The notes under the pieces: model-generated
Databases searched by the model: none
The model's input: only the letters and a program-made list of their open reading frames with translations
What the model was told of the DNA's origin: nothing
Origin: a virus
IMG/VR virus record: IMGVR_UViG_3300034134_000022
Span: 1 to 64,000 of that record
Direction: 5' to 3' (one strand)
DNA length: 64,000 nucleotides
Shown: positions 1 to 64,000 of the stretch, piece by piece
How the letters are laid out: each line of letters begins with the position of its first letter
Numbering within the stretch: position 1 is the stretch's first letter
Program-made: the position numbers and the translations under genes

Positions 1-468
1 ATGGATCGGATGAGCCTTGCCTTTTTGACGGGTGGAGAGGCAGCAAAAACCGCGACAGAAGTGGTGATGGACACAGCCCAAACCCAATGCAACTTGAAGA
101 ACATGGCACGGCGCAAAGAATCGACATTGCAGCGTCTTTTTGCTTTGTGGGTGCAGTACACCGGGGAAGCAGAGGGTGGTTCCATCAATGTCAATGAATC
201 GATTTTACAAACGCCTGCCAACCCGCAAGAAATTCAAGTGATTCTGGATGCGATGGGCGTGAAGATCTCCAACAAATTAGCGCTGCAAATGCTGCTAGAG
301 CGGAAGTGGTTGCCTGCGGATGCGGATATCGAGTCGGAGCTGAAGTCACTAGAAGGGGGCGATACAGGCTCCGCCTACACGAGTGAACGCCCGTTAGCCC
401 TGGCGACTCCTGAAGCGATCGCGGCTGAAGCCGATCGGCAAAAGCAATCACTTCCTGCTGCTGCGTAG
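1..468 (+). CDS. putative portal protein, C-terminal part (5' end outside window)
   Basis: Frame open from nt 1. It lies directly upstream of a Mu F/SPP1 gp7-type head morphogenesis gene, the usual portal position. Acidic C-terminal tail. Assignment is contextual only. Confidence 0.4.
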   Translation: MDRMSLAFLTGGEAAKTATEVVMDTAQTQCNLKNMARRKESTLQRLFALWVQYTGEAEGGSINVNESILQTPANPQEIQVILDAMGVKISNKLALQMLLERKWLPADADIESELKSLEGGDTGSAYTSERPLALATPEAIAAEADRQKQSLPAAA

Positions 469-501
469 GAATACCAGAGGGCAAAAGCTGAGGGCTTGAC
501 C

Positions 502-675
502 ATGACAGAACGAAACGCTGGAGACAAGATTGCAGACGGGTTTGGCACTGCCGCCGATATCACCGATGCCATCAGTCAAGAAGGCTTGGCAAAGACAGGT
601 AAAGCAGTCGGTTGGCTACGTTTAGGCAATACGCTTGCTTCCGTTGGAGCACGTTTATTCGGCAAGAAAAAGTGA
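502..675 (+). CDS. small hypothetical protein (57 aa)
   Basis: ATG 502 to TGA 675, below the 60-aa cutoff of the ORF track. Product MTERNAGDKIADGF...LFGKKK. Its stop overlaps the next GTG start (GTGA). Confidence 0.3.
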   Translation: MTERNAGDKIADGFGTAADITDAISQEGLAKTGKAVGWLRLGNTLASVGARLFGKKK

Positions 676-833
676 CTACACCCACAGAACCGATTCAGCC
701 ACTTGGAGCGCCGATCGCGCTCAGCACGCTGATGCAGCTCACGAACTTCACTCAGGCTGATTTGGATCGGGCGATCGACACTGCTAGCCCACGCTTGCGC
801 CGCTATCTCAAGGCAAAGGTGCGGGAACGCTGA
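672..833 (+). CDS. small hypothetical protein (53 aa)
   Basis: GTG 672 overlaps the TGA of the previous ORF. Same frame as track ORF 612..833. Confidence 0.3.
   Translation: MTTPTEPIQPLGAPIALSTLMQLTNFTQADLDRAIDTASPRLRRYLKAKVRER
823..828 (+). promoter_or_regulatory. GGGAAC box (candidate late-gene regulatory element)
   Basis: GGGAAC 87 nt upstream of ATG 910, followed by the hairpin and T-run at 858-899. Confidence 0.25.
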
Positions 834-857
834 CGCAGATACATACAGTTCCTCCTG

Positions 858-899
858 CTGCCGCCTTTTCCCCGCAAGGGTTTTTAGCGGCAGTTTTTT
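858..899 (+). terminator. Rho-independent terminator-like hairpin
   Basis: CTGCCGC (858-864) pairs with GCGGCAG (887-893). An inner CCC-GCAA-GGG hairpin sits between the arms, and TTTTTT follows at 894-899. Confidence 0.55.
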
Positions 900-909
900 A
901 GCAGTTATT

Positions 910-1575
910 ATGCCTTTCAATTTTGAAGAGATTGCTTATAACGCCAAAGCAGGGCGCTATGTGAGAGCCGATGGCAAGTTTGTCGGCAAGGAAGTGATTC
1001 GCAACCTCGTAGACCAGGAGCAACAACGGCTACAGGTGCGGTTGCAGGCACACACCCGACTGATGGCAAATCAAACCATTACGCTGGCAGAATGGCAGCT
1101 CCGTATGGCTGAAAGCCTTCGAGATAGCCACTTAAGGGCTGGTACGCTCGGTGCAGGCGGCAAAGCGCGAACTGAGGCGCAACATTTTGGCGCGATCGGC
1201 TATCAGTTGCGACGGCAGTATCAATATCTGGATGGCTTTGCCCAGGCACTCCATGAAGGAAAGCTCACTAGAGAACAAGCGCTCAGACGTGCGGCGATGT
1301 ATGCCGATTCGATGAATACGACGTTTCACCGGGCGGAGCAAATCAGCCGGGAAAGGGAAGGTTTTGATCAAGCACTGCGATCGCTGGATTCTAGCAGCAA
1401 ACATTGTACTCAATGCCTTGCCCACAGCACCTATGGCGAGTGGAAACCTGTCGCTTTAGTAGTGTCTCCTGGCACTGACTGCGCGTGTCAGGCTCACTGC
1501 CGTTGCTCGATTGCCTACCGTCGCAGCAGCCGTCCCAAACCGACCATTCTCAACAGGGGAACCCTAGCGGCGTAA
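910..1575 (+). CDS. head morphogenesis protein, Mu F / SPP1 gp7-like
   Basis: C-terminal Cys/His cluster CTQCLAHS...PGTDCACQAHCRCSI resembles the Phage_Mu_F signature (C..C ... H.nCRC). Sits next to the portal fragment. Confidence 0.65.
   Translation: MPFNFEEIAYNAKAGRYVRADGKFVGKEVIRNLVDQEQQRLQVRLQAHTRLMANQTITLAEWQLRMAESLRDSHLRAGTLGAGGKARTEAQHFGAIGYQLRRQYQYLDGFAQALHEGKLTREQALRRAAMYADSMNTTFHRAEQISREREGFDQALRSLDSSSKHCTQCLAHSTYGEWKPVALVVSPGTDCACQAHCRCSIAYRRSSRPKPTILNRGTLAA
1557..1562 (+). promoter_or_regulatory. GGGAAC box
   Basis: GGGAACCCTAG, 36 nt upstream of GTG 1593. Confidence 0.3.
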
Positions 1576-1592
1576 GGAGGTTAGAGAACATC

Positions 1593-2003
1593 GTGTCACT
1601 AGCCTCCCCTCTCCCCTCTCCCCTCTCCCTCATGCCCTGGAACACCATTACTGCACCAACCGACCTGGAACGCATTCGGCGTGCCTTGAAAGTGCCAGCC
1701 GAGAAAACCTATCTGGATATTCTTCGCACTGCCATGAGCCGTGTGGAGAAGGAATCGCCAGACTCGATCGCCACGGTGCAAGAGCTGCTGGACAACCTGG
1801 ACGGCAACCGCACCAAGCGCATGGCTACCCTTGGTGATGCCAGCAGTGCACTGATTAAAGCGGATGTACTAGAGTGGCAACCAGGGGCAAAGACCGATGG
1901 TATGGACACGCTACGGGCGGAGTGGATTCAAGAATTGACCGCAGCACTGTATTTAGAAATCCCCAATCAAGCGTATGGCTATGGCACCCTTAGACGAAGC
2001 TAA
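1593..2003 (+). CDS. hypothetical phage protein
   Basis: GTG 1593 lies 11 nt after the AAGGAGG at 1575-1581. The alternative start is ATG 1632. The N-terminus spans the CCCCTCT heptamer repeat. Confidence 0.5.
   Translation: MSLASPLPSPLSLMPWNTITAPTDLERIRRALKVPAEKTYLDILRTAMSRVEKESPDSIATVQELLDNLDGNRTKRMATLGDASSALIKADVLEWQPGAKTDGMDTLRAEWIQELTAALYLEIPNQAYGYGTLRRS
1606..1626 (+). repeat. heptamer tandem repeat (CCCCTCT)x3
   Basis: Three perfect 7-nt units plus a partial fourth, encoding SPLPSPLS if the GTG 1593 start is used. STRR-like. Confidence 0.8.
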
Positions 2004-2211
2004 TCAAGTGTCGGGCGAGCTTGCCCTACTGCTGGGCAATGCAATTCGCCAGCAAGACCTGGAACTATTGCGTCAGGTGATCCGCGAGATGGCGGTTACT
2101 TGCCCTGACCTGGATGCCCGTTGGGCGTTTCGCACGGTACAGCGTGACCTGACATCAGAACAGGTTGCCTGGTTTGAAGCGGCGATCGTCCAAATTCGCC
2201 ACCCAGAGTAG
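1975..2211 (+). CDS. hypothetical protein
   Basis: 78-aa ORF in the late operon that overlaps the preceding gene's end. Confidence 0.4.
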   Translation: MAMAPLDEANQVSGELALLLGNAIRQQDLELLRQVIREMAVTCPDLDARWAFRTVQRDLTSEQVAWFEAAIVQIRHPE

Positions 2212-2216
2212 GGAAC
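2211..2216 (+). promoter_or_regulatory. GGGAAC box
   Basis: GGGAACACTGA, 59 nt upstream of ATG 2270. The hairpin CCCTC-N5-GAGGG lies between them. Confidence 0.3.
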
Positions 2217-2269
2217 ACTGACACATAAATCAACCCTTTAACTCGCCCTCCCTGTGAGGGCTTTCTTGT

Positions 2270-2689
2270 ATGGCGAGTCCATTTCCCGATTTTGTCCGCA
2301 ATACGACGCTGGTGTTTGAGGTGCCCACAGGCGACCTGACTCAAGATGAGATGGGGAATGCTGTTGCAGAGACAACCAGCATCCGCGTGATTGCTATGCT
2401 CAAAGTCAAAACGCTAACGTTTTCCAATAGCAAAATTCAGCGTGCGCCAGAAATTGATGAGAGCGCGCTGCTGCTGGAGGGCTACTGCCTGGAGCCAATG
2501 GTGTTGCCGCATAGCATCCTGCCAAAAAATTGGGCAGCGGCAACGTGGAGCGGTCAGCCAGGGTTCTTTTACCTTAACGACCCGATTAACCCACCTTACG
2601 GCAGGGAAGGGATTGGAGCGTTGGTGGAATCCAGTGCCGGGACTAAAATCATAGGATGGTTTCAAACGGACAGGGCTAAATATGCCTGA
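2270..2689 (+). CDS. hypothetical structural-module protein
   Basis: 139-aa ORF. Its stop TGA overlaps the ATG of the endolysin gene (TGATG). Confidence 0.55.
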   Translation: MASPFPDFVRNTTLVFEVPTGDLTQDEMGNAVAETTSIRVIAMLKVKTLTFSNSKIQRAPEIDESALLLEGYCLEPMVLPHSILPKNWAAATWSGQPGFFYLNDPINPPYGREGIGALVESSAGTKIIGWFQTDRAKYA

Positions 2690-2755
2690 TGGCGAAAGGC
2701 GGGAACACCAGTGCACCACTACGCCCTGAGACCATGACTGAATCGCCACAAACGC
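2687..2755 (+). repeat. direct repeat copy 1 (flanks endolysin gene)
   Basis: TGATG...GCGGGAACACCAGTGCACCACTACGCCCTGAGACCATGACTGAATCG... is about 85-90% identical by eye to 3421-3485. Confidence 0.8.
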
Positions 2756-3423
2756 CGATCAACCTGACCGATGTTGCCAAATACTATCGGGAGACTCCTG
2801 AACAGGCAAAGGCTTTAACCTACCTCCAGCAAAACATCGCTCCAGACGTACTGACTCAGTTTGCTGCGCTGTGGCGACTAACCCCCAAGCAAACCATTTA
2901 CCTCACGCTGGATAACCTTTACAACATCACGTTGACTGCCAGCTCAGAGAAATTAAAGACCTTCGTGGCACCGCTAAACCAAGGCTTCGATCGCTTTGGC
3001 ATCAACACGCCACTGCGAATCTGCCACTTTCTAGCTCAGGTAGCGCACGAATCAGACGGCTTCAACGCCCAGGAAGAATATGCATCTGGTGCCGATTACG
3101 AATGGCGTGAGGATTTAGGCAACACCCAGCCGGGGGACGGTGTGCGCTTTAAAGGCAGAGGTTTAATCCAGGTGACGGGACGGGCAAACTATGCCCAAAT
3201 TTCTAAGGACATTGGCGTTGATTACGTTGCCAATCCCACACGACTGGCAGCTTTGCCCGATTGCGTAAATAGCGCCTTTTGGTACTGGAACTCACGCAAT
3301 CTGTCGGCACTGGCAGACCAGGATGATTTGCGCGGCATTACCCGTCGCGTCAATGGTGGCTATAACGGCTTGTCAGAACGGCAAGGCTACCTGAACCGAG
3401 CGAAAGCCGTGCTGAAATGCTGA
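2689..3423 (+). CDS. endolysin, glycoside hydrolase family 19 (chitinase-like lysozyme)
   Basis: The stretch ICHFLAQVAHESDGF...YEWREDLGNTQPGDGVRFKGRGLIQVTGRANY...SAFWYWN...INGGYNGLSERQ matches GH19 catalytic signatures. An alternative start is ATG 2734. Confidence 0.85.
   Translation: MAKGGNTSAPLRPETMTESPQTPINLTDVAKYYRETPEQAKALTYLQQNIAPDVLTQFAALWRLTPKQTIYLTLDNLYNITLTASSEKLKTFVAPLNQGFDRFGINTPLRICHFLAQVAHESDGFNAQEEYASGADYEWREDLGNTQPGDGVRFKGRGLIQVTGRANYAQISKDIGVDYVANPTRLAALPDCVNSAFWYWNSRNLSALADQDDLRGITRRVNGGYNGLSERQGYLNRAKAVLKC
2701..2706 (+). promoter_or_regulatory. GGGAAC box
   Basis: GGGAACACCAGTG, 33 nt upstream of the internal ATG 2734. Confidence 0.3.
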
Positions 3424-3485
3424 TGCCTGCGGGAACACCAGGGCACCATTACACCCTGAGACCATGACTGCATCGGAACAAACGA
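3421..3485 (+). repeat. direct repeat copy 2
   Basis: Second copy of the 2687-2755 element. Here it forms a 14-codon mini-ORF (3423-3467) whose stop overlaps ATG 3464. Confidence 0.8.
3431..3436 (+). promoter_or_regulatory. GGGAAC box
   Basis: GGGAACACCAGGG, 33 nt upstream of ATG 3464. Confidence 0.3.
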
Positions 3486-3631
3486 CATCCACAGAACCCA
3501 CATTAGAGCAGCAGATGCAGCAGAAATGCCAGGAATGGCAAAATCGGCTGCGTCTAGCTGATTGGGATGTAGACGTGAAAGTTGTGCCTGCAATGGATAT
3601 GTACACCACGCAGCTACATGGCACCGTTTGA
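3464..3631 (+). CDS. small hypothetical protein (55 aa)
   Basis: ATG 3464 to TGA 3631, not in the ORF track (<60 aa). Product MTASEQTT...QEWQNRLRLADWDVDVKVVP... Confidence 0.35.
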   Translation: MTASEQTTSTEPTLEQQMQQKCQEWQNRLRLADWDVDVKVVPAMDMYTTQLHGTV

Positions 3632-3742
3632 ACCAGATACCAGCCAGCAGGCAGAATGCCTGGCAATGGAGTTTGCGATCAACGCGATCGCGGGAGCTTT
3701 ACTCAAACTAGCTACAGTCCAACCTCAAGAGGCAAAAGGACA

Positions 3743-4024
3743 ATGAATTTTGAACTGAAGACACCTGCTGATGGCAGGGGGAACCGAACTGCTGTGACGT
3801 TGGATGGCGTAGATTTGGGGCACGCCTGCAACATTGAACTTTTGATTCCGGCTGATGGTGTTGTGCTGCTCAAAATTGAATTTCACAGTGATGAGGAGGG
3901 GACTCTTCTGCTCAGTGGAGAAGGCAAAAATCAGCGGCTACTCACGAGAACAGTCTGCTACAGTGGCTCGTTTACTGTAACCGGGCTGGTTGAATCAATA
4001 GTGGAACCAAGCGATGGGCGTTAA
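3743..4024 (+). CDS. hypothetical protein (93 aa)
   Basis: Internal ATG (MNFELK) of track ORF 3656..4024, preceded by AAAGGA. Confidence 0.45.
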   Translation: MNFELKTPADGRGNRTAVTLDGVDLGHACNIELLIPADGVVLLKIEFHSDEEGTLLLSGEGKNQRLLTRTVCYSGSFTVTGLVESIVEPSDGR

Positions 4025-4421
4025 GTTCGACCGTACCAAGCTCAACGCTGGCATTACCAAAGCCTTTACGAAAACGGCTGAGGTGTATGCGGAGCAGCTA
4101 CAGGAAGAATTAGATACTCCACAGTGGGAGTGGACTGGCAGGAAAACAGAGCGTGAAAATGGGTCGATCGTTGGCTCTCCACGGGACATTAACGATACTG
4201 GGGAACTCTTGGACTCGCAGCAACCGGTGGTGATTGAGGAGAAGGGCGATCTGATCATTGGCACGATCGCCTATGAGTGTGACCACGCTGCCGTTGTGTA
4301 CACAGGCTGGACGGATGCTCAAGAGATCTATCCCGGTCGTGAGTGGGATAAGGCAGCACAGGAAAACATGAACGTGGCGAAACATTTTGCCAATGGTTTA
4401 AAGCAGGAGCTAGGACTATGA
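4014..4421 (+). CDS. head-tail joining / tail component, HK97 gp10-like
   Basis: 135 aa. The RDINDTGELLDSQ motif resembles the (I)VDTGxLRDS motif of the gp10 family. The gene sits just upstream of the tail tube gene. Confidence 0.45.
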   Translation: MGVKFDRTKLNAGITKAFTKTAEVYAEQLQEELDTPQWEWTGRKTERENGSIVGSPRDINDTGELLDSQQPVVIEEKGDLIIGTIAYECDHAAVVYTGWTDAQEIYPGREWDKAAQENMNVAKHFANGLKQELGL

Positions 4422-4831
4422 ACGTTGAAGCGTTGCGCGATCGCCTCCTTCTCCTTTTAGCCGATGAACTGGGCACCTACACCATTGGCAAACCGCCAAA
4501 AACTAACGATACACCCGCGATCGCTATTCAGGATTCAGGAGAGTCACGCCCCAACGATCGCGCCATCACTGGGCTAGAAATTATCATTCGGCGCAGTCCT
4601 GAGCGCGACCATAACAGCGTTTATCAGGGTGTGCAACGCAAACGGACATGGCAACTGTTTTTGGTGCAGCACCAGGGCAACCATACTCTACAGGGTGCGA
4701 TCGACAAAATGGAACTGGCGTTTCCCAATATGAGATCGGTACTCCTTGGGGCAAACCAACAGAAAAATATTCGGGAACAGGTCAGCGTCAAAATCGTTCA
4801 ACTCAGCGAGTTTGCGCGGTTACGGGGCTGA
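4418..4831 (+). CDS. hypothetical head-tail/tail completion protein
   Basis: 137 aa, ATGA overlap with the previous gene. Call is positional only. Confidence 0.4.
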   Translation: MNVEALRDRLLLLLADELGTYTIGKPPKTNDTPAIAIQDSGESRPNDRAITGLEIIIRRSPERDHNSVYQGVQRKRTWQLFLVQHQGNHTLQGAIDKMELAFPNMRSVLLGANQQKNIREQVSVKIVQLSEFARLRG

Positions 4832-4860
4832 TTGACGCTCAGGTAAGGCTAGCGCTGCGA

Positions 4861-4866
4861 GGGAAC
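4861..4866 (+). promoter_or_regulatory. GGGAAC box
   Basis: GGGAACAACACAAG, 40 nt upstream of ATG 4901. The hairpin CCCTCGCGAGGG lies at 4881-4892. Confidence 0.35.
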
Positions 4867-4900
4867 AACACAAGCGACCACCCTCGCGAGGGCTTCCTTC

Positions 4901-5794
4901 ATGTCCGCTCAAGATTTTGTAATCGGTGTAGAGACTGAAATCTACTTCGGTATCATGCCCGCTGAATTATTAGCACTGGAGACACTGACTCCACCACCTA
5001 ATGTCTTGTTGACCACTAGCGGTGCTGCCACTCAAGGCGCTGCCGTGATTCCAGTGACCGCACTGACCAAGCCTGTAGCGGCTGGCAGTGTCCTCAAGTT
5101 TGCGCCTGCAACTTTGGTGACGGTGACTGAACCTGCTACTGCCAATGCCACCAGCTTGACCTCAACAGCGCTAGGCGGTGCCATTCCTGACAATGCCACC
5201 ATTCATTTCTTTGAGGCTGGCTTCTCAGTGCAGACATCCGCTGCTGCTGCCTCTGCTGCTACAGCGGTAAGTGTCGATCCATTGCCAGTTGCGCTCCCTG
5301 ATAATGCTGTTGGCTATTACTTCTCGGCGGCTCCTAAGTTTGCTTACATCACTCAGCACGCCAAAACAGGTGACACTCAACTGGTGGTGGAACCGTTGGC
5401 AGCAGCTCTGACGAGTGGCGATATCGCGCTCCACTACGGGCTGCTCTTACTGGAAGGTGGGACAACCTCGGACGAGCAAATTCAGGCTAAAGACACCGAA
5501 TCTCAGGTGTACGGTAAGGGTCTGAAATACGCTACAGGTAAGGTGACAGGCGCTAGCTGGCAGGTCAGCTACTCGTTTAACGTGTTGCCATCTGATCCGG
5601 GTTACTTCCGGCTGGCGTATGCGGCTCAGAATGCGATCGCTGGCATTCGTGGTTGGGTCAAAAAAGTTGACCCCGTACCCGCCGGCTATACCGAAGGGGA
5701 ATCGATTCAGGGTTTGGCTGATGTCACCGATTTCTCAAAATCGAATCCAGCAGAAGGCGTGATTACGGGTAAACAGCTTTGCCCCGCACTGTAG
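4901..5794 (+). CDS. major tail (tube) protein; 3' end apparently displaced by an insertion
   Basis: 297 aa, Ala/Thr/Val-rich beta-type sequence. It lies immediately upstream of the G/GT chaperone pair and the tape measure gene. The C-terminus reads ...EGVITGKQLCPAL*. Confidence 0.5.
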   Translation: MSAQDFVIGVETEIYFGIMPAELLALETLTPPPNVLLTTSGAATQGAAVIPVTALTKPVAAGSVLKFAPATLVTVTEPATANATSLTSTALGGAIPDNATIHFFEAGFSVQTSAAAASAATAVSVDPLPVALPDNAVGYYFSAAPKFAYITQHAKTGDTQLVVEPLAAALTSGDIALHYGLLLLEGGTTSDEQIQAKDTESQVYGKGLKYATGKVTGASWQVSYSFNVLPSDPGYFRLAYAAQNAIAGIRGWVKKVDPVPAGYTEGESIQGLADVTDFSKSNPAEGVITGKQLCPAL

Positions 5795-6061
5795 TAATGC
5801 AGTGATGAAAATTCGTCCAAATCGGTGAAGGCTGAGATGCTAATACCGAGGGAAGTGCGCTAGCGAAAGCTAACACCCCGTAGAGAGCAGAGGGACTTGG
5901 ACATCCTAAAAAGGATGAAGGTGTGCTCCGAGCTATACCGAAACAGAAGGTATAGAGTTAGGCAGAAATGACCTAGCCGATCGCGAAAGCGATTAGTAAC
6001 AAATCTGAAACTCACGTTTAAAGGCCGAGGGACTCCCACCCTCAAACACTACAGCTAAGTA

Positions 6062-7396
6062 TCAGCCATCCTTGAGGCGTTTCGCTTTGAACTTGGCTAA
6101 TACTCTCGCTCGTCGTTCTGCTTCCGTTTCCCACGCTAGACGGCATTGCCATCCGGTTTTGCCATCTAGCGTTTCGCCATACACAAGCTTGCTCAAGGCG
6201 GAATGGCTAACATTATGCGCTTGAGCAAAGCTCTTAAGGCTGTTGGTCAAAAACTCATTGCCGTCTGGATCGGTGACGATATATTCTCGATTATTTTTGC
6301 GGTGTTTCAAGCGATCGTTGCGATCGTCGATCGAGTCTTCGGCATAACGAAGCTTAAACCCTTTGTGCTGAAAGTGCTTGCCCAAAGCTACTTTGGTCAT
6401 GGTTGAGCAACACAACTCATGCTCTTTGCAGAAAGCAGGTAAGCCCTCAATTTCTGCCTGCTGCCCATTAGGGAATGTGACAATATAGCGTTTGTTCTTT
6501 CCTTGCAATGCCAGCCGTTTTTGTCGAATGACTTCAGGCTCATTAACCAGTTGACATTTCCAGCCATCATGAGTTTGAAGATGAACGGCTCTAACAATAG
6601 CTGCCATCGCTGCGTAGCTCAATTCTTTATCTCGACAAAACTGTTTGAGATTCTTGACAACGAACTCGCTACCATCTGGAAATGTCACAAGATACTCACG
6701 GTTACGTCTGAGTCGATTTAATCTAGACTGATGTTCTTCTTTCGACTCGTTTGTATAACGACAACGCCAACCTTTATGCTGATCATGAATCGCTTTCGCA
6801 ACGTTAATCATCTGTCCAGCAATTAAACCGTTGTTTCTGCAAAACTTTGTCAGATTTTTAATGCTCATCTCTCTCCCTTCTGGAGAAGTGACAACATATG
6901 CCAGCGAGTTTGCTTCAGCTATCCCCTGCTTAATTCGCTCCATCACTTCTGGCGGTAAAGGGTTGTTTAATCGGTGCTGAACCCTCTTAGCAATAGTGTC
7001 AGGGCGCTGTTTTTCACCGAGTCGAGACGGTGCAATGCCAGCCCTGGCAGCAATATTAAAACTTCTGTTTTTAGAGCCAACACCTCGAAGATCAATCCAG
7101 GTTTGTTCATGTTGGAGAGCTTGCCCTGGTAAGCAAAGCTCCAGAATGTGAAACGAGAAAGGCTCTGCACCGTAGCGATCGTAGTGTTTTTGCAGAATGG
7201 GCGAGTGGTGAATGCCACGCTGTAGCTCCTTTACATGGCGGTTGAAGCGAGAGCGGAACCCAAGCCCAGCCGCAGAACCAAAATAGACGAAATCATTCAC
7301 GCTGCAATGAATGGCATACACCCCAGTAGAAGTAGGCACAGCCTTCAACGACTCGTGCAGCGGAAAACCCGCCGCTAAAAACGGTAAGTTAGACAA
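6062..7396 (-). CDS. GIY-YIG homing endonuclease with four tandem NUMOD-like DNA-binding repeats
   Basis: GIY-YIG signature GVYAIHCSVNDFVYFGSAAGLGFRSRFNRH. Four ~50-aa repeats of the form Y(I/L/V)VT.P.G.E..(I/V).(N/G)L..F(C/A)......(L/I)......(HKGW/HDGW/KTGW) follow. TTG start with AAGGAG 6 nt upstream. Confidence 0.8.
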   Translation of the reverse strand: MSNLPFLAAGFPLHESLKAVPTSTGVYAIHCSVNDFVYFGSAAGLGFRSRFNRHVKELQRGIHHSPILQKHYDRYGAEPFSFHILELCLPGQALQHEQTWIDLRGVGSKNRSFNIAARAGIAPSRLGEKQRPDTIAKRVQHRLNNPLPPEVMERIKQGIAEANSLAYVVTSPEGREMSIKNLTKFCRNNGLIAGQMINVAKAIHDQHKGWRCRYTNESKEEHQSRLNRLRRNREYLVTFPDGSEFVVKNLKQFCRDKELSYAAMAAIVRAVHLQTHDGWKCQLVNEPEVIRQKRLALQGKNKRYIVTFPNGQQAEIEGLPAFCKEHELCCSTMTKVALGKHFQHKGFKLRYAEDSIDDRNDRLKHRKNNREYIVTDPDGNEFLTNSLKSFAQAHNVSHSALSKLVYGETLDGKTGWQCRLAWETEAERRARVLAKFKAKRLKDG

Positions 7397-7443
7397 AGTT
7401 GCTCCTTTGGTGGATCAAAGTGAGTGATTAGCGATCGTGTTCT

Positions 7444-7449
7444 GTTCCC
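7444..7449 (-). promoter_or_regulatory. GGGAAC box (minus strand)
   Basis: TGGGAACA on the - strand, 53 nt upstream of the endonuclease TTG start at 7396. Confidence 0.25.
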
Positions 7450-7518
7450 AGCAGAGTGCGATCGCGCTTGTACTATTTTACCCTGAAACCCCTGTCTGTA
7501 TTACGTTTTGGCTCTTAT

Positions 7519-7560
7519 CAAACAAAAAGCTCATCTAAATCTAGATGAGCTTTTTGTTTG
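7519..7560. terminator. strong bidirectional hairpin terminator
   Basis: CAAACAAAAAGCTCATCTA, loop AATC, then TAGATGAGCTTTTTGTTTG. This is a 19-bp perfect stem with T-runs on both strands. Confidence 0.7.
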
Positions 7561-7618
7561 GCAGTCGCAGTTGAGCAAAAGGACTGTCTGATTCATGGTT
7601 CCTACCATTGCGTGAGGT

Positions 7619-16600: not shown

Positions 16601-19600
16601 TAGCAAATGGCATTACTACAGCGCTGACAGGTGCCATTGATGGGGCTGTCAACGCTGCCTCAGCAGGGATTGCTCAGGCAGGCGCGGCAATTTTGGGGGG
16701 CAAGGCAATCCAGACGGTTGCAGGCCGCACGATCGGCGGTGCGGTCCAAGCCACAGGGCTAGCAGCACTACCACCATCGACAGCCAAAGCACTACCACCC
16801 GCACAGACGGATGTAGAAGCCATTCCTGTCACGGTGGAAGCGGTTCCCCAGCGAGCGAAAGCAAAACAGCTTCCACCCGTTAAACCTGCCCAGCCAGCGC
16901 CTAGAGAAGGGCGAGAAGGGCTGTTTCAAGACCTCAATGAGCAATACTCCGTTGAGGGACTGCGAGAAGTTGCCAAGCGCCTGGGCCTTACCAGTAAACG
17001 GTCACGCAGCCTGAAGAAAGAAGATCTTGCTCGTGAGCTGTCTTCCACTGATTTTGGCGTACCGATCGATAAGGTGCTGGCTGAAGTTGGCGACAGTGCC
17101 AAACTCAAAGCTTTCCAAACGGGTAGTCAGGGCACCGTTCCCAAACTGCCAGCCGAGGCATTGACCTCAATCAAGTCAGGCAGTGAAAAGTTAAAGCAGC
17201 TCTACAAACAGTTTCAAACGGCTCAGGGGCAGCAACGGCTTGTCCTGGCACGGGCGATCGCCACTGAATCTGACCAGCAGGTTGCCGCAATTGATCAGGC
17301 ATTTAAAGAGTTTCAGGTTGAAGGTAAAACCGCACAGCAGTTAGCTGGACTGCGAACCCAGTTGACGCAGCGATCGGAGCTACCACGATCGGAGGCACGG
17401 AACGCGGGACGACAGCAGATTCAGGAAACCCAACGCCAGGGCAGCAGCTCAAGGGCCGTGCAAACCGTTAACGCAACGGTGGTGGATGTTTCATCAGGAG
17501 ATGACCTCAACTCAGCAAATCTGCTCAATACATTGCGTGAGGGTAGCCAGGTTGTCAGTCGGGAACTAGGTAATGCAATTGAGCGGTTTAACGAAGCACA
17601 GCAAACCCTGGCAGACACCATTAACACTCAGGTCGCTCGATTTGCTGAAATTGAACCGGAGGCAACGTTGCCTGCCACCTTGCAAAAAGCGGCTGGCACA
17701 CCGAAGGGTAAGGATTTACTGGTCAACACGGCTGGGTTCGCTGCCTCGATCGCTGGCAATCAGTTGGGTGGTGCCGCTGGTGGACTGGCGGGGGATTTGA
17801 TTGGAGCGCTAGCCGCTCGCAATGCTCTCTCAGGGGGGCAGTTCGGTCAAGGCGATGATCTGTTTGGTGATCTCGCTGGGTTTGCGATCGGTAACGGTGC
17901 CGCTGCCCTGGGAAGTATGGTGCCGGGTGTGGCTGGCATTCCCTTTAAGGGCGCAGCCGTCGCGATGGCTGCCGTGCCTCAACTGACCAAATTGCGGCAA
18001 CGCATTCAGGGCCGATTGGGAGAAGACGACGAGGCAAAAGCCAGTGGTGATGATTTAGCAGCTGCTAACTTGACCAGTGGCGCAACGAGCTTAAAACGCA
18101 CGCTGACCAGCAAATCGCGGCAGTTGCTTTCTCAGTTAGAGAAACAGCTTGGGGACACGATCGACAGCCTTGCCCTGGCATTCTCCAGCGATAAGGATTA
18201 TGCCAGCAACGCGGGACAGCAGGAAATTCGGGCACTCAACCAGCTCAACCAGACCGTTGAGCGGTTATTAGAAGAGCGTGGGCAGATCATCAGCGAAACG
18301 TTTGACGCGGAGATGACTCGCGCCAACCAGGAATTACTGCAAATTGGGGCACGAATTGCGGCAAAGACCGAGGCACGTCCCGATTTTGGCTTGCTGGCAG
18401 ACCGGGCGATCGACGATGGCACTCAGGCAAAGTCGCAGCAGGTCGTTGGCGAGAATCAGCAAGAGCTGCGAGCTAACAAACGACGTGCGTTTGAGCTGGA
18501 GCGTAAGACCGGAGTGGTCGCCGATGCCAGCCTGACTCGCATTGAAGACCCGATCGCTGGTAGCGATCTTAAGGGTGTGTTTGGCACGCTGCGAACCGTC
18601 TTCAAAGGGGTGCAGACCGATATTCGTGCGGCTGTCACCAGGCAAGCAGAAGCACTGACGGTTGAAAGTAAGAGCCTGCTCAACGACATCCGCAGCAGTG
18701 AGGCAGTTGCCAAAGGGTCAGGCGATCAGACGCAGGCGAAGCGGTTGGGTAAGGCAGGCGATCGGGCTGAAAAGGCGATCGCGGGTTCCGAAGCGATCCT
18801 TGCCAAGCCGACCAGCGCTCTCACTGACAAGGAAATTGCCAAGCTGCGGGAGTACCGCAAAGAACTCCTCAGCGTTTACAAGTTGCTCGATCGACCCCTG
18901 CCAACGCCTGCCGCCAGTGGTGGGGCCAGTGGGTTTGGTCAACTGCTGGACGTATTCGGCAAACTCAAACCGCTGATTGGGCCCGTCCTTGCTGGGCTGA
19001 TTGGCTTCCAGGGGTTGCAGTTTGCCACTACGCAACTGAAAGATTTTGTTTTTCAGGCAATTCAAGCCTCAATCAAGCTGGACAACCTCAAAACGGCGCT
19101 CAATTTCGCTAGTGGCAGTTCCACTGTGGGGGCGCAAAACCTCGCTTTTGTTAGAGGAGAAGTCGAACGGTTGCGAGTGCCCCTGTCAGCCGCACAGGAG
19201 GGCTTCGTCAAGCTGGCAGCGTCTACCCGTGGCACCAACAGTCAGAGCGCAACCAAGCCTTTGTTTACAGGCATTGCGAGTGCCTCCACCGTCTTAGGGC
19301 TGACCAGCGAAGAGTCAAACGGCACGTCTCTCGCCTTTTCTCAGATTGCTTCTAAGGGCAAGGTCTATACCGAAGAATTACTCCAGCTCCAAGAACGCAT
19401 TCCCAGCTTCATGGCAACGGTGCAACGGGCATTGGGGCTATCCGGTGCTGAATTGTCGAAGGCGCTACAAGCAGGGGCGATTTCTGCCGATGAATTTCTG
19501 CCCAAGATTGCGCGGCAATTGCAAGTGGAGTTTGGTGGGGCAGCCGTTGATGCTTCGAAGAATGCGCAATCGGCTATTTTCAACGTTCAGAACAAATTTC

Positions 19601-22600
19601 TGGAGTTGCAGCAGTCGGTTGGTGCAGCGTTTGGTCCTGCACTGATTGTTGGCGCAAATCTGCTAGGCAAAATTCTCGAAGGCATTGCTCAGAAAGCGGC
19701 AGAAGGCGCAGAGGGCATCAACAAAATTTCGGCAACGCTGGGTGTGATTCTGACACCGATCAACGCGATCGCCAGCCGTCTAGCCACAATTCCAGGCATC
19801 GGTAAAGCGTTTGAAGTGGCGATGAATGCCGTGCTGGCAGTGCTCGCCACGATCGCCGCCAGCGTTGCTGTGAGCTTGCTGGGCAAATTACTGGCGCTAC
19901 CTGCGATCGCTAAAGTCATTGCGGCTGGGTTTAGCGCGATCGGTGGGTCGCTGGCAGCCGCGTTTGCCGCACTACCTGCCCTACTAGCGAAATTCTTCTT
20001 ACTGCAACTGGCGGTGGAAGCCGTTACAGGCGCATTGAGCGTCTTTGTGCCGTCTGACCTGGGCAATCAGTTTAAGGGGTTTGCAGACCAGGCAGAAGCC
20101 AACCTAAAGCGCATTGAGGATGCGGCGAAACGGGCTAAGGGTGAAGTTCAGGGTGTTGCCCCACCGGAAGAACTGCCGTCTGAAGGGCCAGATATCGGCA
20201 AAGTGCTGACGTTTGGTGCAGCCAGCTTCAAAACTGACGATCTGCTCAAAGGCATCAACGGCGCTCAAGAGAAAGTAAATCTGGCGTTTGGGGCTGACAA
20301 AGATTACGGCAAAGTAACCACCCTTGCTGAAAAGAAAGGTCAAAACGATGTTTTAGAAGCCACACGCTTTGGCGATAGCGCCCGCGCCCTCAGTGGGCAG
20401 GTGTTTGAGGGTGATTTAGGGATTAAGGCAAAATTGCTTGGAGTGGCTGATCTGGATAAACAGACCCAGGCAGTGCAAAATCAACGCGCCCTTGCTGCCA
20501 ATAAGCCTCAAGCAGACAAAAATGAAATTGCAGGCCTTGACAAACAACTGGCAGAACTGAACGCCAAGCGCGAAGCCGCCTCTGCGCCATTGATTGAGCA
20601 ACGGGGCGCTATTACCGCTCAACTCAATAATGCTAAAGCAGGATTGCAGGCGATCGACGCCAAAAATCTACCTGTTGAGCAAGCCAAGTTACTCAAAGCT
20701 CCGTTTGAAGAGGCTGTTAGCCAGTTGGAGAAGGCTCAGGCTGCAATCAATAAGTTTGAAGGGGGCATCAAAACCTCAGTCAGCGCCGGACGTGAACTGA
20801 CCACCACCTTTACTAAACTGGCAACCGAGTTGGAAGAAGCGCGACGAATTGCCGATCGGGTCTTTAACCAGAGTAGCCAGAACATTCTGAAGCAGCAGTT
20901 TGCCAACTTCACCAAAGACCCTCGTGCTGCACAAGTGGCAGCCGTTAATCAGTCAAAAACTGAGCAAACCCGCTTGCAGGCACAATTTGACGCAGGACAA
21001 ACCACACTTGACCAGCAGGAAACGGCGCTGAAAGGGGCTGACGCTCAGACATTACTGGGCACAATTCCCATTGGCAATTCTGGCAAGACGGTGACAATTG
21101 GTTCCTCTCTGGCTGAGATTGAGGAAGCGTTGAAAGGCACACCAGATAACCAAACGGACAAAAAAGCCATCCTGGAGCGCTTGAAAGAGTTTCGTGAAGG
21201 CACGGACAAGCAACAACAGTTGGGCACTCAGGTTGAGCAAGCACGAGTTACAGTGCAGAAAACCGAAGAGTCCTCAGCATTAGCAGATATCGATCGCGAT
21301 GCTGGCAAGCGTGACCAATCGCTGAAGCGAGATGATGCTAAACGGGCTATCCCCATTCGCCAAGACAACGCTGCACTAGCGAAGGAACGGGCTGAATTGT
21401 CGCAGGAACGGGCTAGATTGTCGCAGAAGCGCGCTGGTCTGACGCTGGACAAAGCTAATAACAAGTTCTTCAGTGAAGCCGATGCGGGTATTGTCGAAGC
21501 CGATGCGGGTATTGCTCAAGCCGATTTAGGAGTGAAGACGGCTCAGACTGGCGTTGATGAAGCCGATTTAGGAGTGAAGACGGCTCAGAACCAGGTTGCA
21601 TCAACCAATCAGCGCCAAGCCAACACTCAGCAAGCGTTAGACGATTTGACCAGCCAGAAAGGCAGAATTAGCGCTGAAGAATATAACAAACGGCAGCGAG
21701 AGTTAACGACCCAGCTTACTGAATTACGGTTAGAGGGTGCGAACGCTGCTGTTGCTGTAGAAGAGGCGCTAGCGAAAAAGGTTGAAGCAACCTCAGCGAA
21801 GTCGGAAGCCTCTGCCGCCAAATCGGAAGCCTCTGCGAAAAAGGTTGAAGCGCTGAACCGCAAAATTCTCGAAGGGTTGGAACTAGCCAACCGTCAAGCG
21901 GGTGCGGCGATTCAGCTTAGTGCGACGAACGACACCACCGCTGTTAAACAACAGCTTGCGAGTCAGTCGATCGCCGAAGAAGACACACAACCCAAGCTCA
22001 ACGCGATCGCGACGGCTCAGGCATTAAGTGAAGGGGAGCAAATTAAGAAGGAAATCGCTCAGAATGCCCAGCTAGAGCGGGATAAACGCCAAACCAAAAA
22101 AGAGACCATCCTGAAAGCGCTGGAACTCAACCAGAAGTTAGCAGAGTCTAATCAGAAGGTGGTTGACCTCGAACTTGAGCGCCAGAAACTGGTGCGTGAC
22201 CTTGCCATCAAAGGCATTGAAGACCGCATGGCGGCAACGCAAGAGGCATCTAACGAACAGCTTGCCGCACTCGATCGTGAGAAAACGGCGATTGTTGAAA
22301 TTGGGCAGAAAGCGCTGGAGCTGCAAACTACCCTACTTCAGAGCAAAGGCGATTTGCAAAAGTCGTTGGATGCCCTGGCGACATCAAAACTAGAGATCAA
22401 GGTCAAAGTTGCTGAGGAAGGCGAAAAGTTACTGGGTACGGTCAAGGACCCGCAAGCCAACAGCCGAGTTAAGAAGGTTGCGCGACGACAACTATCTGAA
22501 CTGGGCTTTAGCAGTAGTGCCAAGGAAGGCGACCTGGCGGATGGTCGGCTGAAACTGGAGCAACAGTTAGCGGTGCAGAAGCAGGCAGCGCTACTGCGTG

Positions 22601-23754
22601 AGCAGGGCTTGCAGCAGCTGCTGCTAGAGATTGAAATTAAGAAACAGGAGTTTGCCGCTAAGTCTGCCCAGTTCGAGGCGCGGAAAAATGTGCTGTTGCA
22701 AGAGCAGGCGATTCTCCAAGCAAAAAACAATCTGGACAAGGCGAAGGAGCTAGCGCCAGGGCGGGAACGCGATCGGGCGATCGCCGCTGCCTCCAGCGAC
22801 CTCAGCATCGCTCAGAAGGGACTGGGTAATGCTCAGGAGTTGTCAGGGTTGGCTGATCAGCAGTTTGCATCAGTGGGTAAGAATGCCGACCTACAGCGTC
22901 GGGCGCTCGGTGCAAAGCAGCAGAATGAGTTAACCAATTTTCAGGCGGATCAGCGTAGCCGACTGCGTGGTTCTGAACTGGAACGTGCTGGACTCAAGGG
23001 GAATCAGAGTAGTTTTAATTTCAAGAATGCTGCCAAAGCCTTCTATGACGGCACGGCTGTTCAAGGGCTAGGAACTGGTAGCCAAGGATCAACAGTCAAG
23101 GGTCAGCAGATTGATGCAAACGGCAATCCTATTGCAAACAGTGCCTCACCAGGAGGTGGTAGCGATGTGCTCAAGGTGTTAAACGAGCTAGCAGGCTTCT
23201 TAGCTGAAGTGTTCGGGCGCTTCGATACCTACCTGAAGGCAACAGCAACAGGCATTATCAAAATGAGTGGTCTAAGAGTAGACCCTAAAAAACCGATCAA
23301 CCCCTTGCTCAAGGGACTTGCTAAAAATGCGGGATTGGGGCTGCTGAATGGCGACGATGAGGTAGACCCAGCAGAGGTAACAAGCAAAGGCGAAGTGCAA
23401 CGCAATAAAGGGGTGCAATCGGGCAACTATGCGGCAATGAATCGCGCTTTAAAGCTTGGCGGTGGGAGCAACGACGATCGAGGTCTGCGAGACACGTCTA
23501 GCGTCTTTTCACTTCAGCAAAGTGCACCTACACCTGATAGCAGCAGCGGTGTGGTGGAATCTAGTTCTAGCGGCAAAACAGAATCATTCAATAGCGAACT
23601 GATTGGCTTTTTAGGGACAAAATTGGATCTGCTGAATGCCAACATTGAGCGACTGGCAAACACACCAAGAGCGATCGCCTTCCATTCTCAGCAACCAGTC
23701 GATGATTACGCAGACTACCAGAATCGTAATACTGGCAACCTACTAAGGGCTTGA
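13645..23754 (+). CDS. tail tape measure protein (3369 aa)
   Basis: Follows the G/GT chaperone. Core tape-measure region: LKTALNFASGSS...TSLAFSQIASKGKVYTEELLQLQERIPSF...AISADEFLPKIARQL. A long hydrophobic Ala/Gly/Leu block follows, then extensive coiled coil and tandem repeats. Confidence 0.9.
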   Translation: MTEVVGSAAIELRLDQSRFNRELRDLETLQLKPIALGLQLNLPQLQQQLKGVRLESIAVGLNADTSSLQKQLQAFSATLTVKAVLDTTTVDRQLKAYAGERTLKLTARVDDRELTALNKHLDLKQKHFAQVNEAFKATPLTPRVDLRQLEALDGRLKSIQKRYDIDVNFRVDAGALRSQISAIDVPVILRYANTQPLGALTQKVEIDSKGIETSLGNSVEQAFKKVRGGGLFSGFGSLITAPLRLAGSGISTILGGLTLGATQEVSRNLGKGLSTAFEGALSKSVGSSELLGAKVGGAIGSAVVQEFQTQTQTIAQVLEKQIDKIQDTKLRKKLKENLKSVVELPGQVGQAVIGTIGQDTVTREGLFQRGQQRQAQAAKTPVAREEAVAAFRELIATSKSVEARATQSKATLDRQIQTRQREVTEVGKRYEQLAIAIQQAEVGGAKTEDLAPLASELSATAQDFQALSQSLGTLVQARDVASKAVQEAKQGRVAARQQLDQVSPEQQPRAFTELAQSTLGESFDAEKLPKLVVDEARLKASGAGSLYVPAENAIITTNKIYDAVLKQALTQQQADTLGEEIAHAEDFDFGSFKGIQAARENRPIGQRVTPTNEEAARFAPELGRYAQEKREAELNAKVKGARGAQDYLQRQDRLQVVSEASDVAVQGEKFTAPARKAVFKEALITLKQEAAKRFTESDQSIDQFIGSYKASLTEIESIAQRAAQSAGSATREEVAGLQQEMNAAIASLSSVFDAVGTEIRRVQAIAPEEALQEKQQQIAGLLKQFNKKELVPLAEQVGVQDAGKLKKKDLIQQITSTADIRQLEPKVFDLTRAKAQQQLEQRAAGAQTVGSVARGAADLAGATAGKVQDIAASAPVQGVVQAAGTAGKVMLAVGKAGYKIASGMESLALDLVPAGRAIKGIAQQTVVPAALFAGATAFIPGGAGVAAGLSHVVGGVASPLLHAAGAGATDAASSAIAGHIPNAFGLANGITTALTGAIDGAVNAASAGIAQAGAAILGGKAIQTVAGRTIGGAVQATGLAALPPSTAKALPPAQTDVEAIPVTVEAVPQRAKAKQLPPVKPAQPAPREGREGLFQDLNEQYSVEGLREVAKRLGLTSKRSRSLKKEDLARELSSTDFGVPIDKVLAEVGDSAKLKAFQTGSQGTVPKLPAEALTSIKSGSEKLKQLYKQFQTAQGQQRLVLARAIATESDQQVAAIDQAFKEFQVEGKTAQQLAGLRTQLTQRSELPRSEARNAGRQQIQETQRQGSSSRAVQTVNATVVDVSSGDDLNSANLLNTLREGSQVVSRELGNAIERFNEAQQTLADTINTQVARFAEIEPEATLPATLQKAAGTPKGKDLLVNTAGFAASIAGNQLGGAAGGLAGDLIGALAARNALSGGQFGQGDDLFGDLAGFAIGNGAAALGSMVPGVAGIPFKGAAVAMAAVPQLTKLRQRIQGRLGEDDEAKASGDDLAAANLTSGATSLKRTLTSKSRQLLSQLEKQLGDTIDSLALAFSSDKDYASNAGQQEIRALNQLNQTVERLLEERGQIISETFDAEMTRANQELLQIGARIAAKTEARPDFGLLADRAIDDGTQAKSQQVVGENQQELRANKRRAFELERKTGVVADASLTRIEDPIAGSDLKGVFGTLRTVFKGVQTDIRAAVTRQAEALTVESKSLLNDIRSSEAVAKGSGDQTQAKRLGKAGDRAEKAIAGSEAILAKPTSALTDKEIAKLREYRKELLSVYKLLDRPLPTPAASGGASGFGQLLDVFGKLKPLIGPVLAGLIGFQGLQFATTQLKDFVFQAIQASIKLDNLKTALNFASGSSTVGAQNLAFVRGEVERLRVPLSAAQEGFVKLAASTRGTNSQSATKPLFTGIASASTVLGLTSEESNGTSLAFSQIASKGKVYTEELLQLQERIPSFMATVQRALGLSGAELSKALQAGAISADEFLPKIARQLQVEFGGAAVDASKNAQSAIFNVQNKFLELQQSVGAAFGPALIVGANLLGKILEGIAQKAAEGAEGINKISATLGVILTPINAIASRLATIPGIGKAFEVAMNAVLAVLATIAASVAVSLLGKLLALPAIAKVIAAGFSAIGGSLAAAFAALPALLAKFFLLQLAVEAVTGALSVFVPSDLGNQFKGFADQAEANLKRIEDAAKRAKGEVQGVAPPEELPSEGPDIGKVLTFGAASFKTDDLLKGINGAQEKVNLAFGADKDYGKVTTLAEKKGQNDVLEATRFGDSARALSGQVFEGDLGIKAKLLGVADLDKQTQAVQNQRALAANKPQADKNEIAGLDKQLAELNAKREAASAPLIEQRGAITAQLNNAKAGLQAIDAKNLPVEQAKLLKAPFEEAVSQLEKAQAAINKFEGGIKTSVSAGRELTTTFTKLATELEEARRIADRVFNQSSQNILKQQFANFTKDPRAAQVAAVNQSKTEQTRLQAQFDAGQTTLDQQETALKGADAQTLLGTIPIGNSGKTVTIGSSLAEIEEALKGTPDNQTDKKAILERLKEFREGTDKQQQLGTQVEQARVTVQKTEESSALADIDRDAGKRDQSLKRDDAKRAIPIRQDNAALAKERAELSQERARLSQKRAGLTLDKANNKFFSEADAGIVEADAGIAQADLGVKTAQTGVDEADLGVKTAQNQVASTNQRQANTQQALDDLTSQKGRISAEEYNKRQRELTTQLTELRLEGANAAVAVEEALAKKVEATSAKSEASAAKSEASAKKVEALNRKILEGLELANRQAGAAIQLSATNDTTAVKQQLASQSIAEEDTQPKLNAIATAQALSEGEQIKKEIAQNAQLERDKRQTKKETILKALELNQKLAESNQKVVDLELERQKLVRDLAIKGIEDRMAATQEASNEQLAALDREKTAIVEIGQKALELQTTLLQSKGDLQKSLDALATSKLEIKVKVAEEGEKLLGTVKDPQANSRVKKVARRQLSELGFSSSAKEGDLADGRLKLEQQLAVQKQAALLREQGLQQLLLEIEIKKQEFAAKSAQFEARKNVLLQEQAILQAKNNLDKAKELAPGRERDRAIAAASSDLSIAQKGLGNAQELSGLADQQFASVGKNADLQRRALGAKQQNELTNFQADQRSRLRGSELERAGLKGNQSSFNFKNAAKAFYDGTAVQGLGTGSQGSTVKGQQIDANGNPIANSASPGGGSDVLKVLNELAGFLAEVFGRFDTYLKATATGIIKMSGLRVDPKKPINPLLKGLAKNAGLGLLNGDDEVDPAEVTSKGEVQRNKGVQSGNYAAMNRALKLGGGSNDDRGLRDTSSVFSLQQSAPTPDSSSGVVESSSSGKTESFNSELIGFLGTKLDLLNANIERLANTPRAIAFHSQQPVDDYADYQNRNTGNLLRA

Positions 23755-23768
23755 TGAGGGCTTAACGA

Positions 23769-23774
23769 GGGAAC
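23769..23774 (+). promoter_or_regulatory. GGGAAC box
   Basis: GGGAACCCCAGAG, 34 nt upstream of GTG 23803. The hairpin GGGAA-N6-TTCCC spans 23781-23796. Confidence 0.3.
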
Positions 23775-23802
23775 CCCAGAGGGAAGCGTTATTCCCCCTG
23801 CT

Positions 23803-24279
23803 GTGCTGATTTTGACCCTCGACGGTATTGAGTGCCGCTTAACCGATTTTTTAGTGAACGGCTACGAGCAGACCTTTGCGGATAGCTCTGAGCTGAACTA
23901 TTCGTTGAATGGTTCGCCGCTAGTTGATGGCATTTTGTACGAACCGAAGCGAGTGCTGACGATCGGGGTGTTCGGCACCGAGGCAGACAGAGTAGCGCTC
24001 CTGCAAATTTATCAGCGATCGGAACGCAAACGACGCACCCAGCAAGCCGGGTTCGGCATCATTGTGCATGACCTGATCGGCTCAGTAGTGGAAGACGTGG
24101 CACGCACAAGAGCGCTTGCCAGCGGTGCTACAGTCACAAACTTTCCTGGCGGTGGTTGCGAATATTTTGCTCAATTTGAATATCAACTGTTTCAGCCGAA
24201 GGTGGAAGAGTCGGGTAATGGGATTCATACCCATTTGCTCAAGTTTGTGCTGAAGGAGCTGCGGACGGTTGCAGCATGA
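23803..24279 (+). CDS. distal tail protein (positional call)
   Basis: 158-aa ORF directly after the tape measure gene, with a 4-nt overlap to the next gene. Confidence 0.45.
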   Translation: MLILTLDGIECRLTDFLVNGYEQTFADSSELNYSLNGSPLVDGILYEPKRVLTIGVFGTEADRVALLQIYQRSERKRRTQQAGFGIIVHDLIGSVVEDVARTRALASGATVTNFPGGGCEYFAQFEYQLFQPKVEESGNGIHTHLLKFVLKELRTVAA

Positions 24280-27200
24280 CCATCAACCTCAGCATTCGCA
24301 ATTACTCACTGGATGTTGCAGGGCTGAACTGCACCGATCCACTGGTGAGTTTTTCGGGCAGTGATAGCAAAATTGACCAATCTGGACTGATCACCTTCAC
24401 TGGCAATCTCGTCTTAGGCAGACCAGAGGGCATTTTTGAAAGCCTGGACGATCGCAAGAATAGCCGCTGGAGCCAGGGCAATCCGGTCGGTTTATTGCTT
24501 GCTGACAAGGCTGGCACACTGCGATCGCCGCCACGTTGCGGCAGTTTGTTTATCCTCGAAAGCAGCTACAGCCCGAAATCACGCAGGTTGACACTTCAGT
24601 TGGGCGATTGGCTGAGTCTGCTAAAGGGGAAAGAGCCGATCGGCAATGCTTCTAAAATTTGCCTGGGCACCAGCACTTCTAAAAGTGGGCTGATCAAAAC
24701 TTTGCTCAAGGCTGCTGGCATACCCAGCGAATTGCAGATGATCGCTGTACCTGGGGCAATTAGCGCCCCTGCACCGCGATTACTGGAGGGGAGTTATATT
24801 GACCAGGCTGGACAGGTAGCAGCCTCTAGCGGCTATTTTCTGTACGTTGAGAATGGGGTGGTTCGTTCAAGGGCGATCGACGCGCAGACCACTACAGCCG
24901 TTGTGCGAATCGATGCAGGTCAGGTGGTTGATAGTGAGCGCGTGGCAGGTCAGGTGCCTGCTGCAAAGCTCATCGTGCAGGCGCAATGCAGCATAACAAC
25001 GCCTGCTAGAGATTCCTATTCAGCCTATGCAGAGCAACGTGGTCCTGCCCTCGTTGCCGGTGTGCCCTCTGGTGCTGACTCCGCTCCGGTGGGTGAGATT
25101 GTGCTGAAGCGCACTCAAAAAAGTGACAACTTTAATCGGGGTGCAAAGACTCGCGAAATTACGAGCCAGATTGCTCAGTGTCTCGGCATTCTGCTACCTG
25201 AAGATCCCGATTTTGCAGGCAGTACAGCCCTCTCTACGGGTGAATATCGCAGAGAAACGCACTACTACGAAACAAATGCACCGCTGACCAGCGTGGCGGG
25301 TAGCCCTGCCTGCCAGCAAGGGAATCAGGGGCGGCGGCTGCGAACGGTGATCGAGCTGTACAAACTGCGCGGGGTAGTGCTGCGAGACGTGTTGGCAACC
25401 TATCCAGCCGAGGAAGTGGGCGATAAGACGATACCCCTGCTCGCAGAAGTGGAAGAGATCACTTATCGGTATGACCTGGGGCAAAACTTTCAAACGACGA
25501 TCGGCAGCCCTGACGACTGGACACCGACACCGTTGGGGGATGGTCCCGAAATCACAACGCGCAAATTTCAGCCAGTGGGTGCGCTGTGCCCTAATGAGTT
25601 TGCTTACGAATCGGTGCTGACTAACGCGACTCGCATGGTCGAATGCGATCGCAAGCTTGAGCGCTGGGTCGAGAACCATCAGGGCGAATGGGAGAAATCA
25701 ACGCAGCAGTATCAATCGTTGATTCTGGCTAGTTCTAATACTGCTGAGGTGTTGCGCTCCACAATTGAAGATCTGGCGACACTGGTCGATGCCCTCACAG
25801 CGCTGTCCGTGGGCGAGGACGAAAGCGAATTTTCTAATGGTGGACAATGCCAACCCTCTGCACCAACAACTTACCCCGCTGCCTTTGCGACCACTGAGAA
25901 AAGCGTGAAGGGGATTGCCAAGCTACCTGCTAATGCTTCGACACCCTATCGCCAGCCTGAGCAGAGTTTGAGTTTTAGCTATCTCAACAGCACATCAAGG
26001 GCAGCCGCTCAGGGCGATGCGACCCGACTGGCGAAACTGTGGGCCCCGTTGCTGTGGGGGCGCTACAAAGCCGTTTCTTACACTACCGACTTGGCGGATG
26101 CATGGTTTGGGTATGAGCCCCTGGCGCGAGTGGATGCGGTTGAGGAAGACGATCGGTTTGCTTATTTGGGCGATGGCTTTGCGCTGGCGATCGCGGGGAT
26201 GCGTTGCGTTGTGAGCATTGACGGTCTTTACTTGGGCTACTTGGGTGCTGATTACACTGAGCCTGACACTACCCCCCCGATCGACGTTGACCCAGAAGAC
26301 CCAGAAGCAAGCTACATTCCCGGTGCAGTGAACATTCTGCCGCCTGAAGTAGTGCCTCCGTATGTCCAAACGAGCAGCATCGAGGGCGCGCAGGGACAAG
26401 CCGCAAGACTCAGCTATCGACTGTACACACTAGACCCACTGGAGTTGCCTTTACAGACAGCGCAAGGGCAGGCAGGACAACTCACGCTCTCACTGACAGA
26501 GCCGCGCAAGCTTCAGAGCGCCCAGGGTCAAGCAGCACGACTCACGGCAACAGTGATACTGCCGTTGTTAAAAACGCTGCAATCAGCTCAGGGAGAAGCG
26601 GCAAGACTGTCAATGATTAGTAGCAGTATTGGTTACACCGCACCTACGTCTTACTGGAACTTGCAAACCGATGGTAATGATAGTGCAGGGGCTTTGAACC
26701 TTACAAATAATGGTGTCGCCTTCGGCTCAGGCTATGGGTCTTTTGACGGTGGTGATAGCCTTTCTCGGAGCAATAACACCGCTCTGCAACTAGGCAGTGG
26801 GGATTGGACAATCCTGACTTGGGTTTATTTTGACTCGCTTTCTAGCTACACTTGCATCCTTTCTAAAGGCGTTAGTGGATATGGAGAGTACGAGATCTTG
26901 GCTGATCCGTATGGTGGGGGTTTCTACGTCAGCACGTACCGGGCTGTCACTGGCGGTTCCGACTATGTTCGAGTAGGCAACACAGCCCCAGCAACCGGAA
27001 CTTGGCACTTCCTTTGTGCCCAGTACATTGCTTCTAGTGGGACGTTGCGAATCTCGCGCAATAATGGCGCGTTCAGCAGCCTCGTTGTTGGTGGGCCACC
27101 ACGCACCCTTGACGGTGCGCTAACGCTAGGCGCTCAAGGTTCTGAATACAGGCTAAACGGCAGAATGCGGTACACAGGGTTGTTTAAGGGCGCTGTGTTG

Positions 27201-28334
27201 CCTGACGATGCGATTGCCTACTACTACAACAATGGCAACGGTAGAGCTTATTCAAGCAGTGCCGTTCCAGCGACTGGTGGGGGAAGTGTCGATCGCTCAA
27301 CCTTAAATCCAATCACCTACACGCCTACCTCTATTGGTGAGCAAGCCTATCTCTTTGGTAGCGATAACTATAACCCTAGCAAGCTGATTGATGGGAACAT
27401 CAACGACAGCGGCATGATTGCGGATGTCCCTAATGGTGGGGCGTTTGATATGCTGCTGACTGCCGCTCAACCCTTCTACCTGAATCAACTCACGATCTAC
27501 ACAGGGCAGTACAACGGCTCATACAACACACCCACACGACTCCGCATTTACGCCGATCAAGCTCTTACTACGCTCCTTTATGAGACAACTTTGACGCTCT
27601 ACTATTGGGGAGCGCAAACCAAGGATCTAAGCGCTGTGACAGCTCTCGACACGCCATTAAACGCTTATGTTGTTGTTTTAGATCAGCATCCTGGAGCCTA
27701 TATCTCGGTGCTGGAACTGCAATTATTTGGGGCTACTGCCTCTGCTGCCTCAACTGGTGGAACGGGTGGTAGTAGTGGAACGGTTGCATCTGGTCTTTAC
27801 TCGTCAACGCAGGTTGCGCCTCTAGGTTCGGCGGGAATGACCAATATCTACACAGGCTCCGTAGATGATGCCAATATCAACATCGGTGATCTCGGTTTCG
27901 ACTTCCCTTATTACGACGCGACATACCGCAACAACGTTTTCATCGGCTCAAACTCCTATGTCACGTTTGGGTTCGGCTCCAGCAATTATTCTGGGTTATC
28001 ACGCACAAACCCAGGTAGAGCATTGCATCTCGGTTCTGCCGATCGCGGCTATCAAAATGTGTTTGTCAAGGCTAGCAATGGCTCGTACAGAGTGCGCTAC
28101 GAGGGATCGCCAGGTACAAGCGGCTCTAGTTCACGCTTCTTAGAAATCACCTTCTTCCCAGATGGCACGATGATGGTAGCCAGAAGCACCCCTGACAATG
28201 GGGGCTTGTGGACTGCGACGAAGGGCGATGGAACTAGCTATACAGACTTTGCACCAACGACTGAAACATCGTTCGTCGTTCAGCCCAATGCTGACCGCAC
28301 AGCCTACACGGTGCAACCAGGCTCTTACAGCTAG
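24276..28334 (+). CDS. tail tip / host-specificity protein with LamG and galactose-binding-like domains
   Basis: 1352 aa. Four AQGQAARL modules. LamG_3 pattern: WTILTWVYF...TGTWHFLCAQY..SGTLRISRNNG. Discoidin-like stretch: SKLIDGNINDSGM...TRLRIYADQ. C-terminal FDFPYYDATYRNNVFIGSNSYVTFG module. Confidence 0.65.
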   Translation: MTINLSIRNYSLDVAGLNCTDPLVSFSGSDSKIDQSGLITFTGNLVLGRPEGIFESLDDRKNSRWSQGNPVGLLLADKAGTLRSPPRCGSLFILESSYSPKSRRLTLQLGDWLSLLKGKEPIGNASKICLGTSTSKSGLIKTLLKAAGIPSELQMIAVPGAISAPAPRLLEGSYIDQAGQVAASSGYFLYVENGVVRSRAIDAQTTTAVVRIDAGQVVDSERVAGQVPAAKLIVQAQCSITTPARDSYSAYAEQRGPALVAGVPSGADSAPVGEIVLKRTQKSDNFNRGAKTREITSQIAQCLGILLPEDPDFAGSTALSTGEYRRETHYYETNAPLTSVAGSPACQQGNQGRRLRTVIELYKLRGVVLRDVLATYPAEEVGDKTIPLLAEVEEITYRYDLGQNFQTTIGSPDDWTPTPLGDGPEITTRKFQPVGALCPNEFAYESVLTNATRMVECDRKLERWVENHQGEWEKSTQQYQSLILASSNTAEVLRSTIEDLATLVDALTALSVGEDESEFSNGGQCQPSAPTTYPAAFATTEKSVKGIAKLPANASTPYRQPEQSLSFSYLNSTSRAAAQGDATRLAKLWAPLLWGRYKAVSYTTDLADAWFGYEPLARVDAVEEDDRFAYLGDGFALAIAGMRCVVSIDGLYLGYLGADYTEPDTTPPIDVDPEDPEASYIPGAVNILPPEVVPPYVQTSSIEGAQGQAARLSYRLYTLDPLELPLQTAQGQAGQLTLSLTEPRKLQSAQGQAARLTATVILPLLKTLQSAQGEAARLSMISSSIGYTAPTSYWNLQTDGNDSAGALNLTNNGVAFGSGYGSFDGGDSLSRSNNTALQLGSGDWTILTWVYFDSLSSYTCILSKGVSGYGEYEILADPYGGGFYVSTYRAVTGGSDYVRVGNTAPATGTWHFLCAQYIASSGTLRISRNNGAFSSLVVGGPPRTLDGALTLGAQGSEYRLNGRMRYTGLFKGAVLPDDAIAYYYNNGNGRAYSSSAVPATGGGSVDRSTLNPITYTPTSIGEQAYLFGSDNYNPSKLIDGNINDSGMIADVPNGGAFDMLLTAAQPFYLNQLTIYTGQYNGSYNTPTRLRIYADQALTTLLYETTLTLYYWGAQTKDLSAVTALDTPLNAYVVVLDQHPGAYISVLELQLFGATASAASTGGTGGSSGTVASGLYSSTQVAPLGSAGMTNIYTGSVDDANINIGDLGFDFPYYDATYRNNVFIGSNSYVTFGFGSSNYSGLSRTNPGRALHLGSADRGYQNVFVKASNGSYRVRYEGSPGTSGSSSRFLEITFFPDGTMMVARSTPDNGGLWTATKGDGTSYTDFAPTTETSFVVQPNADRTAYTVQPGSYS

Positions 28335-28335
28335 T

Positions 28336-28341
28336 GGGAAC
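28336..28341 (+). promoter_or_regulatory. GGGAAC box
   Basis: GGGAACCACACAGC, 39 nt upstream of ATG 28375. The hairpin CAGCAG-N14-CTGCTG spans 28346-28371. Confidence 0.35.
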
Positions 28342-28374
28342 CACACAGCAGAAGATATTTAATCGCTGCTGAAC

Positions 28375-29076
28375 ATGGCAACCCGTACAAACGCTTGGAT
28401 TAGCTACGTTGAACAATTACTGTATCGTGGTGTGGGTGTTGCGCCTCATCCGAGCAAGTTTTACCTATGCGCTTCTGCTAGTGCAGCCCTGACCAGGGCA
28501 AGCGGCTTTGCAGACTTTATTAGAGCCGAGTTGAAGCCTGAGTTTGGTTATCAGCGGCAACAAGTTTTGTGGTCGGGCAATGGTACGTATAGCAACACTA
28601 ATCAACGTCACGAACTCCCCACAGTGACGACGACCTGGACAGCGGCAAGCGGCACATTACAATTTCAAACTGTCTTTTTGCTAGCCAATGCTCACAGCAA
28701 AGCAAGTGAGTCCTTTGCCCCTAGTAATGTTTCTGGTAGCACAATCACGATCGCAGGTAACTTGCTAGCCAATGGCGACACAGTGATTCCGGTCGCTGAT
28801 GCAGGTTCAACGCTGCCGGGGAACCTTGTCAGCAACACCGCTTACACAGCAATCAACGTCAATAGCGGCACAGGAGCATTCCAATTTTCGAGTGATGGAG
28901 TGAACCCGATTACACTCTCAAATGCAGGTTCGGGAACGTTCCAGTTGAGGTATGCGACAGGGGTTGTGGTCTTGCTGCAAGTGGAAGCCAATGCCGTTTC
29001 CTTGCAGACTGGAAGACCCGTACAGTATGACATTGACCTTGTGGGGATGAATGCAGCGTATGGCTCAGGAGTTTGA
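28375..29076 (+). CDS. tail fibre-associated protein
   Basis: 233-aa ORF in the tail-fibre block. Call is positional. Confidence 0.45.
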   Translation: MATRTNAWISYVEQLLYRGVGVAPHPSKFYLCASASAALTRASGFADFIRAELKPEFGYQRQQVLWSGNGTYSNTNQRHELPTVTTTWTAASGTLQFQTVFLLANAHSKASESFAPSNVSGSTITIAGNLLANGDTVIPVADAGSTLPGNLVSNTAYTAINVNSGTGAFQFSSDGVNPITLSNAGSGTFQLRYATGVVVLLQVEANAVSLQTGRPVQYDIDLVGMNAAYGSGV

Positions 29077-30652
29077 TGCACTGAAGTTGCTGCGACAGGA
29101 GCAAGCTGCTAACCGCGATCGGTTTGCGAGAAAGCATATTGCAACGCAACGCACGAACCTGAAGCGGCACAAGTCCTACACGTTTGTAGGGCGTGATGCT
29201 AACTCAGGGAACGCAGTGGTGTCTCAAAATGGGCAGGTTGTAAGTGCTGGTGAGATTACTTCCAACGCACTGATCAAGCCTGGTCAGAATGTGCGGGTAC
29301 TGATGGCTCCTGGTAAGGTCACGGTAAAACAGTTGCCGAAACGGGGAGTAGCGACCAAGAAGCGGAATCAGCCGGAACGCATCGCTAGGCTCAAGTGGCT
29401 CGCAATCATTCATAAAGGGAATGATCTTGAGTTTTATCTGTGTGGGGCGCGATCTGCACCAAAAAAGGTTTTCACTTTTAGGAACTTTCTTGAAACTATT
29501 CCGTTGACGATAGACCCTAGCAGCATTCATTCCTATCGACACTTTTCGACTGCGTATGCCACCCTTGATTACTCTGGCATCAGCTTCCCGTTTGACGGCG
29601 TTTTTAGCAACCTCGGAGCGGGAGAAGATCAATGGATGTATACGTTCGGGCATTCTGAGTGCTTGAGCCTCATCAATCCGCCAGGGGTAGTAGAAGAATT
29701 GATCCGGCGTAATCGCTTCTACAAACTCACGCCACAAGGGTTAACTGTTTTCTTTGAAGAAACAGTTTCGTATGGTGCAAGTCCCGCTATCGGGCAGCTT
29801 TCAGCCAAGATGTACGACTATACCAACTGTGGAAACGGCTTTTTTAGCCGTCGAATTAAGGAAAATGATTATAGGGTCTTTGCCGCAAACTACGGTATTT
29901 TAGCGGGTCGCTATCACACCTTAAACCGTTTCTCATTCATCTCTGATCAAGGCATCTCTGCACCAGAGACAGTAGTTGATGGGAAGATCACGACAGCAAG
30001 CATGGCGCTTGGAGCGTCTGAGGTGATCGAAGGTTCGATGAATTTCACGCCCAAGCTGAAGCCCCCAATCGAAAATGCTTTTGAGTACGCTCAGATTCCA
30101 GCATTCTTTTTCGATTTCAATGCTCAAGTGTGGGCGGGCACCGATATATTCCCTTCTTTTCAAATGAATCGGCAGGGTACAGCAGCATTGGCTTTCGGTC
30201 GCTATGTCAGGGCTGGAGAGCTTTGGAATACCAATTTTCTCGCTAGCTCAAAGGGGTTGGTGCAATCGCCCACAAGCGAGGATAGACTCTACAACTACAA
30301 CAACTATGGGGTAGGTTATGCCGTTGCGCCATACAACGGCGAGATAAGACGCTGGAAGTATCGGGGAGAGATGGTTTTGAAGGATCGTCTTGCACGATTT
30401 AAGGATTTCTTTGCTTGGCAAGCTGACGGTACTGGTGAGTATTGGAATAGTTCAAATCTCAATGCCCCTTTTAACCGTTTTAACGGTCGTTTTGCGGCGA
30501 AGGCAGCGCGAACAACCGCAGAAATTGAGCTTTACGATTTTGAATGGCAATTAAAACAAACCGTTAAAGTGCCCTATTACAAGCACAAACCATTTGTGCT
30601 GAAAAGCGGTGAACGAATTTGGCAGATCACCAACGCTTCTTACTCCGGTTAA
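29051..30652 (+). CDS. tail fibre / receptor-binding candidate
   Basis: 533 aa. The N-terminal ~95 aa are paralogous to the product of 30657..30941. The gene body is HIP1-free and more AT-rich. Confidence 0.5.
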   Translation: MQRMAQEFDALKLLRQEQAANRDRFARKHIATQRTNLKRHKSYTFVGRDANSGNAVVSQNGQVVSAGEITSNALIKPGQNVRVLMAPGKVTVKQLPKRGVATKKRNQPERIARLKWLAIIHKGNDLEFYLCGARSAPKKVFTFRNFLETIPLTIDPSSIHSYRHFSTAYATLDYSGISFPFDGVFSNLGAGEDQWMYTFGHSECLSLINPPGVVEELIRRNRFYKLTPQGLTVFFEETVSYGASPAIGQLSAKMYDYTNCGNGFFSRRIKENDYRVFAANYGILAGRYHTLNRFSFISDQGISAPETVVDGKITTASMALGASEVIEGSMNFTPKLKPPIENAFEYAQIPAFFFDFNAQVWAGTDIFPSFQMNRQGTAALAFGRYVRAGELWNTNFLASSKGLVQSPTSEDRLYNYNNYGVGYAVAPYNGEIRRWKYRGEMVLKDRLARFKDFFAWQADGTGEYWNSSNLNAPFNRFNGRFAAKAARTTAEIELYDFEWQLKQTVKVPYYKHKPFVLKSGERIWQITNASYSG

Positions 30653-30656
30653 AACC

Positions 30657-30941
30657 ATGAACGCATTACAACTACTACGCCAAGAGCAAGCTGACAACCG
30701 CCAACGGTTTGCACAGAAGCAGAAAGCGGCTGACGAGGCAAAGCAGGCACAGCAGCAGTATGCAGGCGCTTACTTAGGCAAGAATGCTAACAATAATGCG
30801 GGTCTAGTGCTGCTGGATGGCTCCAGCTCTCCGATCGAATGCGAGATTTTGAGCGATCGGCTGATTCCGGCAGGGCGCAGGGTAATGGTATCGCTACCTG
30901 ATGGTGCTAGTAAGGGCTTTATCGACGCGCCGACAACTTAG
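30657..30941 (+). CDS. stand-alone copy of the fibre N-terminal domain
   Basis: MNALQLLRQEQADNRQRFAQK aligns with FDALKLLRQEQAANRDRFARK of the previous gene. Start is the internal ATG of track ORF 30609..30941. Confidence 0.5.
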   Translation: MNALQLLRQEQADNRQRFAQKQKAADEAKQAQQQYAGAYLGKNANNNAGLVLLDGSSSPIECEILSDRLIPAGRRVMVSLPDGASKGFIDAPTT

Positions 30942-31053
30942 CGCCGTCGCCAGCCGTAGACCCAATCGTTAATACGAGAGGCAACGGCAAAAGGCAATAA
31001 CAAAACCCACAGAACTACTTTTAACCATTTGGGCAACTTGCGGCGTGGCATGG

Positions 31054-31059
31054 GGGAAC
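31054..31059 (+). promoter_or_regulatory. GGGAAC box
   Basis: GGGAACTCCAAGG, 37 nt upstream of ATG 31091. The hairpin GGCAT-N14-ATGCC spans 31065-31088. Confidence 0.3.
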
Positions 31060-31090
31060 TCCAAGGCATACTTTAGCGGCGGGATGCCCT

Positions 31091-31888
31091 ATGTCTTATC
31101 ATTTCAAACGACTCCTTGGCTACGGGATGTTCCCAGGGAATTTTGCACGTCCATTGCCGTCTGTTGATGGCGGTGAAGGTGGGGGGGTTGATCCTACAAC
31201 ACCACCGACGACTGACCCCACACCACCCGAAGATGTTTCAGGCTTAAAAACGGCACTGGACGCCGAACGCAAACGCGCTAAGGATGCTGATCGCACACTT
31301 AAGGCACTGCAAGAATCGGTTAAGGGTATGGACCCTGAGAAGTATAAGCAGTTTGAGGCGTTGCAGCAGCAGGCTGAGGAATGGAACCAAAAACAGATCA
31401 CCATTCGCAACGAGGTCGAAACGGAGTGGTCTGGAAAGCTGAAAGTAGAGATAGACAGGACCAAAGAATTTGAGGGCAAATACCTCAATCTGGTGAAGCG
31501 TACCGAAGCTGAGAAAGCGTTTCAAGCAGCTAAGGGGCGCAGCGGTGCGGGTGATGCCGGAATCACCTATTTTGATAGTCTGCTAGCGGTGATCGACAAG
31601 AGCTTGCGCCTAAACGATAAAGGGCAGGTGGAAGTGATTGATGCCAATGGGGCACGCCTATTCAGCAAAACGGATGCTTCCAAACCGATGACACCCAAAG
31701 AATACTTCGAGGGCTTGCGGAGCGATCCAGTATTGGGTCACTGCTTTGAACGGCAAGGACACGCCGCGGGTGGCGGAATGCCTCCTGGTAGTGGCAATGG
31801 TAATGGCTTTGGCAACAACCGCGAAGACTGGAGCAAAATGCCGCGATCGGAACGGTTGACGTTTGCTCGTCAGCAAGCAGCAGGTTAA
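31091..31888 (+). CDS. capsid scaffolding protein
   Basis: 265 aa with a charged coiled-coil centre, a Pro/Thr-rich N-terminus and a Gly-rich C-terminus. It sits directly upstream of the major capsid gene region. Confidence 0.5.
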   Translation: MSYHFKRLLGYGMFPGNFARPLPSVDGGEGGGVDPTTPPTTDPTPPEDVSGLKTALDAERKRAKDADRTLKALQESVKGMDPEKYKQFEALQQQAEEWNQKQITIRNEVETEWSGKLKVEIDRTKEFEGKYLNLVKRTEAEKAFQAAKGRSGAGDAGITYFDSLLAVIDKSLRLNDKGQVEVIDANGARLFSKTDASKPMTPKEYFEGLRSDPVLGHCFERQGHAAGGGMPPGSGNGNGFGNNREDWSKMPRSERLTFARQQAAG

Positions 31889-31899
31889 GGCTGAGGGCT

Positions 31900-32136
31900 A
31901 TGAAAAGCAATTGTTTGTTCGTAGCCCTTACCCAAAAGGCTTTGCACTGGCAAGATGTGCAGCTCAAAGTGCGCTGGGCAGTCAAAACTGAGATTCCTCA
32001 TTGCTACTGGTACGTGCGTAGCAAGGACAAGCATTTTCACTTTGCTGCTCAAGATCAACACCTCTCGAACCATCAACTGCTGTGGTTCAAGGGACGAGTC
32101 GAACGCTTCCACTGGGCAGCAAGGAATGAAGGCTGA
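31900..32136 (+). CDS. hypothetical protein
   Basis: 78-aa Trp/His-rich ORF between the scaffold and capsid genes. A competing ORF lies at 31955..32353. Confidence 0.3.
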   Translation: MKSNCLFVALTQKALHWQDVQLKVRWAVKTEIPHCYWYVRSKDKHFHFAAQDQHLSNHQLLWFKGRVERFHWAARNEG

Positions 32137-32146
32137 ATTTAAAGAG

Positions 32147-32178
32147 CCCTACTCTCTACTCCCTACTCCCCTCTCCCG
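32147..32178 (+). repeat. degenerate heptamer repeats (CCCTACT/CTCTACT/CCCTACT/CCCCTCT)
   Basis: Four to five STRR-like 7-nt units in the leader of the capsid gene. Confidence 0.7.
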
Positions 32179-32266
32179 TGGGAATACCACCAGCAAGCGC
32201 CTCGATCTACGGGATGTTTATCAGGCAAAGACCCAAAGACCCTGTGAATGGCGGGATACCACCAAC

Positions 32267-32272
32267 GGGAAC
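32267..32272 (+). promoter_or_regulatory. GGGAAC box
   Basis: GGGAACGCGCAA, 46 nt upstream of ATG 32313. Confidence 0.25.
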
Positions 32273-32312
32273 GCGCAACCAACCAACTCTCAAAATTTAC
32301 AGGTGACGACCG

Positions 32313-33248
32313 ATGAGTTTAACCCTTTTGGAAGCCGCCAAGCTGGCTCCTGACATGGGCACGGCGACGATTATTGAAGAATATGCCGCCACGTCCGACA
32401 TCCTCCAAGCAATCCCATTTCGCAATATTGAAGGTTCTGGCGAACACTACAACCGGGAAGACACGCTTCCTGGCATTGGCTTTCGCGGTATCAACGAAGG
32501 CTTTGATGCCAGCACAGGCATCCTGAACCCTCAGAGTGAAGCACTCAAGACAGCCGGTGGCGACCTGGACGTTGACCGCGCGATCGTCGATCAAAAAGGC
32601 GACCAGGAACGCTCCTCACAAGAATTGATGAAAGTCAAAGCGCTTTCCCTCGCCTGGACACGCAACTTTATCAAAGGTGACAGCCGCGCTAACCCACGGG
32701 CGTTTGACGGTTTGCAAATGCGTGTTGGTGGTTCTCAGCTAATCGCCAATGCTGCTGGTGGCGCAGCTCTAAGCTTACTCAAATTGGATGAAGCGATCGA
32801 TGCCGTGGATATGCCCACAGCGTTGATTATGAACAAGGCGATGCGTCGTCTGATGACGGCTGCTGCCCGTAATCCCAACATCTCCGGTCACGTCAATTAT
32901 GAAGTGAATCAGTTTGGTCAAAAGGTCATGTATTACCAGGGACTGCCCATCCTGATTGCTGACTACGACAACACTGGGGCAGACATCATGCCCTTCACTG
33001 AATCAAGCAACGATGGCAACAGTACGGTCTGTAGCTCCATTTATGTTGTCAGCTTTGGCGATCAAATGGTTTCCGGCATTCAGGGCAGGATCAAGGGCGT
33101 GCATGGCATCAGCGTGCGTGACCTGGGCGAACTGGAAGTTAAGCCTGCCTACCGTACCCGCGTGGAATGGGACGTTGCTATCACCGTCAAGCATGGTCGT
33201 GCAGTTTCACGTTTGAGTAGCATCACCAACGCTCCCGTCATTGTTTAA
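32313..33248 (+). CDS. major capsid protein (HK97-fold type)
   Basis: 311 aa. The N-terminus LTLLEAAKL...IIEEYA.TSDILQAIPFRNIEGSGEHYNREDTLPGIGFRGINEG is typical of a widespread siphophage capsid family. Follows the scaffold gene. Confidence 0.7.
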   Translation: MSLTLLEAAKLAPDMGTATIIEEYAATSDILQAIPFRNIEGSGEHYNREDTLPGIGFRGINEGFDASTGILNPQSEALKTAGGDLDVDRAIVDQKGDQERSSQELMKVKALSLAWTRNFIKGDSRANPRAFDGLQMRVGGSQLIANAAGGAALSLLKLDEAIDAVDMPTALIMNKAMRRLMTAAARNPNISGHVNYEVNQFGQKVMYYQGLPILIADYDNTGADIMPFTESSNDGNSTVCSSIYVVSFGDQMVSGIQGRIKGVHGISVRDLGELEVKPAYRTRVEWDVAITVKHGRAVSRLSSITNAPVIV

Positions 33249-33319
33249 GTTTTGAGTTTTGAGTTGGGTTTAGCTCCCTACTCCCTCAGCCTTTTGCCTT
33301 CATCCTTTAGGAGTCTCTA

Positions 33320-33730
33320 ATGCCTCGTTCTACCCTTCCCAACCGTCGAGCCATCGAATTCGACAAAGAGCTAGAGCTTCGCCCTTACGAAGCGACAGCC
33401 CTTGCTGCTACTGCATCCTCTACTGCTATTACCTTTCCTGGCACGAAGCAGATGTATTTCAAGAACATCATCAACCTCGCAGCGCATACGGGTTACGTGG
33501 CTGGTTCGGCTCAGTGGTCGATCGCCACTGAGTTTTCAGCGGATAACGTCACCTTTAAGCAAGTGGGTAACGCGATCGTGCTCACTGGCATTGTCAACCA
33601 GATTGAAATTGCTCTTTCTGGTGCAGCAGTTGAAGACGTTGTACCCGAAGCTGCTTTTGTGCGTGTGACGGCAACGAAGACTGGTACTCCTGGCAACCTT
33701 TCGTTTGGTGCGTTTCTCGCACCTTGTTAA
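33320..33730 (+). CDS. hypothetical head-associated protein
   Basis: 136 aa with an AGGAG RBS 8 nt upstream. Lies immediately after the capsid gene. Confidence 0.5.
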   Translation: MPRSTLPNRRAIEFDKELELRPYEATALAATASSTAITFPGTKQMYFKNIINLAAHTGYVAGSAQWSIATEFSADNVTFKQVGNAIVLTGIVNQIEIALSGAAVEDVVPEAAFVRVTATKTGTPGNLSFGAFLAPC

Positions 33731-33733
33731 GCC

Positions 33734-34081
33734 ATGCCACAACCCATTGATCCATTTCCCATTTACAAAGACGGCCAGAAAAAGGTTGTCCACGGCGTTG
33801 ATTACGCTGGCTGGGCCGATCGCGGCTGGACGTTAGAACCGGGTGAACCAATGGTGGAAACAGTGACAGAAACTCATTCTGACACCGTTCCGCCTGAACT
33901 ACCCACAGAACTAACGCCCTACGAAGTGCGTAAGGCAGAACTGGAGTCTTTGCTCAAAGAGACTCAGGGCTGGCGCAACATTGAGCGAATTGCCAAGGAA
34001 TTGGGCATCACTCAAAAACCGGCTGGTGGCTGGGATGACGCGATGCCGCTGATTCTAGAAGCGGAAGGACTCACGGCATGA
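33734..34081 (+). CDS. hypothetical protein with C-terminal helix-extended-helix (Rho_N/SAP-like) motif
   Basis: WRNIERIAKELGITQKPAGGWDDAMPLILEAEG. Confidence 0.45.
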   Translation: MPQPIDPFPIYKDGQKKVVHGVDYAGWADRGWTLEPGEPMVETVTETHSDTVPPELPTELTPYEVRKAELESLLKETQGWRNIERIAKELGITQKPAGGWDDAMPLILEAEGLTA

Positions 34082-34701
34082 TTCCGGCTGACCTCAACCT
34101 GTACATCAAGCAAGGTGCGAGCTATGTCCTCTCTGTGACGCTGTTGCAGGGGGACATGATTCGCACGACGGCGGATGTGTTGGCTGGGGTTAGTGCCTTG
34201 CCAGTGGAGCCAATCAGACAGGCGATCGCCAGTGGTAGGAAGCTGCTGCTGGGTGATGACCTGGTGCTGACATTAGCTGGGGCGGTGGACGTGGGAGCTG
34301 TATCGTTACCGATCGCCCCTACGCCGCTGCCCATTGCTAAAAAGACCAAAGGTTGGGTCTGTGCGGATCTGACGGGCTGTACAGCCAATGCCCCTATTAA
34401 GGGCAAATTGCAGACTTCCACCAGCCCCAACCAATTGGCAGCATCTTTTGACACTGACCGTTTGAGCGGGCGGGTTGACCTGGTGCTAACCCACCCACAA
34501 ACGGCTTTGCTACCTGCCAACCTTGCCTTCGGCACCGTTTTCAGCGAAGAGGATCTGCAAGCGCGGCAGCGGCAAGCGACTGACTATGACTGGGAAATGG
34601 AAATTACCTATCCCGATAATCACATTGAAAGTCCCTATAAAGGTCTGATTGTGGTCTATCCACAAATTTCCGATCCTCTCCCTGAGCCTGTCACGCCATG
34701 A
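34078..34701 (+). CDS. hypothetical structural protein
   Basis: 207 aa, ATGA overlap with the previous gene. Confidence 0.5.
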   Translation: MIPADLNLYIKQGASYVLSVTLLQGDMIRTTADVLAGVSALPVEPIRQAIASGRKLLLGDDLVLTLAGAVDVGAVSLPIAPTPLPIAKKTKGWVCADLTGCTANAPIKGKLQTSTSPNQLAASFDTDRLSGRVDLVLTHPQTALLPANLAFGTVFSEEDLQARQRQATDYDWEMEITYPDNHIESPYKGLIVVYPQISDPLPEPVTP

Positions 34702-35177
34702 CCGAAACCCTGCGACAGACAACGACTGTGATTGTGCGGCCCGTAGTGGCGATCGCGCATAGCAGCCCTGTGGCGAGGGTGACGGCAATTCATAGTGCTG
34801 TGGGGCTGCCCGCGATTGGTGGTGGCTCGAATCAAATACGCAAAATTGCAGCGGCAACGCTGAATGGACATCGGGCAGTAGCCATCCAGCCTGATGGTCG
34901 CCTTATCCACGCTGACAACCTCAATCCCGACCATCGAGACGCAACGCTAGGCATCATCGCCAGCGCCACGCCGATCGATGGCGAAGCAATTATTTACACG
35001 TTTGGCTCTCTGACCGAACCGTCTTGGCAGTGGCTACCACAACGGTTGCTCTTTCTGGGTGCCAATGGGCAGATCACACAAACGCCGCCCACGACAGGCT
35101 TTCTGCTGGTGCTTGGCAAGGCGGTTACGCCCACAGAAATTTTGATCCAACTGCAACCAACTATTCAGAGGCTTTAA
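34698..35177 (+). CDS. hypothetical structural protein
   Basis: 159 aa, ATGA overlap with the previous gene. Confidence 0.5.
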   Translation: MTETLRQTTTVIVRPVVAIAHSSPVARVTAIHSAVGLPAIGGGSNQIRKIAAATLNGHRAVAIQPDGRLIHADNLNPDHRDATLGIIASATPIDGEAIIYTFGSLTEPSWQWLPQRLLFLGANGQITQTPPTTGFLLVLGKAVTPTEILIQLQPTIQRL

Positions 35178-35180
35178 ATC

Positions 35181-35708
35181 ATGCCAGCTAAACGTTACGT
35201 GGCGATCGACAGCACAGGCGGCTTGACCGAGGTGGCGGCGACTGTTGCCAGCGCTGGTGCTGGATCGGACGGCAATCTCTTGGCGCTCGATAGTTCTGGG
35301 CGGATTGATGCCAGCGCGCTTCCCATTGGTGTGGGGCTGGATGCCGTTAGTTGCCTTGCAAGTGAGGCACTAGCAGCCGGGGCGCTGGTTAATATCTGGC
35401 TCAATACGGGCGTTGCGAGTGTGCGAAACGCTGACGCTTCAGCCGGAGTGGGCAAGATGGCACACGGTTTTGTCGCTACAGCCACTAGCTCTGGGCAAAT
35501 GGCAACAATTTTTCTAGACAGCGGGGCTGTGATCAGTGGGCTTTCGGGCTTGAGCGCTGGCGTAACTTATTTGCTGAGTGCCAGCACACCAGGCACACTC
35601 ACGGCGATCGCGCCTGCCACGGCGGGGCAGATTAGCCAGCAAATTGGCGTGGCGTTGTCTGCCACTAGCCTCAAATTTGAGCCAAAAGCGCCGATTACGA
35701 GGGCGTAA
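35181..35708 (+). CDS. tail fibre-like protein
   Basis: The N-terminal LLALDSSGRIDASALP resembles the G+IdxSLLP motif common in phage fibre proteins. Confidence 0.4.
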   Translation: MPAKRYVAIDSTGGLTEVAATVASAGAGSDGNLLALDSSGRIDASALPIGVGLDAVSCLASEALAAGALVNIWLNTGVASVRNADASAGVGKMAHGFVATATSSGQMATIFLDSGAVISGLSGLSAGVTYLLSASTPGTLTAIAPATAGQISQQIGVALSATSLKFEPKAPITRA

Positions 35709-35711
35709 GCG

Positions 35712-36638
35712 GTGGCAAAGTATCTTTTCTGCAATAGCGCAGGAAACGCGGCAGAGGCGATCGCGCTGGCGCTTTCGAGCGGCGTGGCAAGTGCAGATCA
35801 AATTGTGGGGACAGATGCTGTCGGGCAACTTGATAATTCGTTGATTAAGTGGGCATCGCCTGGGGCGATCGGGTCTGTGGTGGCAAGCACGATCAAGGGT
35901 ACAACAGGCACTTTTACGGGTCTTAATTTAGGTGCTAGTGGTGCTTTGTATGCTGGGGATGCAAATAACAGCTACACGCCGGGCAGCGGCGCGCTAAAAA
36001 ACTACACAGGTCTTTTTTCGATTATTAACAGCGGTACGGCAACAACCTTAGTGCAGCTTGATGGCACTCGTTTTATTTGCGGCATTTTTGGCAGTGCCCA
36101 AGTTGCCGGAAGATCTGTCAATCAAGCAGGCGGCTCATTTGGTAGGGATTTGCTTGTTAAAGGCGGCAACTCCGAGAGCGCGGCAGGAGTTGTTGGCGTT
36201 GGTGGTAGCCTCACGCTTGAAAACGGTTTACCGACAGGTGGAGCGTCAGCGGGGCGCATTATTTTCAAAACCTACGCAGCAGCCGGGACTACCTCAACCG
36301 AGGTTGCTGCGTTCAGCGCTGCGGGAGCTTTTACGGCTAATGTTTCGCTGCAAATTGGCAGCAGTGGAACACCATTACTCAAACTGTTGAGCGCGATCGC
36401 TACCCTCGACTTCCCTAGCATCCCGGCTCAAGCCTCTGCTGACCTCACGATCACCGTCACTGGATCAGCCATCAACGACTTTGTTCAGCTTGGCTTACCT
36501 GCCAGCCCTGCCAGTGGCATTAATTTTCAGGCGTTTGTGAGTGCAGCAAATACGGTCACGGTGAGGGCTGCCAATTACACAGCCGCCGCGATCGATCCTG
36601 CTTCTGCTTCCTATCGCGTCTCCGTTATGGGTTTCTAA
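35712..36638 (+). CDS. tail fibre-like Gly/Ala-rich protein
   Basis: 308 aa, GTG start. Contains VGTDAVGQLDNSLIKW. Gly/Ala/Ser/Thr-rich beta-type sequence. Confidence 0.45.
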   Translation: MAKYLFCNSAGNAAEAIALALSSGVASADQIVGTDAVGQLDNSLIKWASPGAIGSVVASTIKGTTGTFTGLNLGASGALYAGDANNSYTPGSGALKNYTGLFSIINSGTATTLVQLDGTRFICGIFGSAQVAGRSVNQAGGSFGRDLLVKGGNSESAAGVVGVGGSLTLENGLPTGGASAGRIIFKTYAAAGTTSTEVAAFSAAGAFTANVSLQIGSSGTPLLKLLSAIATLDFPSIPAQASADLTITVTGSAINDFVQLGLPASPASGINFQAFVSAANTVTVRAANYTAAAIDPASASYRVSVMGF

Positions 36639-36641
36639 ACT

Positions 36642-37244
36642 ATGGCTATCACCATCACTTCTCCTCAAGCATTACAAATCGATGGACAAAACTATGGCAA
36701 TGTAGCAGACGCGATCGCCAATAATCGGCAACTGGCAGGCGATATTCAACTCGCGCTCAATGCCTGGTATCTGGCACTTCAAGCAGAACAGCAGCAAGCG
36801 CTAGAGATACAGCAAACGCAGCATGAGACAGAGACGGCAGAGTTGCGATCGCAGCTTGCTGGCCTGCCCACATTGCAATCTGAGAACGAGGCACTTAAGC
36901 AACAGGTGCGATCACTAGAAGCTCAGCTAGACGAACTACTACACCCACCCCAGCCCACACAAAGCTATTTAGGTTTTTATCAGGGCTTGCTGACTGAAGG
37001 GCTAAATCTTTTTATGTTTGTGCGGTCGATCGCGGATCTCAATCTGCCTGTGAGCAACGCTTACACTGATTTAATGGGCAGCATCATGTTTCAACAGTTT
37101 GCAGGCTTTCAGTCATCCATCACAATTCTGTTTGCCGCACTGAAGGGGGCAGGCTATGAATTTTCGGAACCGCAAGTGGCTCAGATGCGGTTGCTGCTGG
37201 ATCAACATGGCTTTGCCAACGTCATGTTTCCGTTAGGTCTTTGA
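36642..37244 (+). CDS. hypothetical coiled-coil protein (last gene of the late block)
   Basis: 200 aa with a central heptad region QQQALEIQQTQHETETAELRSQL... Confidence 0.45.
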   Translation: MAITITSPQALQIDGQNYGNVADAIANNRQLAGDIQLALNAWYLALQAEQQQALEIQQTQHETETAELRSQLAGLPTLQSENEALKQQVRSLEAQLDELLHPPQPTQSYLGFYQGLLTEGLNLFMFVRSIADLNLPVSNAYTDLMGSIMFQQFAGFQSSITILFAALKGAGYEFSEPQVAQMRLLLDQHGFANVMFPLGL

Positions 37245-37426
37245 TTGTTCTAAGTTGATCGCGGCTGCAAAAACAGAACGGATAGTTTCGTTTGTGATCG
37301 AATTAATTGATCAATTAACTCAATTTAAAACCTTAAAAAACTCTCACAGTACGGGGCTGCGAGAGCGGTAGGAATATTCATCTACAGGTCTATTAAACTA
37401 ATTTTAAATGCTGCTCAATTAAGCAT

Positions 37427-37455
37427 AAAAAAACAGCACTAGAAAATTAGTGCTG
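37427..37455 (-). terminator. Rho-independent terminator of the leftward operon
   Basis: On the - strand: CAGCACTA, 6-nt loop, TAGTGCTG, followed by TTTTTTT. Lies 20 nt past the stop of 37475..39811. Confidence 0.55.
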
Positions 37456-37474
37456 CAATAGAAAATGATTAAAC

Positions 37475-39811
37475 TTAAGGCAATTGTCGATCGATTGCGT
37501 CCAACGTCTTCTGCAATTGTTTGATTGTCCGTCTGCGCTCGAAGCGTTGCTGCCAATCGTTGTATGTGTCGGATTCATTAGTGCCAGCTTGAAGCGATTT
37601 CACCAGTTTGCCCGATGAATTAGTAAAAATCGCATCGCGGTGCCAAATCGTATAGTAATAACCTCCGTTAGACGGATACGTCACTTTTTCGGCGCGATCG
37701 CCCTTGCCAACAGTCTTTATTTTTCGATAACGCTTCCACTCGGCTCCCGCTGGTGCCACTGGTCCCGACTGCCTGATCTGCTCAATTTCAATGAGTAGTG
37801 CTTCCCGTTGCTGGTGCAGTGCTGTTTCTGTAGAGGTGGTGCCGCAGTGCTGCGATGCAAGATAGGCGAGTGACTCCGGCGTTGCTCGTTCATATAGTCT
37901 GAGGTTGTGCCGGGGATAGGCGAAGAGTAGCCCCTGGTAATCGATTTCGATTTCAAAGCTGGGCAGGGTGCGATAGACGGTGACGATCGCCTCATACAGG
38001 TCATCATCTGCCAGCACCTGCACTATGTCGCCAGGTTCAAGCGTGACAGTGAACGCCTCGTCCCGGTCGGCTGGGACAGGCTGAATGTAAGGATCATCCT
38101 CAATCCGATAGCCTAGCTCCTCGTCGTAAAAGAAGGTGTTGTCTTCTCGAAAGGCACCAAAAATGGAGATGGCATGAACCGTGAAGGTTTCGCCATAGCA
38201 AGGATGATCCGGTGCTGTGACAACAACAGACTCTCCCCGGCTGGCAATTTGCACAGGTTGAGTGGGATAAGGCAGCGGGTCGCGCTTGGGCACTTTGCGA
38301 AACCGTTGTACCTGATCTTTCTTGTCTGCAAACTGCTCTCCCCGATAGCGGATACGCAAGAACCCTTTGTCAAATATCTGAACCACTTCACCCCGTCGGC
38401 GTTGTTGCTCTGGCAGGGCTTCACCGCTCTCGCTCAGGTAGAGTTCGACAAAATCACCGATCGCTAAAATGTCCGGTTCTGAAGGCAAGACTTCCAAAAT
38501 GTTGGTTCTGAAAACAGTCGTAGTCCCTCGATGGATGCCGTTAACTGGGTAAGCCGAATGGTAAAAACTGTGGATCTGCTCTATGGGCGGCAATGGGCAA
38601 GCATACTCAAGTCCCATCTGATGGGGCATTACGTCTGGCAAAAGACAAACTTTGCCATGTGTGCCGTTAGATTCGATCGGCACGATGACCCCTGTTGCCT
38701 CGCGCAGCTCTCCAAAACAGTTCAGGAGTGTGCGAACACGATCGCCCACTTTGAAATCACCTACCAATTCGGACTTGAGCAGCTCCGAAATCTGCTCTAA
38801 TTGCCTTCCATAAAACTTTAGTGATGCACCGTTGTCCAACTCAACTTTATAAAGGCTCTTGGGTAAAACCTCGCTAATTGCTCCTTGATCACCGGCTGCA
38901 ATTTCAACCCTTTTGCTGTGAAGGTCTTTCCCTTTCCAGTTCTTTATAACCGCGACACGATCGCCCATTTTTAATTCAGCAAGTACCGATCGTCCTCCAA
39001 CTTCACTGATTGCCTTTGTTCCAGCACCGACAGTTGACTCGTCACATCCGTTGCTGGTAAATGCTTCAACTGCTGTTGCAACTCCTCCAGAGTGCATGGT
39101 TTCCGACGCAGTAGGTTCATTAAGACGATTCGTATGCGCTGTGCTGTTGTATCGTCCATCGTGCTTTGCCTCTTGGTAAGTGCCGAGCTGTTTGAGATAG
39201 TCCTGAAGGTGATTGGATGCAGCGATCGCGGCTTCCCTGAGCGATTGAAACTGCTCCCATGCGGCATCGTCTGGACAGACAAACATATCCGTCTGCAACT
39301 GGATACTCTCACCAAATCCATCAACCCAGTAACGCAGCATTTTAGGCGTATGGGCAGTGATGCTTGTTCGACTTATGTAGAGATTAAGTTGAAAGGGAAA
39401 ATTGAACGTTAAGCCACCTTTATCGGTATCAGGGTCTTTGCAGCAAATTACGCTTTGGGTTAGTGGATTAGGAGCCTTTTTAATACCTCCAGCTTCACTT
39501 AGCCGCTGGCTGTAGCTGCCTAGCCTTCGCAGATAGATAGCAATCGTATTCAGAGATTCTCGAAAAACCCGTAGCCGACCGTTGACCTCATCCCATTCCT
39601 GATCGCTAGGGACGCAGTAACACTTGTGCTGCCACAGGTTTTTACCCGCAGAACCAAACTGCACCCGAAGCTGCTTTGGCGTTTCAGAAAGTACCTGCCA
39701 GCGGGTGAGTCCAGGAAGTTGGTAATAGTGAGTGCGATCGCCAATCACTATTACCCAAGGCACGATCATCGGTGCTGACTTTCGTTCTGTGGGTGGGGCT
39801 GCAATGTTCAC
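37475..39811 (-). CDS. large protein of unknown function with duplicated N-terminal modules and several SH3/Tudor/KOW-like repeats
   Basis: 778 aa. Internal duplication: VPSDQEWDEV...LRRLGSYSQ versus VCPDDAAWEQ...LKQLGTYQE. Recurrent GD(R/F/I)V modules: MGDRVAVIKNW, VGDRVRTLLN, IGDFVELYL, PGDIVQVLAD. Confidence 0.6.
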   Translation of the reverse strand: MNIAAPPTERKSAPMIVPWVIVIGDRTHYYQLPGLTRWQVLSETPKQLRVQFGSAGKNLWQHKCYCVPSDQEWDEVNGRLRVFRESLNTIAIYLRRLGSYSQRLSEAGGIKKAPNPLTQSVICCKDPDTDKGGLTFNFPFQLNLYISRTSITAHTPKMLRYWVDGFGESIQLQTDMFVCPDDAAWEQFQSLREAAIAASNHLQDYLKQLGTYQEAKHDGRYNSTAHTNRLNEPTASETMHSGGVATAVEAFTSNGCDESTVGAGTKAISEVGGRSVLAELKMGDRVAVIKNWKGKDLHSKRVEIAAGDQGAISEVLPKSLYKVELDNGASLKFYGRQLEQISELLKSELVGDFKVGDRVRTLLNCFGELREATGVIVPIESNGTHGKVCLLPDVMPHQMGLEYACPLPPIEQIHSFYHSAYPVNGIHRGTTTVFRTNILEVLPSEPDILAIGDFVELYLSESGEALPEQQRRRGEVVQIFDKGFLRIRYRGEQFADKKDQVQRFRKVPKRDPLPYPTQPVQIASRGESVVVTAPDHPCYGETFTVHAISIFGAFREDNTFFYDEELGYRIEDDPYIQPVPADRDEAFTVTLEPGDIVQVLADDDLYEAIVTVYRTLPSFEIEIDYQGLLFAYPRHNLRLYERATPESLAYLASQHCGTTSTETALHQQREALLIEIEQIRQSGPVAPAGAEWKRYRKIKTVGKGDRAEKVTYPSNGGYYYTIWHRDAIFTNSSGKLVKSLQAGTNESDTYNDWQQRFERRRTIKQLQKTLDAIDRQLP

Positions 39812-40047
39812 TGTTGAGCCTCCTTCGCTGGCAGCACTGTTTTAACTTCAATCCACCCACCCACCATCACGGTGCGAGGTTTGCGTTGCCGACCGACTGG
39901 CGGCACTGTTTCAGTCTCAAAGTAAAACTTGTTGTGAATCTGCCTGTAAACGCTTTTAGCAATGCGATCATTCCAGTCTTGCTCACGCTCAAAGTCAGCC
40001 TCTGCACCTTCTAACACCACTTCGATTAACACTCTGCGCGTTGCCAT
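39808..40047 (-). CDS. hypothetical protein
   Basis: 79 aa, 4-nt overlap with the downstream gene. Confidence 0.45.
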   Translation of the reverse strand: MATRRVLIEVVLEGAEADFEREQDWNDRIAKSVYRQIHNKFYFETETVPPVGRQRKPRTVMVGGWIEVKTVLPAKEAQQ

Positions 40048-40509
40048 TTAGGTAATCTCCTGCCGAATGGGAAGCTGAATTCTGGTTTTGTCTTTGCCGT
40101 GCCCTGCTGGGATAGGGGCTAATAAATCAAACACATTGCGCTGCCCTGTTCGTTCCCGTTTGAGCAGCTTTTTGGTTGCCATTTGGCTCAGGTCGTAGCG
40201 GCAATGACACGGGGCGCAAAGAGCGCGGAGGTTGGATCTGTCGCAATCTTCAGGGCGATGGTTTAAATGTGCGGTGGTGAGGCAGAACCGATTGAAGCGC
40301 AGTTTTAACTCTCCCTTCTCAATCTCGGAAAACTGATGCCACCAGGTAGGGCCATGATCGCGGTAGAGCCTCACCACAAACGCCATGCGTGTTTCGTCTG
40401 GCTTACGGCAGGGGCGCTGGCATGACTCGCATGTCCATTGCGCCTCGCTCTTGATACGAAAGGCGATCTCCTCCCAGTCATCGGGGTAAAGGTGGCGCTG
40501 CATTGCCAT
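40048..40509 (-). CDS. HNH endonuclease
   Basis: CESCQRPC...TTAHLNHRPEDCDRSNLRALCAPCHCRYD. The start was moved to ATG 40509 (MAMQRHLY), 1 nt after the upstream stop. Confidence 0.7.
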   Translation of the reverse strand: MAMQRHLYPDDWEEIAFRIKSEAQWTCESCQRPCRKPDETRMAFVVRLYRDHGPTWWHQFSEIEKGELKLRFNRFCLTTAHLNHRPEDCDRSNLRALCAPCHCRYDLSQMATKKLLKRERTGQRNVFDLLAPIPAGHGKDKTRIQLPIRQEIT

Positions 40510-40510
40510 C

Positions 40511-40924
40511 TCAGTTACCCTCCGTATGCCAGTCAGCGGGTAAGGGCAGGTTTTGTTGGAGCCATTGCTGGCTGGAGTAATCAAACCAGAGGCGAATGCC
40601 AATATCACTGCCCAGCAACTGCACCCGATCGCAAGCAGTCAGGGCTTTGCAATGGCTTGCAATTTCCACCAGTTGATCCCAGTAGCGCGGTTGTGCGAGC
40701 AGAGTTGCACCAGAAGACAAAATCACCAGCGCGGGCACTTGCCAGCGATCGGCGACCTCGAGTTCGCCAAAGTACCAAACTTTGGAGCACGTCAGCACAT
40801 CCTTAGTCGCTTGGGAAAGGCTTAACCAAAGCTGTTCGAGCACAAAGACATCAAAATTCCGATCGTTGAGCAGTTGTTGATGCACCGATCGCCGAAAGGC
40901 ATCAGGCATCAGGTTAATGTCCAT
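40511..40924 (-). CDS. hypothetical protein
   Basis: The internal start MDINLMP overlaps the upstream stop. Track ORF is 40511..40999. Confidence 0.45.
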   Translation of the reverse strand: MDINLMPDAFRRSVHQQLLNDRNFDVFVLEQLWLSLSQATKDVLTCSKVWYFGELEVADRWQVPALVILSSGATLLAQPRYWDQLVEIASHCKALTACDRVQLLGSDIGIRLWFDYSSQQWLQQNLPLPADWHTEGN

Positions 40925-41282
40925 CGTTAAGCTCCTCTGTAAAAGCGATGGTGCCGTTAAAAAAGTTTGCCAACTCCTGTGCAGCCGACACCACTTCACT
41001 GGGCAGCTCTACCCTGGAACGGCGTTGCCCATCTGTGGCAATAAAACCGTTGCTGCAAGGGATGAGCGTGAGTTCTGCCTGAGCTGTGATCAGCCGCGCT
41101 CCTGCTTGCACATCCTCTAGCGAAAAGCGATCGCACTCATCGACGGGGTAGTCTTTGCCTGTGGGGTCGAGCAATACTAATTGCCCGTGCATTCGTCCAC
41201 GTTTGGCAGGTTGAAAAACGGTCTTGGTTGGTTGATGACAGGCGAAGATGTGTGGTTGTACCCAATCAGGAAAAGCATTCAT
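40914..41282 (-). CDS. hypothetical protein
   Basis: 122-aa ORF in the coupled early operon. Confidence 0.5.
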   Translation of the reverse strand: MNAFPDWVQPHIFACHQPTKTVFQPAKRGRMHGQLVLLDPTGKDYPVDECDRFSLEDVQAGARLITAQAELTLIPCSNGFIATDGQRRSRVELPSEVVSAAQELANFFNGTIAFTEELNDGH

Positions 41283-41482
41283 GGTTTGCTCTTTCTCCCT
41301 CTGTCGTACCAGTACGGACTCATCAAAAACCGTCTGAAAGCATCCATTGCTTCAAGGCTCTTCAGGCATTGAGCCATTGCTCGATCAAGTAGCCACAAAG
41401 CCAGTAAAAGCAAAACCACCACCCCAATAGTGGCAATGGCATAGCTGGCTATCTGATTGCAGAGGTAGAAATAGCTGCTCAT
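41279..41482 (-). CDS. small membrane protein
   Basis: 67 aa with a hydrophobic helix (IASYAIATIGVVVLLLLALWLL). Confidence 0.45.
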   Translation of the reverse strand: MSSYFYLCNQIASYAIATIGVVVLLLLALWLLDRAMAQCLKSLEAMDAFRRFLMSPYWYDRGRKSKP

Positions 41483-41703
41483 GATGGAAGATCCACCTCT
41501 TTGGCTAAAACAAGTTCGTGCGGACCATCAACAACATCCAAATCCGCAAACTCTAATTCAAGTGCTTCAGGTGTTAAGTGGAAAACTTTATCGAAAGCCG
41601 CCGCGTGAATTTCGGCGGGTTCAGCATTACTAGGGACTGGAATGCCAATAGTGCGGTCACATTGGTAAGTAAGCCGAACTGTGACGCGAGAGTATTCAGT
41701 CAT
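41479..41703 (-). CDS. hypothetical protein
   Basis: The start MTEYSRV at 41703 overlaps the upstream stop by 8 nt. Confidence 0.45.
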   Translation of the reverse strand: MTEYSRVTVRLTYQCDRTIGIPVPSNAEPAEIHAAAFDKVFHLTPEALELEFADLDVVDGPHELVLAKEVDLPS

Positions 41704-41977
41704 TGCGATCGCCTCCCTTGCCAAAACCCCTATTACGGCGGCGATCGTAGTCTGCTGTTGCTTGCTCAAGGTAGGCTTTGCACTCCTGATACGCCTCCTC
41801 AAAAATCGCCGCACCTTCCTCTTCACTTGCCTCATCAGGTATTGCTTCCAGGATCGCTAAGAGTGTCGCCGCACCCATATAAAAGGCTTTCTTCATCTCT
41901 TCGCGCTGCATTCGCGGAGCACCTGTCAGCGATAGCTTTTCAAATTCCTGCCATCGAGGGAGTAAACGTTTAGCCAT
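41696..41977 (-). CDS. hypothetical protein
   Basis: The start MAKRLLPRW at 41977 overlaps the upstream stop. Confidence 0.45.
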   Translation of the reverse strand: MAKRLLPRWQEFEKLSLTGAPRMQREEMKKAFYMGAATLLAILEAIPDEASEEEGAAIFEEAYQECKAYLEQATADYDRRRNRGFGKGGDRND

Positions 41978-42461
41978 TGCGATCGCCTCCTTTCTGTGCC
42001 GTTTCAAGCGCTGCCTGCATCGCCATCAGGTCGTGATATTGGTGGCAGATACCGCAGTAGCGATGGAGTCGATCGTTTGAGTTGTAGCTGGTGCGACCGC
42101 ACACGGGGCAGGTAATAGATGGCTCTGGGTCGATGCCTGCCATTTGCTGAAGCTTGCCCCAGCACTTATCTCGGTTGATGGGTTTGTATTCGTAGTGCGG
42201 AAACTCGCGCTCAAGCTGCGAGGGCGCGATCGTTTCGGGATAGCGCTCCAAAATAACTGCCACGGTTGCCAGCAGTATCAACACAAAGCCAGGATCATCG
42301 CCCGCGCAATAGTCCAGGGTGTACCAAGCGTCGCTAACCCTGCTTAAACTGACGCGCACACCAAACATCATCGCCCGCAGCCCAAATTCCCAGAGCCCCT
42401 GCTCGGACACGAAGCGGCGAAGGAGAAAATTTTCGTTGGGAGTGGTAAGGGTGAACTTCAT
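41970..42461 (-). CDS. hypothetical protein with C-terminal zinc ribbon
   Basis: CPVCGRTSYNSNDRLHRYCGICHQYH. The start MKFTLTT (42461) makes an ATGA overlap. Confidence 0.5.
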   Translation of the reverse strand: MKFTLTTPNENFLLRRFVSEQGLWEFGLRAMMFGVRVSLSRVSDAWYTLDYCAGDDPGFVLILLATVAVILERYPETIAPSQLEREFPHYEYKPINRDKCWGKLQQMAGIDPEPSITCPVCGRTSYNSNDRLHRYCGICHQYHDLMAMQAALETAQKGGDRNG

Positions 42462-42640
42462 GAGCGATCGCTCCTTCCATCGCGTTTCCACTGCTCTTCT
42501 AAATCAATCCGAATCGCATTAACTAAGGCAGTTTCAACGGCTGCGTAAAGCTTTGCTGCCCTTGCTTCAGATGTAGCAGTAATGCGAATGTCGATGATTT
42601 TGCCGTCGCGTCCCATAAAAATGCGATTTTTCTCAGTCAT
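42458..42640 (-). CDS. small hypothetical protein
   Basis: The start MTEKNRIF (42640) lies 4 nt after the upstream stop. Confidence 0.4.
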   Translation of the reverse strand: MTEKNRIFMGRDGKIIDIRITATSEARAAKLYAAVETALVNAIRIDLEEQWKRDGRSDRS

Positions 42641-42644
42641 GGCT

Positions 42645-42974
42645 CTATTCCTCGTCTGGTCGGTCATACAGCTCGTCATCCCAGGCGTTTTCAGCCTCGA
42701 TCGCGTCAAACTCTTCACTGGTCACGTCAAACTCTGGATGCCAGCCTTGCTCCAGCGCTGCCGCGATCGTTGGATCAAGTTCACCGAGCCGCTGCTGAAA
42801 GGCGATCGCTGCTTCGCGTGCCATTTCTGAACTCTGCCCACGATTGCCGGGATGCCGCAGAGCGAGTTGCACGGTGCCTACTAGGACAAAGAGATAGATG
42901 GGGTCAAGCTCAAGCGTGATGGGTCCCGCCTCCTTCATCACTTGAGACATCGCCTTGAAATCAGGTGTTTGCAT
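42645..42974 (-). CDS. hypothetical protein
   Basis: 109-aa acidic ORF. Confidence 0.5.
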   Translation of the reverse strand: MQTPDFKAMSQVMKEAGPITLELDPIYLFVLVGTVQLALRHPGNRGQSSEMAREAAIAFQQRLGELDPTIAAALEQGWHPEFDVTSEEFDAIEAENAWDDELYDRPDEE

Positions 42975-43401
42975 CAGTTCCTTCCTTTAACTGCTCGATT
43001 TTGGTTAAACAAAGCACGCACTGCGATTGCAACACGCTGATCATGTGTCGTCGCATTGCCTGTTTCTGTGGGTTAGCCGTGCCGCTAACAGCATCGAGGC
43101 GCTGCAAATCCATGAAGTGCACCATCAGCTTGCGGTAGTAGGCGATATTGTCTTCCTGCCAAGCGATCGCGTGAGCGTTGACAACTGGCTTGGGTGGTTC
43201 GCAGGGTTGAACTGTGGGGCGGTCATGAGGCGTTGCCACATTGCCACGTTCAATCCAAACCAACTTGCCGCCATCATCGTGGTAAACCTTTCCCGGCTTA
43301 TCGTTAGCGATGACGCTTTGCCCATGTTTCAAAGGCGTTACGGGGCTTGACTCTTCCGTTAGCTCTGGCGGTGGCTGGTAGTTCAACAGGCTAAGTTGCA
43401 T
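42961..43401 (-). CDS. hypothetical protein
   Basis: 146-aa ORF overlapping both neighbours. Confidence 0.5.
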   Translation of the reverse strand: MQLSLLNYQPPPELTEESSPVTPLKHGQSVIANDKPGKVYHDDGGKLVWIERGNVATPHDRPTVQPCEPPKPVVNAHAIAWQEDNIAYYRKLMVHFMDLQRLDAVSGTANPQKQAMRRHMISVLQSQCVLCLTKIEQLKEGTDANT

Positions 43402-43771
43402 CGCTTAGTGCCTCCCATTTGATCAGCACACCTTTGAAGGGCAACCCATGCACGTTTTTGAAAAAGCGAAAGCACTCTGCCCAATCATCAAAGCCGTCTG
43501 CAATGGCAATCTGAGTACATTCGTCTCTGGTTAACCAGCGATCATCCATCTTGATACCCAATTCGTAGTGAATTAGCAGCGGTTCAACGCTTTGGCAAAT
43601 GGGATCTGGCGTTAGCAACTTTTGACAGCCTTTTGTCCGCATTCCGGTATAAAGCTGCACGGCTTCGCCTGGTCGTGCGTGACGGCTGCGGCGCTCTGCT
43701 CGAATAGTTTGCAACTTGGTGCCAGCGACCACTAGCGACGCAAATTGTGGTTTGAAGTTATAAGCAACCAT
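43391..43771 (-). CDS. ASCH domain-like protein
   Basis: 126 aa. FKPQFASLVVAGTKLQTIRAERRSRHARPGEAVQLYTG fits the ASCH beta-barrel N-terminal pattern. Confidence 0.45.
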   Translation of the reverse strand: MVAYNFKPQFASLVVAGTKLQTIRAERRSRHARPGEAVQLYTGMRTKGCQKLLTPDPICQSVEPLLIHYELGIKMDDRWLTRDECTQIAIADGFDDWAECFRFFKNVHGLPFKGVLIKWEALSDAT

Positions 43772-44722
43772 CTAAGGCACCTCCTTAAGCGCTAATTGCA
43801 CACGCTTTGCGGTATTGCTTTGCAGCGGAATTTCGCGCACTTGAAGCTCCTCTGGCAGTTCGGTTATGTTGCCGCCCTTTGGATCTTTTAGCGATCGATT
43901 GACTGCGTGGTTTTGGCTGGAGTCGATTGCGTTGGAACCCGTCTGCTTGAAGAAGAACAAAACGCCTGCGGCTTGGCATTGCTCACGTAAAGACCGCGCC
44001 CAATGAAGATCGAACGTACGAGCATCCTTTCCTGACTCGCCACCGCAGATGACCCAATCAATTTTGTTTGTACTATGAGAATTGCCATAGGCATTGCCAT
44101 TTATGTAGCCTGGCATCGGATGTAAGGCGTATAGCCAAGGCTCAATTTGTATGGGTTCTAGCAAAGGTTCAACACTCAAAAATCGAACCTTTGCAGATGT
44201 CTCAAGTAGCAACGGAATACGCTCGTTTGCCTGCTTCTGCCCCTCAACAGTTGTGCCTAACCACACATTATTTGGAGCATTGCCATCAAGCCATGTGCTG
44301 GCTAAGGTACTGGCACCATTATGGGTGTGGCGAACCACCTCATGCAGCCGATCTCTCCAGTTCTCAATCCGCTTGGTCAGTAGAAGCCAGTCGAGGTGAG
44401 ATGTTTGAGCAATCAGGTCTAGCAAGTCTGCTAGCCACTCAATAGGCACCTCGTCATCAAGCCAATCTGCTAACGACGCACAAAAAACACGATCACGCTG
44501 ACCGCTTGCCTGTGCTTTTCGGTTCCACCGTACGGCTTGCTTCCAATAATCCGTTGTTGTGCGACTTCTAGGTTTACCAGCACCCCACTCCACGCGATGA
44601 TACCGACGATCCATCATGTCTCTGGCATAACAGTGAGCGCAGCCAGGTGAGACTTCAGTGCAGCCGATCCAGGGGTTAAAGGTGTGAGTGGTCCACTCAA
44701 TTTTGCTGTTACTTGCCATCAC
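43772..44722 (-). CDS. phage Gp37/Gp68 family protein (DUF5131)
   Basis: SKIEWTTHTFNPWIGCTEVSPGCAHCYA...WLLLTKR...VWLGTTVE...RFLSVEPLLEPI...IDWVICGGESG. Characteristic family signature. Confidence 0.85.
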   Translation of the reverse strand: MMASNSKIEWTTHTFNPWIGCTEVSPGCAHCYARDMMDRRYHRVEWGAGKPRSRTTTDYWKQAVRWNRKAQASGQRDRVFCASLADWLDDEVPIEWLADLLDLIAQTSHLDWLLLTKRIENWRDRLHEVVRHTHNGASTLASTWLDGNAPNNVWLGTTVEGQKQANERIPLLLETSAKVRFLSVEPLLEPIQIEPWLYALHPMPGYINGNAYGNSHSTNKIDWVICGGESGKDARTFDLHWARSLREQCQAAGVLFFFKQTGSNAIDSSQNHAVNRSLKDPKGGNITELPEELQVREIPLQSNTAKRVQLALKEVP

Positions 44723-45003
44723 CTCACCTCCTGAGCGATCGCCCCTAAATCCTGCTCTCTGACTGCTTTGCGATATTCCGCCTCAAGCAAAATCTCTTTG
44801 AGCGTGTAAACCGGGTCGTTGGCTCCGGCTTCATCAGCGAAAAAGTGAAGCTGCTCAACGATCCGGTAGCCCTTTCGCTGTATTACGGTTTGCCTGCAAA
44901 TGCCCAATTCGGGGCAGTCTTCCAAGCGAGTGTGGCGATCGCCGCCGTTGATGTGCATTTTGAGTTGCCAGTAGTAGCTCACTGGGCACCTCCTGTGGGG
45001 CAT
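44719..45003 (-). CDS. hypothetical protein
   Basis: 94-aa ORF. An alternative start is ATG 44958 (MHINGGD). Confidence 0.4.
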   Translation of the reverse strand: MPHRRCPVSYYWQLKMHINGGDRHTRLEDCPELGICRQTVIQRKGYRIVEQLHFFADEAGANDPVYTLKEILLEAEYRKAVREQDLGAIAQEVR

Positions 45004-47990
45004 CCCTGCTGATTTTGATTATTTAAAGAAGGGGTGTCCTGTCCATACTGACTATGAGTTAGGTCCCGCTCTAACCACTGCTCGTAAACTGCCTGCCTGC
45101 CGTCGTCCTGATCTACGTAGCTGTAACACCGCTGGCTAAACGATTTGATGTCTTCAGGAAACTCAAAGTCGTCTGGTAGGTCAAATTGTTCTTCGCGCCT
45201 GTCTGGGGTGAATTTGCCGATATAGCTGAGTTTCTTGCCCAGCTTATCTAGTAGCGTTTGCACGATCTGGATCGGGGTCATTTTGGGCGTGATGGTTAGC
45301 CCTAGCAGATCCCGAATACTGCGGCTGTAGTAGAGTGCTTTGTCGGCGATGTCTGCTACGGTGCGACTGAAGCGGGTGAAGCGGCGATCGGGGCGCAGCA
45401 GTTCTGTAATGCCGAGCGTGTCCATGATTTTGATGCCGCTGCCGACCTGGCTACGGTTGAGTGTGGGGAACCAGGCTTTGTTCTCGTGCAGCTCTCCCTC
45501 CAGGGCGCGGCGATCTCGCTCTTGCAGAAAGTCTCTGCCCAGCGTCAGGTAGTAATAGAGCCGAATTTTGGGATACCAGCCGCTGTCGTCCTTCTCGATT
45601 AACTCTGGTGTAACGGGTTGCAGATAGCGATCGCTCAGGGCGTGTTTCCGCTCTTTTGCCGTGTCTTCAGGGCTTTTCGCCTTCTGCTGCTTCAGCCGTT
45701 CGTATTGGTTAGGTGTGATGTCATCCGCAGCAGCGATCGCTTCACGCCATGCCCGATATTGCTTGTCTCTGGCATTTTTGAGGCTGGCGATCGTGTCTGC
45801 CAGTTCTGCCAGTTCTGTGGGGTCGAGAGACGGCACGACTTCAACCAGGTTGTGCCCCTCACCCTTGAGATTGTGCAGGATGACATCGCGGTAGTGTGCC
45901 ATGCCTGCGTTAATACGAGCGGCAAACTTAGACCAGGACTCCATCGCAGCGGCACTGCAATTAATTTCATCCAAGTCGAAATTGGCGATCGTCTGGTTCA
46001 ACGTGCCATTCGATAACGAGAGATTCGCCCAGGCAAGCTGATTCTGCGAGTAGAGCAGCATTTTGTGAGACACTGCCCCATTGCCAATGCGTCCCAGCCC
46101 GTACTTACTGACCCAGAGGTGTCGGGGGACTGGTTCTCTGACCCGTGCGAGGGACTGACGAGAAGAGTTCTCGGCACAGATGCCCTGGAAGCAGCCCCAC
46201 ACTGATGTGAAGTGCCCTCGGATATCAATGGAAACGCCTGTCTCAATAGAAGGTGAGGCGATGACGATATCGAAATTGGGTAGCACTTCATTGAGGTTTG
46301 AAACGCAGCCAAACGCTGGATGACTGGGATCGGCGATCGTCTCTGAGTCGATCCGCAAGATGCGCCTGTCAGGGTGGCGTTGGGTCAGCAGCGCTTCAAG
46401 GGTGCGCGTACTCCAGAGGCTCTTTGCCTTCTGGCTATGGGTGACGACAAATGGTCTGCCGCCGTCGGCGATGTGTGCGTCTAACTGCCCCAGCCAAACG
46501 GTGGGTTTAGTCTGGTCGTAGTGATGGATTTGCCACGCTTCCTCTTCGGGCTTCCAGTTGTTGACCAGCAGCCAAGGCTGAAGGGGTAGCCCGGTCAGTT
46601 CTTTGATGAAGTCGATGCTGAGGTTGGTCAGGTCGGCATCAGATAAGTAAATCCGTCCGCTCTGGCTGGTCAGTGTGTTGATCAGCAGTTCTTTAAGTTG
46701 CTGAAGGACTTCGATCCGGTGGTTCCGCACTTCGGTATCGGCACTCAGCAGGTGCCAGAAAACCTGTTCGCACTCATCAATAATGACGATCGCATCATTC
46801 CAGTTTTCGGCATGAAAGCGTGCCTGCGATGTTTCATGGAGGCTATCCACACAAAGCCCATAACCCAACAGTGAGCCTTGTTCTGCCGTGCGGAGTTCGG
46901 TGACGTAGGGCAAGCCCACACGATCGGCGATCGCCTGCACCAGCTGCACCCGATGGCCGATCAACAGCACGCGCTGCCCTGTCTGGGTTGCCTGCTCAAC
47001 GATATCGATGAAGCTCTCCGTCTTGCCCGTGCCTTTTGGCGATTTGAGGCAAACCAGCTTGGCTTCATCCGGCGGTGACACCTTGCCCAGATAGCGCTGC
47101 ACGACGCGCTGGCTAACGGGATACGTCAGCTTGGAGTATTGATGTACCTGCCACTGCCACAGCGGTTTAGCCGCGTCGTAGCAGCGCTGAAATGCCTCTA
47201 CGCCCTGTGCCACGATGAAATCATCGACTCCCTTTTCGGGCCCAGGCAGACTAATCACGTATACTTCGCAACCGACACGACTTAACAGCTTGCCCAGCTT
47301 GTTGATTTCCCGATTGACGGCAGCAACGGTTTTTGGTTTGCGATCGTGGTCGAAGGCGATGTAAAAACGCCGTCCAGGAATGGCGAACATAGCTAGATCG
47401 GCAATCAGATGAGGCTCGATTGGGTTGCCGAGCGTATCTTTGGTACGAACCGCGCTGGTGACTCCCCCCAGGGCGATCGCCACAAACCCAAAACTGAGCA
47501 AGCAGCACCCCTTCTTTGCGCCCTCCGTGAGAATGATGGGGATAGCTGGATTGGTTAGCGCTTCGAGCCAAAGCCGTGGCTTGCTGGGTACAGCAGCGAA
47601 AAATGCCCGTGCGCTGCCTTTGCCCAACGGCTGCTCGTACTTGAGTTCCTTGCCCTTGCTGCTGCGTGCCCTGTCGAGCTTCAAGCAGCCCCACTCCATC
47701 CGCTCCCAGTGGTTGAGCGGGTCTAGCCCTCGAAATGTCCACGCTCTCTGGTTTTCCCGTGCCTGGTGCCCGAAGCGCGTCACCTGCCAGTTCAGGAACT
47801 CATGGATGGGGTAGCGTGGTTCGTGGCTGTGGGGGTCGATCGCGATGTCATAAATCGTCTCGACGTTTGCGGCAATAATCTCGCCACTGACACCGGATGC
47901 CTGCCATTCTTGCCAGTGTTCCAGCGCAAGAGTCTCTGTAGAAAGAAATTCTGTTGCCGCGTTGACCGATTTTTTGGAGAGTGCTGTCAT
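44979..47990 (-). CDS. replicative primase-helicase-like protein (Toprim/DUF3854-like N-terminus plus P-loop helicase)
   Basis: 1003 aa. Walker A: LKSPKGTGKTES. Walker B/DExx: AIVIIDECEQV. The N-terminal ILTEGAKKG...FYIAFDHD is a Toprim-like acidic motif. The architecture recalls cyanobacterial plasmid CyRepA-type replication proteins. Confidence 0.6.
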   Translation of the reverse strand: MTALSKKSVNAATEFLSTETLALEHWQEWQASGVSGEIIAANVETIYDIAIDPHSHEPRYPIHEFLNWQVTRFGHQARENQRAWTFRGLDPLNHWERMEWGCLKLDRARSSKGKELKYEQPLGKGSARAFFAAVPSKPRLWLEALTNPAIPIILTEGAKKGCCLLSFGFVAIALGGVTSAVRTKDTLGNPIEPHLIADLAMFAIPGRRFYIAFDHDRKPKTVAAVNREINKLGKLLSRVGCEVYVISLPGPEKGVDDFIVAQGVEAFQRCYDAAKPLWQWQVHQYSKLTYPVSQRVVQRYLGKVSPPDEAKLVCLKSPKGTGKTESFIDIVEQATQTGQRVLLIGHRVQLVQAIADRVGLPYVTELRTAEQGSLLGYGLCVDSLHETSQARFHAENWNDAIVIIDECEQVFWHLLSADTEVRNHRIEVLQQLKELLINTLTSQSGRIYLSDADLTNLSIDFIKELTGLPLQPWLLVNNWKPEEEAWQIHHYDQTKPTVWLGQLDAHIADGGRPFVVTHSQKAKSLWSTRTLEALLTQRHPDRRILRIDSETIADPSHPAFGCVSNLNEVLPNFDIVIASPSIETGVSIDIRGHFTSVWGCFQGICAENSSRQSLARVREPVPRHLWVSKYGLGRIGNGAVSHKMLLYSQNQLAWANLSLSNGTLNQTIANFDLDEINCSAAAMESWSKFAARINAGMAHYRDVILHNLKGEGHNLVEVVPSLDPTELAELADTIASLKNARDKQYRAWREAIAAADDITPNQYERLKQQKAKSPEDTAKERKHALSDRYLQPVTPELIEKDDSGWYPKIRLYYYLTLGRDFLQERDRRALEGELHENKAWFPTLNRSQVGSGIKIMDTLGITELLRPDRRFTRFSRTVADIADKALYYSRSIRDLLGLTITPKMTPIQIVQTLLDKLGKKLSYIGKFTPDRREEQFDLPDDFEFPEDIKSFSQRCYSYVDQDDGRQAVYEQWLERDLTHSQYGQDTPSLNNQNQQGCPTGGAQ

Positions 47991-48220
47991 GATAGGGGTA
48001 TCTAATAAGGCGTGTCCCAGCCCTGTAACCAGAGCCGGGACATTTTTTTAAACGGTTTGAAGGGTGCGACCGTGGATTGTCGTGACAATATCAAGCGTTA
48101 CGAGGCGTTTGAGAATCATTGGGTGAGATGTTATAAGTAGTGCATTCATACGCATGGCTCTGGCTGTGGTGTATGTGCGTGTTGGAATCTGCGTGCCGAC
48201 AGATTGGGAGTCGGGCGGCA

Positions 48221-48260
48221 CAAAGAAATTGGGCGATCGCGGTATCAACTGCGATCGCCC
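48221..48260 (-). terminator. hairpin built from two HIP1 copies (possible terminator of 48264..48533)
   Basis: GGGCGATCGC, 10-nt loop, GCGATCGCCC, followed on the - strand by AATTTCTTTG. Confidence 0.35.
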
Positions 48261-48263
48261 TTG

Positions 48264-48533
48264 TCATGAGGAGGCAGGAAGTTTGGCGACTTTCTGCAAC
48301 TCGCTCTGCATCTCTCGCTCTGCTTTTTCAGAAATGGCTTGATTGATCCATTCTTCGCGGGTCAGCAGTCTGCCATAAAGTTTCAGCGATTTAGCGGATT
48401 GTTCAACGGCGGTCTCATAGGCTTCTCTGGAAATGCGAGGGCGAAAGATTTGCGAACGGGCTTGCTCGATTTGGCTAGATCCAACTGTCTTAGACATGGG
48501 ATATTGTCTCAACTGTCTAAGGTAGTCTAGCAA
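48264..48533 (-). CDS. hypothetical regulator candidate (leftward arm of the switch region)
   Basis: 89 aa, divergent from the XRE-type gene at 48601. An alternative start is 48497. Confidence 0.4.
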   Translation of the reverse strand: MLDYLRQLRQYPMSKTVGSSQIEQARSQIFRPRISREAYETAVEQSAKSLKLYGRLLTREEWINQAISEKAEREMQSELQKVAKLPASS

Positions 48534-48600
48534 ATCTTCGTCCGTTTGGACAGATCGCCCTTAAATTGGGTAGTCTTAAGAAAGATAGCGATCAAACACT

Positions 48601-48960
48601 ATGAACCGTGTCACCGTAAATGTGGCGACCAGAAAATACACCGAAGAAGGAGTCAAGCGGATGGCAAAGGTCATCCAAGCAACTCTCAAAGTTCGAGGCT
48701 GGACTGAGAGGGAGCTTTCTCGTGCCACAGAAGGCAGCACCAACACGATTTCGCACGGCACTGCAAACCGCTATGCCAAAGGCAGGGTGGTTGAGCCTAC
48801 AGAGCAAGTGCTTGAAGCGATTGCTCCTTTTATCTATCGACTCATTGCTATCAATGGCGATGATATTGAGCTAGATCTGGAGCGCACCTATGAAGACGAT
48901 TGGGAGGAGTTTGCCAAAATTGGCTCAAGTGAGTTCGCCGGAAACTCTAATGCTCATTAG
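48601..48960 (+). CDS. XRE-family helix-turn-helix regulator (repressor candidate)
   Basis: LKVRGWTERELSRATEGSTNTISHGTANRYAKG is an HTH_XRE pattern. It is an isolated + strand gene inside the - strand block. Confidence 0.5.
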   Translation: MNRVTVNVATRKYTEEGVKRMAKVIQATLKVRGWTERELSRATEGSTNTISHGTANRYAKGRVVEPTEQVLEAIAPFIYRLIAINGDDIELDLERTYEDDWEEFAKIGSSEFAGNSNAH

Positions 48961-49191
48961 ATCCGAGCTTAGGTGGGGGTGCAATTCTGCTAAATCTTTC
49001 TCTACAAGCTGCATCCCCGCTTCAATCGCTTGCTTAGGAGAGGCGTAGATTTGCCAATCAGTGCAAACATCAAAATCGGGAGATGGGGACACACAGCGGT
49101 TCTGATACCCTTTTGTTTGTGCAATAAGACATGATTGCTCAATCTCCACAAAGTAAAGCAGCCACCCTTGATAAAACAGCATGGCAGTCAA
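48925..49191 (-). CDS. hypothetical protein
   Basis: 88-aa ORF convergent with the XRE gene; their 3' ends overlap. Confidence 0.4.
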   Translation of the reverse strand: MTAMLFYQGWLLYFVEIEQSCLIAQTKGYQNRCVSPSPDFDVCTDWQIYASPKQAIEAGMQLVEKDLAELHPHLSSDLMSIRVSGELT

Positions 49192-49331
49192 AATGCCCTT
49201 TACTCCAGTCTATAAAAGGAAACTCGTGATGCGCTGCGTTGTACTACTTGCCTAGCGGTTTCTTTCAGATATTGCTGAAGCCTAATCTCTGTTCTACACG
49301 ACCCAGCACCTCTTTAAGCCATCTTTTTAGC

Positions 49332-49553
49332 TCACTTTTTGGCTTTTCGCTTAAGCAGCCATTCATCTAAAAGTAGCTGAATTAACTCGGAATATTCCAT
49401 TTCTTCCTTAAAAAGCGCATTTTTCACCGCTTTGTAGGTTTTTAGCGTAACGTAGCCCGAAATTTGGATGTAATTTGGGTTGCTGCGCTTGCCTTTGGGG
49501 CGACCGAGGGGCTTACTGCGTGTCGCTTTTGGTTTGGGGGAGTCGGAAGCCAT
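49332..49553 (-). CDS. ribbon-helix-helix (CopG/ParG-like) DNA-binding protein
   Basis: Basic N-terminal tail, then YIQISGYVTLKTYKAVKNALFKEEMEYSELIQLLLDEWL (beta strand plus two helices). Direct repeats lie upstream. Confidence 0.5.
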   Translation of the reverse strand: MASDSPKPKATRSKPLGRPKGKRSNPNYIQISGYVTLKTYKAVKNALFKEEMEYSELIQLLLDEWLLKRKAKK

Positions 49554-49608
49554 ACTAAAACCTGATCAAGTCAGGTCTAAGCATGGTGGATCAGTTGGTT
49601 CAGCAGCT

Positions 49609-49671
49609 TTTCGCTTTAGCGCTTAAGCAAAAAGCCTCTTTTAGAGTTTCGCTTTAGCGCTTAAGCAAAAA
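49609..49671. repeat. two perfect 25-nt direct repeats (operator/iteron candidate)
   Basis: TTTCGCTTTAGCGCTTAAGCAAAAA at 49609-49633 and 49647-49671. A partial copy TTTCGCTTAAGCA lies at 49345-49357. Confidence 0.85.
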
Positions 49672-49672
49672 T

Positions 49673-49700
49673 AAAAAAGACCCCACTGTGAGCGGGGTCT
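49673..49700 (-). terminator. Rho-independent terminator after 49737..50789
   Basis: On the - strand: AGACCCC, 9-nt loop, GGGGTCT, followed by TTTTTT. Confidence 0.6.
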
Positions 49701-49736
49701 AGGGGGTGCATCTACTTAAACTTAACCCAGTGTTCC

Positions 49737-50789
49737 CTACACGACTTCAGTAGGCTCGGCTGGGGCTAATTCTGCATTGGTGGCCGTGCCGCCGATCGTC
49801 TCTTTGGCAATTTTGATCATGCCTTTAGCAACTGCCCCACGACTAGAGGCAGGATATTTGCTCAGAATCTTATGGAACGATCGCTCCGCCAAGCTGCCTT
49901 TCGACGTGGGCATCCTGTCTTCAGGGAAAGCTGCGATGCCTTCAAACACTTCTGCTCGCAACGGGCTATCTTCTTCCCAACCTTGGGCATCTAAGAATCT
50001 ACCGATCGTCACGGCATAGCTCTGTGCCTTGAAAAAATCTCTCAGACGAGGTTCTTTGATTGTCTTAACTGCTGTTGTGGGTGCTTTGCCATTTTTGAGA
50101 CTGGCATCACGAGACCGTTTTGATGGTTGTGGTGACAGCGCTTGGGGAGCGATCTGTACAGTGCTTGGTGCCATCAAGAAGTCTGCTTCTAACCGTTTGA
50201 GGTAGTTGCTAACCCAGAGACGCTGGTCTTTGTCAGTGGTCATGTAGGCACCATCGGGAAGGATGCCAGCAACGCCGCCAAGTTGGTTGATTTCAGCAGC
50301 AATGCGATCCACTGGAATGCCTGCCTTTTGTGCCAGGTAGTTCAAGTCAATAAATTTGGGTAAGTCTTGAGTGGCTACGGTGCTAACGGCTGGCTCAGTT
50401 GGTGCCGTTTGAGTTGGAGTAGGACGTGTTTTCGTTGCGACCATAGATGAATCAATCTCCTGCGCGATTGATTCTAGTGTAGGCTCTATGGTTGCTAGTG
50501 TCTCAAGCAATTGTGTACTCGCGCAATACACCAAATAACCATCAGCAAAAATAGAAAGGACATTGACTGCTGCAATCGTCCAGCTTGCCATGCGGATATC
50601 GACTAACGCGGGTTGTAAGTCGTCCCATGTGGGGCGATCGCAGATAACCAACAGATCATTGTTCAAACTGGAGCGTTGCACCTTGCAGGATCGCAAGACG
50701 GGGAACGCTGCTTCTAGCCGCTGCAAGTTGAACTTGTTCAGCAGCTCACAGTCTTCGGCGTTGAGTTCGGCATTAAAAGCAAGCGACAT
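49737..50789 (-). CDS. hypothetical protein (350 aa)
   Basis: Long ORF downstream of the recombinase gene with a central Thr/Pro-rich linker. Confidence 0.6.
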   Translation of the reverse strand: MSLAFNAELNAEDCELLNKFNLQRLEAAFPVLRSCKVQRSSLNNDLLVICDRPTWDDLQPALVDIRMASWTIAAVNVLSIFADGYLVYCASTQLLETLATIEPTLESIAQEIDSSMVATKTRPTPTQTAPTEPAVSTVATQDLPKFIDLNYLAQKAGIPVDRIAAEINQLGGVAGILPDGAYMTTDKDQRLWVSNYLKRLEADFLMAPSTVQIAPQALSPQPSKRSRDASLKNGKAPTTAVKTIKEPRLRDFFKAQSYAVTIGRFLDAQGWEEDSPLRAEVFEGIAAFPEDRMPTSKGSLAERSFHKILSKYPASSRGAVAKGMIKIAKETIGGTATNAELAPAEPTEVV

Positions 50790-50836
50790 GATTGAGGCTC
50801 AGGCTCTAGGGGACGGGTTAGCGTTCCTACCTGAGC

Positions 50837-51811
50837 TTAGTCCACCAATCCAGCCAGCAGGTCAGTGACTTTGCCTTGGGCATTGGTGCGGTTATCGTCA
50901 TACAGCATCAGAGTTTCTATACGTGCATGACGGCTGAGTTTCTGCACTTCTCGCACATTGCCATTGGTGGCATTGAGAGCCGCCGTAATGCTGCTGTGTC
51001 GGCAACGGTGGGGAGAGAGATGCTTGGCGATGCCTGCTGCTGTTGCCGTCTCTACTACTAGGGTATAGATGGCATTGCCGGAAAGCCGGTGGCCGTAGTG
51101 GGCGCGATCGAGGGCGATGAACAAGGGGGAGTGGGGAGTAGGGAGTGGGGAGTGGGGAGTTCTAGCCTCTAACCACTCTGCGATCGCGCTAACCGTCGCA
51201 CCACTCAAACTAATTGTTTCTGCCTGCGTGCCCTTGCCTTTCCCAAAAATGACCAGCGTTTGGGCATCGGGGTCGAAGTTGCTGATATTGGTTTTACTCA
51301 CTTCGTCGCGGCGCAAGGCATTGTCCCAGAGCAGGCGCAAGATCGCATAATTGCGTTTGCCTGCCAGTGTGGTGCGATCGGGCACTGCCAGCAGCTTGCG
51401 ATACGCCTCTAAGCTAATGCCAGTGGTATCGCGGTAGCTTTGCACCTTCTCGCTCTCAATTTGCTCCAGGCTCCACTGACAGCGATCGACCTTTTGAGCA
51501 AAGGTGACGAGGGACTTGAGAGCCGACAGCCGACGATTTACCGTTGCCTCGCTCAGTTTGCGCTCAATGAGGATCGACTTGTATTTAAGTACCAAAGAAA
51601 TAGCAGCCCCACGCTCCAGGCTCAAAAACTGCCCCATGAGCGTGGGTGTGGGTTGCTGGTTGGTTACTGTAAGGAAAAAGTCACGCACGTCTCTGGCGTA
51701 TGCCCGTCGCGTGTTTTCGCTACGCTTGTCTGCCAAATGCTCTGCGAGGATGTCTCGCTCTGTGACGTGAAACAGGAAGGGTGAAGCGGCTGCTTGAACG
51801 AGGTTGCTCAC
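50837..51811 (-). CDS. tyrosine recombinase / integrase (XerC/D-like)
   Basis: RNYAILRLLWDNALRRDEV (catalytic Arg region), HRCRHSSIT (H-x-x-R) and SRHARIETLMLY (His/Tyr region). Confidence 0.85.
   Translation of the reverse strand: MSNLVQAAASPFLFHVTERDILAEHLADKRSENTRRAYARDVRDFFLTVTNQQPTPTLMGQFLSLERGAAISLVLKYKSILIERKLSEATVNRRLSALKSLVTFAQKVDRCQWSLEQIESEKVQSYRDTTGISLEAYRKLLAVPDRTTLAGKRNYAILRLLWDNALRRDEVSKTNISNFDPDAQTLVIFGKGKGTQAETISLSGATVSAIAEWLEARTPHSPLPTPHSPLFIALDRAHYGHRLSGNAIYTLVVETATAAGIAKHLSPHRCRHSSITAALNATNGNVREVQKLSRHARIETLMLYDDNRTNAQGKVTDLLAGLVD
51126..51160. repeat. heptamer tandem repeat (GGGGAGT)x5 inside the integrase CDS
   Basis: Units start at 51126, 51133, 51140 (AGGGAGT), 51147 and 51154. 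On the coding strand they encode PHSPLPTPHSPL. Confidence 0.85.
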
Positions 51812-52093
51812 TGGGATTAGACAAAGCTACTCGCTAGCATTCCTCCTATTGAAACGTGTTGGTTTAGGTTGCCACCGAAGCGATAGCGCCGGGAGAGCCA
51901 GCAATTATTGCCCACATTTCACCACCATGAGTTTGGTTTCATTGTGTGTATGTGACGGATGGACAAATGCCAAGACGGTTACCCCAATCGAACAAGGTAA
52001 CTGTGTGAGGAGCGTTTCTCGACCCCACATACATAAAAGGAGCCAAGGGTTTTCAGACCTCAGCTCCCTGATAAATAAACAACTAACATAATC

Positions 52094-52279
52094 ATGCAAA
52101 ATCCAAAGGTCAAAAGCAATCTAACGCTAGAACTTATTGCGGCTATCGTAGCGCTCGCAATCTTAACTAACTACCCCGGACGTATTGTGGGGGAAGGTGC
52201 AGTCGGACCAGCAAGTGGGCGCATTACCATTGAGGGTCAGCCTTCGAGTGATCAACCCAAGCTACCTAAAGCCAACTAA
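52094..52279 (+). CDS. small membrane protein
   Basis: 61 aa with a hydrophobic helix (LELIAAIVALAIL). AT-rich and HIP1-free. Confidence 0.4.
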   Translation: MQNPKVKSNLTLELIAAIVALAILTNYPGRIVGEGAVGPASGRITIEGQPSSDQPKLPKAN

Positions 52280-52294
52280 CCTGCTGCGCTAACC

Positions 52295-52332
52295 AAGAGT
52301 CATTATCACCCTAGCAAGTGATAATGACTCTT
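52295..52332 (+). terminator. 15-bp perfect hairpin (possible terminator)
   Basis: AAGAGTCATTATCAC, 8-nt loop, GTGATAATGACTCTT. Only a weak T-tract follows. Confidence 0.35.
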
Positions 52333-52371
52333 TCTACATACTAGAAAATGACTTGCGTTATGGTTTAACTG

Positions 52372-52764
52372 ATGCTATCAGGTCACAGAATGTTTGAATG
52401 CCACATTATTGTGTTTCTTCCTGTTCGTTTGATCGGGGATGAAGAGCGTTATTACTCAACGGTTGCTAAGTATGACTTTGACCCTGGCTTGCAGCATGGT
52501 GATAGCATCCGAATCAATAACGCCCCTTTTATCACCAGAACAAGGGACGATGTACCGATCAAAAGTGAGCGCACATTCAGTTTTGATGCACAGATTTTGC
52601 ATCGCAGGCGATACATAAACTGTGATGTTCCTGCTGATAAATTCATCCTGGCCATTGAAATTGAGATTGCTGACAAAGAGGTAATTCCAGAAATAGTGGA
52701 CTACTTTCAAGAGACGTTCCCTGGACAGTATGAACGATACCCAATCGAACCTGATTCTGATTGA
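52372..52764 (+). CDS. hypothetical protein (AT-rich moron)
   Basis: 130 aa; an alternative start is ATG 52390. No HIP1. Confidence 0.45.
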   Translation: MLSGHRMFECHIIVFLPVRLIGDEERYYSTVAKYDFDPGLQHGDSIRINNAPFITRTRDDVPIKSERTFSFDAQILHRRRYINCDVPADKFILAIEIEIADKEVIPEIVDYFQETFPGQYERYPIEPDSD

Positions 52765-52771
52765 AGTTAGT

Positions 52772-53119
52772 TTAAGTGCCTTTCACCTGATAGTGCTGGC
52801 AGCCTTCGCATGGTCCAGTCGGATTAACGGCGCAGCGGATGATGGGCGATCGCGCATTGAACTGGCATGATCGATCGCCGATGGCATCAGGGTGAATGCG
52901 CTGAATTTCCTCGGCTCGTTCACGATGTCGTGTCCTGTCGCCCAACACATCAGCAGTCTGAGCCAATAAAACTGCCATTACGACAATCAGGGCATTGCCT
53001 TGAGCCAACCAGCGTCCAGGGTCAACACCTGCTAGACCCCATACCCAAAACAGCCCACTGCTCAAAGCAACCGTGGCGTAAGAAGCAAATTTGAGCCGTT
53101 GCCAGTCTTTTGCACTCAT
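52772..53119 (-). CDS. membrane protein with Cys-rich C-terminus
   Basis: Three hydrophobic segments, then CQFNARSPIIRCAVNPTGPCEGCQHY. Confidence 0.5.
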   Translation of the reverse strand: MSAKDWQRLKFASYATVALSSGLFWVWGLAGVDPGRWLAQGNALIVVMAVLLAQTADVLGDRTRHRERAEEIQRIHPDAIGDRSCQFNARSPIIRCAVNPTGPCEGCQHYQVKGT

Positions 53120-53445
53120 GGGCTATGTCCCCATGTTGCCAAAAGTTGCTCGACAGCATCCGTAGCAGCGTTTGCATCGGCAGTCCGCCACAAGCGATCG
53201 TGCGCCATACCCCAATCAGCAATGGCATGCTGGAGGACTAACCGCGCCCGCTCCTGCGATCGCTGATTAAGCTCTGCTTCGATTTGGCTCACAAACAGCT
53301 TTGCACCCTCGTGCCACATCGCCCACTCAGGCTGATCACGCATCCACTCCCAGGCAATGAGCATGGCTTCAAGCTGCCCCACAGAAAAGTTTGCCCAGTC
53401 GTCGAAGATGGGCAACGGGATTTGGGTGGTCGGGGTTTCAGTCAT
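53116..53445 (-). CDS. hypothetical protein
   Basis: 109 aa with 4-nt overlaps on both sides. Confidence 0.5.
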   Translation of the reverse strand: MTETPTTQIPLPIFDDWANFSVGQLEAMLIAWEWMRDQPEWAMWHEGAKLFVSQIEAELNQRSQERARLVLQHAIADWGMAHDRLWRTADANAATDAVEQLLATWGHSP

Positions 53446-53741
53446 GTGCGTTCACTCGTGTAGGCGGAGCCTGTATCGCTCTCCTTGGTTTGCCACAGTG
53501 CCTCATCTATAAGCTGTTGACCTGTTTGAAGGGTGCTAGCAGCAATCATCTGCGGTTGCTGGAGGCATTCACCAACGGTTCGTGCAGCACGCTCCCATGC
53601 CTCTTTGATGGTTTGTGGCAGTTCATCAAACGAGGGCATGGGTTGCCCCTGAAAGTTTTTGAAGCCCGTCACTGCACCATAGGCGTTGTAAGCAGCATTG
53701 GCGATCGTGTTCCATGTGGCATCGTCAGGTTGGTTTTGCAT
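53442..53741 (-). CDS. hypothetical protein
   Basis: 99-aa ORF in the coupled operon. Confidence 0.5.
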   Translation of the reverse strand: MQNQPDDATWNTIANAAYNAYGAVTGFKNFQGQPMPSFDELPQTIKEAWERAARTVGECLQQPQMIAASTLQTGQQLIDEALWQTKESDTGSAYTSERT

Positions 53742-53835
53742 TGTAGTACAGATGGTTTATGCCGATTATCGCGACAAATGCCAAAAGGCGACACCCCCAG
53801 AATTGAGAGTGCCGCCTTTTGGCAAATATGGACGC

Positions 53836-54408
53836 TTACACTGTGATGCCTGCTGCCTCCTTCACCTCGTCTGGCAGCGATCGCACTTTGCCGTAGCTCT
53901 CAGAAAATTTAATGAGGATATCGTACAGATGCTTGCCGCCTTCAGTTGTGCCAATCAAGCGGCTATACCAAACATCTTTGCCGTTCTTTTCAAAGCTGCG
54001 GCGAGTATAGGTTTCACCACGCCAGACCACGATTGCGGGACCAGAGCGATCGGCTTTGTGAATGGTCGCGCCAAATTCGTCCCAGTTAAAGGTTGAGTAA
54101 GCCTCCAACGGATAGACGAACCGACAGACCGTTTTGTTAATGATGGCGAGTGAAAGAAATTCGGCGATCGTATTGAGCTTGCCAACGGTGGCACCCATTT
54201 TGGAAAAGAGCGTGTTTTGCTGCCTGAGTAGCTCATTTTGCTCTCTCAACAGTTCATTGCGCTCTTGCTCAATTTCCAGGCGTTGCTCTTCAAAGTAAGT
54301 GAGTCGAGGTTCCATTTTAGGGAGGGATGAGGGGTGAAAGATCGCCCGTGCGGGGCAGAGGGGCGATCGCGAGTGGTTTTCAATTTGGCTAGTCCTGCCA
54401 AGATTCAT
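53836..54408 (-). CDS. hypothetical protein
   Basis: 190 aa; an alternative start is 54315 (MEPRLTYFEE). Coiled-coil N-terminus followed by a beta-rich C-terminus. Confidence 0.5.
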   Translation of the reverse strand: MNLGRTSQIENHSRSPLCPARAIFHPSSLPKMEPRLTYFEEQRLEIEQERNELLREQNELLRQQNTLFSKMGATVGKLNTIAEFLSLAIINKTVCRFVYPLEAYSTFNWDEFGATIHKADRSGPAIVVWRGETYTRRSFEKNGKDVWYSRLIGTTEGGKHLYDILIKFSESYGKVRSLPDEVKEAAGITV

Positions 54409-54423
54409 CGGTATTGGCTGGCA

Positions 54424-54666
54424 CTAGATCTGATCTTCCAGCTCTGTGATCAGTGCGTCGGCGTATTCAACAGCTTTTCTTGCTGCAATTTCTGGAGTGT
54501 CTAGCGCTCCATCTCCATCTTCAGCCCCTGCACAAAAAGCTCCATCGCCCGCCAAGTGCCCTGCCATCAGATGCAGCGCAAAATACTCGCGCTTGGTCAA
54601 CCCTGGCTGCCAGTAAGTGCTATTGGGATCGGTAGCCATAGGAAAAGCTTTGTCGTTAGAACTCAT
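54424..54666 (-). CDS. hypothetical protein
   Basis: 80 aa. GLTKREYFALHLMAG...AVEYADALITEL is a pattern seen in many small phage proteins. Confidence 0.5.
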   Translation of the reverse strand: MSSNDKAFPMATDPNSTYWQPGLTKREYFALHLMAGHLAGDGAFCAGAEDGDGALDTPEIAARKAVEYADALITELEDQI

Positions 54667-54729
54667 AGGATCTCCTGCTTAATTTACAAGTGCCCCTACT
54701 TGAGCGAGAGAGGCGATCGCGAGTGAGAA

Positions 54730-55101
54730 TCAAATGCCGACCAGTTCTCTCACTTCTATGCTGGTGAGCTGCTGGACAATCTCTTGGCGCACCTGGAGCT
54801 TGGCGACTGAGAACTCATTCCGCAGTTGGTCTAGATAAGTTAGAGCGTTGGCTTTTTCGTGGTTGATTCGGTTGCACTGCTTGGAGAGGTCTTGGTAAAC
54901 ATCGTCAGCACACAACAGTTCGTAGCGGCGAATATCCCGTTGCTTGTCGTTTTTGAGCGTCAGATCAAAGGCCACTTCAGCAGTGGCAGCATTTTCGCTA
55001 ACAGCAAGGCGAGTTTTCAAGTTAATGAGCATTGCCTCCAGCTCATTGAGGCTATTGGCGGCATTGGCGATCGCGCTGGGATAGTAGTCAAGTTTCAGCA
55101 T
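54730..55101 (-). CDS. hypothetical coiled-coil protein
   Basis: 123-aa ORF. Confidence 0.5.
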   Translation of the reverse strand: MLKLDYYPSAIANAANSLNELEAMLINLKTRLAVSENAATAEVAFDLTLKNDKQRDIRRYELLCADDVYQDLSKQCNRINHEKANALTYLDQLRNEFSVAKLQVRQEIVQQLTSIEVRELVGI

Positions 55102-55106
55102 GGTTT

Positions 55107-55394
55107 TTACCAGGTTCGGTGGATTAATAAACGGTGATTCTTGCGGGCTTTGAGCTTGCGTTCCAGAAGCCGAGCCTCTTGCTCAGTGTGGACGGTGGCA
55201 AACTTGATCACCCAGTACCCGATTCTCTGTTCGTTGCAGTAGCGCAGCATGGCGGCTCCGGTGCCTGCCCGATGCTGTTTCATCCGCTGGTTAAGATTTT
55301 TGCAACTGCCCAGGTAGTACTGAGCGCGATGTTTGGCATTTCCGAGAGGCTTGGCAAGTTCGATCAGATAGACGAATGCCATGCCAACCTCCAA
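55107..55394 (-). CDS. GIY-YIG domain nuclease (short form)
   Basis: FVYLIELAKPLGNAKHRAQYYLGSCKNLNQRMKQHRAGTGA. The start is probably ATG 55382. Confidence 0.55.
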   Translation of the reverse strand: MEVGMAFVYLIELAKPLGNAKHRAQYYLGSCKNLNQRMKQHRAGTGAAMLRYCNEQRIGYWVIKFATVHTEQEARLLERKLKARKNHRLLIHRTW

Positions 55395-55432
55395 GTTGGT
55401 GGGTGGGCATGATGCCCACCCGTAGAGGTTGA

Positions 55433-55744
55433 CTAAAAGGGCAGAGGCTTGATCAGTGCCAGTGTTGCCAGCCAGTCTTTGTTTTTGAGGTAGTAATCCC
55501 AGGCAGCGACGCGGCTTTGAAAGACGACTGATTTGCCGATCATTTCAACAGCGAAAACGTTGGTACGAAGCTTGTGGGGCTTTACATCGCCATAAAAGGA
55601 GTAAAGGTTGTGCAACTCTTCGATCTGTGGCACGGCTACGTCAGAAATTAGCTCAAGGCGATCGAGCATTGCCTTGACCTCTTCGACGCGACCAGAGCCG
55701 CGCTCATCAGCAACCGGGACAGTTTGAGCAAGTGTTGATACCAT
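55433..55744 (-). CDS. hypothetical protein (first gene of the leftward operon)
   Basis: The internal start MVSTLAQT was chosen because the predicted promoter lies downstream of the track's start at 55885. Confidence 0.45.
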   Translation of the reverse strand: MVSTLAQTVPVADERGSGRVEEVKAMLDRLELISDVAVPQIEELHNLYSFYGDVKPHKLRTNVFAVEMIGKSVVFQSRVAAWDYYLKNKDWLATLALIKPLPF

Positions 55745-55872
55745 GATTGTGAATTCCTGAATGACTATGAAGGATTCGCGCCTAGCCGTCTCTGGTGTTC
55801 CTCCCTGCAAGTTGGTCACTTCGAGGCGGCTTTGGCGTGTTTGGGCTTGGCTAATTGCCTCACCCAAACACC

Positions 55873-55901
55873 AATGTAACTCCACTCTAACTCTGTGTCA
55901 A
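55873..55901 (-). promoter_or_regulatory. sigma70-like promoter, leftward
   Basis: On the - strand: TTGACA (55896-55901), 17-nt spacer, TACATT (55873-55878). Confidence 0.45.
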
Positions 55902-55913
55902 CTCTAAAATGGG

Positions 55914-55943
55914 TTGACTTTATAGCTATCGCGCGGTTAGGCT
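55914..55943 (+). promoter_or_regulatory. sigma70-like promoter, rightward
   Basis: TTGACT (55914-55919), 18-nt spacer, TAGGCT (55938-55943), about 35 nt before ATG 55978. Confidence 0.4.
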
Positions 55944-55977
55944 ATGGCTGTACACTGCTGAAGTGGAGTTATTGATA

Positions 55978-56142
55978 ATGACCTTGGCGACAGTTAAAAA
56001 GAAGGTTTCTGCTTACCTGAGCGATGAGCTAAAAGCGGATGCTGATAAGTTGGCTGAACTGAATAAGCGCAGCTTGAGCAATCTGATTGAAGTGTTGTTG
56101 CAGGAGGCTGTTGATAAGGCTCGGCAGGAAGGCAAGCTGTGA
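55978..56142 (+). CDS. ribbon-helix-helix protein (54 aa)
   Basis: MTLATVKKKVSAYLSDELKADADKLAELNKRSLSNLIEVLLQEAV (beta strand plus two helices). Not in the ORF track (<60 aa). Its stop overlaps the next GTG. Confidence 0.55.
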   Translation: MTLATVKKKVSAYLSDELKADADKLAELNKRSLSNLIEVLLQEAVDKARQEGKL

Positions 56143-56738
56143 CCTGTGGGGTTTATCGCATAACCTTTCCCGCTACAGGTGATCAATATGTGGGAGCTTC
56201 CTACCTGATTGAAAAGCGGTGGCTTGAGCACAGATGCTTTGGTCCTAATCGACGATTCCGAGCTTTAGTCAAAAAGTACGGCGTTGATTCTTTTGTATTG
56301 GAAACATTAGAGGAGTGCCCAAAAGCAGAACTTGCCCTAAAAGAATCCGCGTGGAGATCTAAGCTTTGTCCATCGCTGAATATAAATTTCTCGACGAGCG
56401 ATCGACAGTGGAAAGCAAATAAAACCATTAAGATCTGTGATGGTTTGGGAACGCAAATGGAGCAAGCCCGAAAGCGAAAAGGTGTATCTGTTGCGCAGTT
56501 GTGCAGAAATGCTGAGATTAGTCGTAATTACTGGTATGCAATTGTTGCAGAGCAGGTTAGAGGCATGGTTGAAGAACCCACGTTTCGCAGGATTGAGGCT
56601 GCACTAGACGCAGATTTCAAGGTGCAATTCAATGACGAGATATGCAGAGCGCACAACGGTAGAGAGCGATCGCTAATACTGCTGCAAACGTTGGTTATTT
56701 CTGATTTCTGGAGTTTTTGTTATGGCTGGTTCGATTAA
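56139..56738 (+). CDS. GIY-YIG endonuclease fused to an XRE-type HTH
   Basis: CGVYRITFPATGDQYVGASYLIEKRWLEH, followed by KGVSVAQLCRNAEISRNYWYAIV. Confidence 0.65.
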   Translation: MTCGVYRITFPATGDQYVGASYLIEKRWLEHRCFGPNRRFRALVKKYGVDSFVLETLEECPKAELALKESAWRSKLCPSLNINFSTSDRQWKANKTIKICDGLGTQMEQARKRKGVSVAQLCRNAEISRNYWYAIVAEQVRGMVEEPTFRRIEAALDADFKVQFNDEICRAHNGRERSLILLQTLVISDFWSFCYGWFD

Positions 56739-57087
56739 CGTTTCTGATACTGCTCCTGAAGCTTCTGACTCTCTTGTGTCATTGCTACAAGTCTTGACTA
56801 ACCGTGCAGAGCCTTCCTATGAAGACAAGTCCGTCTGGGAGACAGCAACCTATGAGTTGTCTGATTCAACGCTGTCGGCGGTACGTGTTTCTTACGATGA
56901 GGGCGGCGTTAGTTTCTTAGTTCTCGATGGTGAGACGGAAGTCTTTCGGTTTGACGGTTCCACGCAAACTGTAGTTGAGGATGGTGAGGAGGTGCTTGCG
57001 TTTGACGGTACTGGCACACTGTCGCTCAACCATTTGACCACTGAGCAGGTAGAACAATTACGTCGCGCTGCGGCACAGGGAGTTTGA
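56722..57087 (+). CDS. hypothetical acidic protein
   Basis: 121-aa ORF. Confidence 0.45.
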   Translation: MAGSINVSDTAPEASDSLVSLLQVLTNRAEPSYEDKSVWETATYELSDSTLSAVRVSYDEGGVSFLVLDGETEVFRFDGSTQTVVEDGEEVLAFDGTGTLSLNHLTTEQVEQLRRAAAQGV

Positions 57088-57217
57088 CTTATGAGCTTGG
57101 CAAACGATTAGTGAATGGCTGCAACCGCAATTGGCTGATGCGTATGCGCTGGGGAAGGCGATCACGCTGCTGCCTGGAGGTAAGCCTTAGTAGTTTCAAA
57201 TATTTAAGGAGAACATT

Positions 57218-57832
57218 ATGATTGAGCAGCAAATTAGTCAAAAGCTTTCTGAAATACAATCAGAAGCTTCCGACTTAGATTCCATAACAAAATCATTTAT
57301 TAGTGCTGCTGTAAGATTTTTTCAGCAGAAGACGAATGAGTTTGTTGAAGAAGGTATAAGAAGTCATCCTGACAAGGTGAAAGAGCTAGGGAAAGCAGGT
57401 CTTAAACCAATTAAGGATCAAATAAACAGGTTCATTGCTAATTCAGATGATCACGTTACGGAGATCTTAGATCGCAAAGAACTTTGGAAGCATAGGCAGG
57501 AAGGAATCAAACTAAGTAGCCTCTCCTTCGGAGATTACATGGTTCACGGGAATCGTGCTCCCGACATTTTAGATGAAGCTATCAAAAGTTTGTTCTTTCC
57601 TATAGGCGGATTCTTGTTAGAGCATGGTTTAACTAGAGAATCTGATTGGGTCATACAAGCACCTGGGCGCGCACGGTATAAATACGCTCTTTCTTGGTCA
57701 GAAGAGATGCTTCAAGTAATGAAGTCATTTGAGAACAAGTTTAATGAGTTCTATAAGCTACACGAAGCGTTGGATAAGTTGGAGCGCAAAAAATCTGAGA
57801 ATGAAGCGTTAGATACTTGGAACAGCGTTTAG
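57218..57832 (+). CDS. hypothetical protein (AT-rich moron)
   Basis: 204 aa. AAGGAG lies 7 nt upstream. Markedly AT-rich and HIP1-free. Confidence 0.55.
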   Translation: MIEQQISQKLSEIQSEASDLDSITKSFISAAVRFFQQKTNEFVEEGIRSHPDKVKELGKAGLKPIKDQINRFIANSDDHVTEILDRKELWKHRQEGIKLSSLSFGDYMVHGNRAPDILDEAIKSLFFPIGGFLLEHGLTRESDWVIQAPGRARYKYALSWSEEMLQVMKSFENKFNEFYKLHEALDKLERKKSENEALDTWNSV

Positions 57833-57960
57833 CCAGCCGAGCATTTAACTAAACTGAACTAACTTGATGGTGTTCGTGTTTGTTGATGGAGTTGGCAACT
57901 AATCTGCTCTCAGCTCCTGATTATTGCGGGAAAGCTACAGCAGTGCATCTGTAGTGACTT

Positions 57961-58644
57961 ATGACTCTTATACCCATCCACGAAACGTTCCAGCAAACAT
58001 TGCAGGGAGAAGGCTATTGGGCTGGCTCTCCCGTTGATTTTGTGAGGCTTGCTGGGTGCCCTCTTTCTTGCTCATTCTGTGACACTGGTTACGCCGACGG
58101 CGGCAAAAACACTCCCAGAACTGAACGCAGCATCGATGACCTGGTGAGCGAAACCCGATCTCCCCGTGTCGTCATTTCTGGCGGCGAACCGTTCATCCAC
58201 AAACAACTGCCTGCCCTGGTTGATGCTCTGGAGTTGACAGGTAAACAAGTCTGTATTGAAACCTCTGGCGCGTTCTGGCAGCCGGTGTCTGCAACTGCCT
58301 GGGTCACACTCTCCCCGAAGCAGCACATCTCACCGAAATATCCTGTCCATCCAGTCATGTGGCTACGCGCAGACGAGATCAAAATTGTCATTGCCACTGG
58401 CGTAGAGGTTGACTTTTACGATCGCCACATACGTTATTGGTCAACGGACTGGCACGACTGGGCAAGCCAGCACCTGAAAGAGTTTGAAGCGTACCTTCAA
58501 CGGCTATCACCAACTAAACATATCTTCTTGCAGCCCGAATGGGGTGATAGGGAGCGCACATTGCCGCTGGTATTGAATTTGTTGCAGAAGCACCCAAATA
58601 TGCGGCTCTCGGTGCAGCTCCATAAGCTGATAGGAGTGCAGTAA
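57961..58644 (+). CDS. queE: 7-carboxy-7-deazaguanine synthase (radical SAM)
   Basis: [37 protein letters not shown]...VVISGGEPF...IETSG...VTLSPK...FLQPE...LSVQLHK is colinear with E. coli QueE. Confidence 0.9.
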
Positions 58645-59099
58645 TGAGCCAGTCACATTATCCGCCGGAGTTGCAGGGCAAAATCGCGCCCTATCGGCAG
58701 GCGATCGCCCATCCTACTCGCCCAAGTCCCATCCTTTTTCACTACCAGATCAGCACCACCATGCGCCGGCAGCACGGCAACCCGCCGATCTGGACTGATT
58801 TCCACTACCATGATTTTCGTGTGACGTTGCATCTGCAAGCCATGCTCGAACCGGCTGCGATGTACGGTATCGATATGGTCGAAGCAGAACTGCGGCTGCG
58901 CGACTGGGCAGAGCAATTGCCAGAGGTTGTAAACAATCACCCAAGCTGTCAGGGCGGCACCACTGAGGAACTTTGCTTGTACTTCGTTCAAATGCCGCTG
59001 GATGCTCACATGACGCTGCTGCGCGTGGATGTGTCGGAGGTGACAGAGCGAGTGACTAGCCTGATTCTGACTCGCTCTATGCCCCTGGACTGCAACTGA
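58644..59099 (+). CDS. divergent QueD/PTPS-like T-fold protein
   Basis: HYHDFRVTLHL...YGIDMVEAELRLRDWAEQL...NHP..GGTTEELCLYF...LLRVDVSEVTE parallels QueD HGHSFMVRLEI...IIDFAELK...PTSEVLA. ATGA overlap with queE. Confidence 0.55.
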   Translation: MSQSHYPPELQGKIAPYRQAIAHPTRPSPILFHYQISTTMRRQHGNPPIWTDFHYHDFRVTLHLQAMLEPAAMYGIDMVEAELRLRDWAEQLPEVVNNHPSCQGGTTEELCLYFVQMPLDAHMTLLRVDVSEVTERVTSLILTRSMPLDCN

Positions 59100-59138
59100 G
59101 CTAAAGCTTCACCCGTTACGGGAATTCCCGTAACGGTA

Positions 59139-59573
59139 TCAAGCATCAGTTTCCTCGGCAGTCACTTCAACCGTTAGACCCATCGCTAAATCATCGTCTT
59201 GGTCGTCTTCAATCTCGGCGTTGAGTACAACAACACCCGTGCCACAACCACTGCCAAAGACCTCTTGAAAGGTGAAATAGTGCTTCTCCGGCTGCACGAT
59301 CGTCACACGCGATTGGTGATACTGCACAGGTTTGCCGCACTGTCCTCGCATCATCACCCAGACGCAACCGGGACGAGTGCGGGCGGTTTTAATTTTGAGT
59401 GCTTGCCTGCCGCCGTTGGTGGAATGGAGAAACTCCGGATCGAAAAGCTCGTAGCCACGAACCCAATAGCTCTCTCGATCCTTTTGATATAGCAGGGCAA
59501 TTTCAGGTCGGGAAGCAGCTTTGACGATCGCGCTTGTCGCAGCAGCAGCCGTCTTTGTGGCAAGTTTACCCAT
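59139..59573 (-). CDS. hypothetical protein
   Basis: 144 aa with an acidic C-terminus. Confidence 0.5.
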   Translation of the reverse strand: MGKLATKTAAAATSAIVKAASRPEIALLYQKDRESYWVRGYELFDPEFLHSTNGGRQALKIKTARTRPGCVWVMMRGQCGKPVQYHQSRVTIVQPEKHYFTFQEVFGSGCGTGVVVLNAEIEDDQDDDLAMGLTVEVTAEETDA

Positions 59574-59696
59574 GCTTTTTCCCTGTATCAGGATAGAGCA
59601 ATTGTACTATTCTTCGATGTAAAATAAATGGGCACGATCGCATTCTGCTAGTAACAGAACGCGATCGCTAACCAGCACTTTGTTAGGAGCAAAGCA

Positions 59697-60488
59697 ATGG
59701 CTGAATCTAATTTACCGGAGTTTGATCCGGTAAAGTTTTATCTTGGGAAAGTCTGCAAACGGCTGCACAATTGGCACTTCACGGGAAAAAGCCTACGCTA
59801 TCGAAGCACTTCTGTTTGTATAGAGTGCCATAAATTTCATCAATCGCAACCCCAAACAATTCAGAAGAAGATCTGCTATCGAGAAGCAAATCGTGAACGG
59901 TTGCGCCAAGTAAGTCATGACAGATATTGGTTAGATCCACAAAAGTATAGTGCTCAAATGAGACTACACCGAGAGGCTAACCGTGAGCATTGTAAGCGTA
60001 TTCGATTAGCCAGGTATGCAAGAAACCCTCAAAAAATCAAGTTAGCCGTCAAGAGATACTACCTTCGGCACCGAGAAGAGATTTTGGAGCGCTATAGGCA
60101 ATCTTATCGGCAAGACCCTGCAAAGCGAAGGATTAAGCTTCAAGCGAACCGCAAGCGTAAAGCGATGAAGCGCGGCAATCATAGTGTTCCGGTTACTAAA
60201 GAGCAACTTCAAAGACGACTTGATTATTTTGATGGTTGCTGTGCTTACTGTGATCATGCACCAGTCGCTAGCTTGACCATCGATCATTTCATACCCGTTG
60301 CAAAAGGCGGCGCTGATTGTCTTGGAAATATTGTTCCGGCTTGTTTAAATTGCAATATCGAAAAGCGCGATAGAGATCCAAAAAAATGGTTTCAAGCTCA
60401 ACCCTTCTATTCAAAGAGAAGATGGCTGGAAATCTTGAGCCTTTTAGGAAAATCTGACGAGAACTATGACCAAATCCCGCTTCTCTGA
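59697..60488 (+). CDS. HNH endonuclease
   Basis: CAYCDH...LTIDHFIPVAKGGADCLGNIVPACLNCNIEKRDR, with a basic Arg/Lys-rich repeat region N-terminal to it. Confidence 0.75.
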   Translation: MAESNLPEFDPVKFYLGKVCKRLHNWHFTGKSLRYRSTSVCIECHKFHQSQPQTIQKKICYREANRERLRQVSHDRYWLDPQKYSAQMRLHREANREHCKRIRLARYARNPQKIKLAVKRYYLRHREEILERYRQSYRQDPAKRRIKLQANRKRKAMKRGNHSVPVTKEQLQRRLDYFDGCCAYCDHAPVASLTIDHFIPVAKGGADCLGNIVPACLNCNIEKRDRDPKKWFQAQPFYSKRRWLEILSLLGKSDENYDQIPLL

Positions 60489-60492
60489 TCAG

Positions 60493-60498
60493 GGGAAC
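60493..60498 (+). promoter_or_regulatory. GGGAAC box
   Basis: GGGAACTCTACG, 36 nt upstream of ATG 60529. The stem GAACTCT/AGAGTTC includes part of the box. Confidence 0.3.
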
Positions 60499-60528
60499 TC
60501 TACGGGGGTGCATCTACGAGAGTTCATT

Positions 60529-61413
60529 ATGTTGAATAGTTTTGAGGCGGAGATCCAATGGCTCTCCCCAATGGATTTGATTGGTTACGTCAATAACGTT
60601 AAGCAGCATCCTCAGTGGCAGATTGACCGCATAGCCAGCAGTATCGCTGAGTTTGGGTTTACTGTTCCAGTTGTTATTGATAGCCGCAAGGTTCTCATTG
60701 CTGGGCATGGAAGGTTAGAAGCTGCGAGAAAATTAGGGTTAGAAAAGATTCCCGTTATTGTCCGCAATGACTTGACCCCAGCGCAGGTTAAAGCGCTGCG
60801 AATTGCTGACAACCGAGTCGCAGAATCGCCCTGGGATATGGACTCCCTCAAAGTCGAACTGGAGTCACTCTCCGAAATGAACTTCGATTTAGAACTGACC
60901 GGGTTTAGCCTGGACGAATGCGGTAGCCTGTTCAACCTAGGCACGATCGACTTTCAGGGTGCTCAAATCTTTGGAGAGTCCGGCATACCCACAGAACCGA
61001 AACAGCCTGAAGGCTCTCACGCATTGCCTAATGACGGGCAAGTGCTGTTGCCTCATGGCTCTGCACCACTAGAATCGGGTAACAATGAGCTAGTCAAGTC
61101 AGACGGCTCACTGCTCGAGCTAACCCAGATTACGATCGCTGAGCCGCTGCACCAGGTCGAAAAAGGTCAGGTGTGGAAAGTGGGTCCGCATATCCTGGTC
61201 GTTGCCGAAGTGCTGACCGAATGGCAAAGCTGGAAAGACTTTTTGACCGGCGATCGCACTATCTTTGCGCCCTATCCTGGTCCGTTTGTGCCGCTGACCG
61301 TTAAGGCTGAAGAGCATCATCTCGTGATGGTGCAGCCCGACACTTACATTGCTGGGCACATCCTTGACCAGTATGAAGCTGTGAAAGGTCAGGGGAGTGT
61401 TAGCCGTGGTTAA
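60529..61413 (+). CDS. ParB N-terminal domain protein with a decayed methyltransferase-like tail (DpdB-like candidate)
   Basis: ParBc pattern: DLIGYVNNVKQHPQWQIDRIASSIAEFGFTVPVVIDSRKVLIAGHGRLEAARKLG. The C-terminus reads GQVWKVGPH...APYPGP. The track ORF starts at 60466. Confidence 0.6.
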   Translation: MLNSFEAEIQWLSPMDLIGYVNNVKQHPQWQIDRIASSIAEFGFTVPVVIDSRKVLIAGHGRLEAARKLGLEKIPVIVRNDLTPAQVKALRIADNRVAESPWDMDSLKVELESLSEMNFDLELTGFSLDECGSLFNLGTIDFQGAQIFGESGIPTEPKQPEGSHALPNDGQVLLPHGSAPLESGNNELVKSDGSLLELTQITIAEPLHQVEKGQVWKVGPHILVVAEVLTEWQSWKDFLTGDRTIFAPYPGPFVPLTVKAEEHHLVMVQPDTYIAGHILDQYEAVKGQGSVSRG

Positions 61414-62365
61414 CCGACAAACTCCAAGCAAATCTGATTCACTTTCTGGCGATCGTGTCGGCGTGCAAAAAACAGGTGGAGGCACCTTCGATCCAGCCGA
61501 GGAAAATGTCTATTTCCTGGCCTCCGGTGTCGGTCGTCTTGCCATTGCCGAGCCTGTCTATGATCATCTGCTGATTGCCGTCAACGAACTCAACTCCGAG
61601 TCAGAACTGCAACACATCAGCGCCTGGTGCGATCGTGGCAAAAAGATCTTCATTGACTCTGGCATCTACCACCTAACGCAAGAACACGCGAAGGCTCACC
61701 GTTGCTCAATGGATCACGCGCTTGGCTTGCCACCCGATGAAATTGACGGCTTCAACGACCTGTTGGAGCGCTATGTCGAAATCTATCGGCGCTTGGGAGA
61801 CAAGTGTTGGGGCTTCATTGAGCTTGACCAGGGCGGGCGTGAGAACAAAATCAAGACCCGCGCCATGCTAGAAGACATGGGGCTTCGCCCCATTCCCGTG
61901 TATCACCCGTTCAACGATGGTTGGGACTACTTTGACTATCTGGCAGAGCGGTACGATCGCATCTGCTTCGGCAACGTGGTGCAGGCTGATCGGGAGACTC
62001 GGAAGCGCCTGGTCGCTACTGCCTGGGAACGGCATCGCAAGTATCCCGACCTTTGGATTCACTTGCTAGGGCTAACTCCTAACGAATGGCTCAACGCCAT
62101 GCCGATCAACTCTGGCGATTCCTCAAGCTGGTTGAGCTGCGTCCGCTGGAGCGGTGGCTATCGGGAGAAAGCAAATGGTAAATCGGTTGGTGATTTGCCC
62201 CGCAACTATATGTATCAGTACGGCGCAGATGCCGGATCGCCACGGGGCAATAACAAGGCTGTAGAAATGAGTGCCTATGGCTCCTTTATGCAGATGCGGA
62301 ACTGGCGGAATCACATTCAGGCGTTGAAAGACCTGGGCTGTGAAGTTTATCCGGCTCCCAATTGA
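61397..62365 (+). CDS. dpdA: DpdA-like DNA guanine transglycosylase (TGT fold)
   Basis: IFIDSGIYHL, GFIELDQGG, IHLLGLTP and NSGDSSSW resemble TGT/DpdA conserved blocks. Gene context is queE and queD. The GTG start overlaps the ParB-like gene by 17 nt. Confidence 0.5.
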   Translation: MLAVVNRQTPSKSDSLSGDRVGVQKTGGGTFDPAEENVYFLASGVGRLAIAEPVYDHLLIAVNELNSESELQHISAWCDRGKKIFIDSGIYHLTQEHAKAHRCSMDHALGLPPDEIDGFNDLLERYVEIYRRLGDKCWGFIELDQGGRENKIKTRAMLEDMGLRPIPVYHPFNDGWDYFDYLAERYDRICFGNVVQADRETRKRLVATAWERHRKYPDLWIHLLGLTPNEWLNAMPINSGDSSSWLSCVRWSGGYREKANGKSVGDLPRNYMYQYGADAGSPRGNNKAVEMSAYGSFMQMRNWRNHIQALKDLGCEVYPAPN

Positions 62366-62440
62366 TCTGTCGATGAAACGGCAAAACGTCAACAAATGTC
62401 CGCTCTTATGTTGACGAAACTGCCAAAAATCGACACATCA

Positions 62441-64000: not shown

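Follow-up and report, generated by a model that had tools for sequence, protein, structure and literature searches.

The question raised by this locus is whether the GGGAAC hexamers that stand in front of many of its genes form a true signal and, if so, at which level such a signal acts. The repeated GGGAAC box is a genuine feature. The window, which is the whole 64,000-nt stretch of cyanophage DNA that was analysed, contains 36 copies of GGGAAC, as against 24.6 +/- 4.4 in shuffled versions, none of which (0/100) reached 36. Non-coding DNA makes up 11% of the window and holds 13 of the 36 copies (binomial P = 7e-5), all 13 of which are co-oriented with the next gene. When every hexamer was scanned, without bias, across the last 60 nt before each of the 40 window genes whose upstream gap measures 25 nt or more, GGGAAC came first (11 of 40 regions versus 0.61 expected, P = 1.7e-11), which bears out the positional enrichment implied by the first-pass annotation. 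The plus-strand module has 16 gaps that measure 25 nt or more, and 12 of them carry the box or an AGGAAY variant. The longer motif RGGAAYNCYA occurs 13 times in the window (2.8 +/- 1.35 expected); 11 copies lie on the coding strand, 33-58 nt ahead of a gene start, and a twelfth (32180) is found upstream of the capsid gene, at 133 nt. The sites are the following:

465-476, plus strand: G-T-AGGAATACCA, a box variant (AGGAAT, 467), 35 nt before ATG 502 of the 57-aa gene that follows the portal gene.
821-832, plus strand: box GGGAACGCTG, before ATG 910; orthologous boxes at L128 4775 and L003 3985. An intrinsic terminator (857-899) between box 823 and ATG 910 leaves a box-to-terminator unit without an ORF.
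1555-1566, plus strand: box GGGAACCCTA, within the final codons of gene 910-1575 and followed by ATG 1632 as the next start that is conserved. Orthologues of box 1557 are L128 5614, L003 5144, L136 6152 and L138 6589.
2209-2220, plus strand: box GGGAACACTG, overlapping a TAG stop codon; box 2211 is followed by a terminator-like hairpin (2245-2261) with a T-tract, then ATG 2270. Orthologues are L128 6275 and the tandem pair L003 5799/5806.
2699-2733, plus strand: box GGGAACACCA and leader, 33 nt before ATG 2734 (GH19 endolysin).
3429-3463, plus strand: box and leader near-identical to 2699-2733, 33 nt before ATG 3464, with hairpin CAGGG/CCCTG.
4859-4900, plus strand: box GGGAACAACA and a leader with a hairpin, 40 nt before ATG 4901; the box itself pairs, in relatives, with an anti-box adjoining the ATG.
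7617-7656, plus strand: box GGGAACGACA and hairpin 7631-7656 (GGCAGT/ACTGCC), 38 nt before ATG 7657 of the first gene after a divergent region; orthologous boxes lie at 36, 35 and 27 nt.
13608-13644, plus strand: box variant AGGAACTCTA, 35 nt before ATG 13645 of the tape measure gene (3369 aa); the neighbours upstream of box 13610 are on the opposite strand, an arrangement identical at L128 12488.
23767-23802, plus strand: box GGGAACCCCA and hairpin, 34 nt before GTG 23803.
28334-28374, plus strand: box GGGAACCACA and hairpin 28346-28371 (CAGCAG/CTGCTG), 39 nt before ATG 28375; the orthologues of box 28336, L003 15124 and L125 2830, have altered stems.
31052-31090, plus strand: box GGGAACTCCA and hairpin 31065-31088, whose loop contains a GGCGGGATGCC motif, 37 nt before ATG 31091.
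32178-32189, plus strand: GGGAATACCA, a second box for the major capsid gene, at a distance of 133 nt; orthologue L003 19187.
32265-32312, plus strand: box GGGAACGCGC, 46 nt before ATG 32313 (major capsid protein); the leader is CA-rich and unstructured, with a Shine-Dalgarno-like AGGTGA.
60491-60528, plus strand: box GGGAACTCTA, pairing with GAGAGTTC, 36 nt before ATG 60529 (ParB-like gene).
49661-49739, minus strand: box GGGAACACTG, directly 3' of the stop codon of gene 49737-50789, then an intrinsic terminator; a box-to-terminator unit without an ORF.
50790-50830, minus strand: box variant AGGAACGCTA, 39 nt before ATG 50789.
51812-51846, minus strand: box variant AGGAATGCTA, 33 nt before GTG 51811 (tyrosine integrase).
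55745-55804, minus strand: box variant AGGAACACCA, 58 nt before ATG 55744.
7444-7449, minus strand: bare GGGAAC before a GIY-YIG homing-endonuclease gene.

All 14 coordinates and distances in the first-pass annotation proved correct on re-reading, and members absent from it were 467 (AGGAAT), 32180 and, on the minus strand, 49737, 50828, 51844 and 55802. Since one of these (51844) precedes the integrase gene, as a box also does in L131, the box is not limited to late genes, and its description as a late-gene element is too narrow. With regard to box 1557, its pairing with GTG 1593 at 36 nt probably relied on a wrong start, because the conserved N-terminus (MPWN) begins at ATG 1632, which gives a distance of 75 nt. 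The minus-strand hexamer at 7449, which had been counted as a member, probably does not belong to the family: it extends as AGAAC, it has a different motif (TAAAATAGTACAA) upstream, and AGTAAC stands at the same place in a paralogous leader of a homing endonuclease (59697).

Per-position conservation was assessed on 54-58 box instances from 9-10 genomes. The full motif is G-N-RGGAAY-N-C-Y-A, or, written as a promoter consensus, G-(T)-R-G-G-A-A-Y-N-C-Y-A. G2, G3 and A5 are present in 54 of 54 instances, A4 in 53 and C8 in 43; positions 6 and 9 are conserved as Y, the A at position 10 is nearly invariant (52/54), and positions 14-15 show a preference for C, then A. Of 58 instances, 50 have G at -2 and 32 have T at -1, contrary to the earlier view that nothing upstream of the box is conserved. 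Matching gaps in eight related cyanophages carry the box, at protein identities of 38-89%.

This motif closely resembles the J-Box (T-GGGAAT-W-M-T-A), the promoter type of cyanobacterial SigJ, and perhaps of SigF, described by Gonzalez et al. (2019, PMC6495340). In Nostoc punctiforme, promoters that depend on SigJ read GGGaAtacT, in which the GGG trio is the extended -10, aAtacT the -10 hexamer and the -35 weak; the MEME consensus in the supplement is TGGGAATWMTAAA, and transcription of gvpA begins 10 bp from the centre of the -10 hexamer. The phage motif, a GGG trio followed by AAY-N-C/M-Y-A, equals the J-Box at positions 1-6, 8 and 10, and also at position 9 in the NCTA class. Both are of the extended -10 type without a conserved -35 and occur in one orientation near gene starts. 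In the phage motif, by contrast, position 6 is mostly C rather than T, 38 of 54 instances have C at position 9, where the J-Box has its key and nearly invariant -7 T, an extra G is conserved at -2, and the upstream region is not AT-rich as it is in the published context. Given the C at position 9, the specificity of a sigma factor reading the phage box would need to differ from that of SigJ. Moreover, the phage promoters and their start site are predicted from sequence, whereas the gvpA start was mapped.

The first-pass annotation had pointed to the rest of the genome as a place to look for a sigma-like gene, and such a gene is indeed present. The phage encodes a 256-aa SigF/SigJ-like sigma factor (L141 14492-15262) about 12 kb upstream of the window, and five relatives (L137, L139 and contigs of the L003, L128 and L130 phages) have homologous genes of about 250 aa. 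As in the J-Box system, the candidate cognate sigma is of group 3: the best profile match of all the phage sigmas is NCBIfam NF005644 (cyanobacterial SigF), near full length, with 152-197 bits. Unlike the host factors, the phage sigma is divergent and scores below the family cut-off of 261 bits; a different recognition sequence could apply. Among GenBank phages, the nearest homologue is in Microcystis phage MaAM05 (29% identity). No sigma gene was found within the approximately 20 kb fetched from each of L125, L131, L136 and L138, which do carry boxes; co-occurrence of box and sigma is therefore shown for only 6 of 10 genomes.

The hairpins between box and start codon, also described in the first-pass annotation, are real as a class. 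The 49 box-to-start leaders from eight genomes fold better than their dinucleotide shuffles (mean z = -1.18, P = 6e-6), as against z = -0.04 for coding-sequence controls in the same folding test. When box-proximal and start-proximal segments were compared instance by instance, the arms covaried: the energy was -10.5 kcal/mol for self, -8.0 for cross and -6.7 for shuffled pairings (permutation p = 2e-4). For 72% of the predicted base pairs, the 5' partner lies at positions 1-14, upstream of the predicted transcription start, although in leaders of 35-40 nt geometry alone brings the 5' arm somewhat closer to the box. With the leader cut at position 15, the mean folding energy is -2.0 kcal/mol, as against -9.3 before. 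Neither an excess of G-U pairs nor a difference in energy between sense and antisense strands was found in these hairpins, and their RNA-level nature is therefore putative.

The idea of a phage-specific promoter is supported by the sigma genes of the phage and its relatives and by the J-Box match, but the geometry first proposed for it does not hold. In that proposal, the box would act as the -35 of a late phage promoter or of one of ECF type, with a start some 33-37 nt downstream, giving near-leaderless mRNAs. GGAAC is a typical ECF -35 core, recurrent in papers on ECF regulons (PMC6767563, PMC6180224), some of the phage sigmas have weak Sigma70_r4_2 matches, and 33-40 nt is the modal distance from box to start. 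It is, however, a mode and not a rule: distances range from 14 to 49 nt across relatives, with a few above 100 nt, and the orthologous boxes of a single gene lie at 38, 36, 35 and 27 nt. The shortest distance is 14-15 nt, found at the portal gene of five genomes in which the portal N-terminus is conserved as protein, and other conserved starts lie at 22, 27, 29 and 30 nt. The -35 geometry fails because of these starts, since the predicted transcription start would fall within conserved coding sequence. Across the instances, no TAnnnT or CGT-type element was found at a fixed spacing 3' of the box; the phage sigmas are SigF-like (group 3) and not ECF, and the box-to-start interval is itself the covarying hairpin. 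We consider this reading very improbable. The box fits better as a -10 or extended -10 element with short 5' leaders, for which the lack of a conserved -35 upstream of the instances is expected. The start predicted by this reading, extrapolated from one mapped host promoter (gvpA), lies 15-16 nt after the first G and coincides exactly with the portal ATG. The placement of the boxes at the beginning of transcription units also speaks for the promoter reading: they lie 2-4 nt 3' of terminator T-tracts in L136, L137, L131, L130 and L128, boxes 7619 and 13610 have an upstream neighbour on the opposite strand, and the L130 capsid gene has its box right behind a terminator, at 119 nt from its ATG. 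The box-to-terminator units at 823, 2211 and 49737 (minus strand) can be fitted to a promoter only loosely, as attenuated leaders or as small RNAs.

The main rival, which takes up the second option of the first-pass annotation, is an RNA-level leader element that does not depend on transcription initiation. Here the box would be part of a longer RNA and be bound by a conserved RNA-binding protein of phage or host, or cut by a sequence-specific RNase, thereby opening or stabilising the start-codon hairpin or setting 5' ends. Precedents are Com of phage Mu on mom mRNA, chloroplast PPR10 on atpH and the intercistronic processing of T7. The hairpin excess and arm covariation agree with it, as do conservation that continues into the 5' arm (many instances have CCAGGGCA), pairing of the box with an anti-box near the ATG (GGGAAT/ATTCCC in L128, GGGAAT/GTTCC in L130), a pre-start sequence that is pyrimidine-rich and mostly without a Shine-Dalgarno, and a box-to-AUG distance that, with the hairpin discounted, clusters at 9-16 nt, like the hairpin-free portal case. 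Nevertheless, the annotated proteins include no candidate RNA-binding protein or RNase, no Rfam family matches, the hairpins lack G-U or sense-strand bias, boxes placed right after strong terminators are awkward if read-through RNA is needed, and the J-Box match and matching sigma gene are left unused, all of which makes it doubtful. Repressor-bound sites of the prophage that block elongation, like the asymmetric, one-orientation stoperators in short intergenic gaps of cluster A mycobacteriophages such as L5, are far less plausible. The phage is temperate, with an integrase, it encodes small DNA-binding proteins (LexA_DNA_bind, PadR, RHH, HTH_31), and its boxes are asymmetric sites that stand between genes and point the way transcription runs. 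Repressor sites usually diverge with immunity type, whereas the core here is identical across phages with just 38-89% protein identity; only about 10 positions are specified, several merely as purine or pyrimidine, and the lower limit of 14-15 nt, the hairpins and the J-Box match are all left unexplained.

Start-associated sequences (SAS/ESAS) of cluster K mycobacteriophages offer another comparison (PMC3203893, PMC12699233). Both elements are short, asymmetric, conserved boxes before 10-20 gene starts in one orientation, often with an inverted repeat, shared among related temperate siphoviruses and of putative function. In contrast to the phage box, the SAS (GGGATAGGAGCCC) lies directly before the start codon, at 3-8 nt, with a Shine-Dalgarno-like GGAG; its inverted repeat is upstream of the box rather than between box and start, it is mostly found outside the structural module, and it has no known sigma link. 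Phage sigmas with their own late promoters include T4 gp55 (TATAAATA), SPO1 gp28 and gp33/34, and SigF-like sigmas of Bacillus phages. As proposed here, and as in these systems, a phage sigma would redirect host polymerase to a short -10-type motif recurring before many late genes, with the -35 dispensable as for T4 gp55. The present sigma differs from them in its cyanobacterial group 3 lineage and its motif, and the phage differs in being temperate, with a box also before integrase.

On balance, the box probably forms the heart of a promoter of the extended -10, J-Box-like type for a sigma of the SigF/SigJ family, with gating by the hairpin as a proposed second step. It would be read by host RNA polymerase with a group-3 sigma, most likely the phage's own 256-aa protein or, alternatively, host SigJ or SigF. 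With transcription predicted to start 15-16 nt past the first G, the portal mRNA would be leaderless and most other genes would have 5' leaders of about 7-35 nt. Promoter and start site would lie within the 5' arm of the hairpin, with the 3' arm adjoining the start codon. This arrangement resembles T4 gene e, gene 49, soc and I-TevI, in which a late promoter is located inside a hairpin that occludes the ribosome-binding site (PMC3014915). As we infer for the phage by analogy with gene e and I-TevI, the inhibitory arm would be missing only from transcripts of the box promoter. A handful of genes are concerned in T4, whereas most of the approximately 18 predicted box promoters have a hairpin here, where gating is suggested by folding statistics. 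In RNA reading through from upstream, the hairpin would fold and mask the start codon, so that an RNA-level effect would act on read-through transcripts only; RNA made from the box promoter would lack the 5' arm and leave the start codon open to translation. The predicted promoters would serve the module that runs from portal to tail and a small number of further genes, integrase among them.

This analysis revealed that the GGGAAC-type box is enriched upstream of genes and follows their orientation. In the window, GGGAAC occurs 36 times, with 24.6 +/- 4.4 copies expected, and 13 of the 36 fall within the 11% that is non-coding (P = 7e-5), all 13 being co-oriented with the next gene. The positional-enrichment check proposed in the first-pass annotation was carried out on the 60 nt upstream of genes preceded by a gap of at least 25 nt (n = 40 regions): GGGAAC ranked first of 4096 hexamers, being present in 11 of the 40 regions with 0.61 expected (P = 1.7e-11). 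The longer pattern RGGAAYNCYA was found 13 times (2.8 +/- 1.35 expected); on the coding strand, 12 of these copies precede a gene, and for 11 of the 12 the start is at most 60 nt away. The repeated box described in that annotation is confirmed by this enrichment and co-orientation, and its coordinates were correct throughout. The GTG at 1593 assigned to box 1557 is nevertheless probably not the true start, which is more plausibly ATG 1632, and the minus-strand box proposed at 7449 is doubtful, since its extension misfits the motif and a paralogous endonuclease leader at 59697 has AGTAAC there. Upstream of 7449 lies a different motif, TAAAATAGTACAA. The following boxes had been overlooked:

467, + strand
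32180, + strand
49737, minus strand
50828, minus strand
51844, minus strand, before the integrase gene
55802, minus strand

The 54 instances gathered from the window and its relatives give the consensus RGGAAY-N-C-Y-A, in which G2, G3, A4 and A5 are conserved in at least 98% of cases. Past position 10 there is a G-rich stretch, followed by C at position 14 and purines at positions 15-17. The earlier statement that nothing upstream of the box is conserved does not hold, given the G at position -2.

Conservation at each position of the box, from 54-58 instances
Position -2: G in 50 of 58
Position -1: T in 32 of 58
Position 1: R in all (G 43, A 11)
Position 2: G in 54 of 54
Position 3: G in 54 of 54
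Position 4: A in 53 of 54
Position 5: A in 54 of 54
Position 6: Y (C 41, T 13)
Position 7: N
Position 8: C in 43 of 54
Position 9: Y (C 38, T 12)
Position 10: A in 52 of 54

The window belongs to a contig of 89.5 kb and comes from a temperate cyanophage, or a prophage, of a filamentous cyanobacterium. Its G+C content is 52% and the cyanobacterial HIP1 palindrome GCGATCGC occurs 64 times. Megablast returned no DNA-level match among known phages; the nearest capsid protein, that of Microcystis phage Mwe-JY26, is 51% identical, and one relative comes from an Oscillatoriales metagenome-assembled genome. Rfam and tRNA scans returned nothing. Further genes encode a DUF3854 primase/helicase-like protein, several homing endonucleases and a 7-deazaguanine DNA modification module (57961-63988).

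2734-3423, GH19 endolysin, siphovirus-type virion module
13645-23754, tape measure protein (3369 aa), siphovirus-type virion module
32313-33248, major capsid protein, siphovirus-type virion module
50837-51811, minus strand, tyrosine integrase
57961-58644, radical-SAM QueE-like gene, 7-deazaguanine module
60529-61413, ParB-like gene, 7-deazaguanine module
61397-62365, DpdA/tRNA-guanine-transglycosylase-like gene, 7-deazaguanine module
63341-63988, minus strand, amidoligase, 7-deazaguanine module

The tape measure protein is about twice as long as its counterparts in two relatives (L136 and L137, 1570-1627 aa). It is preceded by an island of raised G+C (8798-13645, 0.59) that carries no box, in line with the earlier remark that the island gene at 9973 lacks one. 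This gene (9973-12939) encodes a 988-aa lectin-like protein with Laminin_G_3, ricin B, PLAT and OAA domains, and the island is absent from the matching stretch of about 3 kb in the related locus L003 (12187-15124).

Related loci were gathered with the 297-aa product of gene 4901-5794 and with the capsid protein as queries. A metagenome scan with a capsid protein alignment added one useful locus among the matches listed, and a pattern scan of viral contigs for GGGAACNCCAGGGCA gave mostly single chance hits. The box was found at orthologous gaps in all loci gathered, within intergenic sequence that has otherwise diverged.

Loci gathered, with protein identity to the window's phage
L128: 89%, 4901-5794 product
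L003, L001 and L123: 68%, 4901-5794 product
L136: 58%, 4901-5794 product
L137: 56%, 4901-5794 product
L130 and L131: 53%, 4901-5794 product
L138: 41%, 4901-5794 product
L139: 38%, 4901-5794 product
L125: 74%, capsid protein
L132, L134 and L141: own phage, flanks of the window

With regard to function, the box had been read as a -35-like late-promoter element giving near-leaderless mRNAs. The promoter part of this reading is supported, but the element is most likely of the -10 rather than the -35 type. An ECF promoter would combine a -35 GGAAC with a CGT-type -10 after 16-17 nt and a start site about 33-37 nt after the -35, at or before the start codon. The GGAAC core is present, but there is no further conserved block, TAnnnT or CGT, at a constant distance past the box, and positions 20-32 hold no conserved element. 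Box-to-start distances range from 14 to 49 nt or more: the portal gene, whose N-terminus is conserved as protein, has its box 14-15 nt before the ATG in five genomes, other conserved starts lie 22, 27, 29 and 30 nt away, and the orthologous boxes of the gene at 7657 lie at 38, 36, 35 and 27 nt. These distances and the lack of a -10 led us to reject an ECF -35 with leaderless mRNA. The placement of the boxes fits promoters. In five relatives they lie 2-4 nt past terminator T-tracts, and boxes 7619 and 13610 of the window precede genes needing a promoter of their own, as does the box of the L130 capsid gene, 119 nt from the ATG and immediately behind a terminator. A scan for sigma-70 promoters and terminators near the boxes yielded nothing useful.

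The group-3 sigma factor SigJ of Nostoc punctiforme recognizes the J-Box, GGGaAtacT, in which the invariant GGG trio is an extended -10, aAtacT is the -10 hexamer and the -35 is weak (Gonzalez et al. 2019, PMC6495340). The same work gives the MEME consensus TGGGAATWMTAAA in its supplement, maps the gvpA start site 10 bp from the hexamer centre and notes that similar sites may be read by SigF (PMC6495340). The phage motif, (T)RGGAAY-N-C-Y-A, agrees with the J-Box at the invariant positions. Boxes with NCTA at positions 7-10 (among them 1557, 13610, 60493, 50828 and 51844) match every conserved J-Box position, whereas the majority, with NCCA, have C at position 9 where the J-Box has its -7 T. 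The -35 region of the J-Box is weakly conserved and AT-rich; that no conserved -35 was found upstream of the phage boxes fits this, and AT content there stays near 0.5, rising slightly at -19/-20. By the J-Box rule, the predicted +1 is box position 15-16, which is the A of the portal ATG and coincides with the shortest box-to-ATG distance observed (14-15 nt); C is preferred at position 14 and A at position 15.

A candidate group-3 sigma factor to go with the motif is encoded as well. The first-pass annotation had suggested searching the rest of the genome for a sigma-like gene, and one encoding 256 aa is present at 14492-15262 of the flanking locus L141, in the same orientation as the late genes and about 11.9-12.6 kb upstream of window position 1. 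It was reached through the neighbouring Uma2 gene; tblastn did not find it in the window, L132 or L134, the gene lying further upstream. Homologues occur in five relatives (L137, L139 and the L003, L128 and L130 phages); coordinates outside L141 are:

L137, 2942-3694, sigma homologue (250 aa)
L139, 2847-3566, minus strand, sigma homologue (239 aa)
L140, 10001-10771, sigma homologue

The L137 and L139 genes lie near terminase and portal genes, and both products have Sigma70_r2, that of L139 also r4_2. With the L137 protein as database query, homologues turned up on the contigs that carry the L003, L128 and L130 phages; the L128 phage has the gene between its large terminase gene and the ParA/HU/Uma2 genes. 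None was seen in the parts examined of L125, L131, L136 and L138. For all these sigmas the best NCBIfam match is the cyanobacterial group-3 SigF family NF005644, covering almost the whole of each protein; at 152-197 bits, the scores fall short of the curated cut-off (261). Among GenBank phages, the nearest homologue is that of Microcystis phage MaAM05, with only 29% identity. A group-3 (SigF/SigJ-like) sigma of about 250 aa is conserved in this cyanophage group, and no box precedes the sigma gene itself. Judging from the sequence, the most likely explanation is that the window carries about 18 J-Box-like promoters served by this phage-encoded sigma, with host SigJ or SigF as a possible alternative reader. 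Units that run from box to terminator without an ORF (823, 2211, 49737 on the minus strand, and L137 3813) are less well accounted for.

The hairpins noted earlier between box and start are borne out: these intervals fold better than shuffled sequences (mean z = -1.18 over 49 intervals, P = 6e-6), against z = -0.04 for controls from coding sequence. The first 19 nt of a leader pair with its own last 19 nt at -10.5 kcal/mol, compared with -8.0 for the partners of other leaders and -6.7 for shuffled ones (permutation p = 2e-4), so the arms covary instance by instance. In the family of the 4901 gene, seven genomes have seven different stems, and in three of the seven the box itself pairs with an anti-box adjoining the ATG. 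Neither an excess of G-U pairs nor a sense/antisense folding asymmetry was found, so this comparison does not prove folding in RNA. In 72% of predicted pairs the 5' partner falls within box positions 1-14, ahead of the predicted start site, although the shortness of the leaders imposes part of this placement. The 3' arms stop 0-8 nt short of the start codon, and when leaders are cut at box position 15 their mean folding energy goes from -9.3 to -2.0 kcal/mol.

In T4 gene e and I-TevI, the ribosome-binding site is locked away in early RNA that reads through, while late transcripts starting inside the hairpin lack the 5' arm and are translated (PMC3014915). If the predicted start site is correct, the box leaders share this layout, with promoter and start in the 5' arm and the 3' arm over the translation start; here the likeness comes from folding. 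Most of the roughly 18 promoters would then most likely lie inside hairpins able to occlude the start codon. It is possible, and we propose it tentatively, that the box is used twice genome-wide, as a phage-sigma promoter in DNA and as a hairpin 5' arm in read-through RNA. Read-through RNA would hide the start codon, whereas RNA begun at the box promoter would lack the 5' arm and be translated as in T4 gene e. The capsid gene departs from this pattern in a way that agrees with the gating idea: it is preceded by two boxes (32180 and 32267), and its CA-rich leader is unstructured, with AGGTGA as a Shine-Dalgarno-like sequence.

A purely RNA-level operator or processing site would make good use of the hairpin data, but it leaves the placement after terminators, the J-Box match and the sigma gene unexplained, and we consider it the less likely reading. 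Repressor sites like the stoperators of cluster A would share the asymmetric intergenic position in one orientation relative to transcription; they are unlikely because the box core is identical among phages with 38-89% protein identity, an argument that would count in full only if these phages are heteroimmune, since repressor sites are expected to diverge between immunity groups. The closest unexplained analogue is the SAS/ESAS of cluster K mycobacteriophages, but its 13-nt sequence, GGGATAGGAGCCC, is different and it lies a few nt directly before the start codon, so on sequence and distance the box is not a SAS/ESAS; the layout differs too.

Several other candidates were rejected. Lambda-type nut sites (boxA plus boxB) number one or two per genome, downstream of early promoters, versus about 18 boxes, and have a fixed boxB hairpin, whereas the box hairpins vary in sequence and loop size. 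An N4-like virion RNA polymerase does not apply, as the 3369-aa protein is a tape measure (phrog_2335; in relatives, TMP_3 and PhageMin_Tail), and neither the window nor its flanks yielded an RNA polymerase gene. Shine-Dalgarno-like or other 16S rRNA pairing was set aside by reasoning from the known sequence: GGGAAC is not complementary to the anti-Shine-Dalgarno tail, and GUUCCC occurs in 16S rRNA but with a match no longer than that. Sigma-54 (-24/-12) likeness was dismissed, as cyanobacteria are not known to have sigma-54 and the GGGCA part of the motif is not universal. No non-coding anti-box locus was found for a trans-acting antisense small RNA, and the motif misfits the LexA box RGTACNNNDGTWCB.

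Other features were observed around these leaders. The stretches 2699-2760, before the endolysin gene, and 3429-3490, before the next small gene, are near-identical in promoter, leader and first codons (MTESPQTP and MTASEQTT). Tandem boxes (GGGAACGGGGAAC) or box-terminator series in which the next box follows ...TTTTTTGT occur at L003 5799-5811, L139 10666-10695 and L128 4775-4928, which suggests local duplication of promoter-terminator cassettes. The motif GGCGGGATGCC is found at 31078-31088 and 32250-32260, in the leaders of gene 31091 and the capsid gene, and also in L003, in L125 (8996/9878) and, ahead of the capsid gene, twice in L130; with one mismatch allowed, it has 6 hits versus 1.95 expected. 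Four minus-strand genes lie behind a second motif, (TAAAA/TATAG)TAGTACAA, which by its sequence resembles a -10 element of host type together with the start region, and so a separate, perhaps early, promoter class.

7469, 49240, 59603 and 63064, TGTACTA on the + strand (TAGTACA on the minus strand), second motif
6062-7396, minus strand, GIY-YIG endonuclease, behind the second motif
48925-49191, minus strand, gene behind the second motif
59139-59573, minus strand, gene behind the second motif
62861-63043, minus strand, LexA_DNA_bind-like gene (60 aa), behind the second motif

Adjoining the last gene, a perfect 20-nt palindrome, GTACTCGTATATACGAGTAC (62443-62462), about 50 nt upstream of gene 62512-62853, is a candidate operator. 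The 6062-7396 endonuclease gene breaks up the late module of the + strand, is missing in L128, L003 and L136, and shares a paralogous leader, gatcgcaYtctgct...agaacRcgatcgctaa, with the HNH gene 59697-60488 (+ strand). Further GIY-YIG or HNH genes are:

40048-40608
55107-55394
56139-56738

To our knowledge, almost nothing is known of the timing of gene expression in freshwater siphovirus-type cyanophages. If the proposed reading is true, a phage group of filamentous cyanobacteria runs its late genes with a copied host developmental sigma of the SigF/SigJ type, whose promoter would be a slightly altered J-Box, and about 18 predicted start sites would make up the promoter map of this genome. The sigma and its 12-nt promoter would form a natural pair with possible use for orthogonal expression in cyanobacteria, and this reading suggests that host J-Box genes (motility, hormogonium, pilus) and phage genes could cross-talk during infection. 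The hairpins may be a second, much broader case of the T4 hiding of ribosome-binding sites in read-through RNA. Only RNA made with the phage sigma would then be translated, a promoter-coded translation licence that, in a temperate cyanophage, would cover the integrase gene and most genes for the virion and lysis, and would keep the licensed genes silent in the lysogen despite leaky transcription.

Follow-up and report, generated by a model that had tools for sequence, protein, structure and literature searches.

At the 3' end of its tail-tube gene, the viral DNA that we analysed (IMG/VR record IMGVR_UViG_3300034134_000022, positions 1 to 64,000; 64,000 nucleotides, hereafter the window) likely houses two separate selfish elements that we propose to be partners: a 237-nt group I intron without an ORF, and a cassette of about 1.5 kb encoding a free-standing GIY-YIG homing endonuclease. 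The initial annotation had rightly seen an intron here and placed its 5' splice site at T5770, but had given it 1.7 kb and set the endonuclease gene inside it, in antisense. The intron instead ends at G6007 (5771-6007), and the ORF at 6062-7396 lies beyond it, beyond the second exon and beyond the stop codon at 6056-6058, so that the phage intron contains no antisense endonuclease gene. The arrangement is already known from a few other phages.

Results

As judged from a structural model, the interrupted gene is a tail-tube (major tail protein) gene of the siphovirus type. Among the 30 clusters of our homologue set, P0002 is an 89% identical relative, and Foldseek pairs its AlphaFold model (pLDDT 85.7), at a probability of 1.0, with tail-tube proteins from T1, lambda (gpV), monocin, 80alpha and SPP1; a PDB sequence search with the tail-protein profile gave no match, and fold comparison alone succeeded. 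The gene lies upstream of chaperone-like genes and of a 3369-aa tape-measure ORF. Its first exon (4901-5770, plus strand) ends in ...GVITG, with the GGT codon at 5768-5770, and the unspliced ORF runs on to 5794, as had been noted, where it terminates in GVITGKQLCPAL. Uninterrupted homologues have a common ending, ...ITGxCTFKGRGxPxxxHYx and a stop, and aligning them with the window locates the missing C-terminus at 6008-6058 (plus strand; KLTFKGRGTPTLKHYS, stop TAA at 6056-6058). This second exon lines up with the terminal KCTFKGRGTPTLGHYS of P0002 and with every homologue that lacks the interruption; it is intact, in frame and stopped at the ancestral position, and tblastn of the spliced protein against the window returns a match at 6008-6055. 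Joining 5770 to 6008 restores the conserved C-terminus and gives a protein of 306 aa, co-linear with P0002 and equal to it in length, in which the exon 2 residues correspond to the last two beta strands of the P0002 model. The stretch 5795-6061 is not wholly non-coding, as had been thought, since 6008-6058 encodes this C-terminus, and the GAGGG-N7-CCCTC hairpin (6027-6043) that had been counted among the non-coding intron elements lies in exon 2.

All the helices of a group I intron, including the P4-P6 domain and the P3/P7 pseudoknot, can be placed on the plus strand of 5771-6007. P1 pairs 5767-5773 with 5778-5784, the U5770.G5781 wobble of the 5' splice site sitting within GGGUAAA/UUUGCCC; the TTTGCCC at 5778-5784 that had been recognized as complementary to GGGT↓AAA is the true P1 guide. 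It is followed by P2 (5787-5793/5798-5804, GUAA loop), P3 (5812-5818/5893-5896 plus 5899-5901), P4 (5822-5827/5844-5849), P5 (5831-5832/5839-5840), P6 (5850-5852/5877-5879 and 5855-5857/5874-5876), P6b (5861-5864/5869-5872, GAAA loop), P7 (5883 and 5885-5889/5924-5929, with a bulged A5884), P8 (5902-5906/5913-5917), P9 (5933-5939/5949-5955), P9.1 (5957-5962/5972-5977) and P9.2 (5979-5984/5989-5994, GAAA loop). The last intron nucleotide, 6007, is the omega-G. The real 3' junction carries an AAAC as well, at 6008-6011. The hairpins previously listed at 5861-5872, 5902-5917, 5933-5955 and 5980-5993 are P6b, P8, P9 and P9.2. The strings read as R- and S-like turn out to be J7/3-P3' and, in the case of AAGGTATAGAG, the P9 3' arm, on which ground the latter was ruled out as P7'; the genuine S-like element, AAGGUGUGCUCC, lies at 5918-5929. 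A first, hand-drawn P3 (GUCCA/UGGAC) was dropped as well, the register UUCGUCC/GGAC-uu-GGA fitting better because 5812 co-varies with 5901 (C-G, U-A, G-C).

This fold is borne out by a family alignment of 84 sequences (A2, window copy included), in which 94.6% of cells pair, versus 34-45% (about 40%) when the partner is slid. Both sides have changed in 33 of 59 pairs, a result equalled by 0 of 500 shuffles, with double changes in P2, P3, P4, P5, P6, P8, P9 and P9.1. Covariation is uninformative on P7 and on large parts of the core, which do not vary across the family; the P7 pairing is nonetheless consistent with a group I fold. It reads GAGCA/UGCUC, two compensatory pair differences away from the canonical GACUA/UAGUC, and retains the bulged A and the G-C and A-U pairs of the canonical helix; in the Rfam alignment, the candidate guanosine-site pairs G5885-C5928 and A5886-U5927, which follow A5884, fall at the canonical positions. 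The minimum free energy of the intron is -76.4 kcal/mol (z = -4.57). In a further allele, L003, the same intron sits in the tail gene with a co-varied exon-guide pairing (GGGU/GCCC to UGGU/GCCA) and a co-varied P6b (UAGC-GAAA-GCUA to UGGC-GCAA-GCCA).

The Rfam search that had been suggested does align the Intron_gpI model (RF00028) over its full length, the P1 with its U.G included, although at 18.1 bits (E = 0.015), below the gathering score of 50 bits, and only when the 271-nt region was searched alone. Over the whole window there were 0 hits at the gathering threshold, and at E <= 10 on 2.3 kb there was no group I match. None of 15 tested members of the intron family reaches the gathering score, and we read the sub-threshold value as a limit of the model's sensitivity, not as evidence against the fold. 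From its sequence, then, the tail-tube gene is split by a 237-nt group I intron, presumably an active one.

Two other readings of the interruption deserve mention. It is highly improbable that the insert is not an intron but a transposon-like element that left an AAAC target duplication and a truncated protein ending in QLCPAL, or that it is a decayed intron and the gene a pseudogene in a defective prophage. The low Rfam score and the AAAC at 5771-5774 and 6008-6011, flanking the 237-nt insert, would fit such readings, and a 4-bp duplication had been offered from the start as an alternative. Family members in rtcB have other flanks and no such duplication, though, and the insert retains every invariant position of the alignment and all of its helices, beside an intact exon 2 that keeps its frame and ancestral stop; the exon-guide pairing has co-evolved by compensation in L003, and the residues that would be lost are two strands of the predicted tube fold. 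Barely credible is the single 1.7-kb intron of 5771-7485, with the GIY-YIG gene inside and exon 2 starting at 7486. Its attractions are a real P1 guide, a T5770 and a G7485 that obey the U/G rule, and an AAAC after each. These letters (G7485 and 7486-7489) are indeed there, yet alignment with the family and the conserved tail at the intron's 3' end put the omega-G at 6007. The frame 7486-7548 likewise exists, reading KPLSVLRFGSYQTKSSSKSR before its stop and running into a terminator-like hairpin, but its peptide has a counterpart in none of the tail-tube homologues, whereas 6008-6058 matches all. The proposed comparison with a relative free of the insertion counts against it too: L001, whose tail protein is 89% identical, lacks both intron and endonuclease, has about 15 nt in place of 6059-7561, and resumes homology at window position 7562 (gcagtcgcagttgagc, L001 position 6937), making the cassette an indel separate from the intron. 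Endonuclease-bearing relatives without an intron, and the reverse, point the same way.

The intron has homologues at 150+ loci, and 137 of 139 informative members sit in rtcB RNA-ligase genes, in a lineage that occurs in cyanobacteria, Acidobacteria, Armatimonadota, Firmicutes and gut jumbo phages. Identity between the window intron and rtcB introns is 72-89% at the nucleotide level over P2-P9.2, with the same invariant core, and its 3' tail AGUAACAAAUCUG↓AA aligns with their AGUAACAAAUUG↓AA. It nests among the cyanobacterial members, with 88.7% core identity to L092 and L123. The rtcB insertion site is GGGGGU↓AAUCAC, and the guide reads UUU in the window versus AUU in rtcB introns, matching an exon 2 that starts with AAA versus AAU. 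Because almost all relatives are in rtcB and the nearest are cyanobacterial, the tail-gene copy is probably the product of an ectopic jump, most likely, on this sequence comparison, from a cyanobacterial rtcB at the shared GGGU↓AA. Whereas a LAGLIDADG ORF is common in the P9 region of rtcB introns, the window intron has no ORF. A search of the window for second copies of the intron, of the endonuclease gene or of any rtcB gene found none, and searching rtcB-intron loci with the window endonuclease gave no relative, LAGLIDADG genes being found there instead. Our literature search found no paper describing the rtcB intron lineage.

The endonuclease gene (6062-7396, minus strand; 444 aa, TTG start) begins 3 nt past the true stop codon of the tail gene in convergent orientation, which makes it a free-standing gene; on the sequence it is part of a separate mobile cassette outside the intron. 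The cassette (6059-7561) has a G+C content of 46.8%, versus 52.0% for the window. The hairpin earlier described as a terminator is confirmed at its far edge, as an A/T-flanked 20-bp stem at 7518-7561 that resembles a bidirectional terminator (-29.8 kcal/mol, z = -7.7 on the plus strand; -28.6 kcal/mol, z = -8.4 on the minus strand). The protein matches PF01541 over residues 25-104 (25.4 bits, Pfam cut-off 22.6), shows readable GVY...VYFG...R...E motifs and matches the PHROG homing-endonuclease families 2081, 314, 7168 and 5123. Behind the N-terminal nuclease domain (about residues 25-104) come four repeats, each of about 65 aa; their number had been correctly given, but calling them NUMOD-like finds no Pfam support, since neither NUMOD, nor I-TevI DNA-binding, nor other Pfam models match them. 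A Shine-Dalgarno AAGGAG is found as reported, on the minus strand at 7402-7407 and five bases ahead of the TTG; folding pairs it within a small hairpin of the predicted 5' leader. A promoter scan upstream of the gene gave nothing credible. The gap in HIP1 sites is real, none lying between 5633 and 7458, but is not significant (1.8 expected, P(0) = 0.16), and HIP1 depletion was rejected as a sign of foreign origin.

The 3' end of a tail-tube gene directly borders every homologue of the endonuclease (37-63% identity), while the neighbor on the other side varies; P0032, P0033, P0036, P0037 and the one in L172 are directly downstream of such genes. L160, L161, L166, L168 and L172 carry the gene at this same position, and L001, L002, L165, L169, L173, L294 and L295 lack it. 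All four combinations of intron and endonuclease presence or absence occur among relatives, and the two are not statistically associated (intron in 3/6 endonuclease-bearing versus 2/7 endonuclease-less loci). In L002 and L161 a canonical intron sits at the same site as the window intron, and in L160 and L165 at one 12 nt upstream; these introns score 83-92 bits with Rfam, and a search of viral contigs for close relatives of them gave generic core similarity only. Two intron lineages thus use two sites 12 nt apart in tail-tube genes, three independent insertions falling within these 12 nt beside the cassette, from which the intron site is 54 bp away. L161 and L166 are 91% identical overall but 64-76% identical in the last 70 nt, where serine and arginine codons switch family and the protein is almost unchanged, a pattern that is a signature of recombination. 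A Thr-to-Ser change immediately downstream of the intron site failed as a marker of endonuclease carriers, L294 being changed and without endonuclease. A nucleotide search of the phage collection with window positions 4000-9000 gave no match.

Discussion

Splicing would start from a pre-mRNA folded into P1-P9.2, in which exogenous guanosine would attack after U5770, held by G5781 in P1; the freed exon would then attack after omega-G6007, with the AAA of exon 2 (6008-6010) held by the same UUU guide in P10. The spliced mRNA would encode the 306-aa tube protein ending in KLTFKGRGTPTLKHYS, and virions built from it would contain the peptide KLTFKGRGTPTLK. Unspliced RNA would yield a 297-aa product ending in QLCPAL, deprived of the last two beta strands.

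We give nearly an even chance to the idea that intron and endonuclease form a "collaborative homing" pair, by analogy with psbA and F-CphI. In a mixed infection the nuclease would cleave relatives that lack the endonuclease, within or close to the conserved coding stretch ...ITG↓xCTFKGRG..., and repair from the window genome would copy the cassette into the cut relative. With the intron site only 54 bp away, repair would copy the intron along, and the intron, by splitting the nuclease target, would protect its own genome (collaborative, or trans, homing). The layout is that of such a pair: a gene with an ORF-less intron directly adjoins a free-standing endonuclease gene, and each element is found alone in relatives. 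The 54-bp proximity, the clustering of three insertions and the recombination signature all hint at homing.

The model for this is the cyanophage S-PM2 psbA intron with F-CphI (Zeng, Bonocora and Shub, 2009; described in PMC6083498 and PMC3984707), for which it has been shown that the nuclease cleaves at the intron site and that the intron confers protection, whereas both are putative here. There too a free-standing endonuclease gene adjoins an intron-containing gene and intron-less relatives exist; unlike the Endo VII-like F-CphI, the window nuclease is a GIY-YIG enzyme, its neighbor is a tail-tube gene instead of psbA, and it is convergent, 3 nt past the stop. A second precedent is the T-even nrdB intron with mobE, which also pairs an intron gene with an adjoining free-standing endonuclease thought to mobilize the intron by co-conversion (trans homing of I-TevIII; Bonocora and Shub, 2009; PMC2790892); mobE, in contrast, is an HNH enzyme, and the T4 nrdB intron holds a defunct internal endonuclease gene, while the window intron has no ORF. 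Group I introns also interrupt orf142 of Staphylococcus phage Twort, a tail-tube gene according to PMC11878797, but Twort is a Firmicutes myovirus with three introns in the gene, of an unrelated lineage and with no adjacent free-standing endonuclease. The endonuclease itself resembles the free-standing T4 Seg enzymes ("intronless homing") and the intron-encoded I-TevI in its N-terminal GIY-YIG domain, its modular C-terminal region presumed to bind DNA, and its presence/absence polymorphism between conserved genes; it differs from I-TevI in lying outside the intron and in its unmatched repeats. As for the intron, what sets it apart from its rtcB lineage is a non-homologous phage host gene, the missing ORF and the retuned guide. 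To our knowledge, no earlier candidate for collaborative homing combines a GIY-YIG enzyme with a structural gene.

Collaborative homing competes with another view, plausible though rather below an even chance, in which intron and cassette are both real and functionally unconnected, the nuclease being defunct or having its target elsewhere nearby and the intron being immobile or spreading through RNA by reverse splicing. The four combinations and their lack of association suit this view, as do the LAGLIDADG, not GIY-YIG, genes with which the rtcB relatives travel. So do the endonuclease carriers without any intron (L166, L168 and L172), which mean that the intron is not required for self-protection in general. 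The accepted psbA/F-CphI and nrdB/mobE cases, however, show a like scatter of combinations, and it counts against unconnected neighbors that the tail gene's 3' end is the sole constant neighbor of the endonuclease family, that the intron site lies 54 bp from the cassette with three insertions within 12 nt right beside it, and that recombination has left its signature exactly at that spot. If the link is true, the pair adds one more to the natural candidates for collaborative homing. The four combinations among relatives make the idea directly testable in cleavage assays or phage crosses.

More tentatively, and we think it rather unlikely, the conserved ...ADG IITG xCTFKGRG... stretch could be a recurrent endonuclease break site at which unrelated introns were repeatedly captured as protective "patches", namely the canonical lineage, at two positions separated by 12 nt, and the host rtcB lineage with its retuned guide. 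Were this so, the locus would document, in nature, the ectopic transposition of a group I intron from host chromosome to phage between non-homologous genes, and would show the opening step of the pathway that has been proposed for the origin of mobile composites of intron and endonuclease. A review considers the ectopic step in intron movement still without good evidence (PMC3984707). The present case is circumstantial evidence for it, and unusually clean: about 89% core identity between introns in non-homologous genes that have only GGGU↓AA in common, and a retuned guide.

Rfam misses this intron lineage altogether, and annotation suffers at the protein level too: the real tail-tube protein has 306 aa, and gene callers cut the window copy short at the intron, as they do in 5 of the 29 other homologue clusters.

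The interrupted tail-tube gene

The ORF at 4901-5794 encodes 297 aa and ends in ...GVITGKQLCPAL*, about nine residues short of its uninterrupted homologues, all of which share the C-terminus ...ITG-x-C-TFKGRGxPxxxHYx* (30 clusters of tail-tube homologues were recovered in total). The missing C-terminus is found at 6008-6058, which reads KLTFKGRGTPTLKHYS*, as confirmed by tblastn with the spliced protein. The gene resumes at 6008, and the interruption is therefore 5771-6007, that is, 237 nt. The initial annotation was right that a group I intron interrupts the 3' end of this gene and that its 5' end lies at T5770, but had proposed a 1.7-kb intron ending at G7485. Its continuation of the gene from 7486 reads KPLSVLRFGSYQTKSSSKSR* and resembles nothing in the homologue family, while the region it took as non-coding (5795-6061) contains the last exon. 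Its observation is thus partly confirmed and its interpretation partly supported: the intron and the 5' end stand, but the size and 3' end given for it, and the position assigned to the endonuclease, do not.

Splicing would join 5770 to 6008 and give the predicted junction ...ATTACGGGT|AAACTCACG...; the allele of L001, a relative locus with neither intron nor endonuclease, reads ...ATTACAGGCAAGTGCACGTTTAAAGGG... The peptide LTFKGRGTPTLK would mark the spliced product, and ...ITGKQLCPAL the unspliced one.

The tail protein has no match in Pfam or PDB sequence searches. The AlphaFold model of its 89% identical homologue P0002 (mean pLDDT 85.7) matches the tail-tube proteins of T1, lambda (gpV), monocin, 80alpha and SPP1 with a Foldseek probability of 1.0, and downstream lie two chaperone-like genes followed by a 3369-aa tape-measure ORF. 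Judged by this model, the interrupted gene is the tail-tube gene. In the P0002 model, the last two beta strands consist of residues encoded around and beyond the interruption, so that a product with the QLCPAL end would be predicted to miss part of the fold.

The single 3369-aa ORF in tape-measure position (13645-23754, + strand), whose L001 counterpart matches TMP_3, indicates an unusually long tail. The window also carries a 988-aa ORF (9973-12939, + strand), with Laminin_G_3, OAA-lectin, ricin-B and PLAT domains, that separates the chaperone-like genes from the tape-measure gene; in L001 the chaperones are directly followed by the tape measure.

A 237-nt group I intron

Window-wide Rfam searches missed the intron. 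With this region alone as the query, Intron_gpI aligns over the full length, at only 18.1 bits (E = 0.015) against a gathering score of 50. None of 15 tested family members passes this threshold. A probe with a core 18-mer found 156 loci across viral, genomic and metagenomic collections, nearly all with a full intron homologue (72-84% identity). A hand-built structure comprising P1-P9.1 and the P3/P7 pseudoknot was tested on an alignment of 84 distinct intron copies: standard pairs occupy 94.6% of cells, versus 34-45% after shifting partners by 1-3 columns, both sides have changed in 33 of the 59 pairs, and none of 500 shuffles equalled the observed covariation. P7 (GAGCA/UGCUC, with a bulged A5884) does not vary within the family and differs from the canonical GACUA/UAGUC by two compensatory pairs. 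The minimum-free-energy fold shows P2, P4-P5, P6b, P8, P9, P9.1 and P9.2 (z = -4.57).

The 5' splice site comes right after U5770, which forms a wobble pair with G5781; the last intron nucleotide is G6007, and the 3' tail AGUAACAAAUCUG aligns with the tail of related introns. AAAC occurs at both junctions (5771-5774 and 6008-6011), and only the 5770/6007 choice obeys the U/G rule. This comparative evidence identifies the 237-nt insert as a group I intron.

The intron also appears, from its sequence, to be functional in the tail gene. L003, a truncated contig, carries a second tail-gene allele with the same intron, in which exon ACG GGT becomes ACT GGT and the guide changes from GCCC to GCCA, while P6b changes from UAGC-GAAA-GCUA to UGGC-GCAA-GCCA. 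Likewise, the guide reads UUU in the window and AUU in rtcB relatives, fitting exon 2 AAA versus AAU.

On the minus strand, a terminator-like hairpin with a T-run lies inside the intron (5876-5892), where it would be encountered by transcripts that read from the endonuclease gene into the tail gene; terminator-like sites are as numerous in the region as expected by chance.

The endonuclease cassette

The GIY-YIG ORF (6062-7396, minus strand), which matches phage homing-endonuclease families, had been placed inside the intron; it lies past the tail gene's true stop, its own stop codon 3 nt away, and the gene is thus outside the intron. It has four repeats of about 65 aa, which match no NUMOD or other Pfam model. 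In L001, whose tail protein is 89% identical, only about 112 nt separate the tail gene from the next gene. What the window has in addition is 6059-7561, made up of the gene, a leader with AAGGAG (7402-7407) and, at the end, a 20-bp bidirectional hairpin (7518-7561); the "displaced ancestral 3' end" once proposed near 7486 is the non-coding edge of this cassette.

On the plus strand, 7397-7470 forms two strong hairpins (-32.6 kcal/mol, z = -5.4) and has a weak Rfam match to symR, an antisense antitoxin (29.7 bits, threshold 61); on the minus strand, the AAGGAG of the leader is paired within a small hairpin of that leader. Translational or antisense control might explain these folds, as might chance arising from HIP1-like palindromes.

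Intron and endonuclease among relatives

Endonuclease homologues (37-63% identity) always lie directly 3' of the tail-tube gene, while the other neighbour varies. Both elements are present in the window, L160 and L161; the endonuclease only in L166, L168 and L172; the intron only in L002 and L165 (L171 is the same sequence as L165); and neither in L001, L169 (same as L170), L173, L294 and L295. The introns of L002 (2521-2750, +), L160 (6397-6634, -), L161 (6437-6687, -) and L165 (4652-4888, +), all in tail-tube homologues, belong to a different, canonical lineage, with 83-92 Rfam bits, and BLAST finds no similarity between them and the window intron. In L002 and L161 this lineage follows the ITG codon (ACNGGT|), at the same nucleotide position as the window intron, and in L160 and L165 it lies 12 nt upstream, after ADG (GACGGT|); GGT precedes both sites. 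Three independent intron insertions inside 12 nt are new here, and 6 of the 30 homologue clusters break off at either of the two sites.

Here a conserved phage gene holds an ORF-less intron and is adjoined by a free-standing endonuclease, and relatives carry either element without the other. This arrangement fits the pattern of collaborative (trans) homing, as in psbA/F-CphI of S-PM2 and nrdB/mobE (PMC3984707, PMC6083498, PMC2790892). The tail-tube gene orf142 of Twort likewise contains group I introns (PMC11878797). New here are a GIY-YIG enzyme and a siphovirus tube gene in such an arrangement. In the mechanism we propose, the endonuclease would cleave at the intron site and the intron would protect against cleavage, a functional link whose chances we put slightly below even. 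The chief alternative is that intron and endonuclease are neighbours and nothing more; statistically they show no association, the intron being present in 3/6 endonuclease-bearing and 2/7 endonuclease-less loci. The tail genes of L161 (7548-6386, spliced) and L166 (6030-5119) are 91% identical, falling to 64-76% in the final 70 nt, where serine and arginine codon families are switched in a nearly identical protein; the endonuclease genes differ too (448 versus 351 aa). Read from sequence, this pattern bears the signature of recombination, with a boundary at the intron/endonuclease end.

An intron lineage probably from rtcB

In 137 of the 139 loci with informative 5' flanks, the intron lies within rtcB (RtcB by Pfam, E = 9e-89), at a single position, ...G(S/T)LGGG|NHFIE... 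(loci L004-L159, for example L102:1996-2223, L090:5228-7004 and L151:8462-8712). Many cyanobacteria are among the hosts, along with Pyrinomonadaceae, Chthonomonadaceae, Firmicutes and human-gut jumbo phages; by broader group, the hosts are cyanobacteria, Acidobacteria, Armatimonadota, Firmicutes and these phages. Many rtcB copies have a LAGLIDADG ORF in the P9 region, and in our literature search no paper on group I introns of rtcB turned up. Tail-gene copies are limited to the window and L003, and the window copy nests inside the cyanobacterial clade (closest, L092 and L123, at 88.7% core identity). The insertion sites, GGGGGU|AAUCAC in rtcB and ACGGGU|AAACUC in the tail gene, have only GGGU|AA in common. 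The simplest history would be an ectopic move from cyanobacterial rtcB to the phage tail gene, by reverse splicing or double-strand-break repair, both possible routes; an intron lineage putatively borrowed from rtcB is also new. The count of 64 HIP1 sites in the 64-kb window fits a phage or prophage of cyanobacteria.

Against this average of one site per kb, the 8 kb at 26187-34222 have none, and may be a region of different origin.
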